Assembly (NCBI GenBank): GCA_020348985.1
Contig: CP070761.1
Coordinates: forward strand, 1,764,591-1,828,590
Source: Candidatus Thorarchaeota archaeon
GTDB taxonomy: Archaea; Asgardarchaeota; Thorarchaeia; Thorarchaeales; Thorarchaeaceae
Direction: 5' to 3'
DNA length: 64,000 nt
Part shown: positions 1 through 64,000 of the stretch, piece by piece
Position numbering within the stretch: position 1 is the stretch's first letter
How the letters are laid out: each line of letters opens with the position of its first letter
The notes under the pieces: model-generated
Database searches by the model: none
What the model was told of the DNA's origin: nothing
Seen by the model: only the letters and a program-made list of their open reading frames with translations
Position numbers and translations under genes: made by a program

Positions 1-2
1 TC

Positions 3-251
3 TACACATGTGGACCCGAGCCGATGATGAAGGATTTACATACGATTTCTTCACAGCATGGCATTTTCATGGAAGCCTCTCTTGAACGATTCATGAAATG
101 CGGCTGTGGAATCTGTGGAACATGTGCTCTCGATCCAACTGGAGACCTAGTGTGTGTGGAAGGCCCAGTTTTCACCAGCAAGATGCTAGATGCAATTGAG
201 GAATTCGGGCATTACCACCGCGATTCCACTGGAGCCAGAACTGAGTTCTAG
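3..251 (+). CDS. pyrK: Dihydroorotate dehydrogenase electron-transfer subunit, C-terminal part (truncated by window edge)
   Basis: Frame is open from position 3: YTCGPEPMM...MKCGCGICGTC...VCVEGPVF, the PyrK 2Fe-2S motif. Confidence 0.85.
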   Translation, partial: YTCGPEPMMKDLHTISSQHGIFMEASLERFMKCGCGICGTCALDPTGDLVCVEGPVFTSKMLDAIEEFGHYHRDSTGARTEF

Positions 252-290
252 GATCAAAGAAAGAGACGAAAGCAAACCGGTTTTGGATAG

Positions 291-452
291 CTACCTTCTA
301 ACACCAACAACCTGGCCCTTAATGAACCTCTTAACGTAGTTTCTTTTGTTGCGTATGCGTGGAATTGGAGTGTGTCTCTCACGGCCCTGAACCTTTGGAG
401 TCGACTCCCGAACCTTTCCAGCCTTTGTGAGCGAACCATGTGAACCAGGCAT
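291..452 (-). CDS. rps30e: 30S ribosomal protein S30e
   Basis: [15 protein letters not shown]...TPKV signature; start moved to ATG 452. Confidence 0.93.
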
Positions 453-598
453 GTTTCTTCCCCGTTCGTTTCTATGCATCAAACCGAGATGTTCTCATAA
501 AAAGATATCCAATCGACACATGGTTAGATCCGGCCAGTTACATCGCCAGCATTCAGACCACATGGTTTTAACCAGATTGATGCTGCGTTGCAGCAAGA

Positions 599-2194
599 AT
601 GTCCGAGTCCGACTATGAATTCTACAGAGCGATTATCGATGCATTGCTTAGTTCGGAGAAGGTACTCACAAGACAAACAATCAACCAGATCAAGAATAAG
701 ATCTGCTCGAAATTCAAGAAACAGGAAGTTCCTACAAATGCCGATGTTCTCCTGGCTGCAGTCCCCGAGGAACTGGAAATCCTTCGGCCGCTGATGAGAA
801 AGAGACCTGTCAGAACTGTCTCTGGGGTTTCTGTAGTCGCGGTTATGACCGAACCTCATAAGTGCCCTCATGGTAAGTGTGCATACTGCCCAGGAGGTCC
901 TGATGCTGGAGTGCCACAGAGCTATACAGGTCATGAACCTGCTACGATGAGGGGTCTTCAACACGAATTCGACCCCTTTCGTCAAGTTCAGGGGAGACTT
1001 GACCAGCTCCAGACTATTGGACACAGTGTAGAGAAGACAGAACTAATTGTGATGGGCGGTGACTGGTGCTCCAAACCAGCTGAATACCGCGAATGGTTCG
1101 TGAAGTCGTGTTTCGATGCAATGAACGGCGTTCCTAGTCCTAATCTTGAAGCTACAAAGCAAGCTAACGAGACGGCGAGTGTCAGAAATATCGGCCTTAC
1201 TTTCGAGACACGTCCCGATTGGGTGAGCAAGGATACCGTCGACGAGATGCTTAGAATGGGAGCCACACGTGTAGAGCTTGGTGTCCAGTCTCTTTCCGAT
1301 AGAATACTTGCGAATGTCCAAAGAGGACATGGTGTTGAGGCAACAATCAAGGCCACAAAGACACTTCGTGACAGCGGTCTGAAGGTATGTTATCATATGA
1401 TGCCAGGTCTTCCAGGCAGCTCGGTTGAAAACGATCTCAGTGAATTCTCAAAGCTGTTTCAGGACCCTAGATTCAGACCGGATATGCTCAAGCTCTACCC
1501 AACAATCGTCGTGAAGAATACTGAACTCTACGACTGGTGGGTTTCCGGGAAGTACAAGCCGTATGAGACCGATGTAGTTGTGGACTTGGCGGCCAAAGCT
1601 ATCAGTAGGATGCCCGAATATGTGCGTATTCAGAGGATGCAGAGAGACATCCCCCTGCATCAGATTGAGGCAGGTCTGAACAAAGGTAATCTAAGAGAAC
1701 TCGTCCATCGAAGAATGCTTCAGATGGGTCTTAGAAACCCCACCATTAGATACCGAGAGGTGGGTCACTTCCAGATGAGATCCGAGGAAGAGATTGACCC
1801 TGACAAGATACAAGCTGTTCGACGCGAGTACGATGCGGGAGATGGGACAGAGGTATTCCTTTCTTTTGAAGAGCCCGACTTGGATGTCATTTTCGGATTT
1901 CTGCGATTGCGAATTCCTAGCGAAGGTGCTCATAGACCTGAAATCACTGACAGGCCATGCGCTCTTATCAGAGAGCTGAGGGTCTATGGACCGGTAGTGG
2001 AAATTGGCGATCGCGACCCTGAAGGATGGCAGCATCGTGGCATGGGTGAAGAGATGATTTCAATGGCCGAGGACACTGGGAGAGATGAATTTGGGGCCCA
2101 GATGCTGCTTGTGAACAGCGGTCTCGGAGTAAAGGGGTATTATCGATCACTTGGATTCCGTGATGCTGGTCCATACCTTGAGAAAGAGCTTTAG
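599..2194 (+). CDS. elp3: Elp3 tRNA U34 acetyltransferase (radical SAM + KAT)
   Basis: RTVSGV..VAVM, CPHGKCAYCPGG, QSYTGHEPA, ETRPD, RELRVYG, WQHRGMG motifs. Confidence 0.96.
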   Translation: MSESDYEFYRAIIDALLSSEKVLTRQTINQIKNKICSKFKKQEVPTNADVLLAAVPEELEILRPLMRKRPVRTVSGVSVVAVMTEPHKCPHGKCAYCPGGPDAGVPQSYTGHEPATMRGLQHEFDPFRQVQGRLDQLQTIGHSVEKTELIVMGGDWCSKPAEYREWFVKSCFDAMNGVPSPNLEATKQANETASVRNIGLTFETRPDWVSKDTVDEMLRMGATRVELGVQSLSDRILANVQRGHGVEATIKATKTLRDSGLKVCYHMMPGLPGSSVENDLSEFSKLFQDPRFRPDMLKLYPTIVVKNTELYDWWVSGKYKPYETDVVVDLAAKAISRMPEYVRIQRMQRDIPLHQIEAGLNKGNLRELVHRRMLQMGLRNPTIRYREVGHFQMRSEEEIDPDKIQAVRREYDAGDGTEVFLSFEEPDLDVIFGFLRLRIPSEGAHRPEITDRPCALIRELRVYGPVVEIGDRDPEGWQHRGMGEEMISMAEDTGRDEFGAQMLLVNSGLGVKGYYRSLGFRDAGPYLEKEL

Positions 2195-2979
2195 AACACG
2201 TGTTCCAAGAACTCATCCAACACTCGATTGAACTCTCCGGGGTTCTCCAAGTTTGACGCATGTCCTGCATCAGGGATTAGCACTTTCTTCGAGTCTTCAA
2301 TAAGTTCAAACATCTTCTCTGCGTGAGGAAAGGCTGCCTTTCGTTCATTTTCTCCCAAGACTACCAGTGTGGGCACTTTAATCGTGGCAAGGTCTAGAAG
2401 ATCAAAACCATAGATTGCATCAATCAACTTGAGAAACTCCCCTTGGTCCATACGAAGTTGTTCCTGAATCAGGTATTCTCGCACGTCTTCCTTCATGTCA
2501 AAGTACCCAAATGACCACTTCGCGTAGTCTTCGGGGCTTTTTCGGCGTACATACCACTTCACAAGATTCGATGGAAACATCCATTTCTGGAGCTTGTCTG
2601 ACCATGTCAGAGCCGACGCAACTGCCGTGTCAGCCAGTACAAGTCCAGCGAGATTCGATTGGTATTTCACGGCGTACTCTTGACATACCATTCCTCCGAG
2701 AGACAGGCCACCTATGACTGGATGTTCTACTTCAAGGGCAGTCAGCAGAGCATGTAGGTCATCTGCAAAAAGCGCGCAGCTGTACTTCCTATCAGACCCG
2801 GTCGATTTGCCATGTCCTCTAAGATCATACGTGATGACACTGTATCGATTTGAGAAGTGCTTGACCTGAGGATGCCAATTATCGTGAGATCCCGCAGCTC
2901 CGTGAACGAATACGAGTGTACTTCCTTCCCCGGCAATTTCATAATAGGTTTTTATGTCGCCTGTCGCGATTAGAGGCAT
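2191..2979 (-). CDS. Alpha/beta hydrolase
   Basis: HGAAG, DLRGHG, GLSLGG nucleophile elbow, AGH. Confidence 0.9.
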   Translation of the reverse strand: MPLIATGDIKTYYEIAGEGSTLVFVHGAAGSHDNWHPQVKHFSNRYSVITYDLRGHGKSTGSDRKYSCALFADDLHALLTALEVEHPVIGGLSLGGMVCQEYAVKYQSNLAGLVLADTAVASALTWSDKLQKWMFPSNLVKWYVRRKSPEDYAKWSFGYFDMKEDVREYLIQEQLRMDQGEFLKLIDAIYGFDLLDLATIKVPTLVVLGENERKAAFPHAEKMFELIEDSKKVLIPDAGHASNLENPGEFNRVLDEFLEHVF

Positions 2980-3027
2980 AGCTCAACTTGATGACTTCGA
3001 GGACAAAAAACCTCTGATAGAAAGAGG

Positions 3028-3046
3028 ATGGCGCCGAGGATGAGAT
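3028..3046 (-). repeat. Direct repeat of the tRNA-Ser 3' end (att-like)
   Basis: atggcgccgaggatgagat matches 3824-3842 (atggcgccgagggtgagat) at 18/19. Confidence 0.75.
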
Positions 3047-3176
3047 TGGGCTTACATTGAGGCTTCATCTCTCACAGGATGCTTTTGATTAAGTTCAACT
3101 AGCTCGAAATGCAACTGGTCAACCGTGTTTCTCAAGCACACTAGCGCTCCCAGAACCAGTGGACTGAGGATGTCAC

Positions 3177-3728
3177 TTATGATTTTGGATTCTCACTCTG
3201 CCTGGTCAAACTAGGGTCTTCCTGTTCACCTGGAACTGGGGAACGGTATCCAAGCTTCTTGAGAGTTTCATATAGGAATTTGCTGGAGTCAATTGATTCT
3301 GATGTTCTCCAGCGCCCTGCTATCTTTGTTTGAATAGGTTCGATTTTCTCCCACCATGCCATGGCAATTACTGCCATTGCTTCAGGAATTAGTTCCGCAT
3401 CAGTAATTTTGACTTCTAGTAGCTTTCCCATAGAGTCAAAAAAGGAGCTAACATGGACGAACTTTGCCCAATCTTTCCGACTGGCTGTTGGCCCATATTT
3501 TGCCATGAACTGTTCATAGTTGCCCCAGCTCCACTCACCAACAACTTCGAACAAGCTCTCAAGGAACTCCTGGTCGGCCTGTTTATGAAAATCCAGGAAT
3601 ATAGATGCTCGTCTTGACTTTGCTAGGTTTCTAATAGAAAGGACACTCATGATAACTCCTACCACGACGCTCATTGCTGCTACAATTACCGAAATAGTCT
3701 GTAAGTCTAACTCCTGCATGAATGCCAC
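3177..3728 (-). CDS. Membrane-anchored hypothetical protein (DUF4760-like)
   Basis: N-terminal TM helix, W...F..KYGP and FF..MG.L pattern. Confidence 0.65.
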   Translation of the reverse strand: MAFMQELDLQTISVIVAAMSVVVGVIMSVLSIRNLAKSRRASIFLDFHKQADQEFLESLFEVVGEWSWGNYEQFMAKYGPTASRKDWAKFVHVSSFFDSMGKLLEVKITDAELIPEAMAVIAMAWWEKIEPIQTKIAGRWRTSESIDSSKFLYETLKKLGYRSPVPGEQEDPSLTRQSENPKS

Positions 3729-3824
3729 CCGACATCTCTTGTGTAACCTGATGGGAAGAATCTCTCATATAAAAGACCTATCCGCATTTTCTGTGGCTGG
3801 GCATATCCTGGGGTAATGAGAAAA

Positions 3825-3974
3825 TGGCGCCGAGGGTGAGATGTGTTCAATCTCGTCGAATTGACGAAATTCTTGAACTCACGCGTCCATAGGACACTGG
3901 TTTGCTTGGTCATCAGCTTCGGAAGAAACTGGTATTCAAGACCAGCGCCTTAATCCGGGCTTGGCTACCTCGGC
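3825..3974 (-). tRNA. tRNA-Ser(UGA) with two introns: 37/38 (3903-3934, 32 nt) and T-loop 58/59 (3843-3872, 30 nt)
   Basis: Acceptor GCCGAGG/CCTCGGC-G-CCA; anticodon arm CTGGT-CT TGA A^A-ACCAG; long variable arm. T-loop intron has BHB geometry (GTTC/GAAC, bulges AAG and ACA) and splices to GTTCAAAT. Confidence 0.92.
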
Positions 3975-4072
3975 ATGATTCTCCCCACCTTTGGGGACAT
4001 TCAGCAGTGAATCTTTGGGAACTCCTTTTAAGCTTCGTGTAGCGAATAGCTGGGAGACGGAGAGCATCAAGC

Positions 4073-4504
4073 TTGGATCGAGGGTTCAGATTCCACGAAC
4101 ATACGGCGGATATCATTGTCGAATGTTGGGCACCTACACTATCAGTTGCATTCGAGGAGGCCGCCCTTGCGACTCTGGAGGTCATTCTTGATACCAAGAC
4201 CGTCGATCCACTTAATCCGGTCAGCATAGAAGTCAATGGTATTGACCGGAAGGAACTACTAGTCGAGTGGATAGGTAGGATAATTGCCCTAATTGACATC
4301 AATCAGCAATTTTTCTCGAAGTTTGAGATAGAGCGACTAGAGGAAGTTACAGGATCGTATGTCCTGAATGGCACAGCTTGGGGTGAATCGATAGATCTTG
4401 ATAAGCATGACACAAAAACAGAGGTCAAGGCTATGACCTATGCAGACCTACGAATAATTGATGAAGAAGGCAGGGTTACGGTCTGGTTCACTTTGGACCT
4501 CTAG
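4073..4504 (+). CDS. Archease (RtcB cofactor)
   Basis: EHTAD and EVKAMTY motifs, C-terminal DL. Confidence 0.93.
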   Translation: MDRGFRFHEHTADIIVECWAPTLSVAFEEAALATLEVILDTKTVDPLNPVSIEVNGIDRKELLVEWIGRIIALIDINQQFFSKFEIERLEEVTGSYVLNGTAWGESIDLDKHDTKTEVKAMTYADLRIIDEEGRVTVWFTLDL

Positions 4505-4518
4505 GATGTGTTGACGGA

Positions 4519-5376
4519 GTGAGCTTGAATGTTGCAATCCCGGATACTTCTCTTTCAGAGAGTGGTGATCTTCGTCAGAAGACAATCAAGGCTGGGAGAA
4601 TTGGCAGAGCTCTCGCGGTCTTTCGTGTAGAACATGCAGTTGTATATGACTCCGGTCTCTTGGACGATTCCATGTCTCAGGATGCGAATCTGCTGGTCAA
4701 GCTTCTCCGATATTTGGATACACCACAGTATCTACGCCGTCGAGCATTCTCACGTTCATCATCGCTGAAGTACGCCGGGCTACTCCCTCCTCTGAGAACA
4801 CAAAGCCATCCCCTAGCAGCACGAATTTCTGATCTCGCTGAAGGCGACATTAGATGGGGCATTCAGCTTCGACCGGGGAAGGTAGATCTGGGCCTGGACA
4901 AGCCGTTGAACTATGAGGGAAGAGTCAGCGAGAGGAATCCAACCCTCTTTGAAGTGACAAGCCCGCCTCCTAATGTTAAGCTCAATCAGATAGATCGAAG
5001 TGATGTTCCCCGATACTTTGGCTTTGAGGTGACGCGAGAAAGCAACTTGGTGAAGTGGCTAAAGGATATGGCAGGCACTACTAGAGTAGGCCTGTCCAGA
5101 AACGCTACAGAGTATGAGAAGCTCGAGAACGATCTCAAAACTACGGTTGAAGGAACCCTATCAGTTCTGGCAGTCTTTGGAGGTCCCGACCACGGTGTTC
5201 AGGAAGTAATCAAGTCAATGGGCGCATCGCCCTCCGAGTGCATCGACTTTTGGCTGAACGCTATACCGGGTCAGGGAACAGAGACTGTAAGGCTCGACGA
5301 GGCACTTCTAGTGAGTCTGGGCCTTCTCAATCATTCGCTAGGACGTTTCGTGGCAAAACCAGGGTTCTATGAATAG
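4519..5376 (+). CDS. SPOUT RNA methyltransferase (DUF171/MTH1-like)
   Basis: IGRALAVFRV, TPQYLRR, GLLPPL, FGGP, QGTETVRLDEA. Confidence 0.9.
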   Translation: MSLNVAIPDTSLSESGDLRQKTIKAGRIGRALAVFRVEHAVVYDSGLLDDSMSQDANLLVKLLRYLDTPQYLRRRAFSRSSSLKYAGLLPPLRTQSHPLAARISDLAEGDIRWGIQLRPGKVDLGLDKPLNYEGRVSERNPTLFEVTSPPPNVKLNQIDRSDVPRYFGFEVTRESNLVKWLKDMAGTTRVGLSRNATEYEKLENDLKTTVEGTLSVLAVFGGPDHGVQEVIKSMGASPSECIDFWLNAIPGQGTETVRLDEALLVSLGLLNHSLGRFVAKPGFYE

Positions 5377-5434
5377 TCTCAACGAAAGCAAGAAAAGCAC
5401 AGAGAGGTGCAGAATTCAGAAGAAGGATTCAGCT

Positions 5435-7801
5435 ATGCTCTCTGATAGAGTAGAACGCTTGAGGAAACAGAGCGTTCGTACAAGGCCCTATATCTCCACA
5501 GAGCGAGCACAGCTGCTAACCGATTTCTATCAAAGTGGTGCCAGTAGCGGCGTGTCGGTACCTATCGCACGGGCTCTTGCTTTCAAGCATATTCTGTCAA
5601 ACATGACTATTGGCATAAATGATGGAGAACTGATAGTTGGTGAACGTGGGCCGGTGCCCAGGGCCACACCAACATATCCGGAACTATGCTGTCATAGTCT
5701 CCAGGATTTCTCGATACTGAACTCAAGAGAGAGATCCAGATTCATTGTGAGTGAAGAATCACGCAGAATCTATGATGAAGAAATCATCCCATTCTGGAAT
5801 GGCAAGACTATGAGAGAGAAGGTCTTCGCGGCAATGTCAGAAGAGTGGATGAGGGCCTTCAATGCAGGAGTCTTCACAGAGTTCATGGAACAAAGAGCAC
5901 CAGGTCACGCAATTCTTGATGACAAAATCTACCACAAGGGATTGAACGATTTCAAGCATGAAATCGAGGCTCAGATTGGCACTCTAGATTCTGAGAATGA
6001 TCCTGATGCAGATGCAAAGGAACAGGAACTCCGGGCTATGGCGATAACAGCTGATGCGCTGATAGTGTTTGCACATCGACATGCAGATAGAGCAAAAGAA
6101 ATGGCGGCCAAGGAGTCGAATTCAGAAAGAAGAACCGAGCTTGAAAGGATTGCAGATATTTGCTCGCATGTTCCTGCTAATGCTCCAAGGAATTTCTGGG
6201 AAGCACTACAGATGTACTGGTTTATCCATCTGGGAGTTATCCTAGAATTGAATGTATGGGATTCCTTCAACCCGGGTAGACTAGATCAGAATCTCTATCC
6301 TTTCTACAAGAGAGATCTTGAGTCAGGGCAATTGGACGAAACGACGGCCAAAGAGCTGCTCCACTGCTTCTGGATCAAATTCAATAACCAACCTGCTCCA
6401 CCAAAAGTAGGTATCACAGAAGAACAGAGTGGAACCTATCAGGACTTTGCGTTGATCAATTCTGGAGGTCTGAAACAAGACGGGACAGATGGTGTTAACG
6501 AGCTCTCTTTCCTCATTCTGGACGTTCTGAAAGAGATGCATCTCATGATGCCCAGTGTGTGCATCCAGTTAAGTGAGAAGAATCCAGATGAGTTCCTGAA
6601 AAGAGCGATTGAAGTCATAAATGAAGGATTTGGACAGCCTTCTGTTTTCAGCACTGATACTATAATCAAGGAGTTTCTACGTGCTGGAAAGTCACTTGAA
6701 GACGCTAGGTCTGGTGGTCCTAGTGGCTGTGTGACAATCAGTGCATTTGGTAAGGAGAGCTGCATCCTTACGGGGTACTTCAACTGGCCGAAGATTCTTG
6801 AGATCACACTCAACAATGGTTTCGATCCGAACACCAAACAGCAGGTAGGACCACAGACCGGAGATCCATTGACATTCATATCGTACGAGGAGCTCTTCAA
6901 CGCATATACTGCTCAGCTGAGGTATTTCATTGATCTAAAGATTGAAGGTAACAACATCATCGAACGTCTTTATGCCGAGGAAATGCCTGCACCATTTCTT
7001 TCTATGCTCTTTGATGACTGTATATCAAAAGGGAAGGATTACCACGATGGTGGACCTAGATACAAAAGCACCTACATCCAAGGCGTAGGATTGGGCACTG
7101 TAACTGACTCTCTCTCCGCAATCAGATACCATGTCTTTGACAGGAAAGACATCAATATGAAAGACCTTCTGGAGGCCCTTTCCACTAATTTTGAAGGGGC
7201 AGAGAAGACTCGCCAAATACTCTTACAGCGAACTCCCAACTTCGGAAACGATGACGATTATGCCGACTCTATCGCCCAGGAGGTCTTCAATGTCTATTTC
7301 GAAGCGCTTGACGGCCGTCCTAACACAAAAGGCGGAGAGTATAGAGTCAACCTCCTTCCAACCACAGTACACATCTACTTTGGCCAAGTTACGGGCGCCA
7401 CTCCCAACGGAAGGGCAGCTTGTGCACCGCTGTCTGACGGGATCTCACCGAGTCCCGGTGCCGACAAGAATGGACCCACCGCCGTCATCAAATCCGTGGC
7501 AAAGATTGACCATGTCAAGACAGGCGGAACACTGCTGAATCAGAAGCTCTGGCCCCAGTTACTAGCCAGCAAAGAGGGCTTTGAGAAGCTGGCTCATTTG
7601 ATTAGGACCTACTTCCGGATGGAAGGGCATCACATACAATTCAATGTAGTCGACGCAGAAACCCTGAAACAGGCCCAACTGGATCCCGACTCACACAGAG
7701 ACCTCATTGTTCGTGTTGCAGGTTACAGCGACTACTTTGTGGACATAGGTAGAGACCTGCAGGACGAGATTATCGGTCGAACCGAACATAAACGATTCTA
7801 A
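5435..7801 (+). CDS. Glycyl-radical enzyme, trans-4-hydroxy-L-proline dehydratase (HypD)-like
   Basis: FTEFMEQRAPGH, SGTYQDF, SGCVT (CxE altered), LTGY, LPTT, RVAGYS glycyl loop; probable start ATG 5435. Confidence 0.85.
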   Translation: MLSDRVERLRKQSVRTRPYISTERAQLLTDFYQSGASSGVSVPIARALAFKHILSNMTIGINDGELIVGERGPVPRATPTYPELCCHSLQDFSILNSRERSRFIVSEESRRIYDEEIIPFWNGKTMREKVFAAMSEEWMRAFNAGVFTEFMEQRAPGHAILDDKIYHKGLNDFKHEIEAQIGTLDSENDPDADAKEQELRAMAITADALIVFAHRHADRAKEMAAKESNSERRTELERIADICSHVPANAPRNFWEALQMYWFIHLGVILELNVWDSFNPGRLDQNLYPFYKRDLESGQLDETTAKELLHCFWIKFNNQPAPPKVGITEEQSGTYQDFALINSGGLKQDGTDGVNELSFLILDVLKEMHLMMPSVCIQLSEKNPDEFLKRAIEVINEGFGQPSVFSTDTIIKEFLRAGKSLEDARSGGPSGCVTISAFGKESCILTGYFNWPKILEITLNNGFDPNTKQQVGPQTGDPLTFISYEELFNAYTAQLRYFIDLKIEGNNIIERLYAEEMPAPFLSMLFDDCISKGKDYHDGGPRYKSTYIQGVGLGTVTDSLSAIRYHVFDRKDINMKDLLEALSTNFEGAEKTRQILLQRTPNFGNDDDYADSIAQEVFNVYFEALDGRPNTKGGEYRVNLLPTTVHIYFGQVTGATPNGRAACAPLSDGISPSPGADKNGPTAVIKSVAKIDHVKTGGTLLNQKLWPQLLASKEGFEKLAHLIRTYFRMEGHHIQFNVVDAETLKQAQLDPDSHRDLIVRVAGYSDYFVDIGRDLQDEIIGRTEHKRF

Positions 7802-7949
7802 TCAATCGAGGGCCTAATTGGTCAGTGGGGAAGTTTTAAAAACGGAACCTCCTCTTGCGCGCGCTGTAGAACGAATAGCCCAGTCTGAAGACTATTCGAT
7901 ATATTGACTATGAACGGAACTGGGCTGCAAAACTACGGGTGAATTTGTA

Positions 7950-8957
7950 ATGGCGCATAGAAAGAAGCAGGCACCAAGACGCGGCAGTCTTGCATATCTG
8001 CCACGAGGTAGGGCTTCTCGGTTTATTCCCCGGATAAAGAATTGGCCTGAGTGGATCGAATCATCTGCAAAGCTACTTGGCTTCATAGGATTCAAGGCTG
8101 GCATGTCACACGCTGTGATGACTGTTCAACACCCCAACAGTCCGTTCAAAGGACAGGAAAGAGTCATCCCTGTGACAATACTGGATACTCCACCAATTCG
8201 GCCCTTTAGCATTCGAGGATTGAAGGCAACACCCTACGGCCACAAGCAGGTCACTGAGGTGTTGACAGAGAATCTATCTGACGATCTAAGAAAGACGATG
8301 CCTTTGCCAAAGGAATATGATCACGACGCCAAGATGGCTGAGTTCGAATCCCATCTAGACTCACTTTCTGAGATTCGAATGTTGATTCATACACAACCTA
8401 GACTTGCGGGAGTTGCAAAGAAGAAGCCCGACATCTGTGAGTACAAGATTGGTGCCCCGAGCGTTCAGGAGGCCTTCGATTACGCCAAGGAAATACTCGG
8501 TACAGATGTCAGAATAGCTGACGTCCTGAACGAAGGAGTCCTAGTAGACTCGATAGCAGTCACAAAGGGCCACGGATTTCAAGGTCCAGTGCGTCGATGG
8601 GGCGTTAGAATCCTCCAGCACAAATCAAGAAAGACCAAACGTGGCGTTGGCTGTATCGGGCCATGGTCCCCTACGAACATCCGGTACAGTGTACCGAGAC
8701 CTGGCCAGACAGGCTTCCACACACGCACCAGCTTCAACAATGAAGTATTGAGAATGGGTGAGCGTGGCGAGGAAATCACGCCTCCTGGTGGGTTTGTGAA
8801 CTACGGTGTGATCCGAGGAGACTATGCCATATTGTGGGGATCCATTCCTGGTACTGTCAAACGGCCTGTAAGATTGAGGTTTGCCATCCGCCCCTCGAAG
8901 TCGCATCTGGGTCAAGTGACCCAGGTTAGCTACGTTAGTACGACATCGAAGCAATAG
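7950..8957 (+). CDS. rpl3: 50S ribosomal protein L3
   Basis: PRRGSL..PR.RA, GFKAGMSH, TKGHGFQGPVRRWG. Confidence 0.98.
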   Translation: MAHRKKQAPRRGSLAYLPRGRASRFIPRIKNWPEWIESSAKLLGFIGFKAGMSHAVMTVQHPNSPFKGQERVIPVTILDTPPIRPFSIRGLKATPYGHKQVTEVLTENLSDDLRKTMPLPKEYDHDAKMAEFESHLDSLSEIRMLIHTQPRLAGVAKKKPDICEYKIGAPSVQEAFDYAKEILGTDVRIADVLNEGVLVDSIAVTKGHGFQGPVRRWGVRILQHKSRKTKRGVGCIGPWSPTNIRYSVPRPGQTGFHTRTSFNNEVLRMGERGEEITPPGGFVNYGVIRGDYAILWGSIPGTVKRPVRLRFAIRPSKSHLGQVTQVSYVSTTSKQ

Positions 8958-8971
8958 GAGGAGAAATGTAA

Positions 8972-9760
8972 ATGTCAAGCGTCAAGACATATTCGTTGAA
9001 AGGCAAAGCAGGACCTCAGGTAACGCTACCGGAGCACTTCGGCACACCTTATCGCCCCGATTTGATAAAGAGGGCAGTCCTGGCCGTACAGTCACGCAGA
9101 CGTCGGCCACACGGAGTTGATGAGCTGGCTGGCAAACGCACGACAGCTCAAAGCTGGCAGACTGGCCATGGAAGATCTCGTATTCCGCGTGTGAAGGGTA
9201 GAGGAACACCAGCCGCCAATTTGGGGGCATTTGCTCCTGGAACTGTTGGAGGCCGAGTTGCTCATCCTCCGGAAGCACGTAAGGTGATTGTTGAAAGGGT
9301 CAACAAGAGAGAGAATCGTCTAGCTATCCGTTCGGCAATTGCGGCCACAGCCAACAAGGAGGTTGTGGAATCCAGAGGGCACAAGATAGAATCAGTACCT
9401 GCAATTCCTCTTGTGGTTGCCGACACGCTAGAAAGCCTGACCACTACCAAAGAAGTCAGAGCAGTCGTCTCGGCATTGGGACTTGAGGAGGACCTATTGA
9501 GAGCGACTAATGGCCGCAAGGTTCGGGCCGGAAAAGGGAAAATGCGTGGTCGAAAGATGAAGACACCCAAGTCGTTCCTGATTGTTGTTGGACAAGACCT
9601 CGGAATTGGTTTGGCAGCACGCAATTTGCCAGGCGTCGATATAGCTGAAGTACACGGACTTAATGCAGAGTTATTGGCTCCAGGAACACATCCTGGACGT
9701 TTAGTACTCTGGACCAAGTCTGCCATAGAGCGGCTTGGGGGAGAAGGACTTTTCATGTGA
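8972..9760 (+). CDS. rpl4: 50S ribosomal protein L4
   Basis: RPDLIKRAV, GGRVAHPP, RAGKGKMRGR, LAPGTHPGRL. Confidence 0.98.
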   Translation: MSSVKTYSLKGKAGPQVTLPEHFGTPYRPDLIKRAVLAVQSRRRRPHGVDELAGKRTTAQSWQTGHGRSRIPRVKGRGTPAANLGAFAPGTVGGRVAHPPEARKVIVERVNKRENRLAIRSAIAATANKEVVESRGHKIESVPAIPLVVADTLESLTTTKEVRAVVSALGLEEDLLRATNGRKVRAGKGKMRGRKMKTPKSFLIVVGQDLGIGLAARNLPGVDIAEVHGLNAELLAPGTHPGRLVLWTKSAIERLGGEGLFM

Positions 9761-9770
9761 GGCGCTTATT

Positions 9771-10034
9771 ATGGTTGATCCAAATGTCATAATCATTCGC
9801 CCTATTGTCACTGAGGCAAGCTTGGAAGCTGTTGACAACGAGAACAAGCTCACTTTCTTTGTCATTCGTACTTCCAATAAGAACACAATCAAGTGGGCCG
9901 TGGAGTCCCTTTACGAGGTTGTTGTCGAGAAGGTCAACACGATGATAATGCCAGATGGGACGAAGAAGGCATTCGTGCGACTAGCGCCGGAGTACAGCGC
10001 AGCCGAAGTCGCAACAAAGCTGGGGATATTCTAA
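9771..10034 (+). CDS. rpl23: 50S ribosomal protein L23
   Basis: PIVTE, ENKLTF, VNT, KKAFVRL; start ATG 9771. Confidence 0.97.
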   Translation: MVDPNVIIIRPIVTEASLEAVDNENKLTFFVIRTSNKNTIKWAVESLYEVVVEKVNTMIMPDGTKKAFVRLAPEYSAAEVATKLGIF

Positions 10035-10046
10035 GGAGGGATTTCA

Positions 10047-10766
10047 ATGGGTAGACGTATTCTAGTTCAAAGAAAGGGTCGCGGTACAACTCAGTGGCGT
10101 AGTCCTAGTCACAAGAAAATCGCTCCTGCAAGACATCCCAAGTGGGCACCTGACAAGACCTACATCGGCAGAGTCATTGACATGCATCATGAATCTGGTC
10201 GTGGTGCACCTCTGGCTGAGATCAAGTATGAGGAAGAATCGAAAGTCCACTATATGGTTGCCCCGGAGGGGATATTCGTGGGCCAAGTCATTGAGTGTGG
10301 CCCAGATGCTGCATTGGCAAATGGTAACACACTGATGCTTGAACATATCCCAGAAGGTACTCCAATCTACAACATTGAAGGCAGTCCGGGAGACGGTGGC
10401 AAGTTTGTCAAATCCTCTGGTCTTGCTGCTACGATTATTTCTGCAGACAAGACCAAGGCTATGGTTCGTCTTCCAAGTGGGACCCAGAAGGCCTTCAGTC
10501 CACGATGCAGGGCCACAGTCGGAATTGTAGCCGGAGGTGGTCGCCCTGAGAAACCATTCCTCAAGGCTGGCACTGTGTGGCATCACACACGCGGAAAGGC
10601 TCGAAAATGGCCTGTCACAAGAGGTGCAGCAATGGTCGCAGCTTCACATCCGCATGGTGGTGGTTCACATCAATCACCCGGTAGACCGACGACTGTGAGT
10701 CGACATGCGCCGCCAGGTCGAAAGGTGGGCAACATTGCAGCCAGACGCACTGGTCGGAAGAAGTAG
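10047..10766 (+). CDS. rpl2: 50S ribosomal protein L2
   Basis: MGRRILVQRKGRG, HPHGGG, APPGRKVGNIAARRTG. Confidence 0.98.
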   Translation: MGRRILVQRKGRGTTQWRSPSHKKIAPARHPKWAPDKTYIGRVIDMHHESGRGAPLAEIKYEEESKVHYMVAPEGIFVGQVIECGPDAALANGNTLMLEHIPEGTPIYNIEGSPGDGGKFVKSSGLAATIISADKTKAMVRLPSGTQKAFSPRCRATVGIVAGGGRPEKPFLKAGTVWHHTRGKARKWPVTRGAAMVAASHPHGGGSHQSPGRPTTVSRHAPPGRKVGNIAARRTGRKK

Positions 10767-10783
10767 ACAACAACTGTAGAGAT

Positions 10784-10822
10784 GAAGAGGAGCAACCTCT
10801 TCTCTCACGATTTCTTCTTTTC
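10784..10822 (+). terminator. Hairpin plus pyrimidine tract after rpl2
   Basis: GAAGAGG-agcaa-CCTCTTC followed by tttcttctttt. Confidence 0.55.
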
Positions 10823-10913
10823 CAGCTCGCTTAGCTGACGTTCTAGTTCATGTCCCACCTGTATTACTCACAGCCATATCCTGAGAGTATGCAAATCCAG
10901 TTGGGACTGTTCC

Positions 10914-11099
10914 ATGCGACTCATTGCCGTCCATTTACCAGAGAGAATTGTCAGCGATATCGAGCGCTTAGTAGAGAAGGGACTCTATCCAAATCGGTCC
11001 GAAACAATACGGATTGCTATTCGAGACCTCCTGAAACGCGAGCTTTGGGATCGTGGTAATAGTGAGCACAAACCCGTGATAGAGGTGGCCAAAAAGTGA
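10914..11099 (+). CDS. cdrS: Ribbon-helix-helix regulator, CdrS-like
   Basis: VHLP...IERLVEKGLYPNRSETIRIAIRDLL; overlaps the ftsZ start by 4 bp, as in cdrS-ftsZ2 operons. Confidence 0.82.
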   Translation: MRLIAVHLPERIVSDIERLVEKGLYPNRSETIRIAIRDLLKRELWDRGNSEHKPVIEVAKK

Positions 11100-12364
11100 G
11101 ATCGCTCATAGACTCTGCGAGAGAGCACAGTCGAGGGGAGAGGAGCACATCTCCTACTAGGGACATGGGACAGGCTAGGATTGTTGTTGTTGGTTGCGGT
11201 GGAGCAGGAAATAACACAATCAAGCGTTTGATGACGATTGGTGTACAAGGTGCGGAGTGTGTTGCTATAAACACAGACAAACAGCATCTCGCTGTCACTA
11301 CGGCGCACAGGAAGCTCTTGATTGGGGAGAAGACAACTCGAGGTCTGGGCGCTGGAGGCTACCCACACGTTGGACGAGCTGCAGCTGAAGAAAGCACCCA
11401 ACAGATTTCTGAGCTTCTCCGTGACGCTGATCTTGTCTTTATCGCTGCAGGAATGGGCGGGGGTACAGGCACAGGTAGTGCTCCAGTGGTTGCAGATATT
11501 GCAAAGAAGAACGATGCCATTGTCGTTGGAGTCGTAACAATGCCTTTCGATCTTGAAAGGAATCGAATGGACAAAGCGAAGTCAGGCTTGGCAAGGTTAC
11601 AGGAGAATACGGACACAACGGTTGTGATCGATAATCAGAAGCTAATGGAACTCGTTCCCGATCTTCCACTTGAGGAGGCTTTTGGTGTTGCAGATGAAGT
11701 ACTAGCAGGCTTCGTGAAAGGAATAACTGAGACAATCGCTCTCCCAAGCCTAATCAATCTGGACTATGCTGATGTAAGATCGATAATCTGCAATGGCGGA
11801 GTTGCGCTAGTAGGCATAGGAGAGGCAACAGGGTCAGATAGGGCAGAAGAGGCAATCAGAAACGCGCTGAATAGTCCACTTCTTGAAGTTGAATGGGGTG
11901 GAGCAACTGGTGCTCTCATACATATTACGGGCGGTCCCGACATGTCGCTTGCTGAAGCAAACAATGTGGGTGATCAGGTATCTAAGAAGATGAGTGAGGA
12001 AGCGACCGTCATTTGGGGTGCTCGAGTCGACCCACGGCTGACCGGCATGTTACGTGTAATGTTGATACTTACGGGAGTCAAGAGTCCACAACTACTCCCA
12101 CGTGCAAAAGAAGAACCAAAGACGGAGCCTGTAAGAAAGCGTTTGGCTGACCTTGGCATCCTTGCCACTTACGCAAGTTCCACTTCGCGTAAGGCAAAGT
12201 TACCAGCAGTTGGCAAGATTCCCTCAGTGTCTGGTGCAAAGTCGTGGGAAGAGCGATTGAAGCCTCTGGAAAAGCGATTGTCTACTCCTCGACCGGAATC
12301 GGAGAAGAAGGTCGAGAGAAAGAGCATTGAGGAGCTCGGTCTTCGCAGACTCTTTCGACAATGA
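11096..12364 (+). CDS. ftsZ: Cell division protein FtsZ (FtsZ2-type)
   Basis: GCGGAGNN, AINTD, GMGGGTGTG, INLDYADV; cdrS directly upstream. Confidence 0.96.
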   Translation: MRSLIDSAREHSRGERSTSPTRDMGQARIVVVGCGGAGNNTIKRLMTIGVQGAECVAINTDKQHLAVTTAHRKLLIGEKTTRGLGAGGYPHVGRAAAEESTQQISELLRDADLVFIAAGMGGGTGTGSAPVVADIAKKNDAIVVGVVTMPFDLERNRMDKAKSGLARLQENTDTTVVIDNQKLMELVPDLPLEEAFGVADEVLAGFVKGITETIALPSLINLDYADVRSIICNGGVALVGIGEATGSDRAEEAIRNALNSPLLEVEWGGATGALIHITGGPDMSLAEANNVGDQVSKKMSEEATVIWGARVDPRLTGMLRVMLILTGVKSPQLLPRAKEEPKTEPVRKRLADLGILATYASSTSRKAKLPAVGKIPSVSGAKSWEERLKPLEKRLSTPRPESEKKVERKSIEELGLRRLFRQ

Positions 12365-12482
12365 GCGCAATGTCGTGACAAGCGGGCGTCCGAAGCCTTG
12401 TGCAAACCTAGTCTAGACTAGCTGAACTCAGGTGGCTACACCTGTCGATTAGTCTTCTATTCCATTCAGTAACTATCTGTAG

Positions 12483-12935
12483 CTATTCTTCTTCTTCAGA
12501 AGATACACCAAGACCTCTCTCTTGAAGCCAGGGCTCAGCAATCTGTACAACACGCTCGTATAATGGGCCGCTTCCTTCGACCCCTGTTGGTGTTATTCGG
12601 ATTTTGTTCATCACAACAACTACCTTAGTATCCGCGTAGTATCGAACACCTCCAGGTGGAAACACTTTCTCTAGCTCCCTGACCAGCCCTTCCAGACTGA
12701 TCTCCTCCTCTGCAACAGAGAATGAAACTATGCTGCTTCCGTAAAGGAAGATTTTTGGAATCTTCTCACCATCTTCTGCGACTACTTCGGTCAAGACTAT
12801 ACTGAGATTATTCTGATCGACTCCCTTGAGAGTGCCAGAGTAGACCTTTCCTGTGGTAATGGCGACAGTCACTGTTGCGCCAACTACTGATGCAAGTTCT
12901 CGATTAAACGCTCTTAATGCTGCGACTTCAGACAC
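12483..12935 (-). CDS. Sm-like RNA-binding protein with C-terminal domain (SmAP3-type)
   Basis: Sm fold (GKVYSGTLKGVD..LSIVL) plus C-terminal domain with GVEGSGPL. Confidence 0.85.
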   Translation of the reverse strand: MSEVAALRAFNRELASVVGATVTVAITTGKVYSGTLKGVDQNNLSIVLTEVVAEDGEKIPKIFLYGSSIVSFSVAEEEISLEGLVRELEKVFPPGGVRYYADTKVVVVMNKIRITPTGVEGSGPLYERVVQIAEPWLQERGLGVSSEEEE

Positions 12936-13110
12936 CTAGTATCACCTTATGCGAGTAATCTGCTAGTGGAAGGCCAGTTGATGCTGTTTTAAAGGCTGTG
13001 CTGAGGCGAAGTTCACCAAGCTCGAAACCAATAGTTCTGAAGGGTCATTAGACATCGCAATCCACCTGTAGGGAATGGATTATTAGAGTCTCTACTAGGA
13101 AGAACACGGA

Positions 13111-13947
13111 GTGAATAGCTTGAGCCACTTCGCCTTGGAGTATCTTCGAACAGAAACGCTACCACAGCCATTCTGTCCTGGCTGCGGAAATGGAACGATC
13201 ACTAATTCGTTTCTTAGAGCAGTCAAGGATCTCGATCATGATGATCTCAGTGCATTCGCTTTTGTGTCTGGAATAGGATGCGGGGCGTGGATTCCGTCTC
13301 CACATTTCAAAGCCGACACCTTGCACACTACCCACGGAAGAGCTGTCGCATTTGCGACAGGCCTCAAACTTGCCAACCCCGAACTCCGAGTAGTTGTGAT
13401 ATCTGGAGATGGTGACCTTGCTGGTATTGGCGGAAACCATCTCATCCATGCCGCTCGTAGGAACATGGACATGACGGTGATATGTAGCAATAACTACAAC
13501 TACGGAATGACAGGTGGACAGGTGAGTCCAACTACGTTCTTAGGAGATACAACGGCAACCACTCCCCATGGAAACCCCGAAAGACCCTTCGATCTTTGTG
13601 GTCTTGTTGCTGCAGCTGGGGCCAACTATGTAGCCCGGTGGACTACAGCACATCCAGTACAGGCGTCACGGGCTATAAAGACCGCATTGGAGAGGAGAGG
13701 ATTCACCTTCATAGACATTCTAAGCCAATGCCCAACTGCATACGGAAGGAGCGCAAAGGTTGGGACCGCTCAAGACTTCTTCAAATGGTTCAAGAAACTG
13801 AAGGTGAGAAAGAAGGACCAGCCAGTGTTTCACACAACTCCCACTCCGGAGAATATGGAGCTCGGCGTCTTCGTGGATAGAGATGAACCTAGTTTCCTTG
13901 ATACTATCGAAGATGTAATCTACAGTCGGAGGAAAAAGATAGAGTGA
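13111..13947 (+). CDS. korB: 2-oxoacid:ferredoxin oxidoreductase beta subunit
   Basis: CPGCG, SGIGC, HTTHGRA, GDGD...GGNH, YGMTGGQ. Confidence 0.92.
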   Translation: MNSLSHFALEYLRTETLPQPFCPGCGNGTITNSFLRAVKDLDHDDLSAFAFVSGIGCGAWIPSPHFKADTLHTTHGRAVAFATGLKLANPELRVVVISGDGDLAGIGGNHLIHAARRNMDMTVICSNNYNYGMTGGQVSPTTFLGDTTATTPHGNPERPFDLCGLVAAAGANYVARWTTAHPVQASRAIKTALERRGFTFIDILSQCPTAYGRSAKVGTAQDFFKWFKKLKVRKKDQPVFHTTPTPENMELGVFVDRDEPSFLDTIEDVIYSRRKKIE

Positions 13948-14471
13948 GAAATGAAATCCGCATAGGCGGCAGCGGCGGAATGGGCGTCGTCCTCGCAGGT
14001 GTCATCTTGGGTCACGCAGCAGTAGTCCATGCAGGATTGAATGCAGTGCAAAGCCAGAGCTATGGTCCAGAAGCAAGAGGTACCGCAGCCAAGAGTGAGG
14101 TTATCATAAGTGATGAGCCCATACGCTTTCCCAAAGTGAGGGACTCGGACTACCTAATTGCCATGAACCAAGATGCATTCAACAAGTATCTAGAGAGAGC
14201 TAGAGATGGAAGTACAGTCATCGTTGATCCCGACTTGGTTACAGTCGGCAAAGACCAGAAGGAATACGACTTCATTCCAGTCCCAGCGATGGCCACGGCA
14301 GACGGACTAGGACTTAGGCTGGTTTCGAACATGGTCATGCTTGGAGCACTGACTGCAAAGGCAGGCATGTTTTCAATTCAGGCTGTTGAGAAAGCTATAG
14401 CTGATATAGTACCATCAAAGTTCCAAGAATTGGATATCAAGGCAGTTCGGGCAGGTTCGGAACTTGTCTAG
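13944..14471 (+). CDS. korC: 2-oxoacid:ferredoxin oxidoreductase gamma subunit
   Basis: G.GG.GV..AG, QSYGPEARG, NMVMLGA. Confidence 0.9.
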   Translation: MRNEIRIGGSGGMGVVLAGVILGHAAVVHAGLNAVQSQSYGPEARGTAAKSEVIISDEPIRFPKVRDSDYLIAMNQDAFNKYLERARDGSTVIVDPDLVTVGKDQKEYDFIPVPAMATADGLGLRLVSNMVMLGALTAKAGMFSIQAVEKAIADIVPSKFQELDIKAVRAGSELV

Positions 14472-14749
14472 ACGCCTCCATGGATTAGTGGGAGGATAAC
14501 AATCTCGTCCTCATTTCCAAGTACTGTATCAATCCCTCCAGTGAGGCCAATATCTGCTCCATTGCACATGACAAGTGCTTCGCGGTCTACATGCTCCGGA
14601 CTAGTCCAAACTTGCCTGACGGAATCATTGCTCTCTATGAGGACCGTAATCGCTTCCCTTACTGTACTCCCTTTTCTTAGCTCTAAATTGACAGAGTTCT
14701 CATTCAGAGTCCTGGCCAATGGGCCTCGGAGTCGGACAGTTATCTTCAT
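14468..14749 (-). CDS. Urm1/SAMP/MoaD-like ubiquitin-fold protein
   Basis: Beta-grasp pattern, NG.DI...GGIDT.L...DEIVILPLIHGG followed by Val. Confidence 0.85.
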   Translation of the reverse strand: MKITVRLRGPLARTLNENSVNLELRKGSTVREAITVLIESNDSVRQVWTSPEHVDREALVMCNGADIGLTGGIDTVLGNEDEIVILPLIHGGV

Positions 14750-14890
14750 CGTGCTTGGGAAAGCGGAAGACTATTCTCTGATAAAGGGCGCGGACTCGCC
14801 ATAAGAATTACATAGACAGTAAAAGAGATATTCGTAGCTCGACTGGCCCGAGTAATCGTCTTATCTTTGTGTAGGGATGCTGCATCAATC

Positions 14891-16363
14891 ATGGAGCAAG
14901 AGCAATCTCCGTCAGCTGAAACTGGCATTGTTTCAAGCACATACGCTCGAATCTTTGGGCTCGAGCAGCCGACTGAGAATGCAGTCCGTCTAGTGAAGAC
15001 CCTGTCAGTCTTGCTTCCCTCGTTTGCAGTATCATTTCAGATTTCTACGACGTTCTACATGCTCTTCATTGCGGAGACTCTCGGCGGTGGCGATTACGTA
15101 GTAGGCCTCACCATGGTTGGAATCCTTGTTGTGTTCCAAATGGCTGTCCAGACAGCACTTGACTATCCTACCGGAGCTTTGGGTGATTGGATTGGCCAAC
15201 GGTACGTGATTGCATCTGCTCTCTTCTGCTATGCAATAGCATTCTGGTTCACGTCCACGGTTACTCCTACGACTCCATTTCCAGTATTCTTGTTGATCTA
15301 TGGGTTGTTCGGTCTGGGTGCATCTCAAGAGAGTGGGGCGTTCAACGCATGGTTCGACAACAACTATCGCGTTGCGATGCCGCATGACGAGGACCGCAAG
15401 CAATACGGCGTCTTTTGGGGGCGAGTTGGAATGGTCTGGCAGGTGTCGGCTACTGTGGTACTAATCCCAGGGTCCTACCTTGCTCTTGTCTTCCAGAGGA
15501 CTTGGGTATTTCTTCTGCAGGCATTCCTTGCTGGTGGTCTCGCGATTGCAGTACTTGTTCTGGTGAGAGATCTTCCAGGTGCAAGACCGGAGCGCGGAGA
15601 GAGACCCTCACTTAGCGAGTACGGTTCTCTTCTCAAGGATGGGGTGAAGTTCCTTGGCTCGAGCCGCTTTGTGACTTTCATCATCTTCGGTGAGGTGATT
15701 TTGTGGAGCACGGGACCTGTATGGTGGAACATTTTGCTGTTCCCGTTGTATGCCTGGTACTTGATCTCAGACATCGCAATATCATCATTCAGAACAATGG
15801 TGTTTCTTCCTCAAGCGCTGGCCAATGAGAGAAGTGGAATCTGGTCTAGAAGATTCGAGCCCTCCGAATGGATTCCGCGATTTCGCTTTCTTCAGTTTGG
15901 AGGTTTCGTGTTCTACCTGCTTTTGGCCTCCATTACCTACATATTCCCACCAGCGGCAAGTACTGCTGCCACTATTCCGTTCATTGACTTCCCAGTGGAT
16001 TCTCTCATTCCGGTAGCGCTGATATTCGCAACATTCGTCGCAGTCGGTATATTTGGAGGTATGGCGCAGATTCTCACGCAACGAGTCATGATTGACGTCA
16101 TACCAAACAGAATCAGAAACAGCATGTACTCCCTTCAGCCTACTCTAGCAATGCTGGTAGCAATGCCGATTATGCTCTTCACAAGTTGGATTATTCCATT
16201 CACTGGCGGCTTTCCCCCAGCGATGGTTGTGCTGGCATTCATCACTCTGGGTGGTGCTCTCATGATTAGAAAGGCATTCACATATCCAATTGCCAAGGCG
16301 GAGGACATAGCACCTGCTACGCAAGAAGAGATACAAGAAGTAGAAGAGCTAGAAGTCACTTAG
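14891..16363 (+). CDS. MFS transporter
   Basis: About 12 TM segments, DYPTGALGDWIGQR motif A, SGA..AW; probable start ATG 14891. Confidence 0.85.
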   Translation: MEQEQSPSAETGIVSSTYARIFGLEQPTENAVRLVKTLSVLLPSFAVSFQISTTFYMLFIAETLGGGDYVVGLTMVGILVVFQMAVQTALDYPTGALGDWIGQRYVIASALFCYAIAFWFTSTVTPTTPFPVFLLIYGLFGLGASQESGAFNAWFDNNYRVAMPHDEDRKQYGVFWGRVGMVWQVSATVVLIPGSYLALVFQRTWVFLLQAFLAGGLAIAVLVLVRDLPGARPERGERPSLSEYGSLLKDGVKFLGSSRFVTFIIFGEVILWSTGPVWWNILLFPLYAWYLISDIAISSFRTMVFLPQALANERSGIWSRRFEPSEWIPRFRFLQFGGFVFYLLLASITYIFPPAASTAATIPFIDFPVDSLIPVALIFATFVAVGIFGGMAQILTQRVMIDVIPNRIRNSMYSLQPTLAMLVAMPIMLFTSWIIPFTGGFPPAMVVLAFITLGGALMIRKAFTYPIAKAEDIAPATQEEIQEVEELEVT

Positions 16364-16413
16364 TCTTCTCAAGAAAGAGAGATGGGATAGAAGGCCAGAG
16401 GCCTCCACCCAGA

Positions 16414-17370
16414 TTATAGCCCAAAGGATTGCTTCAACACTTTGGGGTCCAATGCTCCAGCCTTGTAGGTCCTGCCCTTCACAATATCATTTATCGTGAC
16501 TTCAGCGGGACTGAACAGCAATGGATCCACCTTATAGAAGTCAAACTCCACAGACTTGAACAGGTCGTAGAATGGCTTCCCGTATTGCTCCGAAGCAGAT
16601 GATGGGACCTTCTTCACAAGTTCCTCAAGATCATCGTCATCATCTGGAGTGACGAAATAGAAAGTCCTACCTGCATACAGAATGCAATCATTCGTTATGC
16701 CCATGGCCCTGTTATCACTCTTGGCAACAGGTCCGATTGGCGCTACTCCATGTCCCGCTTTGATCTTGTCTGGATCGAATTTGATTTCATGCAGCTTATG
16801 GACGCCGACCTCAACGATACGCGCAGAAATCTGAACCGAGCCAGCAATACACGCAGTCGGAGCCAACACACAATAGAGTTCAGAGGCTGGGATGCCACAC
16901 TTCTCAGCAATGAAATCGGTGACATTCTCCGGAGGCGGATTTCTGGTCTCAAGTAGAATCACACCCACCTTGGCCTTGTCTTTGTAGTCTAGCTCTTCGT
17001 ACAGTTTCTTCTCAACAACTGCAAGAGCTCGGGCTGGGCCAGAACCCATTGCGAAGTACTTTTCGACGTTGATTACCCATCCAGCATACTGGGAGCCCAG
17101 CGTGGCAACTTTCGGATGGTCAGTACTGACTATGACTGCAGGAAACGACATATCGCCTACAAACATGTCACTTATCCTGACAGTTCCCAGTCCACCGAGG
17201 CATATCTCTCCCAGAAGCCTGCCTGCTTCAATGCCTCCGGCGACCTCGATTCCTGCATCAATCAGAGTCGCTCCATTGCCTTGCTCGGATACCGCGCAAT
17301 TCAGCTCCTCCTTCCTATCCATGATTTCCTTGACAATCTCCAGTCCTTTCTCGTTAACACTCAATGTCAT
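16414..17370 (-). CDS. mch: Methenyl-H4MPT cyclohydrolase
   Basis: LSVNE, EICLGGLG, LGSQYAGW, GSGPARAL, FYKVDPLLFSPA. Confidence 0.96.
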   Translation of the reverse strand: MTLSVNEKGLEIVKEIMDRKEELNCAVSEQGNGATLIDAGIEVAGGIEAGRLLGEICLGGLGTVRISDMFVGDMSFPAVIVSTDHPKVATLGSQYAGWVINVEKYFAMGSGPARALAVVEKKLYEELDYKDKAKVGVILLETRNPPPENVTDFIAEKCGIPASELYCVLAPTACIAGSVQISARIVEVGVHKLHEIKFDPDKIKAGHGVAPIGPVAKSDNRAMGITNDCILYAGRTFYFVTPDDDDDLEELVKKVPSSASEQYGKPFYDLFKSVEFDFYKVDPLLFSPAEVTINDIVKGRTYKAGALDPKVLKQSFGL

Positions 17371-17383
17371 CCTTCAGTCTCCC

Positions 17384-18238
17384 TTAAAGCAGATGTTCAC
17401 TATTGACGGCTCGGACATAGATCTCTTCTTTCGGGTCTCCCTCCGCGAAGTCGCCCATGAACTTCGCCCACTTCTCCGAGATGTCTATGTCTTCAGTGAG
17501 AAAATCAGGTCTCCGGTTCTTCAAGTATCTCAGGTAGTAGTTGACAAACTCTCTTTCTGAGCTACCACTGAATTTGTACGTAGGTAACAGGGCATCGATC
17601 TTTCCAAGGCACAGGATCATTCCCTTGGTGGCTTCAACACCAACCCGTTCGTCAATGTTGCCGACCACAAGGATAGTACCCCCTTTCATACGAACACCAG
17701 CTAGCTCTCCGACATTGCCCTTAACAGCAATGAATCCTTTACGCATGTGTGCAGCCATCTCTCTTCCAGCATCACCTGCAACATACACACGACCGCCAGT
17801 CATACCATCTGGACTTCCACGATACCCGGCGCACAGATAATCACCTGCATCGCCCTCTATCTGGATATTACCACCCTGCATCTCTGCGGCCGCCCAAGCT
17901 CCCACAGATCCCTTCACATGGATACGACCAGCAATCATCTCTGCGCCAAGATACATTCCAGTGTTACCATCAACGGTGATTCTGCCGCCATTCATCCCTT
18001 TTCCAACCATCTTGACCTGTCGAAGGTCGCCGCTTACTGAAATCTCAGTTTCATCTGCAGTCGGGCCTGAATCGCCCTCGACACTGAAGAAGGAACCTAG
18101 CTCAACGGTTTGATTACCCTGCAGCACTGGCAGTTTCTTTATCTCAGCGACGCTTTTGCCTGCAAAATGAGATGGGGTTATGGAGTCTGCTTCAACCGGG
18201 ATGTCTGGTACTTGAGTCAGCTTCAGATAGACCGTCAT
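17384..18238 (-). CDS. fwdC: Formylmethanofuran dehydrogenase subunit C (FwdC/FhcC)
   Basis: GXGXG repeats (M.GG.I.V.G..G), PVEADSITP. Confidence 0.9.
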   Translation of the reverse strand: MTVYLKLTQVPDIPVEADSITPSHFAGKSVAEIKKLPVLQGNQTVELGSFFSVEGDSGPTADETEISVSGDLRQVKMVGKGMNGGRITVDGNTGMYLGAEMIAGRIHVKGSVGAWAAAEMQGGNIQIEGDAGDYLCAGYRGSPDGMTGGRVYVAGDAGREMAAHMRKGFIAVKGNVGELAGVRMKGGTILVVGNIDERVGVEATKGMILCLGKIDALLPTYKFSGSSEREFVNYYLRYLKNRRPDFLTEDIDISEKWAKFMGDFAEGDPKEEIYVRAVNSEHLL

Positions 18239-18389
18239 TGCTCAGACCATCCTGAGCTGGGTGGGCAGCTCACCCTCTGATAAATCCTGTGAAGAACTTC
18301 GAACGTTACTCTATCCTCTATCAGAAAATGGCAAGAAAGAAAAGGGCGCTCGCTGCCTACCGACCTCGCCAAACGTGGTGGTGTGCAGA

Positions 18390-19286
18390 ATGGAGATTAA
18401 TGGCGTACCTATCGAGGACACCTTTGCTGAAGCATTCTCAATGCATATGAACAGGACAATTATCACTGCCTATGATTTGGACTGGGCACGTACAACTGCT
18501 CTTGAGACGACTGGGTTCGGCACATCAGTCATAATGGCCCCGTCCGAGGCTGGCATTGAGTACATAATGAGTCCCGATCAGACTCCGGATGGACGTCCTG
18601 GAGTCAGAGTCATCTTCGCCACTGGAAAGAAGGACGCTTTGGAGACCCAACTTCTCGCTCGTCTTGGACAATGTGTTCTTACAAGTCCAACAGCCTCCGC
18701 GTTTGATGATACGCCCGACCCCAGCGGGAAGTTTGTCATCGGAAAGAAGATTTCCCTCTTCGGAGACGGTTATGAGATCAAGAAAGGACCTATAGACGGA
18801 AGAGTCCTCTGGCTGATTCCCAGGATGAGCGGAACATGTGTTCTTCAAAACGAATTTGGAAGGGTAAAAGGGGTTGCTGGCGGCAACATAATCTACTGCT
18901 GTGAGGACGTCGAAAGTGGAATGAACAGCGGGAAAGCCGCAGTCAGGGCAATCGAAGGGGTTGAAGGAGCGTACACACCGTTTCCTGGCGGACTTGTTGG
19001 CTCTGGTTCCAAACCCTCTTCAAAGTACAAGGTCCTGTTCGCATCAACAAACGAGAAGTTCTGTCCCACTCTACGAGCCATGGTTCCTGACACTGAGATT
19101 CCAAAGGGAAGTGAGTTCGTGCAGGAGATTGTAATCAACGGACTAACGGAAGAAGCTGTAGCTGAAGCTACTAAGGTCGCAATTGAGGAAGTCTGCAAGC
19201 ATCCAGGAATTACCAAGATGACAGCTGGGAACTATGGGGGAAAGCTAGGGAAGTACCAGATTAGACTCCATGACCTGTTCAAATAG
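18390..19286 (+). CDS. ftr: Formylmethanofuran:H4MPT formyltransferase
   Basis: MEINGVPIEDTFAEAF, TPDGRPG, GQCVLT, AGNYGGKLG; start ATG 18390. Confidence 0.96.
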   Translation: MEINGVPIEDTFAEAFSMHMNRTIITAYDLDWARTTALETTGFGTSVIMAPSEAGIEYIMSPDQTPDGRPGVRVIFATGKKDALETQLLARLGQCVLTSPTASAFDDTPDPSGKFVIGKKISLFGDGYEIKKGPIDGRVLWLIPRMSGTCVLQNEFGRVKGVAGGNIIYCCEDVESGMNSGKAAVRAIEGVEGAYTPFPGGLVGSGSKPSSKYKVLFASTNEKFCPTLRAMVPDTEIPKGSEFVQEIVINGLTEEAVAEATKVAIEEVCKHPGITKMTAGNYGGKLGKYQIRLHDLFK

Positions 19287-19300
19287 ATAGACTCAGCACA

Positions 19301-19927
19301 CTAGCCCAGCTTCTTCAAGGTCCTATTCGCCTTCCTGGCAACTGATTTGATGTCACTATCAGCGTATGATTCGACAAAATCTCTTGCTTCTTCCACCAAT
19401 TCAGGATAATCTGCAAACGCCTCCATTGCTTCTACAATGAAGCCAACTCTGTTCCCGGGAAACCTGTTCGCGGAGGCAGTGAGCCTCTTAAATGCCGTTG
19501 GCGCAGTCTCCGGAAAGGCCTTTGAAATCTTGGTGAGTGCACGCACAGAATGCCCTTGAAGCACAATGCTCTTGTCGTCCAAGAAAAAAGAGATCTTGTC
19601 GACAAGTGATGGTATTGCCTTCTTCTTGTCAACCGGAGCAAGATTCCCAATGATACAGACGGCTTTCCATCGAAGCACTGGGGCCTTTGCATCAAGATTG
19701 GAAATGAACAATTCCAGATGTGGGTAGAGGATTTCAGGTGTGTCTTCTGATAGAAGAGATGCTAGCTCAGCGCAGCCACTTTGGACCTTTCGCTTTGATG
19801 AGTTGAGTCCCTCCACAATCGTTTCAAGGTATTCGGTTGGCTTCTTTGAAATGTAGAGATTATAGAGGTCCTTGGGCCTGGTCCCATCTTCCCACTTGCC
19901 ATCGAGTATCGATAGAATGTCCTTCAT
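19301..19927 (-). CDS. HEAT/ARM-repeat-like protein
   Basis: Repeated helical pairs (L...L..K...LRW.A...IGNLA). Confidence 0.65.
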   Translation of the reverse strand: MKDILSILDGKWEDGTRPKDLYNLYISKKPTEYLETIVEGLNSSKRKVQSGCAELASLLSEDTPEILYPHLELFISNLDAKAPVLRWKAVCIIGNLAPVDKKKAIPSLVDKISFFLDDKSIVLQGHSVRALTKISKAFPETAPTAFKRLTASANRFPGNRVGFIVEAMEAFADYPELVEEARDFVESYADSDIKSVARKANRTLKKLG

Positions 19928-20030
19928 GCTTTCATCCTACTGCTATCCGATAGACCTTGTTTCCTTCAGAAATCTTTATCACGATTTTGACCGCGGTCTG
20001 CTCTGCGGGTTTATGAGCTGTCCTACGGAA

Positions 20031-20139
20031 GCCCCAGTAGCTCAGACCGGTTAGATCGCCTCCTTGGTAAGGAGGAGGCCGCGGGACTCCACGGACTTCG
20101 GGCCGTGGAGCGCAAGTTCGAATCCCGCCTGGGGCTCCA
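20031..20139 (+). tRNA. tRNA-Thr(GGU) with T-arm intron at 53/54 (20086-20116, 31 nt)
   Basis: GCCCCAG/CTGGGGC-T-CCA; CCTCC-TT GGT AA-GGAGG; GCGGG^TTCGAAT-CCCGC after removing the hairpin intron CTCCACGG/CCGTGGAG. Confidence 0.88.
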
Positions 20140-20161
20140 CTTCTTCTGCTAAGTGTAACGC

Positions 20162-20473
20162 CTAATCTGTCATCTTTTCTATCTTGAAGATGACCGGCCT
20201 TAGTCCGTCACCACAGGGAGAGTATGTAACTCCAGGTTCGGGCCATTCGCAGTCTCCGCCACAGTAATATATCATCAGAATAGTATACAAGTCCTGCCAC
20301 GCCTGTCCGCAGAAATCATCTGGTGGAGTCAGGTGGTTGTCTACGATAAACTCCTGCCCCTCCTCGAAACGGCAAGGCGGTATTCTTTCCCCCGTGTGCC
20401 GTTTGACTTCTTGACCGAGAATGTCCTCCGGGCTGAACTTCTTGACTACTGTCAGCTTCAGGTTTGTCTTCAT
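20162..20473 (-). CDS. TIGR04076-family small Cys protein
   Basis: C..F.EGQEF...P..FC..AW..L....C.DG.RPVIFKIE. Confidence 0.8.
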   Translation of the reverse strand: MKTNLKLTVVKKFSPEDILGQEVKRHTGERIPPCRFEEGQEFIVDNHLTPPDDFCGQAWQDLYTILMIYYCGGDCEWPEPGVTYSPCGDGLRPVIFKIEKMTD

Positions 20474-20567
20474 CAGAGTGCTACCTCACTGCAGGGGAGG
20501 ACATCATCCTTGGAGTATTAGGATTTGCCTTCCAACGCAACAATTGGTTCAGGCAAAGCCGCCTGTT

Positions 20568-20945
20568 TCAAACACTCTGATCACTAACTGAATCTTTGCG
20601 GTCTTGAATTAGAGTGCGAGTGTCAATGCTTACCTCTCTTCTGAGTCTCTCGTTTTCCCTTATCCCTTGAAATGCGCTTACGACCAAGTATATCCCCACT
20701 AGTGAAAGACCGATGATGCCGAATACTAAGGCCACAATGAAGGACATCACAGAAGCTGGGTCATAATAGTTCGAAGTTGCAATCAGTATAGTCAGAAGTG
20801 ACATAGGTATGGTCAGTATGCCGATACCTGTCCGCAATTCGGCGAAGTGCGTTCGTTTCTCTGCTTCTAATGTTCTGATTATGGCTAATGTTGTCCGGAT
20901 GTCTCCCTCTTCAACTTCGCTTTCCCTTTGCTCTGAGTCTTCCAC
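20568..20945 (-). CDS. DUF202-like membrane protein
   Basis: A.KRT.FA.LRTGI followed by two TM helices. Confidence 0.65.
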   Translation of the reverse strand: MEDSEQRESEVEEGDIRTTLAIIRTLEAEKRTHFAELRTGIGILTIPMSLLTILIATSNYYDPASVMSFIVALVFGIIGLSLVGIYLVVSAFQGIRENERLRREVSIDTRTLIQDRKDSVSDQSV

Positions 20946-20950
20946 ATCAA

Positions 20951-21208
20951 TTACTCCTCTAACAGGTCATCATGCGCCAGGCGCTTCTGACGCCTTCTTC
21001 TCTGGGCAATGCGTCTTCTTGCCTCATCTGGGCCTACAAGTTCTGCGAGCCGCTCTAACAAACTCGGATCGTCCAGATTGTCAAGCCATTTCTCAATCAT
21101 CTTCTGATGAGCTGGAGAAAGATCCTTTGCAAGCTTCTTCTTTCGCTTCTTCTCATCCAACTCAAAATCATCAGGTCCTAGCAGACTCAAGCTAACCACT
21201 CCTCTCAC
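20951..21208 (-). CDS. Hypothetical charged protein
   Basis: ORF fills the gap and lies 5 bp from the next co-oriented gene. Confidence 0.5.
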   Translation of the reverse strand: MRGVVSLSLLGPDDFELDEKKRKKKLAKDLSPAHQKMIEKWLDNLDDPSLLERLAELVGPDEARRRIAQRRRRQKRLAHDDLLEE

Positions 21209-21321
21209 AATGAATATCTAGACAATCCGCTATATTACTTCGGAATTCACGGAACAAGGCAAGCTGTAAGGTCTACATCCGCTAGTCTTATATCGAAAAA
21301 CTAGGGGACTCGATGCAACAT

Positions 21322-21399
21322 GGGTCGGTGGTCTAGCTTGGCTATGATTCCTGGTTTGGGTCCAGGGGATCGTGAGTTCGAATCTCACCCGGCCCACCA
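21322..21399 (+). tRNA. tRNA-Pro(UGG), no intron
   Basis: GGGTCGG/CCGGCCC-A-CCA; CCTGG-TT TGG GT-CCAGG; GTGAG-TTCGAAT-CTCAC. Confidence 0.95.
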
Positions 21400-21461
21400 C
21401 TAGTTCTCACTTCGGCAATAGTCGTAATCCTTATCTCAAACAGAATTCGCCTTGTGGCGAC

Positions 21462-22181
21462 ATGTCTAACCCGTCATCAGTGCGAGAGAAGCTTGCACGG
21501 CGCATTGCTGGGGAGATTGCTCTCTCGGACCATCCTGGTCAAGCAATACGTAAATGGCGGGAGCGATTCAGACTCCCTCAGATTGAACTCGCAGATTACC
21601 TCGGGATTAGTCCAAGTGTGATAAGCGATTATGAGTCTGGACGACGGAAGTCCCCGGGAACATCTACGATCAAACGATTTGTAATGGCTTTGCTTGATTT
21701 GGACGAGCGCAGCGGAGGTCAGGTCATTGCAGCATTTGTACGCTTAATGGATGTCAGCCCAATAGACCTTAACATAGTTCTAGCTATTGATGACTTTGCG
21801 GCACCTTTGACAATCAATGACTTCTTCCGTAGGCTGAGGTGCACGACAAAGGCCGGGACAGAACTACTAGATAGAGAAATCTATGGATACTCGGTTGTTG
21901 ACTTGGAAAAATCCGTGAAGGAGCTAAGTAGCGAAGCATTCCTCAAGCTTTTCGGGGCTACCACAGAGCGGTGCCTAATCTTCACGAAGGTGAACACAGG
22001 CCGCGCACCAATGATTGCCATCAAGTCGCAGGAATTCAAACCATCGGCAATCATCCTGCATGGAATCAAGAAAGTTGACAAGTTGGCCTTGGAATTGGCC
22101 GACCAGATGAGAATACCTCTTGCAGTCACTGACATAAGATCAATCGAGGATTTAATCACAAGTCTGAGGAGTCTCGAATAG
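21462..22181 (+). CDS. Conserved archaeal HTH transcriptional regulator (COG1709-like)
   Basis: IAGEI.LS..PG..IRKWR, SVISDYESGRRKSPG, GRAPMIAIK; start moved to 21462 so it does not overlap tRNA-Pro. Confidence 0.88.
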   Translation: MSNPSSVREKLARRIAGEIALSDHPGQAIRKWRERFRLPQIELADYLGISPSVISDYESGRRKSPGTSTIKRFVMALLDLDERSGGQVIAAFVRLMDVSPIDLNIVLAIDDFAAPLTINDFFRRLRCTTKAGTELLDREIYGYSVVDLEKSVKELSSEAFLKLFGATTERCLIFTKVNTGRAPMIAIKSQEFKPSAIILHGIKKVDKLALELADQMRIPLAVTDIRSIEDLITSLRSLE

Positions 22182-22183
22182 GA

Positions 22184-23098
22184 TTAGCTGAAAATCAGGC
22201 TCAAGATTGCCATCCGGGTTACAACGCCATTGTACACCTGGTCGAAGTATCTGGCCTGAGGAGTGGCATCAACTTCTGCGTCGATCTCGTCAACGCGCGG
22301 AAGTGGATGCAGGATAATTGCATCGTTTCTCATCATTCCAACTTCGTGAAGAGTTATTCTGAACTCACCCTTGACTGCATCATACTCACGGATGTCGGGG
22401 AATCTTTCTTTCTGAATTCTAGTCATGTAGACTACATCAACGTCTCTTACTGCTTCTTCGATAGTATCTACTTCGACAACATCCAATCCTGACTTCTTCA
22501 TCTCATCAATTATAGCAGGTTTCATCCTTAATGCTTCGGGCGCTGCAAGTTTGATTTTCACATCATACTTGGAGAGTGCCATCCCAAGTGAATGTACAGT
22601 GCGCCCATACTTCAAGTCTCCACACAGAGAGATGGTCAGCCCATCTATTCTCCTCATCATCTTTCTAATTGAATACAGGTCAAGCAGAGCTTGAGTTGGA
22701 TGCTCTTCTGCGCCACTACCAGCGTTGATTACCGGAATCTTTGAGAACTCGGCAGCAACACGGGCAGAACCATCAAGAGGATGACGCATGACAATGACAT
22801 CTGCATAGCGCTCTACAGTTCGAATCGTGTCAGCCAGGGTCTCTCCTTTTCCTCCGGCGCTTGTCACACCGATGTCTGCAAAACCCAATACACTCCCCCC
22901 TAATCTGAGCATTGCACTCTCAAAGGATAGCCTCGTTCGGGTTGATGGCTCAAAGAAGAGTGTAGCCATGATCTTGCCGGAGAGTTCTTTACTCCTCTCA
23001 ACGGCAACAAGTTCCATTTTTGCAGATGTGTCAAGAATCACTTCGATGTCTTGACGACTCAAATCGTGAATGCTGATCAGATTTGGGAGTTCAAACAT
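22184..23098 (-). CDS. pyrB: Aspartate carbamoyltransferase catalytic subunit
   Basis: FFEPSTRTRLSF, HPTQALLD, GDLKYGRTVHSL, HPLPR; probable start 23098. Confidence 0.97.
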   Translation of the reverse strand: MFELPNLISIHDLSRQDIEVILDTSAKMELVAVERSKELSGKIMATLFFEPSTRTRLSFESAMLRLGGSVLGFADIGVTSAGGKGETLADTIRTVERYADVIVMRHPLDGSARVAAEFSKIPVINAGSGAEEHPTQALLDLYSIRKMMRRIDGLTISLCGDLKYGRTVHSLGMALSKYDVKIKLAAPEALRMKPAIIDEMKKSGLDVVEVDTIEEAVRDVDVVYMTRIQKERFPDIREYDAVKGEFRITLHEVGMMRNDAIILHPLPRVDEIDAEVDATPQARYFDQVYNGVVTRMAILSLIFS

Positions 23099-23179
23099 TT
23101 GATGCGACTCCTGCCTAACAAGACGCAGGGTGTCCACTTCTCTTTAGTCTTTCCCGAAATCAACGTAGACGCAAACCAA

Positions 23180-23662
23180 TTACAAGGAGTTGTTGGCGTT
23201 TCTCCCATACTTACGTGCTACTTCAACTGCCCTGAATACTATCCCAGCTAGTTCCAGAAGCTCCTCGGCAAGAGGGTCGTCATAATGCTCAGCGTAGATA
23301 ATCTCATCTATACCAGCGTTGATCATCATTTTTGCACAGATGCTACATGGCATGGTTGTCACATATGCTTTGGCGCCTTTCACTGAAACGCCATGAAATG
23401 CAGCCTGGATGATGGCATTCTGTTCTGCATGAAGCCCTCTACAAAGCTCATGCCGCTCTCCTGACTTAAGCCCCATCTCCTCTCGCATGCATCCTACTTC
23501 GTCACAATGAGGAAGTCCCTTTGGCGCTCCGTTGTATCCTGTGCTTAGAATCTGAGATTCTTTCACCAAGACTGCACCTACCTGATTCCTCAGGCAGGTT
23601 GAACGAGACGAAACCAAGTCTGCAATCTCGGCGAAATAGACATCCTTGCTCTTACGGACCAT
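23180..23662 (-). CDS. dCMP deaminase (ComEB family)
   Basis: RSTC, VGAV, GYNG.P, HAEQNA, PCSIC. Confidence 0.92.
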
Positions 23663-23819
23663 TTCTTCATTGCCACTCCGTCAACAGAAGACCAGGGCCA
23701 TTGCCTCTCTTAAGAAGTTGGCTTTTTGACGAAGGGAAAACAGATGACAAAGGTAAAAAGAAGAGCGTCAACTCTTGCGCCGACAACTTGAGAACTAGAC
23801 ATGCTTGGAGTGACCTAAA

Positions 23820-24188
23820 CTGAGGAAACGTGACGGAATCATCGTCTGGCCTGCATATCTTGACTCAACTCTAACTCGTGCTGAGGGACGAAGGATTCCC
23901 TCCAATTTGGCCGCCCCCGAAGTTACAGTGGAGATACTAAGAGAGGCAGCAGAATCGATTTCCTTCGAATACGAATTGGAGCCGGACAAGCTCTATCCAC
24001 GGAGCAAACGAGACCGGGCAGGCAAAGGATACTTGCTCGTATCCAATCCTCAGGGACACAAGAAACAGAGACTCCTGCTTATGTTAGCCAAAGGGGTTCG
24101 ACGGGCAGTCGCCAAGCGTGAGTCTGCGAAGCAGGCAGCAGCCAAGAAGAAGGAAACCAAGAAGGGGAAGAAGGGAAAGAGGCGATAG
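23820..24188 (+). CDS. srp19: Signal recognition particle protein SRP19 (apparent CTG start)
   Basis: RKRDGIIVWPAYLDS...EGRRIP...KLYPR; in-frame TGA at 23811 and SD-like GGAGTGA at 23807-23813. Confidence 0.9.
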   Translation: MRKRDGIIVWPAYLDSTLTRAEGRRIPSNLAAPEVTVEILREAAESISFEYELEPDKLYPRSKRDRAGKGYLLVSNPQGHKKQRLLLMLAKGVRRAVAKRESAKQAAAKKKETKKGKKGKRR

Positions 24189-24219
24189 TCCGCAGCCGCG
24201 GCTTTGGAGAGGAATCGCC

Positions 24220-24474
24220 ATGCGTCGACTCGGTAAGGTATTGCACATCTCAAAGCGCGGTGCTCTGATCCTTCGAACTGAGAAGACACCTCCAATGGGG
24301 AAGGAAGCCATCGTAGTGGACAAGAAGGTCCAAAAAATCGGATGGATACAAGACGTGTTTGGTCCAGTGAAGAATCCCTATGTCTCAGTCAAGCCATATG
24401 ACAAGATGGCCGCCGAGAAGTTGTTAGGTCAAATTCTCTATCTCTATCGGCGAAAAAGCACACCGAAGAGATAA
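24220..24474 (+). CDS. gar1: H/ACA RNP protein Gar1/Naf1
   Basis: LGKVLH, IG.I.DVFGPV.NPYVSVKP; start ATG 24220. Confidence 0.9.
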   Translation: MRRLGKVLHISKRGALILRTEKTPPMGKEAIVVDKKVQKIGWIQDVFGPVKNPYVSVKPYDKMAAEKLLGQILYLYRRKSTPKR

Positions 24475-24613
24475 TCTATTTGTCAAAAGAGCTATGCAAC
24501 AATGCACAGATGTGTACATTAAGCTTCAGAAATGAGAAGCACCTAGCAGCGAATTTATTTGGGTTGTTGCGAGATGTTTTCCGGTATCATGTGTCTAGTC
24601 CAGGGTCATCTCG

Positions 24614-24961
24614 ATGAACGAAATTGCGGATCAGATTATTCTCGCACTTCGAACGGTCGGAGTAGCTGGTCTTAGAATCGACGAACTGGCCACCAAACTA
24701 GAGATGAAATCCCAAAAGATAGCAACAACAATCACAAGATTGACCTCTGAGGGTTTGATAATGCAGAAACAAGAATCTGAAGGTGAAAGGTACGTCCTGA
24801 GTGGTAATCTTCCAGATGACCTAGACAATACTGGTGTTGGTGACTTGAACGGGTGTCCCTGTTTTCACTGCTTGAGAATTGGCAAATGCGGTGTGCGTCA
24901 ACCTGACTCCCCAGTCCGATGTAGGGAACTAGAAGAATGGATGTTAACTGACTCATCCTAG
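24614..24961 (+). CDS. tfeB: TFE-beta / RPC34-like factor (wHTH + Fe-S Cys motif)
   Basis: N-terminal wHTH and C-terminal PCFHC.....C......SPVRC..L.EW. Confidence 0.82.
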   Translation: MNEIADQIILALRTVGVAGLRIDELATKLEMKSQKIATTITRLTSEGLIMQKQESEGERYVLSGNLPDDLDNTGVGDLNGCPCFHCLRIGKCGVRQPDSPVRCRELEEWMLTDSS

Positions 24962-24976
24962 GCATCGCGTCTATTT

Positions 24977-25573
24977 CTAGCGGATTGGCCCAGAGGCCAA
25001 GAGATAGATCTCAGCGCTAGTCCTACGTGAAGCTTCGGGCTTCACAAGCCTAACAGAGTGAAATTGTCTCTTCACATTCGACAGAAACTCTTGGAATCCC
25101 TTTCCCTGAAAGACTTTGGTGAATACCTTGCCACTTGGTGTAAGGAGCTTCTGTGCAAGTTGAATCGTTGCTTCTACCAACGCGAGCTGTCTGACTGTGT
25201 CCAGTTCCCAGTTGCCACTTACTTTTGGGGAACAATCAGAAATGACAAGGTCGACTGAACCCTCAGTCTTCTTCTCTATCTCCATGACTGTCTCTGGATT
25301 AGTTATGTCTCCCTGAATGAAGCTGACATTCTTCATCGGCTTGATGGGGCTCAAATCAACTGCAACTACTCTCAAACCTGCATCAAGTTCGAGAAGCACC
25401 TGAGTCCAACTACCGGGAGCGCAGCAAAGATCTAGGACCTTGTTCACTCCTTTCAAGAGATGGTGCTTCGTTGCCACCTGTCTGAGCTTGTACGCACTTC
25501 TTGCTCTGTAGCCGTGTTTCTTTGCAGCTTGATAGTAGTGCTCTTTCGTGCGCGGTTTCTTCGGTCTTGGCAA
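24977..25573 (-). CDS. rlmE: 23S rRNA 2'-O-methyltransferase RlmE/FtsJ
   Basis: YRARSAYKL, DLCCAPGSW, SDCSP, KVF, SAEIY (K-D-K-E tetrad). Confidence 0.93.
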   Translation of the reverse strand: MPRPKKPRTKEHYYQAAKKHGYRARSAYKLRQVATKHHLLKGVNKVLDLCCAPGSWTQVLLELDAGLRVVAVDLSPIKPMKNVSFIQGDITNPETVMEIEKKTEGSVDLVISDCSPKVSGNWELDTVRQLALVEATIQLAQKLLTPSGKVFTKVFQGKGFQEFLSNVKRQFHSVRLVKPEASRRTSAEIYLLASGPIR

Positions 25574-25576
25574 GTT

Positions 25577-26785
25577 TCAGGCACGCTCCTGTGAATAATC
25601 CTTCAGTAGTTTGACTACTTCTGATTTCGGAGCATCAGTTCGAATCGCAGTGGATTTAAAGTGTGTTCGTGAAACACGGAATCCCAAATTGACCAGCATG
25701 AGTTTCAGTAGTTCTGTCTTGGGAGGAGGCACATTGTGCAAATCGCATAGAGCGTGGATGTCAGTATAGATGTAATCTGTCAGTGGCTCCTCTTCCACCA
25801 TCATGGCAAGAAGTCGTTCAACACTTGCATGAAACCAATCGAATTCCTTGATTGACTCTCCTGCGTGCTCAAGCATGGTTCTGTCATAAAGTGACCCAAT
25901 CCAGAGCGGACCCGCCGTCGTGATACTTCCCGAACAGCTCTCTGCTTGATGATTGAACCCCCCTGTGGAAGGGCCGTCTTGAAGACTGACTGTCTCAGTT
26001 GACATGCAGCTTGGACAGTAGTAAACGAATCCTATCTCCGATGCCTGCACGTTTGACTCTGTACGACTGGCCTTCACTCCTATCCAAGCCCGGATGAAGT
26101 GTTCAGAGCTAAGAACTGCCAATGGTCTAATTGATCTATCATTCAATCCGGCAACACGATATGCCAAACCTAGCAGAAGTCTTACCGCAATTTCGTGCGA
26201 GAAAGGACTTCGAAAAGAGTATCCGCCATATCGACGCATTGCCACATCGGGCCAGACTCCACATAGGGCAGGCATGTCCGTGGCAGTCAATGCCAGCAGT
26301 CCATTTCGGGGGTTTAACGACTGAATTGCAGCATTCAGAAAGGGCGCCGGCGACCCAAACGGGTCTACGTCGACGTAGTCAAACCTCTTTCCCCTTGACT
26401 CGGAGATGAGGAGCAGTTTCGCATCTCCTTTCTTTGCTTCACACCGATCCTGGAAACCTAACGTCTCAATGTTTTTCGCAGCCATCTCAACAGCAGTAGG
26501 GTTTGCATCAAACATCAAAGCTTGGAAATTTCCTGGAACTTCATTCAGATATCGTAGTGTTCGAACACCAGAACCTGCCAATGGCTCACAGAGAAGGTCT
26601 ATCTCATTGTCTCTAATGTATGTGTGAAGGAAGATTACGGAGAAATCACGATTAACTCTCATTCTTGGATTCATAAATACTGGAAGACTAGATGTTGGCT
26701 GTTGCTTATCCTCACTATAGTGGTCAACATCTGCACTTACGAAGGTAGTCTTGCCCTCCGTGTATTCTTTTGTGCGTATCATCAC
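25577..26785 (-). CDS. trm1: tRNA (guanine26-N2)-dimethyltransferase
   Basis: VF.NP.M..NRD, GSGVR.LRY, DVDPFGSP, TATD, GPLWIG, RTHF. Confidence 0.95.
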   Translation of the reverse strand: MMIRTKEYTEGKTTFVSADVDHYSEDKQQPTSSLPVFMNPRMRVNRDFSVIFLHTYIRDNEIDLLCEPLAGSGVRTLRYLNEVPGNFQALMFDANPTAVEMAAKNIETLGFQDRCEAKKGDAKLLLISESRGKRFDYVDVDPFGSPAPFLNAAIQSLNPRNGLLALTATDMPALCGVWPDVAMRRYGGYSFRSPFSHEIAVRLLLGLAYRVAGLNDRSIRPLAVLSSEHFIRAWIGVKASRTESNVQASEIGFVYYCPSCMSTETVSLQDGPSTGGFNHQAESCSGSITTAGPLWIGSLYDRTMLEHAGESIKEFDWFHASVERLLAMMVEEEPLTDYIYTDIHALCDLHNVPPPKTELLKLMLVNLGFRVSRTHFKSTAIRTDAPKSEVVKLLKDYSQERA

Positions 26786-26891
26786 CTAGCAATCAAAAGA
26801 ACCATGGCTTTGCTAATAAGAGTGCTTCAGTGTCCAACCCAGAACGTTTTAACAATGTCATGCTTGCGGTGTGAATAGGAGTTTTCTCAGC

Positions 26892-27380
26892 ATGACAACC
26901 AAAGTAAGAATCGAAACGAATCGTGGCACCATTGTGGCTGAACTCTGGCCTGACGACGCCATAAACACAGTGAAAAACTTCGTCACATTGACACAGAAAG
27001 GGTACTACGACGGTGTTACCTTCCACCGAGTAATCGACAATTTCGTCGTTCAAGGTGGAGACCCCACTGGTACCGGAAGTGGTGGCCCGGGATATGCCAT
27101 ACCATGTGAGACTCGTGGTCACAGGCAGAAGCATGATGATGGGATTCTCTCGATGGCTCACGCAGGAAGAGACACCGGTGGGAGTCAGTTCTTCATTTGT
27201 CTCAGTAGAGAATCCACAAAGCATCTCGATGGCAAGCACACAGTTTTCGGGAAGGTGACCGAAGGCCTGGATGTCGTTCATGAAATAAAACAAGGCGATC
27301 AGATGTTGAAGGCTGAGGTCTTAGAGATAGATTCTTCTGTCGAAGCTCATGAGCTGAAGACACTGAAGTCCTGGCGCTAA
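26892..27380 (+). CDS. Cyclophilin-type peptidyl-prolyl isomerase
   Basis: FHRVI..FVVQGGDP, SMAHAG.DTGGSQFFI, HLDGKHTVFG. Confidence 0.95.
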   Translation: MTTKVRIETNRGTIVAELWPDDAINTVKNFVTLTQKGYYDGVTFHRVIDNFVVQGGDPTGTGSGGPGYAIPCETRGHRQKHDDGILSMAHAGRDTGGSQFFICLSRESTKHLDGKHTVFGKVTEGLDVVHEIKQGDQMLKAEVLEIDSSVEAHELKTLKSWR

Positions 27381-27478
27381 GATTTCTTTCTTGATGTGTC
27401 CCGGTTTGGGTCACATCATCCTGCATCTTTTGCTATCCTACAGCAAAGCCTAAATATGTCGTACTTAACGATGTTAAA

Positions 27479-29644
27479 TTGGAGTTGTTTATGTCTTCAG
27501 TCGTTTTCCTATCAGTGGCTATCTTCTCAGGCCTTCTCTCGATTCTAGTCTCAGTTCTAACCTTTCGCAGGGTCATGAAGTACGATGAAGGCGATGACAA
27601 GATGAAGAGTGTGAGCGCTCTAATCGAAGACGGCGCATACTCATTCATCAGAATTCAATATAGAACGCTGCTGATCTTTATGGTCATTCTAGCCTTTCTG
27701 ATTGCGGTGTCCTTCGATTGGCTCGGAGTTCCGATAGCAATCTCGTATGTCCTTGGATCCCTCTCGAGCATGATTGCAGGATATGTCGGCATTATTGTCG
27801 CAACTAGGGCGAACAGAAGGACTGCATCGGCTGCCGCAGCAGGCGGTCTTAACCCTGCATTCAATGTAGCCTTTAGAGCTGGCTCAGTGATGGGTTTGAT
27901 GATTGCAGGACTTGCTCTCACAGGACTTGGTTCCCTCTATGTTGTTTGGGATTTTCTATTTCCGACCGGAAGTAGCATCGAGCTATGGGAGATTCTAACT
28001 GGGTTCTCTTTCGGGTCAAGTACAGTGTCCCTTTTTGCCAAGGCTGGAGGTGGCATTTACACGAAGACTGCTGATCTTGCCGCTGACATAGTTGGCAAAA
28101 TCGAGTATAATATCCCTGAAGATGATCCAAGAAATCCGGCGGCCATTGCTGACGCTGTCGGTGACAATGTCGGTGATGTTGCTGGCACTGGTGCAGACCT
28201 CTTTGATAGCAACATTGCAGCAATCCTAGCCGCAGCAATTCTTGGAGCCGCCATAGATGTTATGCTAGCAACCCCGCTGCCATTTGGTCTATTACCTCTC
28301 TTCATCGCAGCTTTGGGAACCCTTGCATCAGTCATAGGTGTGTTCTTTGTACGTGCTTCATGTGACGAGGATAGGGTCCCTTGCGAAGCAGACCCAGGTC
28401 CCGCGTTGAACAGAGGCACCTACCTGACAACAGTGCTTTTTGCCATAATCACACTAGTCGTCATCACTATTGTGGGAATAGACCTTGTTATTGCGATAGC
28501 AGCGATACTTGGCCTACTAACCGGTGTTATCATTGGTTTCACATCAGATGTTTTCACTAATGACAAGGGCTTGGGAGGATTCAGGCCAGTTCCCAACATG
28601 GTCGACTCAGCAGAGAAGAGCGCAGCCAATCTAATTCTATCAGGCTACTCGTACGGCCTTCTAAGTGCAGTTCCATCTGTTCTGATAATTGCCATTGCCT
28701 TGGTTGGTTCATTTACACTAGGATCATTGACAACCTCACCGGGGCTCGGCGGATGGCAAGGAGGATTATATCTCGTTGCAATTGCTGCAGTTGGTCTGCT
28801 TTCCACAAATGGTATGGTCATGAGTTCTGACACCTATGGCCCAATAGTTGACAATGCCAGAGGCGTAATCGAACAATCTGATGCAGCAAGGAATGCGATA
28901 ATCGTCGCCGACCGGCTGGATGCTAGCGGGAATACTGCGAAGGCGATTACAAAAGGATTCACTATTGGCGCCTCGGCAATATCAGTTCTCGCACTATTTG
29001 CTGCTTTCATTCAATCTGCCCGAGATTTTGTTGGAGCTGATATTGTCGTCAATTTCGCAGACCCATTCATTCTGTCTGGTGCCTTCATAGGAGCACTTGT
29101 TCCTACCGCCTTCTCTGCAATATTGATTCTTGGAGTAGGACGAAACTCAGAACGAATGATAGCCGAGATACGTCGACAATTTCACGAGGACCCTGGCATC
29201 CTCGAAGGAAACTCCAGTCCTGACTACGACCGATGCATTGGACTGGCCACATCAGGAGCTATCAGAGAGTTACTTCCTGGCACGGTCATTGCAGTCGTTG
29301 TCACTATATTGACAGGTGCTGTCTTGGGTTTGGAAGCACTTGCCGGTTACCTAGGAGGTGCTGTAATAGTTGGACTCATCATGGCACTCCTGATGGATAA
29401 TGCGGGTGGAGCTTGGGACAATGCAAAGAAGATTATCGAATCACCTGTATCACCCATCCCAAGTGACGACCCACGATACATAGAGTATCATAATAATGCA
29501 GTTCTAGGAGACATGGTTGGTGATCCATTCAAGGACACAGCGGGGCCCAGCATCAATACGCTTCTCAGTGTCATCTCACTTACGGCCATTCTGTTCCTAC
29601 CCCTGATTTGGGCAGCTCACGTCTGGTTGATTGGTCTATTATGA
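27479..29644 (+). CDS. hppA: Membrane H+-translocating pyrophosphatase (K+-independent signature)
   Basis: GGGIYTK.AD, PEDDPRNP, DNVGDVAG, DTYGPIVDNA, GNTAKA, GDPFKDTAGP. Confidence 0.95.
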   Translation: MELFMSSVVFLSVAIFSGLLSILVSVLTFRRVMKYDEGDDKMKSVSALIEDGAYSFIRIQYRTLLIFMVILAFLIAVSFDWLGVPIAISYVLGSLSSMIAGYVGIIVATRANRRTASAAAAGGLNPAFNVAFRAGSVMGLMIAGLALTGLGSLYVVWDFLFPTGSSIELWEILTGFSFGSSTVSLFAKAGGGIYTKTADLAADIVGKIEYNIPEDDPRNPAAIADAVGDNVGDVAGTGADLFDSNIAAILAAAILGAAIDVMLATPLPFGLLPLFIAALGTLASVIGVFFVRASCDEDRVPCEADPGPALNRGTYLTTVLFAIITLVVITIVGIDLVIAIAAILGLLTGVIIGFTSDVFTNDKGLGGFRPVPNMVDSAEKSAANLILSGYSYGLLSAVPSVLIIAIALVGSFTLGSLTTSPGLGGWQGGLYLVAIAAVGLLSTNGMVMSSDTYGPIVDNARGVIEQSDAARNAIIVADRLDASGNTAKAITKGFTIGASAISVLALFAAFIQSARDFVGADIVVNFADPFILSGAFIGALVPTAFSAILILGVGRNSERMIAEIRRQFHEDPGILEGNSSPDYDRCIGLATSGAIRELLPGTVIAVVVTILTGAVLGLEALAGYLGGAVIVGLIMALLMDNAGGAWDNAKKIIESPVSPIPSDDPRYIEYHNNAVLGDMVGDPFKDTAGPSINTLLSVISLTAILFLPLIWAAHVWLIGLL

Positions 29645-29719
29645 TACTGGACATCTCTGTCCAATCAGACGATTTATGGGGGGCCAATTTACAGAGCCAA
29701 ACCAGAGGTGGGAATCCCT

Positions 29720-30610
29720 ATGCCCCTTAGGTTTGGTATAGAATATCCCAGATTCGAAGACACCTTGCCACGCATCTTCACTGACGGTGTTCTAGACATC
29801 AGTCGACTCGATGCCGTTGAGATAATGAGAGAGAAGGTTGGACTTGGATACGAAGTAATAGAAGTCACACTGGATTTCGCTAGCATCCTCCCAACTGTTC
29901 TGACGCCAGAGTCTGTCCAGAAGCTCGCAGATCTGAAGGACGAATTGAAACACTCGTATACAGTGCATCTTCCCCTCTGGTCGGTCGAACCCGCTACTTT
30001 CAACGAAGAAGTTCGAAAAGGCAGCGTTGACAGCACTGTGAATGCCATTGAGTTAGCCGAACCATTGGATCCAGAGACATACGTACTTCACGCAACCGGT
30101 TCCCTTGGCGCCGAATTCTCACGCCTGAATTTTTCACCGGATGCCGTTGACTTGATCTGCATGTACATGACGACATATGCTTCAACCAGTCTGGAGGAGA
30201 TAATAGCAAAGTCAGAGATTGACACGAAGAAACTGGCACTGGAGAATGTGGAGTTTCCATTCAGATTCACGAGGGAGCTAGCCGACGAATATGACACGGG
30301 CATTTGCTTTGATACAGGTCATCTAATGGCGAGGTACTCAGGTGACGAGTCCCTTTCGGAATTCTACAAAACACACAAGGATAGAATCATTGAGATACAT
30401 CTACAAGATGGCTTCTACGGAGTAAAGAATGATGCAATAGTAAAGGATGATCACATACCAATAGGACGGGGTCAAATGCCGGTCAGAGAGTTTATGATGG
30501 AACTTGTGAAAGACAGATTCAAGAAGCCGGTAGTATTCGAGCTCACTGCCACGGAAGCAGAAGAGTCCAAGCAACACCTCAGGGAAGTTGTTCCCGAGGT
30601 TTTCGCCTAA
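29720..30610 (+). CDS. TIM-barrel metalloenzyme (AP endonuclease 2/xylose isomerase-like, CbiR-like)
   Basis: VHLP, LEN, FDTGH, EIHLQD, DH...G.G, VFE. Confidence 0.75.
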   Translation: MPLRFGIEYPRFEDTLPRIFTDGVLDISRLDAVEIMREKVGLGYEVIEVTLDFASILPTVLTPESVQKLADLKDELKHSYTVHLPLWSVEPATFNEEVRKGSVDSTVNAIELAEPLDPETYVLHATGSLGAEFSRLNFSPDAVDLICMYMTTYASTSLEEIIAKSEIDTKKLALENVEFPFRFTRELADEYDTGICFDTGHLMARYSGDESLSEFYKTHKDRIIEIHLQDGFYGVKNDAIVKDDHIPIGRGQMPVREFMMELVKDRFKKPVVFELTATEAEESKQHLREVVPEVFA

Positions 30611-30667
30611 GCCAAGATTTCTTGTCACAATCTTTTTATCCGGACCAAGCGTGCACCTTCCGTGCAT

Positions 30668-30771
30668 GGGCCTGTGGCATAGCCTGGAAAAACCACGTGA
30701 TGGTTTTGGGATCTTATTGCGCCGCTCTGATAAGGCGGATGTCGGGTGTTCAAATCACCCCAGGCCCACCA
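30668..30771 (+). tRNA. tRNA-Ile(GAU) with D-loop intron (30688-30713, 26 nt)
   Basis: GGGCCTG/CAGGCCC-A-CCA; CCGCT-CT GAT AA-GGCGG; GGGTG-TTCAAAT-CACCC; intron hairpin AAAACCA/TGGTTTT with bulges GGA and TCT. Confidence 0.9.
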
Positions 30772-31057
30772 TAATTCTTTCGAATCAACGTAGCCATGTT
30801 CCTAGGACTGTCTGATTCGGAAGCCCTCTTGCCGTAGTATGCGAAACACACTCATCTTCGCTTTCGTTCTCTGCCGTCTACTAAATTCATTCTAGTCTCC
30901 CGTTCCACTGAGGCTCAATGGCACCCCTCGTGGTCCGACATATGGCTGATCTTCTATGGTAGGCTTTGGAATTGTGATAGAGACAGAGCAAAACATGAAA
31001 ACTCACTTAAGCAGTCGAGAGGGATTTTGCCCTAGACTCGGTCTTGAGTGATGAGCT

Positions 31058-31762
31058 TTGGGTCTAGGCAGAGATGAAGCCACAAACGCGAATGTAGCAA
31101 AGAAGTATACACCTGCGATAGTTGGCCTTGTTATGTTTGCTGTTGCGCTTCTAGGTCCTGCGGGCATAGCAATAGCTGGCTCCAGAGAGATTCTCGTCGA
31201 CATCCTAGCCATGTCATGGCATTGGAACATCAGGGGCGGACTCATAATATATACACCATTCATGTGGTTTCAGACTCTTCCTATCAATGGCTTCAGATTC
31301 TGGCTTGCCTTCGAATTACTCAGGCACTACCAACGAAGGGTCACATTTCGGCGTGTGAAATGGGCGGCTGTTGCGAGTGAGGCGCCATATATTCTTATGA
31401 CCATCTTCTACATGATTATGTTCTTTCGATTATCACCCTCCTTTTACATTGCTATTGTTGGGCCATCTCTGGTGCTTCCATTCACTGGATGGGTCTTGAT
31501 GAAGGTAAAACCACCTCCTCGGGAACCAGAGATTTGGGATGGGCTTCCGGACACAGACTCTTGGTGGGACCAAACCAGAGACCCCCCTCTGAACGAGGCT
31601 CCTCAAGATATTTCCGCAGATAAGGCGGATGTCGGGTGTTCAAATCACCCCAGGCCCACCACTCAGTTTCTGACTGGTTCTCCTTCTATCAATGCCACTA
31701 GAAACCCAGGAGCGATTCCCTCTTGGCCACTGAATCGAGCATTCCTCCGCCATCAACATTGA
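31058..31762 (+). CDS. Multi-pass membrane hypothetical protein whose 3' end reads through a tRNA fragment
   Basis: About 4-5 hydrophobic segments and a PPP...W......WW tail; later residues are encoded by the tRNA-Ile repeat and overlap the SDR gene. Confidence 0.6.
   Translation: MGLGRDEATNANVAKKYTPAIVGLVMFAVALLGPAGIAIAGSREILVDILAMSWHWNIRGGLIIYTPFMWFQTLPINGFRFWLAFELLRHYQRRVTFRRVKWAAVASEAPYILMTIFYMIMFFRLSPSFYIAIVGPSLVLPFTGWVLMKVKPPPREPEIWDGLPDTDSWWDQTRDPPLNEAPQDISADKADVGCSNHPRPTTQFLTGSPSINATRNPGAIPSWPLNRAFLRHQH
31619..31661 (+). repeat. Exact 43-bp direct repeat of the tRNA-Ile 3' half (att-like)
   Basis: GATAAGGCGGATGTCGGGTGTTCAAATCACCCCAGGCCCACCA is identical to 30729-30771. Confidence 0.95.
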
Positions 31763-32504
31763 TCACTTCACCAACAATGTAGCTTGCAGCATCCGAGGCC
31801 AAGAACAGAATAGTCTCCGCGATATCCTCAGGTTCCCCGACTCGCTTCAGAGGCACTTCTACCTCAACATAGCGCGCAACTTTCTCAAGTGTCCATCCAG
31901 TGGCCTGTTCTGCCATTTCCTCAGGCTCCCATGTCCTAATCAGTCCCGGAGTGATACAGTTCACGTTGATACCGAAGGGAGCTAGGTCTCCTGCGAGACC
32001 TTTCGTCAAACCAATCATGCCTGCCTTACTGGCTGGGTATTGGACGCCAGATGACAGACTGCCATTAATCCCAGCGCCACTTGAAATGTTGATTATCTTG
32101 CCCGACTTCTGTGGAATCATCTTCTCGGCTACGGCCTTTGAACAATTGAAAGCTCCTGTCAAATTCACTGCAATTACTCGATCCCAAGTCTCTTGAGCTG
32201 TTTCGGTCACAATTGCATACCCTCCAGAAACATAGGCATTGTTCACAAGCACGTCGATGCGCCCGAATGTGCCGAACACCCGTTGAACCATGGCATCTAC
32301 TGCATCCTTGTTGGACACATCTACCGTGAAAGCTGTTGCCTTGAGGTCTTCAGCCTTGATTTCGGCTGCAACTTTCTCTGCTCCTTCGCCGTTGATGTCT
32401 ACAATAACTGCGGTTGCTCCTCTTCTTGCAAACATCCACGCAGTTGTCTCGCCAATTCCACGAGCTGCACCAGTTACAATTGCCACTTTGCCTGTAAAAT
32501 CCAA
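31698..32504 (-). CDS. Short-chain dehydrogenase/reductase (FabG-like)
   Basis: TGAARGIG, NNA, YPASK, PG. Confidence 0.92.
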   Translation of the reverse strand: MDFTGKVAIVTGAARGIGETTAWMFARRGATAVIVDINGEGAEKVAAEIKAEDLKATAFTVDVSNKDAVDAMVQRVFGTFGRIDVLVNNAYVSGGYAIVTETAQETWDRVIAVNLTGAFNCSKAVAEKMIPQKSGKIINISSGAGINGSLSSGVQYPASKAGMIGLTKGLAGDLAPFGINVNCITPGLIRTWEPEEMAEQATGWTLEKVARYVEVEVPLKRVGEPEDIAETILFLASDAASYIVGEVINVDGGGMLDSVAKRESLLGF

Positions 32505-32675
32505 CTCTCTGTCTCCTTGTCTTTTCGTATAGGTGCCACAATCCGCTATTAGAAAATAACTCCCTGTCCAGACTTCTCAGATATCCAATCCATTTCGATA
32601 GATACGAAGGTTGCTCAGCTTGCGGCGAGTGAGAAAAACCCGGCAAAGAGACGCAGACTAGCTCCTACTATCCAA

Positions 32676-33182
32676 ATGCTAATCTGCGGAAGTGACAGAG
32701 CCTCTCCGAAGAGAATGCCCGCGGATGAACACAAGAACGGTTCTAGTTTCGGTGACTTGGCCAGCAAGCTCGAGTCTGCCATGACCGAAGGCACTTCCGA
32801 TTCTTTAGCAAATGGTCAGTTGAATGATCTTAGTGATCCTGAGTTCATGGAAGAGGTTAGAAAGGCAAAAACTGCGATTGTCATGTTCTATCGCACCATG
32901 TGCCCTTACTGCAAACAACTTGAGCCATTGCTAAGAGACCTTGCTAAGGACTATGAATCAAAGGTCTACTTCGCACGTGTCAATGTTGATGTTGTCACAG
33001 GTGCAAGAAGCGAATTCAGGATTCTGGGCGTACCAGTCACTGCAGCTTTCAAGAAGGGCACTCTCGCGGCGAGAGTTGACGGACTGAAGGGAACAGATGA
33101 TTTCGGCTCCTGGGTGGAGAGCATTCACATGGGAATCAAACCCATGTCCATGGATAGGGGTCCAACTTCTGAGATCTCATGA
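32676..33182 (+). CDS. Thioredoxin-family protein
   Basis: CPYC and cis-Pro GVP; true start may be ATG 32715. Confidence 0.85.
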   Translation: MLICGSDRASPKRMPADEHKNGSSFGDLASKLESAMTEGTSDSLANGQLNDLSDPEFMEEVRKAKTAIVMFYRTMCPYCKQLEPLLRDLAKDYESKVYFARVNVDVVTGARSEFRILGVPVTAAFKKGTLAARVDGLKGTDDFGSWVESIHMGIKPMSMDRGPTSEIS

Positions 33183-33258
33183 TTCTCAGACCCCTCGCGG
33201 CATTGATGAACATCTTTAATTGTTGTCTGCAAAGCGACCGGTTGAGGTCAGAGTCCAG

Positions 33259-34080
33259 ATGGATGAAGGCAATCGAACAGGACTCGTGAGCCTAGACGAT
33301 GTTGACAACGATATGGCTCGCAAGAGAATGGAAGGACTGCTGAAGGAATCCCATGTTCTTGGCATCATGGTCTGGGGCAGCAAAGCTACAGGATTTGGAA
33401 CCCCCGACACAGACTGGGACGCACTCATCTATGTTACCGATTCCTACTATGAATCACTTGACATAATGGACACCATCTGGCTCGAGTATGACGAATCCGT
33501 CGAACCGAAGAAGCTAGTCATCGATTTCTCGCCGATTTCGGATGCATGGTTCGAGCAGCAATTAGAGTCTCCTTTGGATATTGACCACTTCCCGTATGTA
33601 GAAGGAGTTGTTCTGTATGACCCCACAGGCCAACTAGAAGACTGGAGACAGAGGCTTGCTAGATATCCAGAGGAAGAGCACCTTGATCGACTCAAGAATA
33701 AGTACTTCCTAATGCGTGGGTCTTTTGGTGCCGGTCTCGTTGATGACAAGAGAGGTTTCGACATCGATGCAAGGCTAAACCTCTATCGTTCTGTTATTGC
33801 AGGTGTCAATCTCTGGTTTACTATCAAGAAATCTTGGACCCCGCCTCTCAAATGGTGGTCACGTTGGGCAAAGAGAATGGGAATGACAGATCAAACGTAT
33901 GAGAAATTCTGTACTGCGATTCAAGATACTACCGTTGACAATGTAAGAGATCTAATGACCCATCTGACTGAGATGATTGTAGCTGAGGGATTTGACTTCC
34001 CAAACGACGCGTTGAAGACGTTCTTAGAAACGATTCATACCGAAGGGCGCCCTGCACAAATCAGGCATTCCTACATGTGA
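33259..34080 (+). CDS. Nucleotidyltransferase-domain protein (Pol-beta superfamily, DUF4037-like tail)
   Basis: WGSKATG...DTDWD motif followed by a helical domain; start uncertain. Confidence 0.7.
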   Translation: MDEGNRTGLVSLDDVDNDMARKRMEGLLKESHVLGIMVWGSKATGFGTPDTDWDALIYVTDSYYESLDIMDTIWLEYDESVEPKKLVIDFSPISDAWFEQQLESPLDIDHFPYVEGVVLYDPTGQLEDWRQRLARYPEEEHLDRLKNKYFLMRGSFGAGLVDDKRGFDIDARLNLYRSVIAGVNLWFTIKKSWTPPLKWWSRWAKRMGMTDQTYEKFCTAIQDTTVDNVRDLMTHLTEMIVAEGFDFPNDALKTFLETIHTEGRPAQIRHSYM

Positions 34081-34091
34081 GCAGATTCGAC

Positions 34092-35981
34092 TCACAAATG
34101 AAGGATGAATGTGTACTGGTCATCCTCCATGCTCAATTTGCTCTCAATCACCTTGCCAGTGCGATGCAGGAAGTTGATCATCGGCACGTTCTTGGGGTGG
34201 ACGTGTGCTACGAAAGCTCCTACCCCTTTGCTTTTTGCGATCCGCATCAAGTGTCCGAGCAGGTACGTACCTATGCCAATATTCTGATAGCCATCTTGTA
34301 CCAGCAGGGCGAATTCTGCTCTGTTTGTGCTCCTGTGAAGTAGATATCTTCCAGCAGCCACAATCCTTTCACAATCCTCTTCTTCTTTGATTACGCCAAC
34401 AACTGAGATGTCTGATTCTTGATCTACGTAATAGAAATCCTGCAAGGTCTGCCTACGCAGCGCCTTCAGTGGAGTCAAGAACCTGAAGAAAATGGAGTCT
34501 TCACTAAGTCCATAGAAGAGGTCCTTCACTCGGTCGGTGTCGTCTGGACGAATCAGTCGAAATTCAACTGCAAATTGTCCTTCTGGACCTTCAAACGATT
34601 CCTGGACCTCATATTCAGTTGGGAAGTAGGTTCCTCTAGCCAAGAATGGGACCTGATCTTCGAACACATAGTGCAGGATTTTCGCGGCTTCAAGCAATTC
34701 GTTTCTGTAATCTGGATGAGCAATCGCAATCAGTGACAGTACCCTCTCACGGATTGTCCTACCTCTTAGAGTCGCCATTCCATATTCGGTGATTACTACG
34801 TCTACGTCTCCTCTTGTTGTCACAACACCTGCGCCTTCACTCAGTCTTGGAACAATCCGCGAAACTGTTCCATCAAGTGCAGTAGACTTTAAGCAAATAA
34901 TGGCCTTCCCGCCCTCTGATCTTGCTGCGCCACGAATGAAATCTACTTGTCCACCAATTCCACTATAGAACCTGTGACCAATTGAGTCGGCACACACTTG
35001 TCCGGTCAAATCCACTTCTAATGCAGAGTTGATTGCAATCATCTTTGTGTTCTGTGAGATTATGTATGGGTCGTTCACATACGCTGTATCCCTGAATTCG
35101 AACATTGGATTGTTCTTAACGTAGTCGTAAAGCCTCTTTGTACCCATGGCGAAACTCGTTGTCACCTTACCAATGTTGATGGACTTCTTCTTGTTTGTTA
35201 CAATCCCGTTCTCGATCAGATCTATCACACTATCGCTGAACATCTCGGTATGAATCCCTAGGTCACAAAGCTCTGACTCTAAGAGACTGTTTGTCACTGC
35301 CTGCGCCAGAGTTCCAATTCCCAGCTCCAGGGTGGATTCATTCTCTATCAGTCTTGCCGCGTAGCTTCCAATCAGCTTGGTCCTCTCGCTAACGTCAGGA
35401 CATTCGAACTCGAGAAGCGGTTCATTGTGTAAGACCAGAAAATCAAGGTCTCGTACATTCACATAGGAATCTCCCTGAGTTACGGGCATGCGTTCATTTA
35501 CTTGAGCAATGACCATGTCTGCACTCTCTGCCGCACTCTTGGTGATATCGACAGAGATGCCAAGGGAACAGTAACCATACTCATCCGGTGGGCTGACTTG
35601 AATGAGTGCCACATCAAGTGGTATTCTACGTTTCCTGAAGAAAACAGGAACATCAGATAAAGGGGCCGGGGTGTAATCTGCTCTGCCTTGAGCTACGGCC
35701 TCGCGTATATTGTCAGAGACGAAGAAGGTGTTATGTCTGAACTGAGTCTGGAACTCTGACTCAGCTGATGGCGTATTCCCAAGAGTCAACATGTGGACAA
35801 TCTCATTGTCGGCCATCTGGTCTGCTTGCTTTGCCAGTTCGTCTACAAGATGCTGGGGGACACCACACCCAGTTCCCAAGAATATCCGAGTACCACGCTT
35901 GATCTTTCGTATTGCATCCGGTGCACTCAGTATCTTGTTCTTGTGTTTCTCAGTCCATTCTGCTGAGGCCATCCAAGCCAC
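34092..35981 (-). CDS. Acetyl-CoA hydrolase/CoA-transferase fused to a C-terminal Pat-type GNAT domain (copy 1)
   Basis: GIHTEMFSD, SGIGGQVDF, VITEYG; then RPDD...LSEDSIFFRF and AEFALLVQD.YQ..GIG. Confidence 0.9.
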   Translation of the reverse strand: MAWMASAEWTEKHKNKILSAPDAIRKIKRGTRIFLGTGCGVPQHLVDELAKQADQMADNEIVHMLTLGNTPSAESEFQTQFRHNTFFVSDNIREAVAQGRADYTPAPLSDVPVFFRKRRIPLDVALIQVSPPDEYGYCSLGISVDITKSAAESADMVIAQVNERMPVTQGDSYVNVRDLDFLVLHNEPLLEFECPDVSERTKLIGSYAARLIENESTLELGIGTLAQAVTNSLLESELCDLGIHTEMFSDSVIDLIENGIVTNKKKSINIGKVTTSFAMGTKRLYDYVKNNPMFEFRDTAYVNDPYIISQNTKMIAINSALEVDLTGQVCADSIGHRFYSGIGGQVDFIRGAARSEGGKAIICLKSTALDGTVSRIVPRLSEGAGVVTTRGDVDVVITEYGMATLRGRTIRERVLSLIAIAHPDYRNELLEAAKILHYVFEDQVPFLARGTYFPTEYEVQESFEGPEGQFAVEFRLIRPDDTDRVKDLFYGLSEDSIFFRFLTPLKALRRQTLQDFYYVDQESDISVVGVIKEEEDCERIVAAGRYLLHRSTNRAEFALLVQDGYQNIGIGTYLLGHLMRIAKSKGVGAFVAHVHPKNVPMINFLHRTGKVIESKLSMEDDQYTFILHL

Positions 35982-36063
35982 CCAAAGACAACGAATTCAC
36001 GTCGGCCCATCAACCATATAGACGTTTCCGAGCAAGGATGAACGGAATTCAGCAGAATGTCAA

Positions 36064-37953
36064 TCATAGTTTGAGCTTGAACACATACTCATCATCCTCA
36101 AGACTCAGGTGACTCTCGATTATCTGGCCGTACTTCATCAGGAATCGAATCATGGGCTGATTCTGGGGATGGACGATTGCAAGAAACGTGCCTATTCCCT
36201 TGCTCTTTGCTATCTTCACTAGATGTTCGAAGATGAATCTCCCTACTCCCATTCCCTGGAACTCATCTTTTACGAGTAAGGCGAATTCAGCTTCGTTTGT
36301 GCTTCTGTTAAGAAGGAACCTTCCCGCACCGATGATTCTCTCTGATGCGTCCTCCTCGTCCGGCTCAACTACTGCTACTATCGAGACATCCCTGTCTGCG
36401 TCCACGTCATAGAAATCCTGCAATGTACTCCTAGGAATGGCTCTCAAGGGGGCCAAGAATCGGAAGTAGACACTCTCTTCAGACAGGTCATAGAAGAGGT
36501 CCTTTATTCTGTCTGAATCATCAGGACGAGTCAATCGTAAGAGAACCCTCACACTCCCGTCCTCTGCTTTGAAGGTAGCACTGCTCTCATACTCTATAGG
36601 GAAGTACGTCTCTCTGACTTGGAATGGAACCTGGTCCTCGAAAACATAGTGCATCGTCTTTGCGGCTTCGAGCAACTCGTTTCTGAACTTGGGATGTGCA
36701 ATTGCAATTAGCGAAAGGACCCTTTCTCTGATTGTCTTCCCATGCAGGATTGCTAACCCATACTCGGTAATCACCACGTCTACATCGCCTCTCGTTGTAA
36801 CAACACCTGCACCCTCACTCAAACGAGGAACTATTCTCGAGACCTCCCCGTCCATAGCAGTCGAGAGCATGGTAATGATAGCCTTGCCTCCTTGCGAACG
36901 TGATGCCCCTCTAATGAAATCGACCTGACCGCCAATTCCACTATAGAACTTGTGACCAATTGAATCGGCACATACCTGACCCGTCAAATCTATCTCAAGA
37001 GCAGAATTGATTGCTATCATCTTCTTGTTCTGGCCTATCACATGGGGGTCATTGACATATGCAGTGTCGTGAAAGTGAAACATTGGATTATCATAGACAT
37101 AGTCGTACAGCTTCTTTGTACCCATGGCGAATGAAGCAATTACTTTGTCCTTGTGGAGGCTCTTCTTCCGATTTGTCACAACTTCATTCTCTATCAGAGG
37201 GATTAGACTGTCGCTAAACATCTCAGTGTGGACCCCGAGATCCTTGACTCCGGTCTCAAGAAGATTCGTTGCTACAGCCTGTGGCAGAGCACCAATCCCT
37301 AGTTCAAGAGTTGATTCGTTCTCAATCAATCTGGCTACGTAACTGCCTATCCTGTCTATTGTCTCATCAACATCCACAGAGTGGTACTCACGGAGTGGTT
37401 CATTGTGAGGGACCAAGTAGTCAATGTCCTTGACACTGAAGAACGAGTCTCCATGAGTCAGGGGCATTCTCTCATTAACCTGAGCTACCACAAGATCCGC
37501 ACTCTCGGCGCCCGCTTTTGTGATATCAACTGAGATTCCAAGTGAGCAGTATCCATGCCGATCAGGGGGACTTACTTGTATCAATGCAACATCAAGAGGC
37601 ATCCTCTTTGTTCTGAACAGACGAGGTATATCACTAAGCATGATGGGAGAATAGTCTGCCCGACCTTCCGATACGGCTTCGCGGATGTTCTCTGAAACAA
37701 AGAATGTGTTGTGCCTGAAGTGTGCCTGAAACTCAGGTTCGGCGGAAGGAGTGTCGCCGAGCGTGAGAAGGTGCACAATTTCATTGTCGGCCATTTCTCC
37801 AGCATGCTTGGCCAGCTCATGAACAAGGTGATACGGGACTCCACAACCAGTCCCCAGAAAGATCCTGCTGCCTCGTTTTATCTTCTTGATAGCAGACGAT
37901 CCATTCAACACCTTTCTCTTGTACTTCTCCGTCCATTCAACCTCAGTCATCAA
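36064..37953 (-). CDS. Acetyl-CoA hydrolase/CoA-transferase fused to a C-terminal Pat-type GNAT domain (copy 2)
   Basis: Tandem paralog of 34092-35981 with the same length (629 aa) and motifs. Confidence 0.9.
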   Translation of the reverse strand: MMTEVEWTEKYKRKVLNGSSAIKKIKRGSRIFLGTGCGVPYHLVHELAKHAGEMADNEIVHLLTLGDTPSAEPEFQAHFRHNTFFVSENIREAVSEGRADYSPIMLSDIPRLFRTKRMPLDVALIQVSPPDRHGYCSLGISVDITKAGAESADLVVAQVNERMPLTHGDSFFSVKDIDYLVPHNEPLREYHSVDVDETIDRIGSYVARLIENESTLELGIGALPQAVATNLLETGVKDLGVHTEMFSDSLIPLIENEVVTNRKKSLHKDKVIASFAMGTKKLYDYVYDNPMFHFHDTAYVNDPHVIGQNKKMIAINSALEIDLTGQVCADSIGHKFYSGIGGQVDFIRGASRSQGGKAIITMLSTAMDGEVSRIVPRLSEGAGVVTTRGDVDVVITEYGLAILHGKTIRERVLSLIAIAHPKFRNELLEAAKTMHYVFEDQVPFQVRETYFPIEYESSATFKAEDGSVRVLLRLTRPDDSDRIKDLFYDLSEESVYFRFLAPLRAIPRSTLQDFYDVDADRDVSIVAVVEPDEEDASERIIGAGRFLLNRSTNEAEFALLVKDEFQGMGVGRFIFEHLVKIAKSKGIGTFLAIVHPQNQPMIRFLMKYGQIIESHLSLEDDEYVFKLKL

Positions 37954-38103
37954 ATGACCCTCAGTGCGATTGACTGTCGTCCCTTGAGCTTCATAAAGCG
38001 TTTTACTTTCTGTTTCGAATCCAAAATGTTCCTGCTTTAGGAAATGCTTTAAGCGACAATACTTGGCCCGCGGCTAGACTCGACAATCAGTCTGAACTTT
38101 CAG

Positions 38104-39411
38104 GTGACGACCGCAATGTCCGAATACGTTGGAAATCGCTATCTTGTAATCGTTGGAGCCATCATTGTCCAGCTCTGCCTGGGAAGTATCTATGCATGGT
38201 CCTTTTTCCAGACTGCCCTACGTGAGAGCTCTGGAGCCTATGGTTGGCTTTCTCTTTGGACACAACTACCGTTTGCGGCTGGTCTTGCTTCATTTGCTCT
38301 GTTTATGATCTTCGCAGGAAGATGGCAGGACAATGTTGGTCCTAGGAAAGTCGCTACATTCGGCGGGGCTCTCCTAGGTCTTGGCTACATTCTAGCTTGG
38401 CTAGTCGATATTGTCGCAGCTGGTGATGCTCTCATCGGCACGATCTGGCTTATCATAACTTATGGAATCATAGGCGGTGCAGGCATCGGTTTCGCATATG
38501 TATGCCCCATCGCAGCACTTGTCAAGTGGTTCCCTGACAAGAAGGGGGCAATCACTGGAATTGCAGTGGCCGGGTTTGGTGGAGGTGCTCTTGCATTTGG
38601 TTATGTTGAGCAGTTCCTCCTTGATCTTTACAACGTACCAAGTGTTGGGCAAATTGGAATGCCTTTCCTGATTCTGGGTGTGACTTATCTCATTCTAGTT
38701 GTGCTAGGTTCACAGGTCTTGACGAATCCTCCAGAGGGCTGGCTACCTCCGGGATATACTCCGCCAGTGACAACTGCTGACGGAAAGGGCATTGAAATAA
38801 TGCCTGGGGAGATGATAAGGGACCGTAGATTCTGGTTGCTCTGGATCATGTTCGTTTTTGCTGCCACTGCAGGCCTCATGACTCTAGGCAATGTGAAGAC
38901 TGCTTCAATACTGATTGACCCGCTCACCAACGCTGTGATTCTCGTTGGAATTATGAGTTTGCTCAATGCAGCGGGCCGCATTGTCTGGGGTGCAGTCTCT
39001 GACAAGCTAGGCCGCGAAAACACTATGGGAATGATGTTCTTAGTGTTGGCACTGGCAATGTTTGCATTCGCCGCGGTTTCCACACCGGGTGCTGTCAGCT
39101 GGTATGCAGTTATGGGCATTGCAAGCTTGATTGGTTTCTGCTTTGGTGGCAACTTTGCTCTATTCCCATCTGCAACTGCAGATTTCTGGGGATCAAAGAA
39201 TGTTGGCAAGAACTACGGAGTCATGTTTACAGCCTACGGCATAGCAGGCATTCTTGGTGGGTTGGTTGCTGGCTCTTTCGTTGACTTCACGGGGAGCTAC
39301 TTCCTGGCATTTGTGACAACTGGCGTTCTGGCGATCGTTGCACTAGTGCTCGTTCTTGTACTCAAGACCGTTGTCAAAAAGAACCTCATTTCAACGACTG
39401 CAGTCGAATAG
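38104..39411 (+). CDS. OFA-family MFS transporter (oxalate:formate antiporter-like)
   Basis: LG.IYAWS, G.WQD..GPR, KWFPDKKG..TG, SDKLGR, G.KN.G.NYG. Confidence 0.9.
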   Translation: MTTAMSEYVGNRYLVIVGAIIVQLCLGSIYAWSFFQTALRESSGAYGWLSLWTQLPFAAGLASFALFMIFAGRWQDNVGPRKVATFGGALLGLGYILAWLVDIVAAGDALIGTIWLIITYGIIGGAGIGFAYVCPIAALVKWFPDKKGAITGIAVAGFGGGALAFGYVEQFLLDLYNVPSVGQIGMPFLILGVTYLILVVLGSQVLTNPPEGWLPPGYTPPVTTADGKGIEIMPGEMIRDRRFWLLWIMFVFAATAGLMTLGNVKTASILIDPLTNAVILVGIMSLLNAAGRIVWGAVSDKLGRENTMGMMFLVLALAMFAFAAVSTPGAVSWYAVMGIASLIGFCFGGNFALFPSATADFWGSKNVGKNYGVMFTAYGIAGILGGLVAGSFVDFTGSYFLAFVTTGVLAIVALVLVLVLKTVVKKNLISTTAVE

Positions 39412-39425
39412 ACGCGAAAGACAAG

Positions 39426-39451
39426 AGGCAAGGATGTGAGAATCCTTGCCT
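39426..39451 (+). terminator. Perfect 10-bp hairpin after the OFA transporter
   Basis: AGGCAAGGAT-gtgaga-ATCCTTGCCT followed by a pyrimidine-rich tract. Confidence 0.6.
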
Positions 39452-39572
39452 TCCATCCTTTGTTCTTAAATCATCTTCTTCACAAGGGGCGGCCAAAATC
39501 ATTGTGCTTTCACTGTACTCAACGATAATCCGAAAAATATGACTCCTTCTGTTGAGTATGGAATGACTGATT

Positions 39573-40097
39573 GTGATGATGGAATCTGATATCGAGCTCC
39601 GAGATGGCAGAGTGGTCACTCTTAGAAGTCTGAAGGCGGACGACAAGAATGGCTTGGTCTCCATGTTTTCTTCTATGACTAATGCCGCACTTGAATGGGG
39701 AATGCCGCCTTACACCGAAGAAGTTGTAGAACGCTGGATCGCATCCATTCAGTCTTTGATCTCTCTTGTGGCCATATACGACAATCAGATTGTAGGTTAT
39801 TCAGCAATATTCAAACATAGCCATCCCAGAAGATTAGGCATCGGTGAAATGGGAATCTACATTCACCAAGACTTTCACGGGGTTGGACTCGGAACTCTGA
39901 TGACAAACAAAGTGGTTACAGTTGCAGTGGAACAAGGCCTTCATCGATTGAGTCTTGAGGTTGTAGAAGACAACGAAGCAGCTGTAAAGCTCTACAAGAA
40001 ATCGGGGTTCCTATTGGAGGGTACGATGAAAGATGCTTATTTTGGAGAAGACAAGAAATACCACAACACGCTCATAATGAGCAGAATTCTATCCTAG
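39573..40097 (+). CDS. GNAT acetyltransferase
   Basis: FHGVGLGT, N.AA..LY.K.GF..EG. Confidence 0.88.
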   Translation: MMMESDIELRDGRVVTLRSLKADDKNGLVSMFSSMTNAALEWGMPPYTEEVVERWIASIQSLISLVAIYDNQIVGYSAIFKHSHPRRLGIGEMGIYIHQDFHGVGLGTLMTNKVVTVAVEQGLHRLSLEVVEDNEAAVKLYKKSGFLLEGTMKDAYFGEDKKYHNTLIMSRILS

Positions 40098-40176
40098 TAT
40101 GGACCTCTCTCGAATGTACTAAAGTCTCGCATGTCTTATATTGAAACCATGAGATGTCGACAGTAGCGGGTTTACG

Positions 40177-40455
40177 ATGTACAAGTGGACGGCTTCTTTA
40201 TTTCTTTGCGAACTAGGATTTGCGATTTGTTCCTTAGGTGGCTGTTTCGTAAGATCAGTCTATGGCACTCCTTACCTCCTCAGCGTCGCAAACATCGTTG
40301 TTGCCATAGGCATTTTGGGTGCCTTTCTTTTCGTTTATCTCGCCTACTACATCATCACTTACAGAGATAGTCTCTTCTTTAGCCCAGAAGAACTGGAGTT
40401 CAATGCCGCAGCGCTGGAAGCGGGCCTCGACTGGAACGGCCTAGAAGCAGCTTGA
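40177..40455 (+). CDS. Small membrane protein
   Basis: Two hydrophobic helices. Confidence 0.45.
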   Translation: MYKWTASLFLCELGFAICSLGGCFVRSVYGTPYLLSVANIVVAIGILGAFLFVYLAYYIITYRDSLFFSPEELEFNAAALEAGLDWNGLEAA

Positions 40456-40568
40456 TAGTATCCAATTTCTCCTGATTGTTCTCGATGATTTATGTCGTCA
40501 TTAGACAAGGTTCATATAGTCAGTTTTCAGGCGGGGCGCTCGTATCGATACAAATTCGGGTGACAAAT

Positions 40569-42557
40569 TTGTCTGAGGAAAAGATCACTGTTACTTCTAC
40601 TGAAGGGAGAAAGTTCGATCCTCCCCAGAGCTTCATCGACAAAGCTTACGTGAAGTCTGCTGAAGAGCAGAGGAAGCTTTGGAGGGGGTCGCTCGACAAT
40701 TCCGATGAATTCTGGCTAAAGACGGCAAAGGAGCTTTGCTACTGGAAGAAAGAACCGACTGAGGGCTTCAAATGGACAGACATGTCCAAAATCAAGTTTA
40801 CATGGTTTGCTGACGGCGTTACCAACATGGCCTACAACTGCACCGACAAGTGGGTTGAGGCCGGGCGCGGTGACCAGCTGGCTTTGATTTGGCAGGGTGA
40901 GCCCGAAGATGATGTAGTCAAGTATACCTACAGGGAACTGCGCGACGAAGTTAACAAAGCAGCTAGCGTTCTCAAGAATCTCGGTGTGGGGAAGGGTGAC
41001 CGTGTAGCCATCTACTTGCCCATGATTCCTGAGCTTGCTATCGTCATGCTTGCTTGTACACGAATTGGTGCAGTTCACTCAATTGTCTTCGGTGCATTTG
41101 GAGGAGATGCGCTAAGGGATAGGATTGACGACTGCGATGCCAAGCTGCTTGTTACCGCTGATGGCTCATTCAGGCGAGGGAAGGTCTTCCCGCTCAAGCA
41201 CAATGCAGATGCGGCATTGGAGGAAGCCCCAACTATCGAGAAGGTGCTTGTTGTTCAGAGAACCAAAGTCGACATCAGCTGGACCCAAGGACGAGACTTC
41301 TGGTATCATGATGAAATGGCGAAAGTCGGACCCGAGATTGAGACTGAGTGGCTGAATGCAGAGGATCCACTGTTCATTCTTTACACATCTGGATCAACTG
41401 GCAAGCCGAAGGGAGTTCTTCACACAACCGGCGGCTACATGGTCTACACGACTAGCACATTCCTGAACATCTTCGACTGGCATCCTGGTGATGTCTACTG
41501 GTGCACAGCTGACATTGGCTGGATCACCGGTCATAGTTACATTGTATATGGTCCTCTCAGTGCCGGTTCGACGACTTTGATGTTTGAGGGTGTGCCAACT
41601 TGGCCTGATAACAGCCGTTTCTGGCAAGTCTGCGAGAAATACAAGGTCAACCAGTTCTATACAGCCCCAACCGCTATCCGAGCGCTCATGAAGTTCGGTG
41701 AAGAACCCGTCAAGAAACACGATTTATCCACACTCAATCTGCTGGGAACTGTGGGTGAACCTATCAACCCAGCCGCGTGGGAGTGGTACCACAGAGTAAT
41801 CGGTAATGAGAACTGTCCTATTGTGGACACTTATTGGCAAACTGAAACAGGCGGAGTAATCATGACTCCCTTGCCTGGTGCAACTCCGACCAAGCCTGGC
41901 TCATGCACGAGACCATACTTCGGCATAGATCCGATCATTGTCGATGAAACCGGGACTCCTGTTGGAGAGAACGAGGGCGGCTATCTTTGCATTCGTCGTC
42001 CCTGGCCCGGCCTCATGCGAACCGTATACGGTGACCATGACAGATTTGTGAACACATACTGGGTGCAATTCAAGGACCCAGACACTGGAGACCCGATGTA
42101 CATGACAGGTGACGGTTCAAGATTCGACGAAGACGAGTACTTCTGGGTGATGGGTCGTCTTGACGACGTTCTCAAAGTTAGCGGACATCGTCTAGGAACT
42201 GCAGAAATTGAGTCAGCACTCGTATCGCATGCAACAGTTGCAGAATGTGCAGTCGTTGGTTTTCCGCACGAAATCAAGGGTGAGGACATCTACGTGTTTG
42301 CAACACTGAGGACTGGTGTGGAGAAGACCGACGAGCTGAAAGAGGAACTTAAGCGCCATGTGCGTGCTGAAATAGGCCCAATCGCCACTCCTGCGAAGAT
42401 TCAGTTCGCAGATGCTCTACCCAAGACTCGATCAGGTAAGATTATGCGCCGAATCCTGAAGCGCATTGCCGCAGGTCAGATTGACGATTTAGGTGACACA
42501 ACCACACTTGCTGACCCGACAGTCGTTGAAACGCTTGTCAGGGAACGCATCGAGTAA
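40569..42557 (+). CDS. acs: AMP-forming acetyl-CoA synthetase
   Basis: [46 protein letters not shown]; probable TTG start 40569 after GGTGA. Confidence 0.96.
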
Positions 42558-42572
42558 TTCGATTATTTCGAT

Positions 42573-42612
42573 GGGGGCGGCCACAAGGCCCCCTCCTGTT
42601 TCTGTTTTCTGT
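42573..42612 (+). terminator. GC-rich hairpin plus T-rich tract after acs
   Basis: GGGGGCGGCC-acaa-GGCCCCCTCC then tgtttctgttttct. Confidence 0.6.
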
Positions 42613-42686
42613 CTCTTGATTGCATACTTCCTGCACACACGGCCCCTGCCAGAAAGCATATTGACAATGGCTTACATGAAGTCAAT

Positions 42687-43661
42687 GTGATAGGAATGCC
42701 TTCAGGAGTTGCCGTTCCGAAAGCTGTTGACGAGGTAAGAATCACTCTTGTGATGGACAATCTCACCGACCTAACGCAACACGACACCGATGTCGCTAAG
42801 AGATTGCACTATGGGACTGATCCGTTCACTCCTTCCGATCGACCACCTGTGCTTATAGCCGAGCATGGGTTCTCAGCCTTTGTTCTCGCTAGACGCGGCT
42901 CAGAACAGGGCAACGTACTCTTCGATTCTGGAATCAGTGTCGATGGTGTCATGCACAATCTTGATGTTATGCAGATTGGAGTTGACACGTTTAGTGCCAT
43001 CGTTCTCAGCCACGGTCACGCTGATCACGCCAATGGCCTGATTGGAATAGGGCGGAGGACGGGGAGAAAAGGACTGCCTCTGCTTCTGCATCCTGATTCC
43101 TTCCTTCACAGGAAACTGATTCTACCCACCGGGATCGAGGTGAAGATGCCCTCCCCTTCTAGGACAAGTATTCAGGACAACAACATCGAAGTAATAGAAG
43201 AAACCGGGCCGTCTTTTCTCTTGGATGAGACAATGTTGGTCTCAGGTGAAGTGCCAAGAGAATCATCGTTTGAAACTGGTCTTCCATACCATTACGCAGA
43301 ACGGAATGGTGCCTGGGAACCAGATCCTCAAGTGAACGATGACCAGTGCATTGTCCTTAACGTGCGCGGAAGGGGACTTGTGATTCTCACTGGCTGTGGT
43401 CATGCAGGCATCATAAACACAATCAGGAATGCGCAAGAATTGACTGAAGAGAAGAAAGTCTACGCGGTGATTGGGGGATTCCATCTAGGAGGCAAGTACT
43501 TCGAAAACATAATCCCACAGACTGTTGCAGAACTCAAGAAAATCAATCCTAAGTATATCATACCTGCCCATTGCACTGGATGGAATGCAAAGTTCCAGAT
43601 CGCCAAAGCAATGCCAGAATCATTTGTTGAGGGCAGTGTAGGTACTACTCTAGTTCTCTAG
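42687..43661 (+). CDS. Metallo-beta-lactamase-fold protein (COG1237-like)
   Basis: AEHGFS, SHGHADH, GCGHAG, GGFHL, HCTG. Confidence 0.88.
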   Translation: MIGMPSGVAVPKAVDEVRITLVMDNLTDLTQHDTDVAKRLHYGTDPFTPSDRPPVLIAEHGFSAFVLARRGSEQGNVLFDSGISVDGVMHNLDVMQIGVDTFSAIVLSHGHADHANGLIGIGRRTGRKGLPLLLHPDSFLHRKLILPTGIEVKMPSPSRTSIQDNNIEVIEETGPSFLLDETMLVSGEVPRESSFETGLPYHYAERNGAWEPDPQVNDDQCIVLNVRGRGLVILTGCGHAGIINTIRNAQELTEEKKVYAVIGGFHLGGKYFENIIPQTVAELKKINPKYIIPAHCTGWNAKFQIAKAMPESFVEGSVGTTLVL

Positions 43662-43757
43662 CCGATCTGTGCGCTGGTCACAGATATCATACTGTATACA
43701 ATCTTCTCATTGTAGAATTCAACTGACTCTCCAACCTCCGTCTTGCCCAGAACAGAC

Positions 43758-44048
43758 TCAATTAGTTCCTGCATACCCACCTGTCTTTGCAGTCCAGAAG
43801 AATAGACTTGACGGACCCTCTGGAAGTAGCCATGCAAGCAATCCCACAAAGGACATGCAGATGCCAGCGAGAAACGGATAAAATGCATAACCAGAGAACG
43901 TACTGTAGATGTAAGAGGAGCCTGCGAAGGCTGCTGCGAAAGAGACTAGAAGAGTAAAGATGATTGATGTGCCTGTGAGGATGCCTCCGGCAATTGCAAG
44001 CAATCTTCCGTATCTGCGTCTCCGATTCGGCTTTTCTCTTTCTGCCAC
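43758..44048 (-). CDS. Small two-TM membrane protein
   Basis: Basic N-terminus and two TM helices; probable GTG start 44048. Confidence 0.55.
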   Translation of the reverse strand: MAEREKPNRRRRYGRLLAIAGGILTGTSIIFTLLVSFAAAFAGSSYIYSTFSGYAFYPFLAGICMSFVGLLAWLLPEGPSSLFFWTAKTGGYAGTN

Positions 44049-44163
44049 GATTATCAAGTGAATATCCGTGATTCTTGAGATAAGGTTTGTCACCTGGGTT
44101 GCCTCCATACGTGACTGTATCCAAATCCGGTTTCGATTGAGTTAAGTTGGCTTTGACAACCAG

Positions 44164-44679
44164 ATGACAGAAGGAGACAGGACTTTGACTGGCGTGGGCA
44201 GTCGGAATGATGATATTACAAAGGAAGGACTGTGGGAACGGATCTGCGCCATCCGAGCTAACTGGGGTGATCAAGCGAAGCTTAGAGAGCTGCTGGATGA
44301 GTGGGATAGGGATTTTGGTTCCGAATACGACGACAAGACCTTGGAAGCCCTGGCGGAGAATGTTCGAAAGAACGCTGCTGCCTGGGCCAAACAAGAAGGT
44401 ATCTCAACCCCTGAGGATATTGTGCGCAGTATGTGGGAAGGTTGGACTGAGGGGGAGTTCACGATTGATCGAACCGATGCCGGGATTCAGATAAGATGCA
44501 CAAAGTGTCCCATCGCAGATTCGTATCTAGCCATTGACAAAGCAGAAGCTGGCCTATTGTTTCAGTGCAGCGAGGACCCCTACATTGTTGAAGGAACCAA
44601 TCCCAATATGAATTTTCGAAGGACTAAGACACTTATGGCCGGCGATGATTGCTGTGATCATTTCTACTCAATGGACTAG
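44164..44679 (+). CDS. L-2-amino-thiazoline-4-carboxylate hydrolase-like protein
   Basis: C..CP....C..D.....F.RTKTLM.G...CDH. Confidence 0.75.
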   Translation: MTEGDRTLTGVGSRNDDITKEGLWERICAIRANWGDQAKLRELLDEWDRDFGSEYDDKTLEALAENVRKNAAAWAKQEGISTPEDIVRSMWEGWTEGEFTIDRTDAGIQIRCTKCPIADSYLAIDKAEAGLLFQCSEDPYIVEGTNPNMNFRRTKTLMAGDDCCDHFYSMD

Positions 44680-44691
44680 CACAAAACAGTT

Positions 44692-45342
44692 TCAGATTTT
44701 CCTTGCAGAGACAACGTAGGCCTTTGCACCTTTTTCATGAATCCTCGATTCAATTAGCGTGTCACGTATGTACGCGATATCGAAAGATGCAGAGAGACTA
44801 TCTCTGATTTCAGACTTAGTCACCCTCCTTGGACCTCTCCCGGGCGGCTCTTTTTCAGAGAAACATAGCATGTAGTATCCTCCACCGCCAAGCAGAACTG
44901 TAGATATCTGTCGGATGTATCTGGGAACGTCCTCAATTGACACAGTATGATACAAGGCCGAATCGACCACCGATTCAAACTCGCCTTCACCAAAGTACTC
45001 TTCCAATTCGAAAACATCTCCGAGGAAGAATTCAACGTAGACATCGTGCTTTTCTGCCCGCCTCCTAGCAATCTCCACCGCTTCAGGTGTAAAATCAATT
45101 CCCAAAACTGAGAACCCCTGTTCGGCCAAGTAAATCGAGTTCTCTCCCGCTCCACACCCAACGTCAAGAACGCGATTCCCTATAATCTCTCTTCTCTTAA
45201 CAAGCTCCACTATGGCCCGCTGTGGATGGCAAACGTCCCATGGAGCTTCGTTTGCATAAAAGTCACTCCAGCTAGTCAGAAGATTCACCGCCCCAATCTT
45301 GGTAACTATAGTTAAGCAATCTTTGGATACTGGCAAAGACAC
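44692..45342 (-). CDS. Class I SAM-dependent methyltransferase
   Basis: APWD...PQ, VLDVGCGAG; true start is probably downstream of 45342. Confidence 0.85.
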   Translation of the reverse strand: MSLPVSKDCLTIVTKIGAVNLLTSWSDFYANEAPWDVCHPQRAIVELVKRREIIGNRVLDVGCGAGENSIYLAEQGFSVLGIDFTPEAVEIARRRAEKHDVYVEFFLGDVFELEEYFGEGEFESVVDSALYHTVSIEDVPRYIRQISTVLLGGGGYYMLCFSEKEPPGRGPRRVTKSEIRDSLSASFDIAYIRDTLIESRIHEKGAKAYVVSARKI

Positions 45343-45372
45343 AGCTTGTTTTTCAAATCCAAAGAAAGCAAA

Positions 45373-45675
45373 TCAGCTCTTCTTTCTCGTTCTCTTGGTC
45401 GCCGTTATCTTCAGGACCACGCCGGCATCGGTGGGATCAGGACACCGCACAAACTCTGTCGACACACCATCTTTGTTGATAATCTTCTCATAGGGTGTTC
45501 CTTTGTAACTCCACCCCAATCTTCCGTCATATCTCAAGACCTTAATCATAGGTCTGGCACTGGCCAACAGCCAAGGGCACACTTTCCCGCTATCGGCAGG
45601 ATACTTGAACTTCTGACCCAACTTATGACGGCTGCATCTCTCTCCTTCGAAGATTTCGAGTACGATGTCTCTCAT
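45373..45675 (-). CDS. TIGR04076-family small Cys protein (second copy)
   Basis: C...K.GQKF......CPW....CPDP...VV.KI. Confidence 0.72.
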   Translation of the reverse strand: MRDIVLEIFEGERCSRHKLGQKFKYPADSGKVCPWLLASARPMIKVLRYDGRLGWSYKGTPYEKIINKDGVSTEFVRCPDPTDAGVVLKITATKRTRKKS

Positions 45676-45772
45676 TCCTGTACCTCAGCTTGCGCTATCG
45701 AAGGTCGCGAATGTATGGGCACCTATAGCGGTTGTCCTGCACGCAAGCAGTCATATGGCAACATAGAATAGT

Positions 45773-46036
45773 GTGATGAATTCGTCCCGCTTTGTGCAAA
45801 GCATGAGCGACCAAGGAACCTTGTCCAAAAAACCCATAGGAACGATTCTCAGTGTTGCTATATTCATTGTCTGGGTCTTTGTAGACTTGTACTGGTTCTT
45901 GCCACTCCGACCTGTAATCGAGTATCCTGTTTTCGAATTGCTTGCGTATGGTTCATGGGTCGTTATAATCATAGTCATCTTCATGATAATCTCATGGGCA
46001 AGACTAATCCCAGAACGAAAGACGTCAACGGAATGA
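45773..46036 (+). CDS. Small two-TM membrane protein
   Basis: Two hydrophobic helices. Confidence 0.5.
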   Translation: MMNSSRFVQSMSDQGTLSKKPIGTILSVAIFIVWVFVDLYWFLPLRPVIEYPVFELLAYGSWVVIIIVIFMIISWARLIPERKTSTE

Positions 46037-46142
46037 TCTCATCAATCACTCAAATTCGTGAGTGCATATAGCGACTGGCTCACATCATCCGAGCTGACAG
46101 TTCTAAAGGCATCGGAACGTCGTCTCCTGTGGAGAATTCAAC

Positions 46143-46988
46143 ATGAAGTATGGCATAGACATGCCTATCCCTCCTGTGAGCGGCCAGGTTGAAATCACAA
46201 CAGTGGTTGATTGGGCTGTTGAGGCTGAGGAGGCTGGATGGGATGCATTTTCTGTTTGGGATCATCTGCTCATGTGGTATCCCGAGGACCACGAGGTCTT
46301 TGATCCCTGGATAGTAAGAGCGGCAATTGCGGTCAAGACCAAGTCGATTAAGATTGCCTCAAACATTACTCCCTTGGCACGAAGGCGGCCCTGGAAAGTT
46401 GCACGAGAATCCGTTTCTCTTGATCATCTTTCGAATGGCAGAGTGATAATGGGTGTCGGACTTGGAGCACCTCCAGAAGAATTTGACGCGTTTGGTGAAG
46501 AAGCCAATCCGAAGATTCGAGCTGAAAAGCTCGATGAAGCAATGGAGATTCTTACTGGTCTGTGGTCCGGAGAACCTGTTTCTTTCAAGGGGAAGCACTT
46601 CAATCTCAAGGAAGTGACCTTCCGACCACGTCCTGTCCAAAAGCCACGGATTCCCATATGGGTAGGCGGCGCGTGGCCAAACAAGAATCCCTTCAGGAGG
46701 GCAGCTCGATACGATGGAGTGGTTCCAACACGAGAATGGCCCGATTTCCTTTCTCCGGAAGACCTTCGAGAAGTGCTTACACTAATTGAGGGATATCGTG
46801 GCAACCTAAAGGATTTCGATGCTGCAGTCTTCGGCCAGACAACTGGTGTTGACAAGACCGAAGATAGGTTAACCATTGAATCTTGGATCGAATCTGGCGC
46901 CACGTGGTGGTTTGAAATGATTAATGGGTGGAGAGCGAAGCCAAAAGAGCTCCTAGAACGAATTCGAAATGGTCCACCTGAAGTCTAG
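46143..46988 (+). CDS. LLM-class (luciferase-like, probably F420-dependent) oxidoreductase
   Basis: AE.AGWD....WDH, DPW, LDHLSNGR...GVGLG, P.PVQKPRIPIWVGG. Confidence 0.9.
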   Translation: MKYGIDMPIPPVSGQVEITTVVDWAVEAEEAGWDAFSVWDHLLMWYPEDHEVFDPWIVRAAIAVKTKSIKIASNITPLARRRPWKVARESVSLDHLSNGRVIMGVGLGAPPEEFDAFGEEANPKIRAEKLDEAMEILTGLWSGEPVSFKGKHFNLKEVTFRPRPVQKPRIPIWVGGAWPNKNPFRRAARYDGVVPTREWPDFLSPEDLREVLTLIEGYRGNLKDFDAAVFGQTTGVDKTEDRLTIESWIESGATWWFEMINGWRAKPKELLERIRNGPPEV

Positions 46989-47056
46989 GATACAAGAAGA
47001 CCAATCCATATATCGGTGAGAAACGCAGGAGTACATACACGTAGGAAGATAATGAG

Positions 47057-48079
47057 ATGGGAACAATCCTGGGTGACATAGTGAAAGCAGAGCCAATGAC
47101 CTTGGCTGATCTTTCTGGAAGAGTCTTGGCCATTGATGCATTCAATTCACTCTATGCATTCCTCTCAATAATTCGTCAGCCAGATGGGACGCCCCTCATG
47201 GATCGGAAGGGACGGGTCACCAGTCACCTATCCGGTCTGCTCTATAGAAATGTGATACTTTTGGAGCATGGGATTGAGCCAGTCTATGTGTTCGATGGAG
47301 AATCGCCCCAGCTGAAACGAGCTGAGATTGAGCGAAGAAAGGAGGTCAGAGAAACAGCTCACAAGAAATGGGAAGAGGCGCTTGAGGAGGGACGAATTGA
47401 GGATGCCTACAAGGCCGCTCAAGCCAGTTCGAGGCTCAAGACGAATATGATAGATGAGAGCAAGGAGTTGCTTCAAGCAATGGGTGTTCCTGTTGTTCAG
47501 GCACCATCCGAAGGTGAAGCTCTAGCAGCTCAGATGGCAAGAGAGGGAATTGTCTGGGCAAGTGCGAGTCAGGACAATGACTCGTTGCTCTACAATTGCC
47601 CCAGAATGCTTCGAAATCTTGTAGGCAGAAGACCCTCACGAGGTCGCTCGTCCAGAAGCATAGAACCTGAGCTGATTGATCTGGACGAAAACCTGAGATT
47701 TCTCGAAATCTCACGAGAGCAACTCATAGACATAGCGATTCTAGTGGGCACAGATTACAATGATAAGGTCCCAGGAGTGGGTCCGAAAACCGCTCTCAAA
47801 CTAATCAAGGAATATGGCAGTCTTGAGAAGATAGAATCTGATAAGGGTATGACGCTCGACTTCCCGTACCCTGAGATTAGAGACATATTCCTCAATCCCC
47901 CGGAGATAGAATTGAAGAAACCGGAATCCGACGAACCCAACTATGACGAAGTCCGTCGGATCCTATGCTCAGAACATGACTTCAGTGCAAACAGAGTAGA
48001 TAAAGCACTAGAACGACTAAGAGAGTCTCTCACAGCAAGAGATGATACGACGCAGAGTTCGCTGTCAGATTTCTTCTAA
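47057..48079 (+). CDS. fen1: Flap endonuclease 1
   Basis: AIDA.N..Y.FLS.IRQ.DG, TSHLSG, APSEGEA, GTDYN, C-terminal PIP box QSSLSDFF. Confidence 0.97.
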   Translation: MGTILGDIVKAEPMTLADLSGRVLAIDAFNSLYAFLSIIRQPDGTPLMDRKGRVTSHLSGLLYRNVILLEHGIEPVYVFDGESPQLKRAEIERRKEVRETAHKKWEEALEEGRIEDAYKAAQASSRLKTNMIDESKELLQAMGVPVVQAPSEGEALAAQMAREGIVWASASQDNDSLLYNCPRMLRNLVGRRPSRGRSSRSIEPELIDLDENLRFLEISREQLIDIAILVGTDYNDKVPGVGPKTALKLIKEYGSLEKIESDKGMTLDFPYPEIRDIFLNPPEIELKKPESDEPNYDEVRRILCSEHDFSANRVDKALERLRESLTARDDTTQSSLSDFF

Positions 48080-48151
48080 TCCGCAACCTTCTAACGCTGG
48101 AATAATCCTTCATTCTCCCCAGAAGCTATACGTGTGCTAAGGTGATACAGC

Positions 48152-49000
48152 TTGACTGACATGAATGGAAAGATCTGCATAGTAACAGGCAGCAATTCGG
48201 GAATTGGGAAAGAAACCGCGCGCGCTCTTACGGAAATGGGTGCAACAATTGTCATGGCTGTCAGAGATAGAACCCGCGGTGAAGTAGCAAAGATGGAGAT
48301 TGCTGAGGTTTCAGGCCGTGAACCATGTGACATCATGTTGTGTGATCTCGCGTCTAGAGAATCAATCCGAATGTTTGCAAATCAGTTCAAGGAGAGTTAT
48401 GATCGACTGGATGTTCTCATCAACAATGCTGGTGCAGTCTTTCGTAGTCGTCAGCTAACAACAGATGGTTTTGAGAGTAATCTCGCGGTGAACTATCTGG
48501 GATCATTTCTTCTCACACACGAGCTTCTTCCCATACTGCGGAGTAGTGCCCCTTCTCGAGTGATCAACCTCACATCTGGCCTTCACAAGAGAGCCAACGT
48601 AGATTTCGACGACTTACAATCTAAAAGAAAGTTCTCATGGAGAGACGCTTACGGAGGCGCCAAGCTTCTACTAATCATGTATACCTACGAGCTAGCGAGG
48701 CGTCTTGAGGGCACAGGAGTCACAGTCAATGTTGTAAGTCCGGGTTTCGTTGCAACAAATCTTGGTGGTGGCACAGGAAGTCGTCTCAACAAGATCATGT
48801 TTCGAATGATGAGGCCTTTCCAGATTAGTGCAGAAGAAGGAGCCAAGACCTCATTGTATGTGGCAACATCCCCAGAGGTCGAAGGTGTCACTGGCAAGCA
48901 TTTCGCCAAGTCACAGATTAGCCCATCTTCTGAAATATCATACGACGAGTCGTTGCAGAAACGACTCTGGGACATTACGGAAGAGATGCTTTGTCTCTAG
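48152..49000 (+). CDS. SDR, retinol-dehydrogenase-like
   Basis: TGSNSGIG, NNAG, YGGAK, RLW. Confidence 0.9.
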   Translation: MTDMNGKICIVTGSNSGIGKETARALTEMGATIVMAVRDRTRGEVAKMEIAEVSGREPCDIMLCDLASRESIRMFANQFKESYDRLDVLINNAGAVFRSRQLTTDGFESNLAVNYLGSFLLTHELLPILRSSAPSRVINLTSGLHKRANVDFDDLQSKRKFSWRDAYGGAKLLLIMYTYELARRLEGTGVTVNVVSPGFVATNLGGGTGSRLNKIMFRMMRPFQISAEEGAKTSLYVATSPEVEGVTGKHFAKSQISPSSEISYDESLQKRLWDITEEMLCL

Positions 49001-49094
49001 ATCACCCATTCTTGATTCTAATGTACAGGGAAGAAAAGCCAAATTACGAGTTTGCAGATGTGTGCCGAACAACATTTCGGCCAGTGAGACTAAG

Positions 49095-49541
49095 ATGACT
49101 AAGGTTATGGATGTGGAGATCAGACATTCCACACTTATTCGGGCCAGTCCAGAAGAAGTGTACGATGCCCTGACAACTGCAGAGGCTTTCAATACATGGT
49201 TCACCACAGAATCTCAAATCGAGGCTAGACCGGGTGGCTCATTCTACTTCAAGTGGAAGGATTGGGGTCCTGACAAGATAAGCGTGGAGGACAGCGGCCC
49301 AATTGTAGAAGCAACTCGTCCTGAGAAGTTCTTGTTCAAGTGGCACGGCGAAAACAACTCCTACTATACCACTGTTGAGATACTTCTAGAGAGAGTCGAG
49401 GAAGGTACTGCCGTCAGATTAAGAGAATATGGGTATCAAGATACACCCTCTGGGAGACAATCCTTCATGAACTGTTCCACAGGTTGGGGAGAGGCCCTGA
49501 CTCTCCTGAAGTTTTATGTAGAACATGGCGTCGTCTACTGA
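49095..49541 (+). CDS. SRPBCC/AHSA1-like domain protein
   Basis: I.ASPEEVY.ALT......WF...GW...L..LK; start ATG 49095. Confidence 0.85.
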   Translation: MTKVMDVEIRHSTLIRASPEEVYDALTTAEAFNTWFTTESQIEARPGGSFYFKWKDWGPDKISVEDSGPIVEATRPEKFLFKWHGENNSYYTTVEILLERVEEGTAVRLREYGYQDTPSGRQSFMNCSTGWGEALTLLKFYVEHGVVY

Positions 49542-49571
49542 CTGCTCGCTTTGAGGGGTCGAAGACAGAAG

Positions 49572-50399
49572 ATGGGCCACACGATAGATTCGAAACTTAA
49601 ACTTAACAACGGTGTCCACATTCCCCTGCTCGGGCTGGGAACATATCACCTCTCGCCAAGCAAGATGGCTCGGAATGCCATTCTGAGTGCACTTCAGTTG
49701 GGATATCGTCACATCGACACGGCGATGATCCACAGAAACGAAACCGATGTTGGTGCTGCTATTCGTGAATCTGGAATTCCAAGGGATCAGGTCTTCATAA
49801 CTACCAAGCTATGGAACAGCGACCAGGGTTATGAATCAGCATTGGCAGCATGCAAGCAGAGCATGAAACGACTCGGAGTTGACTACATTGACCTATATCT
49901 GATTCATTGGCCTGTGCCGGAACGGCGACTAGAATCATGGAGAGCACTAGAGAAGCTATTGGACTACGGAAACTGCAGAACAATCGGGGTAAGCAACTAC
50001 CAATATCGTCACCTGGAAGAGTTGTTGGGCGAGTGCAGTGTTGTCCCTGCCGTCAACCAAGTTGAGTTTCATCCATTTCTCTTCCAGAGGGAACTATTCC
50101 TCTACTGCAAAAGCAAGAGCATCCAACTAGAAGGTTACAGCCCACTTACAAAGGGCATGAGACTCAGAGACCCACAACTGCAATGGATTGCAGCGAAGTA
50201 TAACAAAACAGTTGCTCAGATACTGGTTCGTTGGCAATTGGAACATGACATCGTTACTATCCCAAAGTCTGCTCGAGCGAACCGAATCAGAGAGAATTCT
50301 CAGGTGTTTGATTTCTCAATATCGAGGGAAGACATGAAGATACTCAACAACATGAATGAGGACCTCAGGACCAGCTGGGACCCAACTAACGTCTGGTAG
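49572..50399 (+). CDS. Aldo/keto reductase
   Basis: LGLGT, GYRHIDTA, TKLWN, LIHWP, GVSN, IPKS; the catalytic Tyr position is His. Confidence 0.9.
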   Translation: MGHTIDSKLKLNNGVHIPLLGLGTYHLSPSKMARNAILSALQLGYRHIDTAMIHRNETDVGAAIRESGIPRDQVFITTKLWNSDQGYESALAACKQSMKRLGVDYIDLYLIHWPVPERRLESWRALEKLLDYGNCRTIGVSNYQYRHLEELLGECSVVPAVNQVEFHPFLFQRELFLYCKSKSIQLEGYSPLTKGMRLRDPQLQWIAAKYNKTVAQILVRWQLEHDIVTIPKSARANRIRENSQVFDFSISREDMKILNNMNEDLRTSWDPTNVW

Positions 50400-50450
50400 T
50401 CCAACTAGATAATTCTGATTCTACCCATGGTCGTGTTCATTCACGTAGTC

Positions 50451-50510
50451 TTACGTATGCAGTAATACTTATATATATTTAATACAGAGTACTAAGTAAC
50501 ACATAGTATA
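50451..50510 (+). promoter_or_regulatory. AT-rich promoter with TATA box and imperfect palindrome (candidate PadR operator)
   Basis: TTATATAT at 50469-50476; TACAGAGTACTAAGTA dyad at 50483-50498, just upstream of padR. Confidence 0.5.
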
Positions 50511-50525
50511 TGGTGTTGCACAATA

Positions 50526-50888
50526 ATGAGTAACGCACACATAGAAGAATTCGAAAGATGGTCTAGAGAGGTCAAAAAGGGTGCTGCTTCTCTTGCCATT
50601 CTGGCGGTCCTTGAGAGAGAACGCAGCTATGGCTACGACATTGTCAAGAAGCTCGAGGATTGGAATGTGACATTCCTGGCTTTCGAGCAGGGCACGGTGT
50701 ATCCTCTTCTAAAGCGGCTGGAGAAGCGGCAGCTTCTATCTTCGACCTGGAGCATGGATGAACCAGACAAGCCGAAGAAGTACTACACAATAACTGAAGA
50801 GGGAAAGGCAGCTCTTAAATTGATGACCCAGACATGGGCTAGATTATCAGATGAGATGAAGAGCATCATTGGAGGCGACGCATTATGA
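50526..50888 (+). CDS. PadR-family transcriptional regulator
   Basis: YGY.I, GTVYPLL.RLE, KYY.IT..G. Confidence 0.92.
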   Translation: MSNAHIEEFERWSREVKKGAASLAILAVLERERSYGYDIVKKLEDWNVTFLAFEQGTVYPLLKRLEKRQLLSSTWSMDEPDKPKKYYTITEEGKAALKLMTQTWARLSDEMKSIIGGDAL

Positions 50889-51949
50889 GCAAAGATCCAG
50901 AGAAACTGGTTGATGAGTATCTTGAGAGAGTTAAGGTCTATCTTCCAATTGACAGCGAAGACACACTTCTAGAGATTAAGACACATCTTCTCAAGGAGGC
51001 AGAGAGAATTGGAGAAGGAAGTATTACTCCCGGCTCTACTCTAATGGCAATCGAAAGGTTTGGCGAGCCCAAACAGGTTGCCAACGAGTATGCAGGGACT
51101 GGAAAGAGAATCGGCCCTGTGCCAGCAGAGTACACTCAACCACTGATTAGAATCCTATTGGCACTTCTGGGAATTAGCATTGCATTCATAGTTGGTGGCT
51201 ATGTCATTGGAATTGCCTTTCCCACATTGATAGGCGATCTGGCAGCCATTCAGAACTGGCCTTTCGTGTTGCCGGTGATGATTGTTGTCAACGTCTTGTT
51301 TGTGGTTCTTATCTTTGGAGGGATTTCGCTCTACGCGGACAGAGACAAATTGGCTACTGAGAGAACTACAATTGAAGGTATCTTCGGAATAGGCAGCAGC
51401 GCTTTCAACCCCAAGAGTCGTTCGGATGCTGCGGCTGATGTCATCTTTGGACCAATCTTTGGAACTCTAGCGGTCTTACCCCAGATCCACGTACTGTTCA
51501 ACCCGGCGTTCGTGCCTATACTCTACTTGGTTGCGGTCTTGATGTACATCGGAGCGGTGAAGGGCGCCTTGTTCTTCTTCCACGGAGAGAACAACCTCAA
51601 TCTATTGATCGAGGGAATTCTGGCCATATTCTGGATCATCATTGCACTGGTCATGATCAACTTCGCAATGCCGATAGAGTACGCTTGGAACAACTCTGGT
51701 TCTGGCTGGGAACTCATAGCACTAACTGATCTAGCAGCGCTCTTCCCAGCGACATTCGACATCTTCGTACCCTTGACTCTCGGCTGGATGGTGCTCATCT
51801 TCGTCATAGTGGTTGTTAGCAGCTGGAGAGTTCTCATTGCTGTGATGAAGATTCCAATGTACCTTCAGGCAGGCAAGGGCTGGTGGTGGAAGGGCACTTG
51901 GGGTCCTGGACGCAGGTTCAGGAGAGGTGTCTGGGCACAGAGACGCTAG
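50885..51949 (+). CDS. PadR-associated membrane protein (HAAS-like N-terminus)
   Basis: YL..V...L......EI..HL...FGEP..VA followed by several TM helices; 4-bp overlap with padR. Confidence 0.75.
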   Translation: MSKDPEKLVDEYLERVKVYLPIDSEDTLLEIKTHLLKEAERIGEGSITPGSTLMAIERFGEPKQVANEYAGTGKRIGPVPAEYTQPLIRILLALLGISIAFIVGGYVIGIAFPTLIGDLAAIQNWPFVLPVMIVVNVLFVVLIFGGISLYADRDKLATERTTIEGIFGIGSSAFNPKSRSDAAADVIFGPIFGTLAVLPQIHVLFNPAFVPILYLVAVLMYIGAVKGALFFFHGENNLNLLIEGILAIFWIIIALVMINFAMPIEYAWNNSGSGWELIALTDLAALFPATFDIFVPLTLGWMVLIFVIVVVSSWRVLIAVMKIPMYLQAGKGWWWKGTWGPGRRFRRGVWAQRR

Positions 51950-51985
51950 TTCAAACAGCGTGTCAAGGATCAACTAGCTACACAA

Positions 51986-52030
51986 TAGGATGGAGTGCGG
52001 CAGTGCCGCATCCATCTAACTACTTCTTTT
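51986..52030. terminator. Long hairpin between convergent genes
   Basis: TAGGATGGAGTGCGGC-agt-GCCGCATCCATCTA then tacttctttt. Confidence 0.55.
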
Positions 52031-52068
52031 CAATCCTCAGAGTTTTGGTCAAGTAGTGGAAAGACCGA

Positions 52069-52686
52069 TCACTGCGATTGTCTGAGTTTGGGGAACAGTC
52101 TTCCCGTACGTTTCATGTAAGCAATGTACTCATCACCAAACTCGCCTATCATGGCCTGTTCTTCGATCTTGATTCTCTTGTATAGACCTGGAGCCATCAG
52201 CATGAGAATGACTACTAAAAGCCAGTTATCAGTGACGAATACAAGGGAGGCGATGAATAGCATTATTACCAAGTACATCGGGTGGCGGATTCTCTTGTAG
52301 GGCCCTGTCGTCACTAGACTCTGATCCTTCTGAATCTTCACAGTATAGTAGTAGTTCTTTGCAAGTGTCTTTCCAATCCAGTATGTATAAGGCAAGGAAA
52401 GGACGCTCACAGTCAGACCAAGCAGCCGTAGTTCTAGAGGCATATTCAGATATGACCACAGCATCCACGGAGGGTCTAGTAGGTAGAGTCCTCCCACAAT
52501 GAGGTTTCCATACGTTGATGCAATGAGCATTAAAAGGACAAGCAGACCCTCTTTACCAAACGCTTCACGACGCTCCTTGCGTGTGCTTTTCATTGCTGGA
52601 AGTCCTCGAGAAGGAATCACTCTTGATGCAATGAAAAGCACCCACAGCAGAATGAAACCAACCCGAAAAATCAAGCCAATATCCAT
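52069..52686 (-). CDS. Isoprenylcysteine carboxyl methyltransferase/PEMT-family membrane protein
   Basis: LVTTGPY..IRHPMY, EE......FG..Y..Y..RT.R..P. Confidence 0.88.
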   Translation of the reverse strand: MDIGLIFRVGFILLWVLFIASRVIPSRGLPAMKSTRKERREAFGKEGLLVLLMLIASTYGNLIVGGLYLLDPPWMLWSYLNMPLELRLLGLTVSVLSLPYTYWIGKTLAKNYYYTVKIQKDQSLVTTGPYKRIRHPMYLVIMLFIASLVFVTDNWLLVVILMLMAPGLYKRIKIEEQAMIGEFGDEYIAYMKRTGRLFPKLRQSQ

Positions 52687-52740
52687 TTGTCTTCACCTTT
52701 AAGGTTCTAGGGTCAATGTAGGACCCGATGTTTCAACACA

Positions 52741-52790
52741 TAACTGAACACTTGTTCATATATCTCTTACTAACTGAACAACCGTTCAGA
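52741..52790. promoter_or_regulatory. Two palindromic operators 30 bp apart (candidate TetR sites)
   Basis: TGAACA-ct-TGTTCA (52745-52758) and CTGAAC-aacc-GTTCAG (52774-52789); both start with taactgaaca. Confidence 0.7.
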
Positions 52791-52833
52791 TACAGACATA
52801 TACTTGATTGCCCTATACCAGCTATGGGTCCTC

Positions 52834-53442
52834 ATGACGCAAAGCGAAAAGAAGTTCTCACGTGATAAAGAAGCCAAGAAAGAAGCCATAATCGAGGCAT
52901 TGTCAGAACTCATCTCAGAGAAGGGCTACAGTAGAACAAGCGTGAGGGACATTCCAGAGCGGGCCGGCTTAAGCATAGGAACGATCTACCGGTATTTCCC
53001 GAAGGGCAAGATAGACATCGTGAAGGAAATACTGAACCGCAACACAAGTCGGATTATCGAATTAGAAGTGCCTGACAAATTTGACTCCGCAGCTTTCGCT
53101 AAACTTTGGTCGTACATGATTGATCTTGCCATCGAGGTAAGGAAGAAAGGCCTGATTATGGCAGATAACTTCGCAATAACGGAGGAAATTGATATCGAGG
53201 CAATTCGAGACATCACAACCACAGTTCTTCGATTCTATCGGTGGCTGGCAAGTAGATTCAAGGAGATTGATCGTCTCGCTGGCTGTTCAGAGGCGGAGTT
53301 GGTTCGCAGAATTGTTGTGATGATGCAGATAATTGACAGCGTAATCAACAAACATCTGAAATATCCGCTCTTTGACGATGACAAGAGCATGTCAAAGTAC
53401 CTTCTTCGTGTTGTCGACCTTACTTTCGAATCATGTCAATAG
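52834..53442 (+). CDS. TetR/AcrR-family regulator
   Basis: KGY..TSVRDI..RAGLSIGTIYRYF; probable start ATG 52834. Confidence 0.9.
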   Translation: MTQSEKKFSRDKEAKKEAIIEALSELISEKGYSRTSVRDIPERAGLSIGTIYRYFPKGKIDIVKEILNRNTSRIIELEVPDKFDSAAFAKLWSYMIDLAIEVRKKGLIMADNFAITEEIDIEAIRDITTTVLRFYRWLASRFKEIDRLAGCSEAELVRRIVVMMQIIDSVINKHLKYPLFDDDKSMSKYLLRVVDLTFESCQ

Positions 53443-53552
53443 CACATGGCAGTCCCTCGCGAGTAGCAGCATTCGCACAATCAACGGAATGATTGATTAC
53501 TCACCTTTTCATTCAGAAGAACTGGGATTCGCTAAGTTTGGAGTGTTAGTGG

Positions 53553-54290
53553 ATGAGCGATTATGACTCTGAGCCCTACATCGATATTGACATAGCCATC
53601 TATGGGGGTGGAAAGGGCAACATTTTGGACTCGATCGAGACGCATTTTGGTATTGAGTTGACAAAAGAGGCAGAACGTCGATGGGTCGGCCCTCACGCGG
53701 CCAAGAGAGTAATGGGGGTCACAACGAGAGGGGTCGCTGAGATAGGCTATGCTGATGCATCGGGTGAGTGCGCCATACTCTCATTGATTGTCGCCTTCTT
53801 TCTGTTGTTGATAGTAATATGGCAGCTGGTCATGTTTCTTATCGTGATTGTGGTGCTTGGTATCTTTAGCGGGGGTGCAGCTCTGAAATACACAAGAGCA
53901 ACCTACATGACTACTGACAGTGTTTCGATTGAATCCTTACAATTGGAGGCATTCACAAAAGACCAGATTAACAGTGGTCGTTTCGTAATGATAGATCTTG
54001 AAGGACCTGGTTTTACTCTCGGTCCAATTGCCAAGGCATCGACTAGGGCAACTCGACTATTCAGATATGGAATAGTATTCTCGATGTTGATAGCCTCCTT
54101 GTTTCTAGTAACTGAAGTGGTCTATCGACTATTGTATGCTCTGTGGCTAGTTGATCTCCTAGTATTAGCCGCCTTCGGCATTGCGTTCCTTCTTGGAATC
54201 ATTGTAACAGACGCAGGTGTGATTCTTCGTCGTCGGCTTCGAGGCGGAATCGAAGCTGGGTACGTCGACGGACCCCTGGGGGACGCCTAG
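53553..54290 (+). CDS. Hypothetical membrane protein
   Basis: About 4 hydrophobic segments, no recognised family. Confidence 0.6.
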   Translation: MSDYDSEPYIDIDIAIYGGGKGNILDSIETHFGIELTKEAERRWVGPHAAKRVMGVTTRGVAEIGYADASGECAILSLIVAFFLLLIVIWQLVMFLIVIVVLGIFSGGAALKYTRATYMTTDSVSIESLQLEAFTKDQINSGRFVMIDLEGPGFTLGPIAKASTRATRLFRYGIVFSMLIASLFLVTEVVYRLLYALWLVDLLVLAAFGIAFLLGIIVTDAGVILRRRLRGGIEAGYVDGPLGDA

Positions 54291-54292
54291 AC

Positions 54293-55993
54293 TCAGAACG
54301 ACAGGATTGTAGCAAGCAACCATCCGAACATCAAGGCATTCAGTATTGCGCCAACGTAGTAGTCGCCAGTCAACCGATAGCCCCAAAGAATGACAATGGT
54401 TGCAACTGCAAACCACAATGTGAACGCATAGAAGAACAAGAATGTGAATCCTACCATGGATGGAACGACAGGGACACCGGTGATAACCCCTAGACCATAT
54501 TCAAACGAGATTATGATCAAGTACGGAATGCATTTGATGAACATGGCTTTCACTGTCCAACTCACTTGAGTGCCTAGCCAACTGTTCTTCTCTGATGTCA
54601 GAAGCACACTGGTCAGCCACTTTCCTTCCACCAAGGCATAGACCAAGAAGACAAAGAAGTACGGCAACACGAATAGGGTTCTAGTCCAAGTCAGGTCGTT
54701 GAAACCGGGCAAAAACACTCTGAGATCAAGTGCGAATCCCAAGTCAACTAGTAGAGTCCATGCATAAAGCCATCCCACCACAAGAAAGGCAGGTAGGCAG
54801 TACTTGCCGAAACGAGTCAGGAATTCCTTGAAGCTGATGTTTACTGTGAAACCCAAATCCCTGCGGCGGACAATCATGCGGAGGACCAGAAAAGAAACAA
54901 TGGCACTTCCTAGCATCCAACTAACAACTGGTATTCCGAAGTGTTGAGGAAACCGTATGAAGGCATCCAAGATTTGACCAATTGCAAGTAAGGGAAAGAA
55001 CAAGGTAAGACCAATTGCCCCGTACACTAGGCCGTAACCGAGGAACTGTTTGCTCGTCATTCCCTCTTTTGGTTCTGGTTGCTTTCTAAGATGTGAGAAG
55101 AATGGCAGGTCAAGTAGTATAGCAAGGACTGGAAAGATGGTGAGAATCGCACCAAAGAGCCCAATGAAGCCGCCGAGAAGCCAGAAGCCGTAGACCAAAT
55201 CGGAGCTAGATATCCAGTGAGCATCTTCTGTGCCCCCCTTGAGACTATCTTTCATCCATTCGACGGTTTCGCTCACAATCGTAGGTTCTATGGTCTCGAA
55301 CAGATGGTTCGTACGACCAAAAGCTACTCGTCTCGCTGTACCGTCACCGAAATCGCCGTAGGTGATGCCGGGCTCGACATCTGTAACACCAAATGAGGAT
55401 TCCAAAGGTGTGAGGTTTCCTGGATACGAGGAGAGTGAAGAAAAGTCACCTACTGTTACCAAGAGATTTGGGATGTAGGGGATTGAACTGATATTCGTGG
55501 GAACCCAGCTCCCTACAAGGACAAGAGCATCAACAGCAACAGAAGACTCAGAGAGGGCTCTCCAACAGACGCCCCCGCCCATGCTATGGCCGATGAGCCC
55601 AATTGCGGAATCGTTAACATACTCGAGGGAAGCAAGATAGTCTAGAGCCGCTCCGCCGCTTCCTGTGCCAGGATCAGAGTTTCCATGACCATTCACATCA
55701 ATTGTCAGTGCTACGAATCCTCTACGAGCCAATTCTATTCCAAATGCCATCAACCACTCTTTATTCTGCAGTGACCCATGTACCACAACGACCCCCGGAA
55801 CAGGTTCTGAACTCGTGGCATGGATTGGTTTCTGCAAAGTGCTGTGAATCCACGAGCCATCAACAGCTTGGAAATCCACTTCACTGACAAGGACAGATCC
55901 AAAGCCACTTTGAACAGATGCCGCAGTTCCAACACCAAGGACAAGCAGAAACAGCGCAAGAACTAATACCATGTATCTGGGTCTCAATCCCAT
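54293..55993 (-). CDS. Membrane-bound alpha/beta hydrolase
   Basis: Signal anchor, VVVHG, GHG.S, GHSMGG, C-terminal multi-TM domain. Confidence 0.82.
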   Translation of the reverse strand: MGLRPRYMVLVLALFLLVLGVGTAASVQSGFGSVLVSEVDFQAVDGSWIHSTLQKPIHATSSEPVPGVVVVHGSLQNKEWLMAFGIELARRGFVALTIDVNGHGNSDPGTGSGGAALDYLASLEYVNDSAIGLIGHSMGGGVCWRALSESSVAVDALVLVGSWVPTNISSIPYIPNLLVTVGDFSSLSSYPGNLTPLESSFGVTDVEPGITYGDFGDGTARRVAFGRTNHLFETIEPTIVSETVEWMKDSLKGGTEDAHWISSSDLVYGFWLLGGFIGLFGAILTIFPVLAILLDLPFFSHLRKQPEPKEGMTSKQFLGYGLVYGAIGLTLFFPLLAIGQILDAFIRFPQHFGIPVVSWMLGSAIVSFLVLRMIVRRRDLGFTVNISFKEFLTRFGKYCLPAFLVVGWLYAWTLLVDLGFALDLRVFLPGFNDLTWTRTLFVLPYFFVFLVYALVEGKWLTSVLLTSEKNSWLGTQVSWTVKAMFIKCIPYLIIISFEYGLGVITGVPVVPSMVGFTFLFFYAFTLWFAVATIVILWGYRLTGDYYVGAILNALMFGWLLATILSF

Positions 55994-56094
55994 TCTCCTT
56001 CAGCTCTGTCAAATGTTCGAAATCTGAGCACAGGCATCCCCCATTTATCTCATCCTGAATCTATTCTGAAGACTCATAACAACCAATCTCGATA

Positions 56095-56733
56095 GTGAAA
56101 ATGATGCCTGATTGGGACGAGATATTCTCGAGAAGTGGAAGGGTGTTCACTGAGCCGCATCCAGACATGGTTCGAATAGCCGACTATTTTGGAGATGAAG
56201 GCGTTCAAAGAATCCTGGACTTGGGCTGTGGTACTGGACGACATCTCCTCTTCTTTGGAAAGCTCGGCTTCGAAATGCACGGTTTCGATGCATCATCCAC
56301 TGCACTTTCACTCGCAAATGAGTGGTTGGACCAAAAGGGGATAGTCGCGGAGACTTTGCAACACAGAATGGAAGAGATGTTTCCCTATCCAACTGATTTC
56401 TTTGACGCTATAATCTCGATACAGGTCATTCACCATAACCTGAAGCATGATATCCTAACCACTGTGAAAGAAATAGAACGGGTTCTGCGGCCTGGCGGCG
56501 TCATCTTCATCACTTTTCCAATACACTCGCCCGCGCCTGAGTCACCCGAGGACGACTGGGATCTTAGGCAAGTCGAGCCGGACACTTACATCCCACAAAA
56601 AGGGCCAGAAGCGGGAATCCCTCACCACTACTTTACCCTGGAGGAGATTCCTGAGGTGTTCCATTCATTTGAGATCCTTGACCTCTATGTGGACGAAGTG
56701 GATCACAGATGTTTACTGGGCAGAATACACTGA
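56095..56733 (+). CDS. Class I SAM-dependent methyltransferase
   Basis: ILDLGCGTGRH, FD.I....VIHH, RVLRPGG. Confidence 0.88.
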   Translation: MKMMPDWDEIFSRSGRVFTEPHPDMVRIADYFGDEGVQRILDLGCGTGRHLLFFGKLGFEMHGFDASSTALSLANEWLDQKGIVAETLQHRMEEMFPYPTDFFDAIISIQVIHHNLKHDILTTVKEIERVLRPGGVIFITFPIHSPAPESPEDDWDLRQVEPDTYIPQKGPEAGIPHHYFTLEEIPEVFHSFEILDLYVDEVDHRCLLGRIH

Positions 56734-56757
56734 ATGGTTAGAAACGGTTCTCTTGCC

Positions 56758-57945
56758 CTATTTCTCTAAGCCGAAAGTTGGAAAGATCAATTCCTTGACC
56801 TTCTCAATTGTTTCATCTACTGCGCGTCTTATCTTTGGATAGTGATCATCATCAGTTCGCAATGGTCTGTCAATCCAGCCACCGCGGATCACATCATACC
56901 CGTACTTTCTGCATAGTTCTATCCATTTCGCGGGAAGAATCGGTGGCAATGCAACGTCTGCCAAATCTGCAAGTACAATTGTCCAGACTTTGGCTGCAGT
57001 GACGGGATTATACCCTCCACCACCAAGGATTACAAGCTTCCTTGTGCCGAGATGAACAAGCTGTCTGACAGTCATTGACAATCTGTGGTAGGTATCAAGT
57101 GTAAGCATCAAATCGGCCAGTGGATCGTTCATGTGTCCGTCAGCACCGACATTCCAAAACACAAAGTGTGGTTTGTAGGCCAGCCAAATCGGCACAACAA
57201 GCTCCTCAAATGCTGTCCAAAACTCCACATCTCCCGTAAGCGGTGGAAGCGGAACGTTGACTGAATATCCCTTTCCGTCGCCTACTCCATTCTCTTCAAC
57301 TCTGCCTGTTCCCGGAAAGAAACCCATGCTGTACTCATGCATAGAAATGGTCAGAACGTTCGGATCATCGTAGAAAGCACCCTGCGTTCCGTCACCATGG
57401 TGTACATCTGTGTCAAGATACAGGATTCTGTCATTAGGACGCTTTTCTTTGAGCTTCTTTATTCCGATCACACAATCATTGTAATAGCAGAATCCAGCAG
57501 CCTTTGTCTTCATTGCGTGATGGAAACCTCCCACAAACGACATGGCATCTTCAAACTCGCCATTGGCTACTCTCATCGTTGCATCAATGGTAGCTCCCAC
57601 AGGCAGACTGGCATACTTGTCTACATCTTGAAAGACTGGGCATTCATCAGTGTCTAGCCCAAACCGTGCGGAGAATGCGGATCCCATGTTTCCAAATAGT
57701 TCCAAGGTTTCGATGTATGAATAATCATGGAAGAGATTAAGCTCTTCTCTCGTAGCATATCTCATTGGCTGCACAGAGATGGTTGGCTCATTCAGCATCC
57801 CTGACATCACTGGAAGCTGCCATGTGATATCCAGCCTTGCCCTGTTCCAAAATGGATTGGGTTCGGCTCTCATCTTGTCTAGTTCGTCAACGCCTTCCAG
57901 TGCCAATAGCAACTCTGGCTCAAAGAGGGCTGTGATTCTAGACAA
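56758..57945 (-). CDS. Zn-dependent deacetylase, HDAC/AcuC family
   Basis: GGFHHA, GFCYYND, DTDVHHGDG, FPGTG, GAD.H..DPL, GGGGY. Confidence 0.93.
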   Translation of the reverse strand: MSRITALFEPELLLALEGVDELDKMRAEPNPFWNRARLDITWQLPVMSGMLNEPTISVQPMRYATREELNLFHDYSYIETLELFGNMGSAFSARFGLDTDECPVFQDVDKYASLPVGATIDATMRVANGEFEDAMSFVGGFHHAMKTKAAGFCYYNDCVIGIKKLKEKRPNDRILYLDTDVHHGDGTQGAFYDDPNVLTISMHEYSMGFFPGTGRVEENGVGDGKGYSVNVPLPPLTGDVEFWTAFEELVVPIWLAYKPHFVFWNVGADGHMNDPLADLMLTLDTYHRLSMTVRQLVHLGTRKLVILGGGGYNPVTAAKVWTIVLADLADVALPPILPAKWIELCRKYGYDVIRGGWIDRPLRTDDDHYPKIRRAVDETIEKVKELIFPTFGLEK

Positions 57946-58049
57946 CAGATCATCTCCTAGGAATTCTCTACGTGGCCCCTGTTAAGTGATGATGCTCCTG
58001 ACAGGATTATATAGACCCAATCCCTAGTTATACAGATTCTTACCTCATC

Positions 58050-60944
58050 CTACTTCACTATTGCCTCAGCGGCAATTATCATCTTGCTCTTTGCATCACT
58101 TTCCCCTTTCATCTTACGAAGAGTCTTTACGGCGGCCTTCATGGGCTTCATTTGCTCAGTTCGTTTCAGAATCTCAATGGTGCGTAGGAAGAGAGGCCGC
58201 ATGGCATCGTGGAGAATTGGATAGATCGCGTCTGCCGCGACTGCCTTGCCCGATTTCTTGACGTAGTTGTCCATCATAGAGATGGTCCCTGAAATCACAC
58301 TAGAACAGAGGTCGGCCATTGCCGGTGTGTTCGTGAAGATGTCTTGACACGTCTTGTCACCACAGTTCTCGACCCATTGGACTGCCTCTTCGAAGAAGCC
58401 CTGCGAGGCTTTAATGACCGTAGAGAACTCGTTTCTATCAGACACCGCTGCCTTAGAGATGTTTTTGAATGCCTGAGTTACCAATCCGAGTCTTATGTCG
58501 TATTGCCTCTCCTCGAACATAGAGGTCATTTTACCTAGGACTTCGAATGCAAATGGCGTACGTCCGTAGCTCATCAGTCTGCCAATCTGATCCGAGACAT
58601 CCGCAATGTCTTTAGTATCTACTCCAACAAGACCCCATTTGCCTGACAGATGTGCAAACATTCCATCAAAATCACTTACGCCCTTACAACGCTTCATCCC
58701 GAGATCATAGACTGCCGCAATTTGCTTTCGTGACCTTTCGTCTAGTTTTTCTACAGCAATCTCACTAGTTGTCTTGGTGATTTCATCCGCCGCTTGATTC
58801 TCGCCCAGCGTGGCGGCTAGTCCGGCAGACAAATCCTTCATTTTCTCGATATATGCCATTGAGTCCAACAGAACCAGTCTCTTAGCTGCCCTGCTCAACA
58901 GGTCTCCAGTAGCCTTCTTGTCCTTGACTTTGCCTCGCCCGGCTCTGGCAGCCGCTCTTCTACTTGCCTTCCCCAGAAGTCTTGACAATCGTCTGGGGCT
59001 GATTGATTCTTGCTCCATGGCCTCCTCAAGCAGTTCCTGTGAAGACTTGACCTCTTCTGCCAAGGCAGATCTAATTTGCTGTGAAACGAAGTCACCGATG
59101 TCTCCCGGAATCTTCTCTCCGATCTTTGCTAGATCTTCTAGACCATCCATCTGCTTTACCATATCCGCTACAGCATCTCCCCTTTCTCCTCCAATCTCCT
59201 GCCTCACTTCCTCACCAATGTGCTCCAAATCCACAAGAGGCTTAGTTGGGGTCGCCGGAATCGGTGGTGCTTGAATCTCATCAACGTCATCGACAATTTC
59301 GGCTTTTGATGGAACTTGACTTATCGGCCCTGTGATTGCAAATAGACCCTGACTTAGCGGATTTTCCATGTACTTGTTGGCTAGTTCAACCGCCAGAATA
59401 TCAAGATACTCAGGTCCAAAGTTCTTTGCTGCAAAGTAGGCATAGGAAAGGAGCGGTTCCAGCCCTCCAGTAGGCTCAACATCATACTCCTCCTTGATAT
59501 GGTCCCACCCGTCCTGCAAGGCCTGCTTCTCCACCTTGAGACGACCAGAAACCCCCATTTCCTGAGCCAGCATTCTGATGTCGCCCACTATTGGGTGGTC
59601 GACACCGCCACGTAGGACATCCGCTAGAGTGTCGTGCATGAACTTCAGGGAGAAGAATCTGGGGTCTCTAGAGAGGTACTGCTTGATTGCATTGAAGGGG
59701 CCGGGACTATCTGAAGGACCTTTCAGTGCAAAGAATATTTGATTCAGATGCACTTCGTGTGTTTCATAGCTTGGCATATCCGCTAGACAGAGAAGTGTCT
59801 TGATTACGGGAATAGCTCCCTCTCTGGGAGTGAAAATCGTACCCTGAAGATCAAAAAGCACTCTTGCGAGGATTCCTGCAACATAGTCCGTCATTCCTTT
59901 GGGCGCTTTCTTTACAAGGTCCTCTGTCAGCTCAGCGATTTCCCCAGCTTTGACTTTAGCCGCCATTTCTTCGGCCAAGTATCTGATATATATGGGACTC
60001 CCTTGGGCGCTCTCGACCAGAGTAGGCAGAATCGCATCATCAAAACCAACGTGCTGGCTCTTCAGGTGATTCTTTGCTATCTCTGTCATTGTGTCATCTG
60101 ACATCTTCGGTAAGGTGACTGATGTGAACTTCTGCCTTAGCTCTATAGGAAGTCTACTCCATTCTTGGACCCTTGCAGTGGTCACTACCCCTTTGACATC
60201 TCTCTCGATTATGGCCTTTACCAACTCTCTAGTCTCTGGCAAATCATCATGAAAGAGCACAACACCTTCTCTCTCATGCACCCTTGAGACATCCTTGGTA
60301 TCCCAAACAAGTGCAACGTCAGAATTCCTGTCAAGTTCTCTGAATATGGCATACATTATCGTTGTCTTGCCAGACCCGGGCGTACCTAGGATGACGACAT
60401 TCTCGCCCTCCTTGGAATGATAGATGGCTGCATCAATTACACGAGAACGTGGCTCGTCAATAACAAGCACCTCATCAAGATAGACTGGCAGTCGCCATAC
60501 ATTCATGATTCTCTCGTGAGAATCTGGAATCTCAAAGTATGACAAGAGATCTTGGATAATTCCCATTTGCTGCTCAATCACAGTAATCTCAGACCTAAGA
60601 GACTGGACCTGTCTGCCAGCGTGAGGACTAGCTGCTTCAAGTTGATTCAGTGCCATACCAACACTTGAAGCAACCTCAACGCCCCCTTCACGAACGGCAT
60701 CCTTTATCGCTTCTCTAATAGATGGGTCTTGGATTGCTTCCTTGAAGAAAGACATGATTTCGTCCGGGCCAACGATTTCTCTCTCCTGTTTGGCGTCAAT
60801 GATCGAACCTGCGGCCGCTGCAAGAAGAGGAGACCCTGTGGCAAATAGCGCGAAGTTGGAGGCTATTGCAGTTGCTACGCCTATTGCCTTCTTCGCTCTG
60901 GGGTGTTGATCGAAGTATTCACGTATCGAGTCCTTTAGACCCAT
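58050..60944 (-). CDS. STAND-class P-loop NTPase (NLR-like architecture)
   Basis: Walker A GTPGSGKT, Walker B VVLFHDD, TTAR, GSP, FMHD; helical N- and C-terminal regions. Confidence 0.72.
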   Translation of the reverse strand: MGLKDSIREYFDQHPRAKKAIGVATAIASNFALFATGSPLLAAAAGSIIDAKQEREIVGPDEIMSFFKEAIQDPSIREAIKDAVREGGVEVASSVGMALNQLEAASPHAGRQVQSLRSEITVIEQQMGIIQDLLSYFEIPDSHERIMNVWRLPVYLDEVLVIDEPRSRVIDAAIYHSKEGENVVILGTPGSGKTTIMYAIFRELDRNSDVALVWDTKDVSRVHEREGVVLFHDDLPETRELVKAIIERDVKGVVTTARVQEWSRLPIELRQKFTSVTLPKMSDDTMTEIAKNHLKSQHVGFDDAILPTLVESAQGSPIYIRYLAEEMAAKVKAGEIAELTEDLVKKAPKGMTDYVAGILARVLFDLQGTIFTPREGAIPVIKTLLCLADMPSYETHEVHLNQIFFALKGPSDSPGPFNAIKQYLSRDPRFFSLKFMHDTLADVLRGGVDHPIVGDIRMLAQEMGVSGRLKVEKQALQDGWDHIKEEYDVEPTGGLEPLLSYAYFAAKNFGPEYLDILAVELANKYMENPLSQGLFAITGPISQVPSKAEIVDDVDEIQAPPIPATPTKPLVDLEHIGEEVRQEIGGERGDAVADMVKQMDGLEDLAKIGEKIPGDIGDFVSQQIRSALAEEVKSSQELLEEAMEQESISPRRLSRLLGKASRRAAARAGRGKVKDKKATGDLLSRAAKRLVLLDSMAYIEKMKDLSAGLAATLGENQAADEITKTTSEIAVEKLDERSRKQIAAVYDLGMKRCKGVSDFDGMFAHLSGKWGLVGVDTKDIADVSDQIGRLMSYGRTPFAFEVLGKMTSMFEERQYDIRLGLVTQAFKNISKAAVSDRNEFSTVIKASQGFFEEAVQWVENCGDKTCQDIFTNTPAMADLCSSVISGTISMMDNYVKKSGKAVAADAIYPILHDAMRPLFLRTIEILKRTEQMKPMKAAVKTLRKMKGESDAKSKMIIAAEAIVK

Positions 60945-61061
60945 AGCAATCCATCCATGGTAGCAAAGACACCATGCTGAACGCGACTAATGAGGTTTAT
61001 CAAACAGGTTCAGTATCGCGACGAAAGGCTCATAATTCAAAATCAGCTGCCTGTAATCGTT

Positions 61062-62075
61062 ATGTCCAAGTTTGACCTTCTCGAACAGACGTTGTTGGGC
61101 AATCTCGATGACACTGTTCCAATTTCACTTTGGCGCCATTATCCATACATGGACCGTACACCAGAAGGGCTTGCAGAGGCTGAAGAGGCGTTTCACCGAG
61201 TCTATGACCACGATGTCATGAAAATCAGCTTTCACGGTCGATATCCTGTCGTGGACTGGGGATGTATGGCTGTCTACGACGGCGCTATAAGTGGGTCAAC
61301 AACATGCTCAAGCTGTGTCATTGAGCAAATGAGTGACTGGGAAGTCCTAGAGCCTCTGGATGTGAACTCAGGAGAGTTTGGCAGACAGCTGCGGGCTGTT
61401 GAGCTGATAAGGGACTACGCTCATGGCACAGTTCCGACTCTTGCCACGATCTTTGATTCACCAATGGTTGCGTCCAAGCTATGCTATGGGACTCTCACAC
61501 AGTACATCAATGAGTATCCGGACGTCATGAAGTCAGTACTTGAAATGATTAACAACGTCATGATAGACTTTGGTCGAGCAACTTTGGATGCGGGAGCCGA
61601 TGGCGTGTTCATTGCGTCTCAACATTCAACCCGTCTAACTGTAAGTGATGAACAATACGATGAATTCGTTTATCCGTTTGATAACAAGCTGATTTCGGCA
61701 CTGCGCGGCAAGGCCCGTTATGTTGTCATGCATCTTCACGCGCAAGACCCTGATGATCAAGTAAGGTTTCAGAAGATTGCCAACACTCCCGGAATCAGTG
61801 CTTTGAATTGGGAGGACCAGACTGCTTGGCCCTCGCTGGGTGAAGGTAAAAAGATATCCCGTAAAACCGTCTTCGGTGGCATAGATCACAACAACACACT
61901 GAGAAGAGGCACTCCTGATGATGTGAAAGAGCAAATCGATAATACTGCGGAAGAAGCGGGTCTTGAGAGCCTCGTATTCGCTCCTGGCTGTGTGATAACT
62001 GTTGACACGCCCGACGAGAATCTCGCTGCATTAGTAAGGGTGGTCAGGTCTTTGGATCCCTTTGACTTCCAGTAG
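61062..62075 (+). CDS. Uroporphyrinogen decarboxylase/MtaA-CmuA family protein
   Basis: P.SLW.H, TIF.SP, AGADG.F, HLH, GGID, APGC; probable start ATG 61062. Confidence 0.8.
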   Translation: MSKFDLLEQTLLGNLDDTVPISLWRHYPYMDRTPEGLAEAEEAFHRVYDHDVMKISFHGRYPVVDWGCMAVYDGAISGSTTCSSCVIEQMSDWEVLEPLDVNSGEFGRQLRAVELIRDYAHGTVPTLATIFDSPMVASKLCYGTLTQYINEYPDVMKSVLEMINNVMIDFGRATLDAGADGVFIASQHSTRLTVSDEQYDEFVYPFDNKLISALRGKARYVVMHLHAQDPDDQVRFQKIANTPGISALNWEDQTAWPSLGEGKKISRKTVFGGIDHNNTLRRGTPDDVKEQIDNTAEEAGLESLVFAPGCVITVDTPDENLAALVRVVRSLDPFDFQ

Positions 62076-62086
62076 GGGGGCCTCGA

Positions 62087-63799
62087 TTGAGGAATCGTGA
62101 GGTAGCACGAGCTCTAAAGGAGATAGCGTTGCTCCTTGAGGTCGAAGGGAAGGATAAGTTCAAACCGAGGGCCTATCGCAGAGCGATGAGAGCGATTACA
62201 TCATTGGGAGAAGACATTGAAGCCATTGCAAAACGAGATGAACTCACTGAGATTCCGGGAGTTGGGAAGGCTATCGCTGAGAAGATATCAAGTTTTCTTG
62301 AGACAGGGAAGATCGACCTTCTTGAGAGGCTGAGAGAGAGAGTTCCTGTTAAGGTGATGGAGCTGGAAGCTGTTCCAGGAGTCGGTCCGAAGACAATCAA
62401 GCTAGTCTATGATGAGCTCGGAGTGACTGATTTGGACCTGCTTGAGAAAGCTGCAGAAGAGGGGCGGATTTCAGATCTGAAGGGAATGGGAAAAAAGACC
62501 GAAGACCAAATCAAAGAAGGCATTCAGCTAGTTCGTGTTGGATTGGAACGAAAGCTGTTGTCTGAGGCCATGGCTGTCTGTGAGCCGATAGAGCTTTACA
62601 TCGCTGAGATTCCAGGTGTTAGAAAAGTAGTGACAACGGGGTCTCTACGTCGTCGGAGAGAGACTGTTGGGGATCTCGATATCCTCGTGGACGCAGAAGA
62701 CGCCGCCAAAGTGATGGATGCATTTGTTGTCTACGAAAAAGTAACTGATGTTAGTGCAAAAGGTTCTACAAAGTCATCAATTCGCTTGGAAGGCGGATTC
62801 CAAGTCGATCTGAGAGTGATTCCATCAGACAGTTTTGGCGCAGGACTGCAGTACTTCACAGGAAGCGTTGACCACAACGTCAGGCTTCGAGCAATTGCAC
62901 AGAACGCCGGGCTGAAGCTCAACGAATACGGTCTTTTTAGAGGCGAAGAGAAGGTTGCGGGAAGTGATGAAGCGGAGATTTACAGCATTCTTGGCTTGGA
63001 TTACGTTCCGCCCGAGCTGCGAGAGAACAAAGGAGAGATTGAGGCGGCTCAGCAGGGAGAACTACCTGAGCTTATTGAGCATGATGACATTAGGGGCGAT
63101 CTTCATACACACACTGATGCATCAGATGGATCAAATACAATTGAAGAGATGCTCGATGCCGCAGATGCTAGAGGGTTTGAGTACTTCTGCATATCCGACC
63201 ATACCCAGTCCCTAACAATCGCCAATGGAATGGACGAGGCAAGACTTCAGAAGTGTATTGAGGAGATTGACGACCTTAACGCATCAGGAAGATGGAAACC
63301 AACGATTCTCAAGGGCGCTGAGGTCGACATTCTCGCTGATGGTAGCTTGGATATCGAAGACGAGGTCCTAGCCCAGCTCGACGTCGTAACTGTATCCATC
63401 CATAGCCGGATGAAGGACAGCAAGGAAGTGATGACGGATAGGGTCTGCCATGCTCTTGAGAACAAGTATGTCCATGTCCTAGGACATCCTTCCGGTCGTC
63501 TGCTTCTGAAAAGACCTGAGTTTGAAATAGATCTTGAGCGGGTCTTTGAAGTCGCGAAATCAAACAGAGTCCTTATGGAGCTCAATGCTGCTCCCAGCCG
63601 TCTGGACCTCAATGCGGGCAATCTCAGGGCTGCAAGAAGGATGGGGCTGAAAGTAGCCATCAATACTGACGCGCACAAAATCCATGAGCTTGACTTCATG
63701 AGCTATGGAGTCTATCAAGCACGTAGGGGATGGCTTACCAAGGAAGATGTGGTCAACACCCTGCCACTGAAGAAACTCATGCGAGTTCTCAGCAAATAG
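62087..63799 (+). CDS. polX: DNA polymerase X with PHP domain
   Basis: HhH motifs, GSLRR..ETVGDLD, QYFTGS, DLHTHT..SDG, SDH, INTDAH. Confidence 0.95.
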   Translation: MRNREVARALKEIALLLEVEGKDKFKPRAYRRAMRAITSLGEDIEAIAKRDELTEIPGVGKAIAEKISSFLETGKIDLLERLRERVPVKVMELEAVPGVGPKTIKLVYDELGVTDLDLLEKAAEEGRISDLKGMGKKTEDQIKEGIQLVRVGLERKLLSEAMAVCEPIELYIAEIPGVRKVVTTGSLRRRRETVGDLDILVDAEDAAKVMDAFVVYEKVTDVSAKGSTKSSIRLEGGFQVDLRVIPSDSFGAGLQYFTGSVDHNVRLRAIAQNAGLKLNEYGLFRGEEKVAGSDEAEIYSILGLDYVPPELRENKGEIEAAQQGELPELIEHDDIRGDLHTHTDASDGSNTIEEMLDAADARGFEYFCISDHTQSLTIANGMDEARLQKCIEEIDDLNASGRWKPTILKGAEVDILADGSLDIEDEVLAQLDVVTVSIHSRMKDSKEVMTDRVCHALENKYVHVLGHPSGRLLLKRPEFEIDLERVFEVAKSNRVLMELNAAPSRLDLNAGNLRAARRMGLKVAINTDAHKIHELDFMSYGVYQARRGWLTKEDVVNTLPLKKLMRVLSK

Positions 63800-63815
63800 G
63801 TCCAGCCGACTACAC

Positions 63816-63998
63816 TCACTTCAGGAAGAACCCGAAATCGCATCGTGAATCACCGTTAGCGATCGTTTTACTCCGGTCGAACCTAATCCACTTGTCAACT
63901 GCCCCGGCAATCAGGTAATCATAGTCACACAGGATGGGTCCTAGCTCCGGGTGTTCATTCTTCTGAAAGATCTCGAAATAGATGCAGCGATTGATGTC
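63816..63998 (-). CDS. C-terminal part of an ATC-hydrolase-like protein (truncated by window edge)
   Basis: Manual translation DINRCIYFEIF...PELGPILCDYD...FDRSKTIANGDSRCDF, stop at 63816-63818; not in the ORF track. Confidence 0.7.
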   Translation of the reverse strand, partial: DINRCIYFEIFQKNEHPELGPILCDYDYLIAGAVDKWIRFDRSKTIANGDSRCDFGFFLK

Positions 63999-64000
63999 AA

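Follow-up and report, generated by a model that had tools for sequence, protein, structure and literature searches.

Two tRNA genes in one stretch of a Candidatus Thorarchaeota genome are each followed by a single gene and then by a second copy of the tRNA's own 3' end, and the question that this locus raises is what kind of event leaves such an arrangement behind. The window, i.e., the whole stretch of 64,000 nucleotides that was analysed, belongs to a MAG coded G000 (86% complete), which was compared within a set of 86 genomes of the family (coded G000, G009, G010, etc.) plus one metagenome contig, L106. An earlier note on this DNA had offered two accounts of the arrangement, namely small non-autonomous cassettes mobilised in trans in an integron-like manner, or two larger islands independently eroded to a similar size.

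The answer favored here, to which a probability of roughly 60% is assigned, is that both loci are members of a large population of small cassettes that dock, in a site-specific manner, just 3' of tRNA genes, by means of an enzyme supplied in trans. Insertion would be a site-specific event at a fixed point, whereupon the tRNA gene would be rebuilt and the duplicated 3' segment left behind the cargo; the enzyme would come from elsewhere, since neither the cassettes nor G000 encode a known recombinase. The tRNA and its fragment would then act as portable cassette ends, permitting re-insertion into any genome that has that tRNA.

Two tRNA Genes With Spare 3' Ends

The earlier description of two tRNA–gene–repeat layouts, each with its cargo gene co-oriented with the tRNA, is confirmed. 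In both, the intact tRNA is proximal and the distal end of the cassette is a copy of the tRNA 3' segment, which runs from a fixed point (the first T-loop bases in tRNA-Ser, anticodon base 34 in tRNA-Ile) to the CCA and a pyrimidine-rich trailer. The parts of the tRNA-Ser(UGA) site are as follows.

3824–3975, minus strand: tRNA-Ser(UGA) gene, interrupted by non-canonical introns in the T loop and the variable-arm region, with an encoded CCA
3046–3823, minus strand: Ser-site cassette body, comprising a promoter-like TTTTATAT box, the DUF4760-like gene and a 3' spacer
3177–3728, minus strand: Ser cargo gene, 183 aa, with one N-terminal TM helix and borderline DUF4760 similarity
3028–3045, minus strand: spare copy of the tRNA-Ser 3' exon (17/18), closing the Ser cassette
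2191–2979, minus strand: alpha/beta-hydrolase gene, distal to the Ser fragment and part of the variable zone

The tRNA-Ser(UGA) gene aligns with its orthologues in G009 and G010, and ARAGORN identifies its counterpart in G062 as tRNA-Ser(tga). Its 18-nt 3' exon (3824–3841) recurs 796 bp away (24 nt at 88% when the flank is counted), and the copy contains the T-stem 3' strand, the acceptor 3' strand, the discriminator and CCA. Against Pfam PF15956 (DUF4760), the cargo yields an E value of 2.8e-5 and 24.8 bits (cut-off 25) over 120 of the 141 profile positions, and a paralogue in G000 scores 24.6 bits. The TTTTATAT box upstream of the DUF4760 start is conserved among copies of the unit and probably acts as its promoter. 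The alpha/beta-hydrolase gene is kept in G010, where a Ser fragment lies beside it in the matching position, and is missing from G009 and G081, where tRNA-Ser is followed directly by ELP3.

The tRNA-Ile site is built in the same way.

30669–30772, plus strand: tRNA-Ile(GAU) gene, with a D-arm intron of about 27 nt and an encoded CCA
30729–30771, plus strand: identity block copy 1, from anticodon base 34 to CCA, within the tRNA-Ile gene
30773–31618, plus strand: Ile-site cassette body, comprising a 285-nt upstream region and the cargo gene
31619–31661, plus strand: identity block copy 2, the spare 43-nt tRNA-Ile 3' segment that closes the Ile cassette
31058–31762, plus strand: Ile cargo gene, with four TM helices and a C-terminal PPPxExxPW..WW motif

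Because of the D-arm intron, ARAGORN misses the tRNA-Ile gene as it stands and reports tRNA-Ile(gat) once the intron is taken out; the Rfam score of the gene is 28.9 bits, slightly below the cut-off, and the G018 orthologue lacks the intron. The direct repeat is exact over 43 nt, with 890 bp from start to start, and both copies share a lineage-specific A of the acceptor stem. By alignment, the conserved family part of the cargo stops near 31573 and the ORF continues through the repeat. Although the cargo has no Pfam match and a word-based homologue search with it returned the query itself only, a profile search retrieved 565 cluster representatives; the family is Thorarchaeota-specific (Atlas), and the cargo is homologous to four genes of the tRNA-Ser cassette zone of G010.

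At the DNA level, the Ile cassette body has no homologue in the 85 other family genomes, its sole match being 128 nt of a paralogue within G000, and tRNA-Ile is not a recurrent cassette site among the 86 genomes. The family's only other tRNA-Ile duplicate (G018:C16) flanks a scaffold gap of N and was set aside as an artefact, and the tandem 4-TM paralogues at 2.49 Mb of G000 are a plain tandem duplication rather than a tRNA-type cassette. Exact-protein look-ups with the archease, the SDR gene and the nearest 4-TM relative returned nothing, or merely contigs of 2–3.6 kb. In metagenome contigs, the exact empty-site junction of tRNA-Ile had 0 matches, a count without evidential weight, because records close to this genome may be missing from the collection; in 20 runs, no excised circle, empty site, junction read or contig joined across the cassette was found, the contigs there being short and of low depth, with patchy cover of the interior that is uninformative on presence or absence. 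Contigs from the runs of two other studies do contain pieces of the interior, with 0 mismatches. Given that homologues are lacking elsewhere and that tRNA-Ile does not recur as a site, mobility of this cassette is suggested by analogy with the other sites.

That the repeats are assembly errors at conserved tRNA words, or random matches, is highly improbable. Such errors do arise in these data, as the probable chimera at a tRNA in G037:C259 and the scaffold-gap duplicate of G018:C16 attest; nevertheless, the window is part of a 122-kb contig whose flanks are consistent on either side, the cassette interiors consist of unique sequence free of N, the Ile interior pieces recur in the runs of the two other studies, and the position of the Ser fragment is conserved in G010. 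Chance is countered by the genome-wide count given below.

tRNA Fragments Across the Genome and the Family

The search for further tRNA 3' fragments that the earlier note had proposed was productive at both scales. In G000, 20-mers from both tRNA ends were sought within ±15 kb, with up to 3 mismatches, around all detected tRNAs (about 37), and 10 non-paralogue matches were obtained versus approximately 0.07 expected by our own calculation; one of the 10 lies upstream of tRNA-Leu(CAA) and probably represents another tRNA gene. Seven of the tRNAs, namely Ser(UGA), Ile, Gly, Cys, Glu, His and Ser(GCU), have a downstream 3' fragment 796–3682 bp away, and every interval holds one gene except that of Ser(GCU), which holds two. 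Fragments of the 5' end lie upstream of the Glu and Val tRNAs; all 3' copies are downstream and all 5' copies upstream. The repeats measure 18–43 nt. The Ile block begins at base 34, and the 3' blocks of five others, namely Ser(UGA), Ser(GCU), Cys, Gly and Glu, begin at the T stem or T loop; the 5' block of Glu stops within the anticodon loop. The Gly, Cys and Glu fragments are decayed.

Across the family, the cassettes span 0.3–4 kb and mostly carry one accessory gene. At least 19 of the 86 genomes, in five genera, have one full tRNA-Ser(UGA) followed by 1–5 fragments without a 5' half, whereas a control pattern gave 0 matches; this site accounts for about 45 cassettes in 19 genomes, with genes in both orientations. 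When 26 fragments were aligned, conservation at positions -1 to -5 of the 18-mer was 85, 85 (R), 73, 73 and 46%, and because it drops to background at -6, the fragments have a sharp left edge at T54/T55. This sharp start at the T loop points to a site-specific event. In many fragments TTCAA is joined straight to the 3' exon although the resident gene has a T-loop intron, and such fragments therefore derive from intron-less alleles. A reading as split tRNAs or alternative 3' exons was set aside, as the fragments lack matching 5' halves and are too many per tRNA.

The fragment edges bear directly on an explanation by homologous recombination only, in which the tRNA, the fragment and conserved neighbors would be short homology arms and the cell's own recombination, with no site-specific enzyme, would swap units after DNA uptake or cell contact. 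The empty recombinase searches in G000 agree with this explanation, as do units that travel between genomes with only tRNA sequence in common, and the identical Ile copies, lineage-specific base included, fit a donor from the same population. Nonetheless it appears unlikely: scattered edges would be expected, yet the 26 fragments, with about 20 unrelated cargos, share the T-loop start and fall to background one base beyond it; blocks of 18–23 nt are very short for recombination; and the first acquisition of a tRNA fragment by a new gene is left unexplained.

Movement of Whole Units Between Genomes

The DUF4760 cassette of G000 is homologous from end to end to units in G042 (second position), G064 (first position) and contig L106 (internal). 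Identity to cassette 2 of G042 is 79.5% over 756 nt, from the base immediately following CCA up to the fragment, and identity to the first 641 nt of the G064 cassette is 78.3%. Third-codon identity of the cargo is 0.76 for the G042 copy and 0.69 for the G064 copy, far above the 0.33–0.38 of the flanking archease, Trm56-like and PFL-like genes; the Ser unit has therefore moved horizontally as a cassette. A LigT-like unit (0.79) and a nitroreductase unit (0.64) give a matching signal between genera. Alternative cargo at orthologous loci, another prospect raised previously, is evident in the congeners G062, G064 and G066, whose flanks are 88–91% identical and which nevertheless differ by whole units. 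One further candidate for transfer, G037:C259 versus G081 (93%), was discarded, as its downstream flank is also G081-like and its upstream flank is not, and the contig is probably a chimera joined at the tRNA.

Cassettes stack in arrays, and whole units are acquired, lost and traded, even from one genus to another; the Ser cassette behaves in this way, and the Ile cassette probably does too. The earlier suggestion of small non-autonomous cassettes is accordingly supported for Ser, whose 0.8-kb unit occurs in three genera and one metagenome contig; for Ile, which has no counterpart elsewhere, it is a proposal by analogy.

Horizontal movement also makes the independent erosion of large islands unlikely. 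On that account, integrase-bearing viruses or plasmids would have decayed in place to one gene plus attR, leaving immobile relics. The decay of some G000 fragments (Gly, Cys and Glu) suits it, tRNA 3' duplications from the anticodon loop or T loop are classic tyrosine-integrase footprints, and islands are known to harbor degenerate partial tRNAs (tycheposon preprint, 10.1101/2020.12.28.424599). Set against these points, a small unit with identical ends and low synonymous divergence in three genera cannot be produced by independent decay, the roughly 45 Ser-site cassettes of the 19 genomes contain neither an integrase nor a fragment of one, no integrase-bearing island occurs at tRNA-Ser(UGA) in the relatives, and none of 12 integrase loci of the family adjoins a tRNA. 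The two Ser matches of G025, separated by 72 kb, are distinct and complete tRNA-Ser genes rather than the ends of an island. Erosion, as the earlier note had framed it, is accordingly unlikely, above all for the Ser cassette.

Absence of a Known Recombinase

The cassette genes are cargo only. The earlier note had reported no integrase in the window, and this absence extends to the whole MAG, in which searches for PF00589, PF16795, PF00239, PF01548, XerA, Cas1 and OrfB_IS605 gave no match and thus revealed neither a tyrosine or serine recombinase nor IS110, Cas1 or TnpB; the stand-alone tyrosine recombinase that it had proposed seeking was likewise not found there. PF00589 occurs in 29 of the 86 family genomes, leaving 57 without any tyrosine recombinase, and is missing from 14 of the 19 cassette-bearing genomes. 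On the Ser-site contigs of those 19, the sole PF00589 match is a weak one of 89 aa in G013, 7.4 kb upstream. These counts lend no support to a tyrosine integrase as the maker of the repeats, as had originally been supposed, although the absence of an integrase is weak evidence, since a MAG covers the genome only in part and mobile elements frequently escape binning. As to the enzyme required by site-specific docking, the odds are judged about even between a recombinase, either of an unbinned helper or of an unrecognised family, and break repair begun by tRNA-associated HNH endonucleases.

Comparison With Known Systems

Integrons comprise an IntI integrase, an attI site and attC-bounded cassettes, and include sedentary chromosomal arrays and integrase-less attC clusters. 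The present cassettes resemble them in being mostly one-gene units, each closed by a recombination-site-like repeat, arrayed at one chromosomal place, shuffled between genomes and carrying accessory, defence and surface genes. They differ in that there is no IntI, the repeat is a host tRNA 3' segment rather than a hairpin-forming attC, both orientations occur, at least some cassettes probably have their own promoter, many tRNAs serve as docks and the hosts are archaeal. The defining features of integrons do not hold up: no IntI lies beside an array, there being no PF00589 in G000; the cassette genes at the Ser site are not all co-oriented, and the DUF4760 unit probably has a promoter of its own in place of one common Pc; and the fragments hold the 3' strands of the T stem and acceptor stem only, the complementary T-stem strand being missing because positions -6 to -12 upstream are at background.

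Elements that integrate into tRNA genes by tyrosine recombinases share with both loci tRNA 3' direct repeats with the intact tRNA at one end and a block edge in the anticodon loop or T loop, and these two loops are reportedly the sublocations that tyrosine integrases use within tRNA genes (an observation said to go back to Williams, 2002); no integrase was found inside the cassettes next to the att-like repeats. Non-autonomous att-flanked elements are exemplified by the CIMEs of Streptococcus. The tycheposons of Prochlorococcus are tRNA-targeted integrative elements (10.1101/2020.12.28.424599). As in both of these tandem-accretion elements, tRNA 3' direct repeats flank the insert, later insertions displace earlier ones outward, variable islands are strewn with partial tRNAs and edges fall at the anticodon loop or T loop; those elements, however, carry or adjoin an integrase, usually with replication or excision genes, and measure several to tens of kb, whereas the units here are 0.3–4 kb, none of about 45 contains an integrase, and they lie in hosts that mostly lack a tyrosine recombinase. 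The tyrosine or large serine recombinase that accompanies the replication module of a tycheposon is likewise absent from the MAG (no PF00589 or PF00239).

Archaeal tRNA-targeted integration can trap foreign genes between tRNA fragments, as the 'suicidal' integrases of the SSV type do when they capture genes in Sulfolobales and Thermococcales (PMC7253208, PMC8371274). In those cases the insert is bounded by the two halves of the integrase gene, which are absent here, and both PF16795 and PF00589 are missing from the MAG. Casposons, in turn, combine the Cas1 casposase with a family B polymerase and terminal inverted repeats, and insert at tRNA 3' ends with a 14–15-bp target duplication. Archaeal insertion next to or into tRNA 3' ends, duplication of the target and tandem arrays are common to both; nevertheless, no Cas1 was found in G000 and the duplications here are 18–43 nt and variable.

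Candidate Nucleases and a Possible Role of tRNA Introns

Free-standing homing endonuclease genes are known from the Seg and Mob families of T-even phages and from the HNH nickases in the tRNA gene region of phage T5. A comparable association is seen in the relatives of G000, in which a multi-copy family of double-HNH plus HTH genes occupies tRNA 3' flanks, often as the first cassette; tRNA-Ser is immediately followed by such a gene in at least 6 genomes, and of 20 loci at least 11 have a tRNA within 1.5 kb. The highly conserved targets add to the likeness, and the differences are that classical homing does not duplicate the 3' segment of its target and that G000 has no homologue of this HNH family. 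The family is a putative tRNA-gene-cleaving nuclease and a candidate engine of cassette capture.

We tentatively entertain the possibility, as a minority view, that Thorarchaeota run an integrase-free form of gene capture, in which HNH nucleases would cut tRNA genes, repair from foreign DNA would insert cassettes and introns would immunise. Sequence-specific nucleases, with their genes at tRNA 3' flanks, would cleave conserved RNA genes at one fixed position, e.g., the T loop; repair would copy the cassette in, and the severed 3' segment would stay behind it, to serve in later transfers as a portable second arm. The target would be lost if an intron sat in the T loop, and the tRNA gene would thereby be protected from the cut. 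If true, this possibility would account for single-gene units at many conserved genes, sharp fragment edges, missing integrases and oddly placed tRNA introns. Introns as protection of an insertion point have, to our knowledge, long been proposed for archaea, with no matching attacker.

Whichever enzyme is responsible, tRNA ends probably work as gene-capture sites in this Asgard (Thor-type) archaeon. The result is a concrete, recurrent route by which one-gene defence, surface and metabolic units settle behind tRNA genes and pass between genera, in genomes mostly without a tyrosine recombinase. Should the enzyme prove to be a new recombinase or a homing-type nuclease, the principle of gene capture would parallel that of integrons, and non-canonical tRNA introns would gain a testable reason, namely the guarding of the insertion point. 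As a practical observation, MAG contigs can be chimeric at tRNAs (as is probably the case in G037:C259), and tRNA fragments, besides being a source of chimeric assemblies, are border markers of the flexible genome in these Thorarchaeota MAGs.

Two tRNA genes followed by spare 3' ends

The MAG carrying the window (G000) comprises about 131 contigs joined via runs of N, is 86% complete, and holds the window inside a 122-kb contig. In the window, ARAGORN and Rfam call no tRNAs other than tRNA-Pro and tRNA-Thr, as tRNA-Ile and tRNA-Ser both carry non-canonical introns and are therefore missed. The layout proposed in the earlier note, wherein a tRNA gene, one co-oriented gene, and a repeat of the tRNA 3' end follow one another, was found at both sites, with spacings of 796 bp (Ser) and 890 bp (Ile):

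3824-3975, minus strand: tRNA-Ser(UGA), with introns in the variable-arm region and the T loop
3028-3045, minus strand: copy of the 18-nt 3' exon of tRNA-Ser (17/18 match)
30669-30772, plus strand: tRNA-Ile(GAU), called by ARAGORN once a D-arm intron of about 27 nt is removed
31619-31661, plus strand: exact copy of the last 43 nt of tRNA-Ile (anticodon base 34 to CCA)

Each interval holds a single cargo gene in the orientation of its tRNA. The Ser cargo is a borderline DUF4760 protein of 183 aa with one transmembrane (TM) segment, and the Ile cargo has 4 TM segments, belongs to no Pfam family, and is encoded by an ORF that reads on through the repeat. An alpha/beta-hydrolase gene (2191-2979) between ELP3 and the Ser fragment, present in genome G010 and absent from G009 and G081, may be an older cassette, by now fixed, from which the fragment has been lost. 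Elsewhere in the window, a 287-nt direct repeat (35674-35960 and 37652-37938; 70% identity, 1978 bp apart) lies in or beside an acyl-CoA synthetase/acetyltransferase-type gene (34092-35981) and probably reflects paralogous genes.

Fragments across the genome

The same arrangement extends well beyond the window. When 20-mers from both ends of all detected tRNAs were searched within 15 kb on either side (up to 3 mismatches), 3' fragments were found downstream of seven G000 tRNAs, six of them, including the two in the window, within 2 kb (796-1435 bp). All 3' copies lie downstream and all 5' copies upstream of the parent tRNA; by our calculation, about 0.07 matches would be expected by chance.

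tRNA fragments in G000, with distance from the tRNA and cargo
Ser(UGA), 3' fragment: 796 bp; DUF4760-like
Ile, 3' fragment: 890 bp; 4-TM protein
Gly(UCC), 3' fragment: 935 bp; ATC-hydrolase-like
Cys, 3' fragment: 1086 bp; luciferase-like oxidoreductase
Glu, 3' fragment: 1255 bp; DUF362
His, 3' fragment: 1435 bp; NosD-type beta-helix surface protein
Ser(GCU), 3' fragment: 3682 bp; B12-binding protein and octopine-type dehydrogenase
Glu, 5' fragment: 2623 bp upstream; 794-aa NosD-type protein
Val, 5' fragment: 272 bp upstream

The tRNA-Val(GAC) repeat (G000:C1:482378-482730), in which the 5' end and 12 nt of upstream flank are duplicated, differs in kind from the 3' fragments. The annotated tRNA-Leu(CAA) is preceded, at a distance of 1265 bp, by a second, nearly full-length copy, either a gene or a long fragment (G000:C1:1837936-1839313). 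Right-handed beta-helix surface proteins of the NosD type, anchored in the membrane at the C terminus, recur as cargo or neighbors of tRNA genes (His, Glu, and Ser-GCU, as well as Ser-UGA in G051; loci L002 2671-3894, L003 3463-5847, L001 6651-8720, and L078 3282-5444).

The tRNA-Ser(UGA) site in relatives and the exchange of whole units

Across the 86 genomes of the family, the 18-mer of the tRNA-Ser 3' exon is repeated on one strand, in pairs or runs with spacings of 0.3-4 kb, in at least 19 genomes from five genera (a control pattern gave 0 matches in the same 86). Exactly one tRNA-Ser 5' end is present in each of the 17 of 19 loci whose contig piece includes it, and the further 18-mer copies are thus fragments, of which up to five follow one tRNA (G018). 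Within the window's own genus, G009 has ELP3, tRNA-Ser, and archease with no gene between them, and G010 has the abhydrolase gene and a fragment placed as in G000, with four 4-TM genes, homologous to the Ile cargo of G000 by alignment, replacing the DUF4760 gene. Overall, about 22 unrelated protein clusters are represented among the cargo at this site (including TIR, OLD-type ATPase, LRR, formamidase, NosD, TPR, and unknowns). Assembly can also go wrong at tRNAs: contig G037:C259 switches lineage at tRNA-Ser and is probably chimeric.

The Ser unit has spread horizontally. The 796-bp cassette of G000 aligns with the second cassette of G042 all the way from the base that follows CCA up to the fragment (79.5%) and with the G064 cassette over the first 641 nt of the latter (78.3%), whereas the housekeeping flanks of these sites are only 66-68% identical. 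Third-codon identity of the DUF4760 cargo is 0.76 (G000 versus G042) and 0.69 (G000 versus G064), as against 0.33-0.38 for the flanking archease, Trm56-like, and PFL-like genes; across genera, the value is 0.79 for a LigT-like unit and 0.64 for a nitroreductase unit. A metagenome contig (L106) carries, in order, a fragment, the DUF4760 unit, a fragment, the nitroreductase unit, and a third fragment. Three congeners with flanks 88-91% identical differ by whole units: LigT in G062, LigT then epimerase in G066, and DUF4760 then epimerase in G064. The earlier note had left the choice between small mobilized cassettes and larger islands, each independently eroded at its tRNA. For Ser, the former is supported by the recurrence of one unit in G042, G064, and L106; erosion is unlikely given the whole-unit exchange, the third-codon contrast, and the diversity of cargo clusters.

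No DNA homologue of the Ile cassette was found in the other 85 family genomes, no empty tRNA-Ile site in short low-depth read contigs or metagenome contigs, and no other duplication of the tRNA-Ile 43-mer or its last 23 nt in the family, save for a copy in G018:C16 that was rejected as an artefact spanning a scaffold gap of N. Both Ile copies are identical and share a lineage-specific A of the acceptor stem, which suggests that the event was recent and its donor from the same lineage. In the Atlas, the family of the Ile cargo falls within Thorarchaeota. Its members, small 4-TM proteins specific to Thorarchaeota (565 cluster representatives, no Pfam family, often in tandem), bear a C-terminal PPPxExxPW..WW motif (window 31058-31573; loci L030 2239-4760, L032 2441-2989, and L033 2809-4584).

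Integrases and known systems

The absence of integrases that had been noted for the window extends to the whole 86%-complete MAG, in which no match to Phage_integrase, Phage_integr_3 (archaeal), XerA, resolvase, IS110, Cas1, or OrfB_IS605 was found. Phage_integrase matches occur in only 29 of the 86 family genomes and are missing from 14 of the 19 that bear cassettes. Of 12 integrase loci in the family, none has a tRNA beside it, and the Ser-site contigs hold no integrase except for one weak match on the wrong side in G013. XerA is the usual archaeal chromosome-dimer resolvase; as 57 of the 86 genomes, near-complete ones included, lack any Phage_integrase-family match, they apparently lack XerA too.

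Arrays of partial tRNAs and tandem accretion are already known, e.g., from tycheposons (10.1101/2020.12.28.424599), as are elements trapped after SSV-type integration (PMC7253208; PMC8371274) and, in Caldiarchaeum, a tRNA fragment and an intron left behind by a mobile element (PMC3293823). The consulted papers on Asgard mobile elements describe, at tRNAs, large elements, viruses, and aloposons rather than one-gene cassettes of this kind. Compared with these systems, the Thorarchaeota cassettes differ in holding one gene, in how many docks they use, in lacking integrases, and in being exchanged cassette by cassette across genera.

Fragment edges and the possible enzyme

Among 26 Ser fragments, the match to the T loop (TTCRA) is 46/73/73/85/85% at positions -5 to -1 before the 18-mer and falls to background at -6, and about 9 pyrimidine-rich bases follow CCA; the repeated unit thus spans about 23 nt and a trailer, and its left edge, at T54/T55, is sharp. 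In many fragments, TTCAA runs straight into the 3' exon even though the resident gene has an intron between them; judging from this junction, these fragments must stem from intron-less tRNA alleles. The other G000 blocks start in the T stem or T loop (Ser-GCU, Cys, Gly, and Glu 3') or have their edges in the variable loop (His) or anticodon loop (Ile and Glu 5').

We infer that insertion would be a site-specific event at the fragment edge, performed in trans, that rebuilds the tRNA and leaves its 3' segment behind the cargo. Two candidates for the enzyme are about equally likely. A recombinase, supplied by a helper or belonging to an unknown family, would accord with block edges that fit integrase sublocations, although no integrase was found close to these sites. 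Alternatively, breaks cut by tRNA-associated HNH nucleases may be repaired with the cassette. The candidate homing nuclease for tRNA genes is a double-HNH family (two HTH and two HNH modules, CxxC...H...N...CxxCH) with members in 32 of the 86 genomes and up to 17 matches per genome (loci L108, at G037:C259:8184-9167, L109, L110, L111, L112, and L113-L119). At least 11 of 20 such loci have a tRNA within 1.5 kb (about 5% expected by our estimate); the genes occupy the 3' flank of tRNA Ser, Val, Leu, Asp, and Thr, where they are frequently the first cassette, and directly follow tRNA-Ser in at least six genomes. Gene position, copy number, the sharpness of the fragment edge, and the T-loop intron, read as an immunizing change, speak for break repair; nevertheless, G000 has no homologue of the family, classical homing creates no duplication, and the nuclease may simply be cargo. 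Once units are present, their spread may well be due to plain homologous recombination, although this leaves the fixed edge unexplained.

The T-loop intron of tRNA-Ser(UGA) (window 3842-3871) adjoins the left edge of the cassette fragment and is present in G066 and absent from its close relative G062 (L081 versus L083); it may protect the insertion point.
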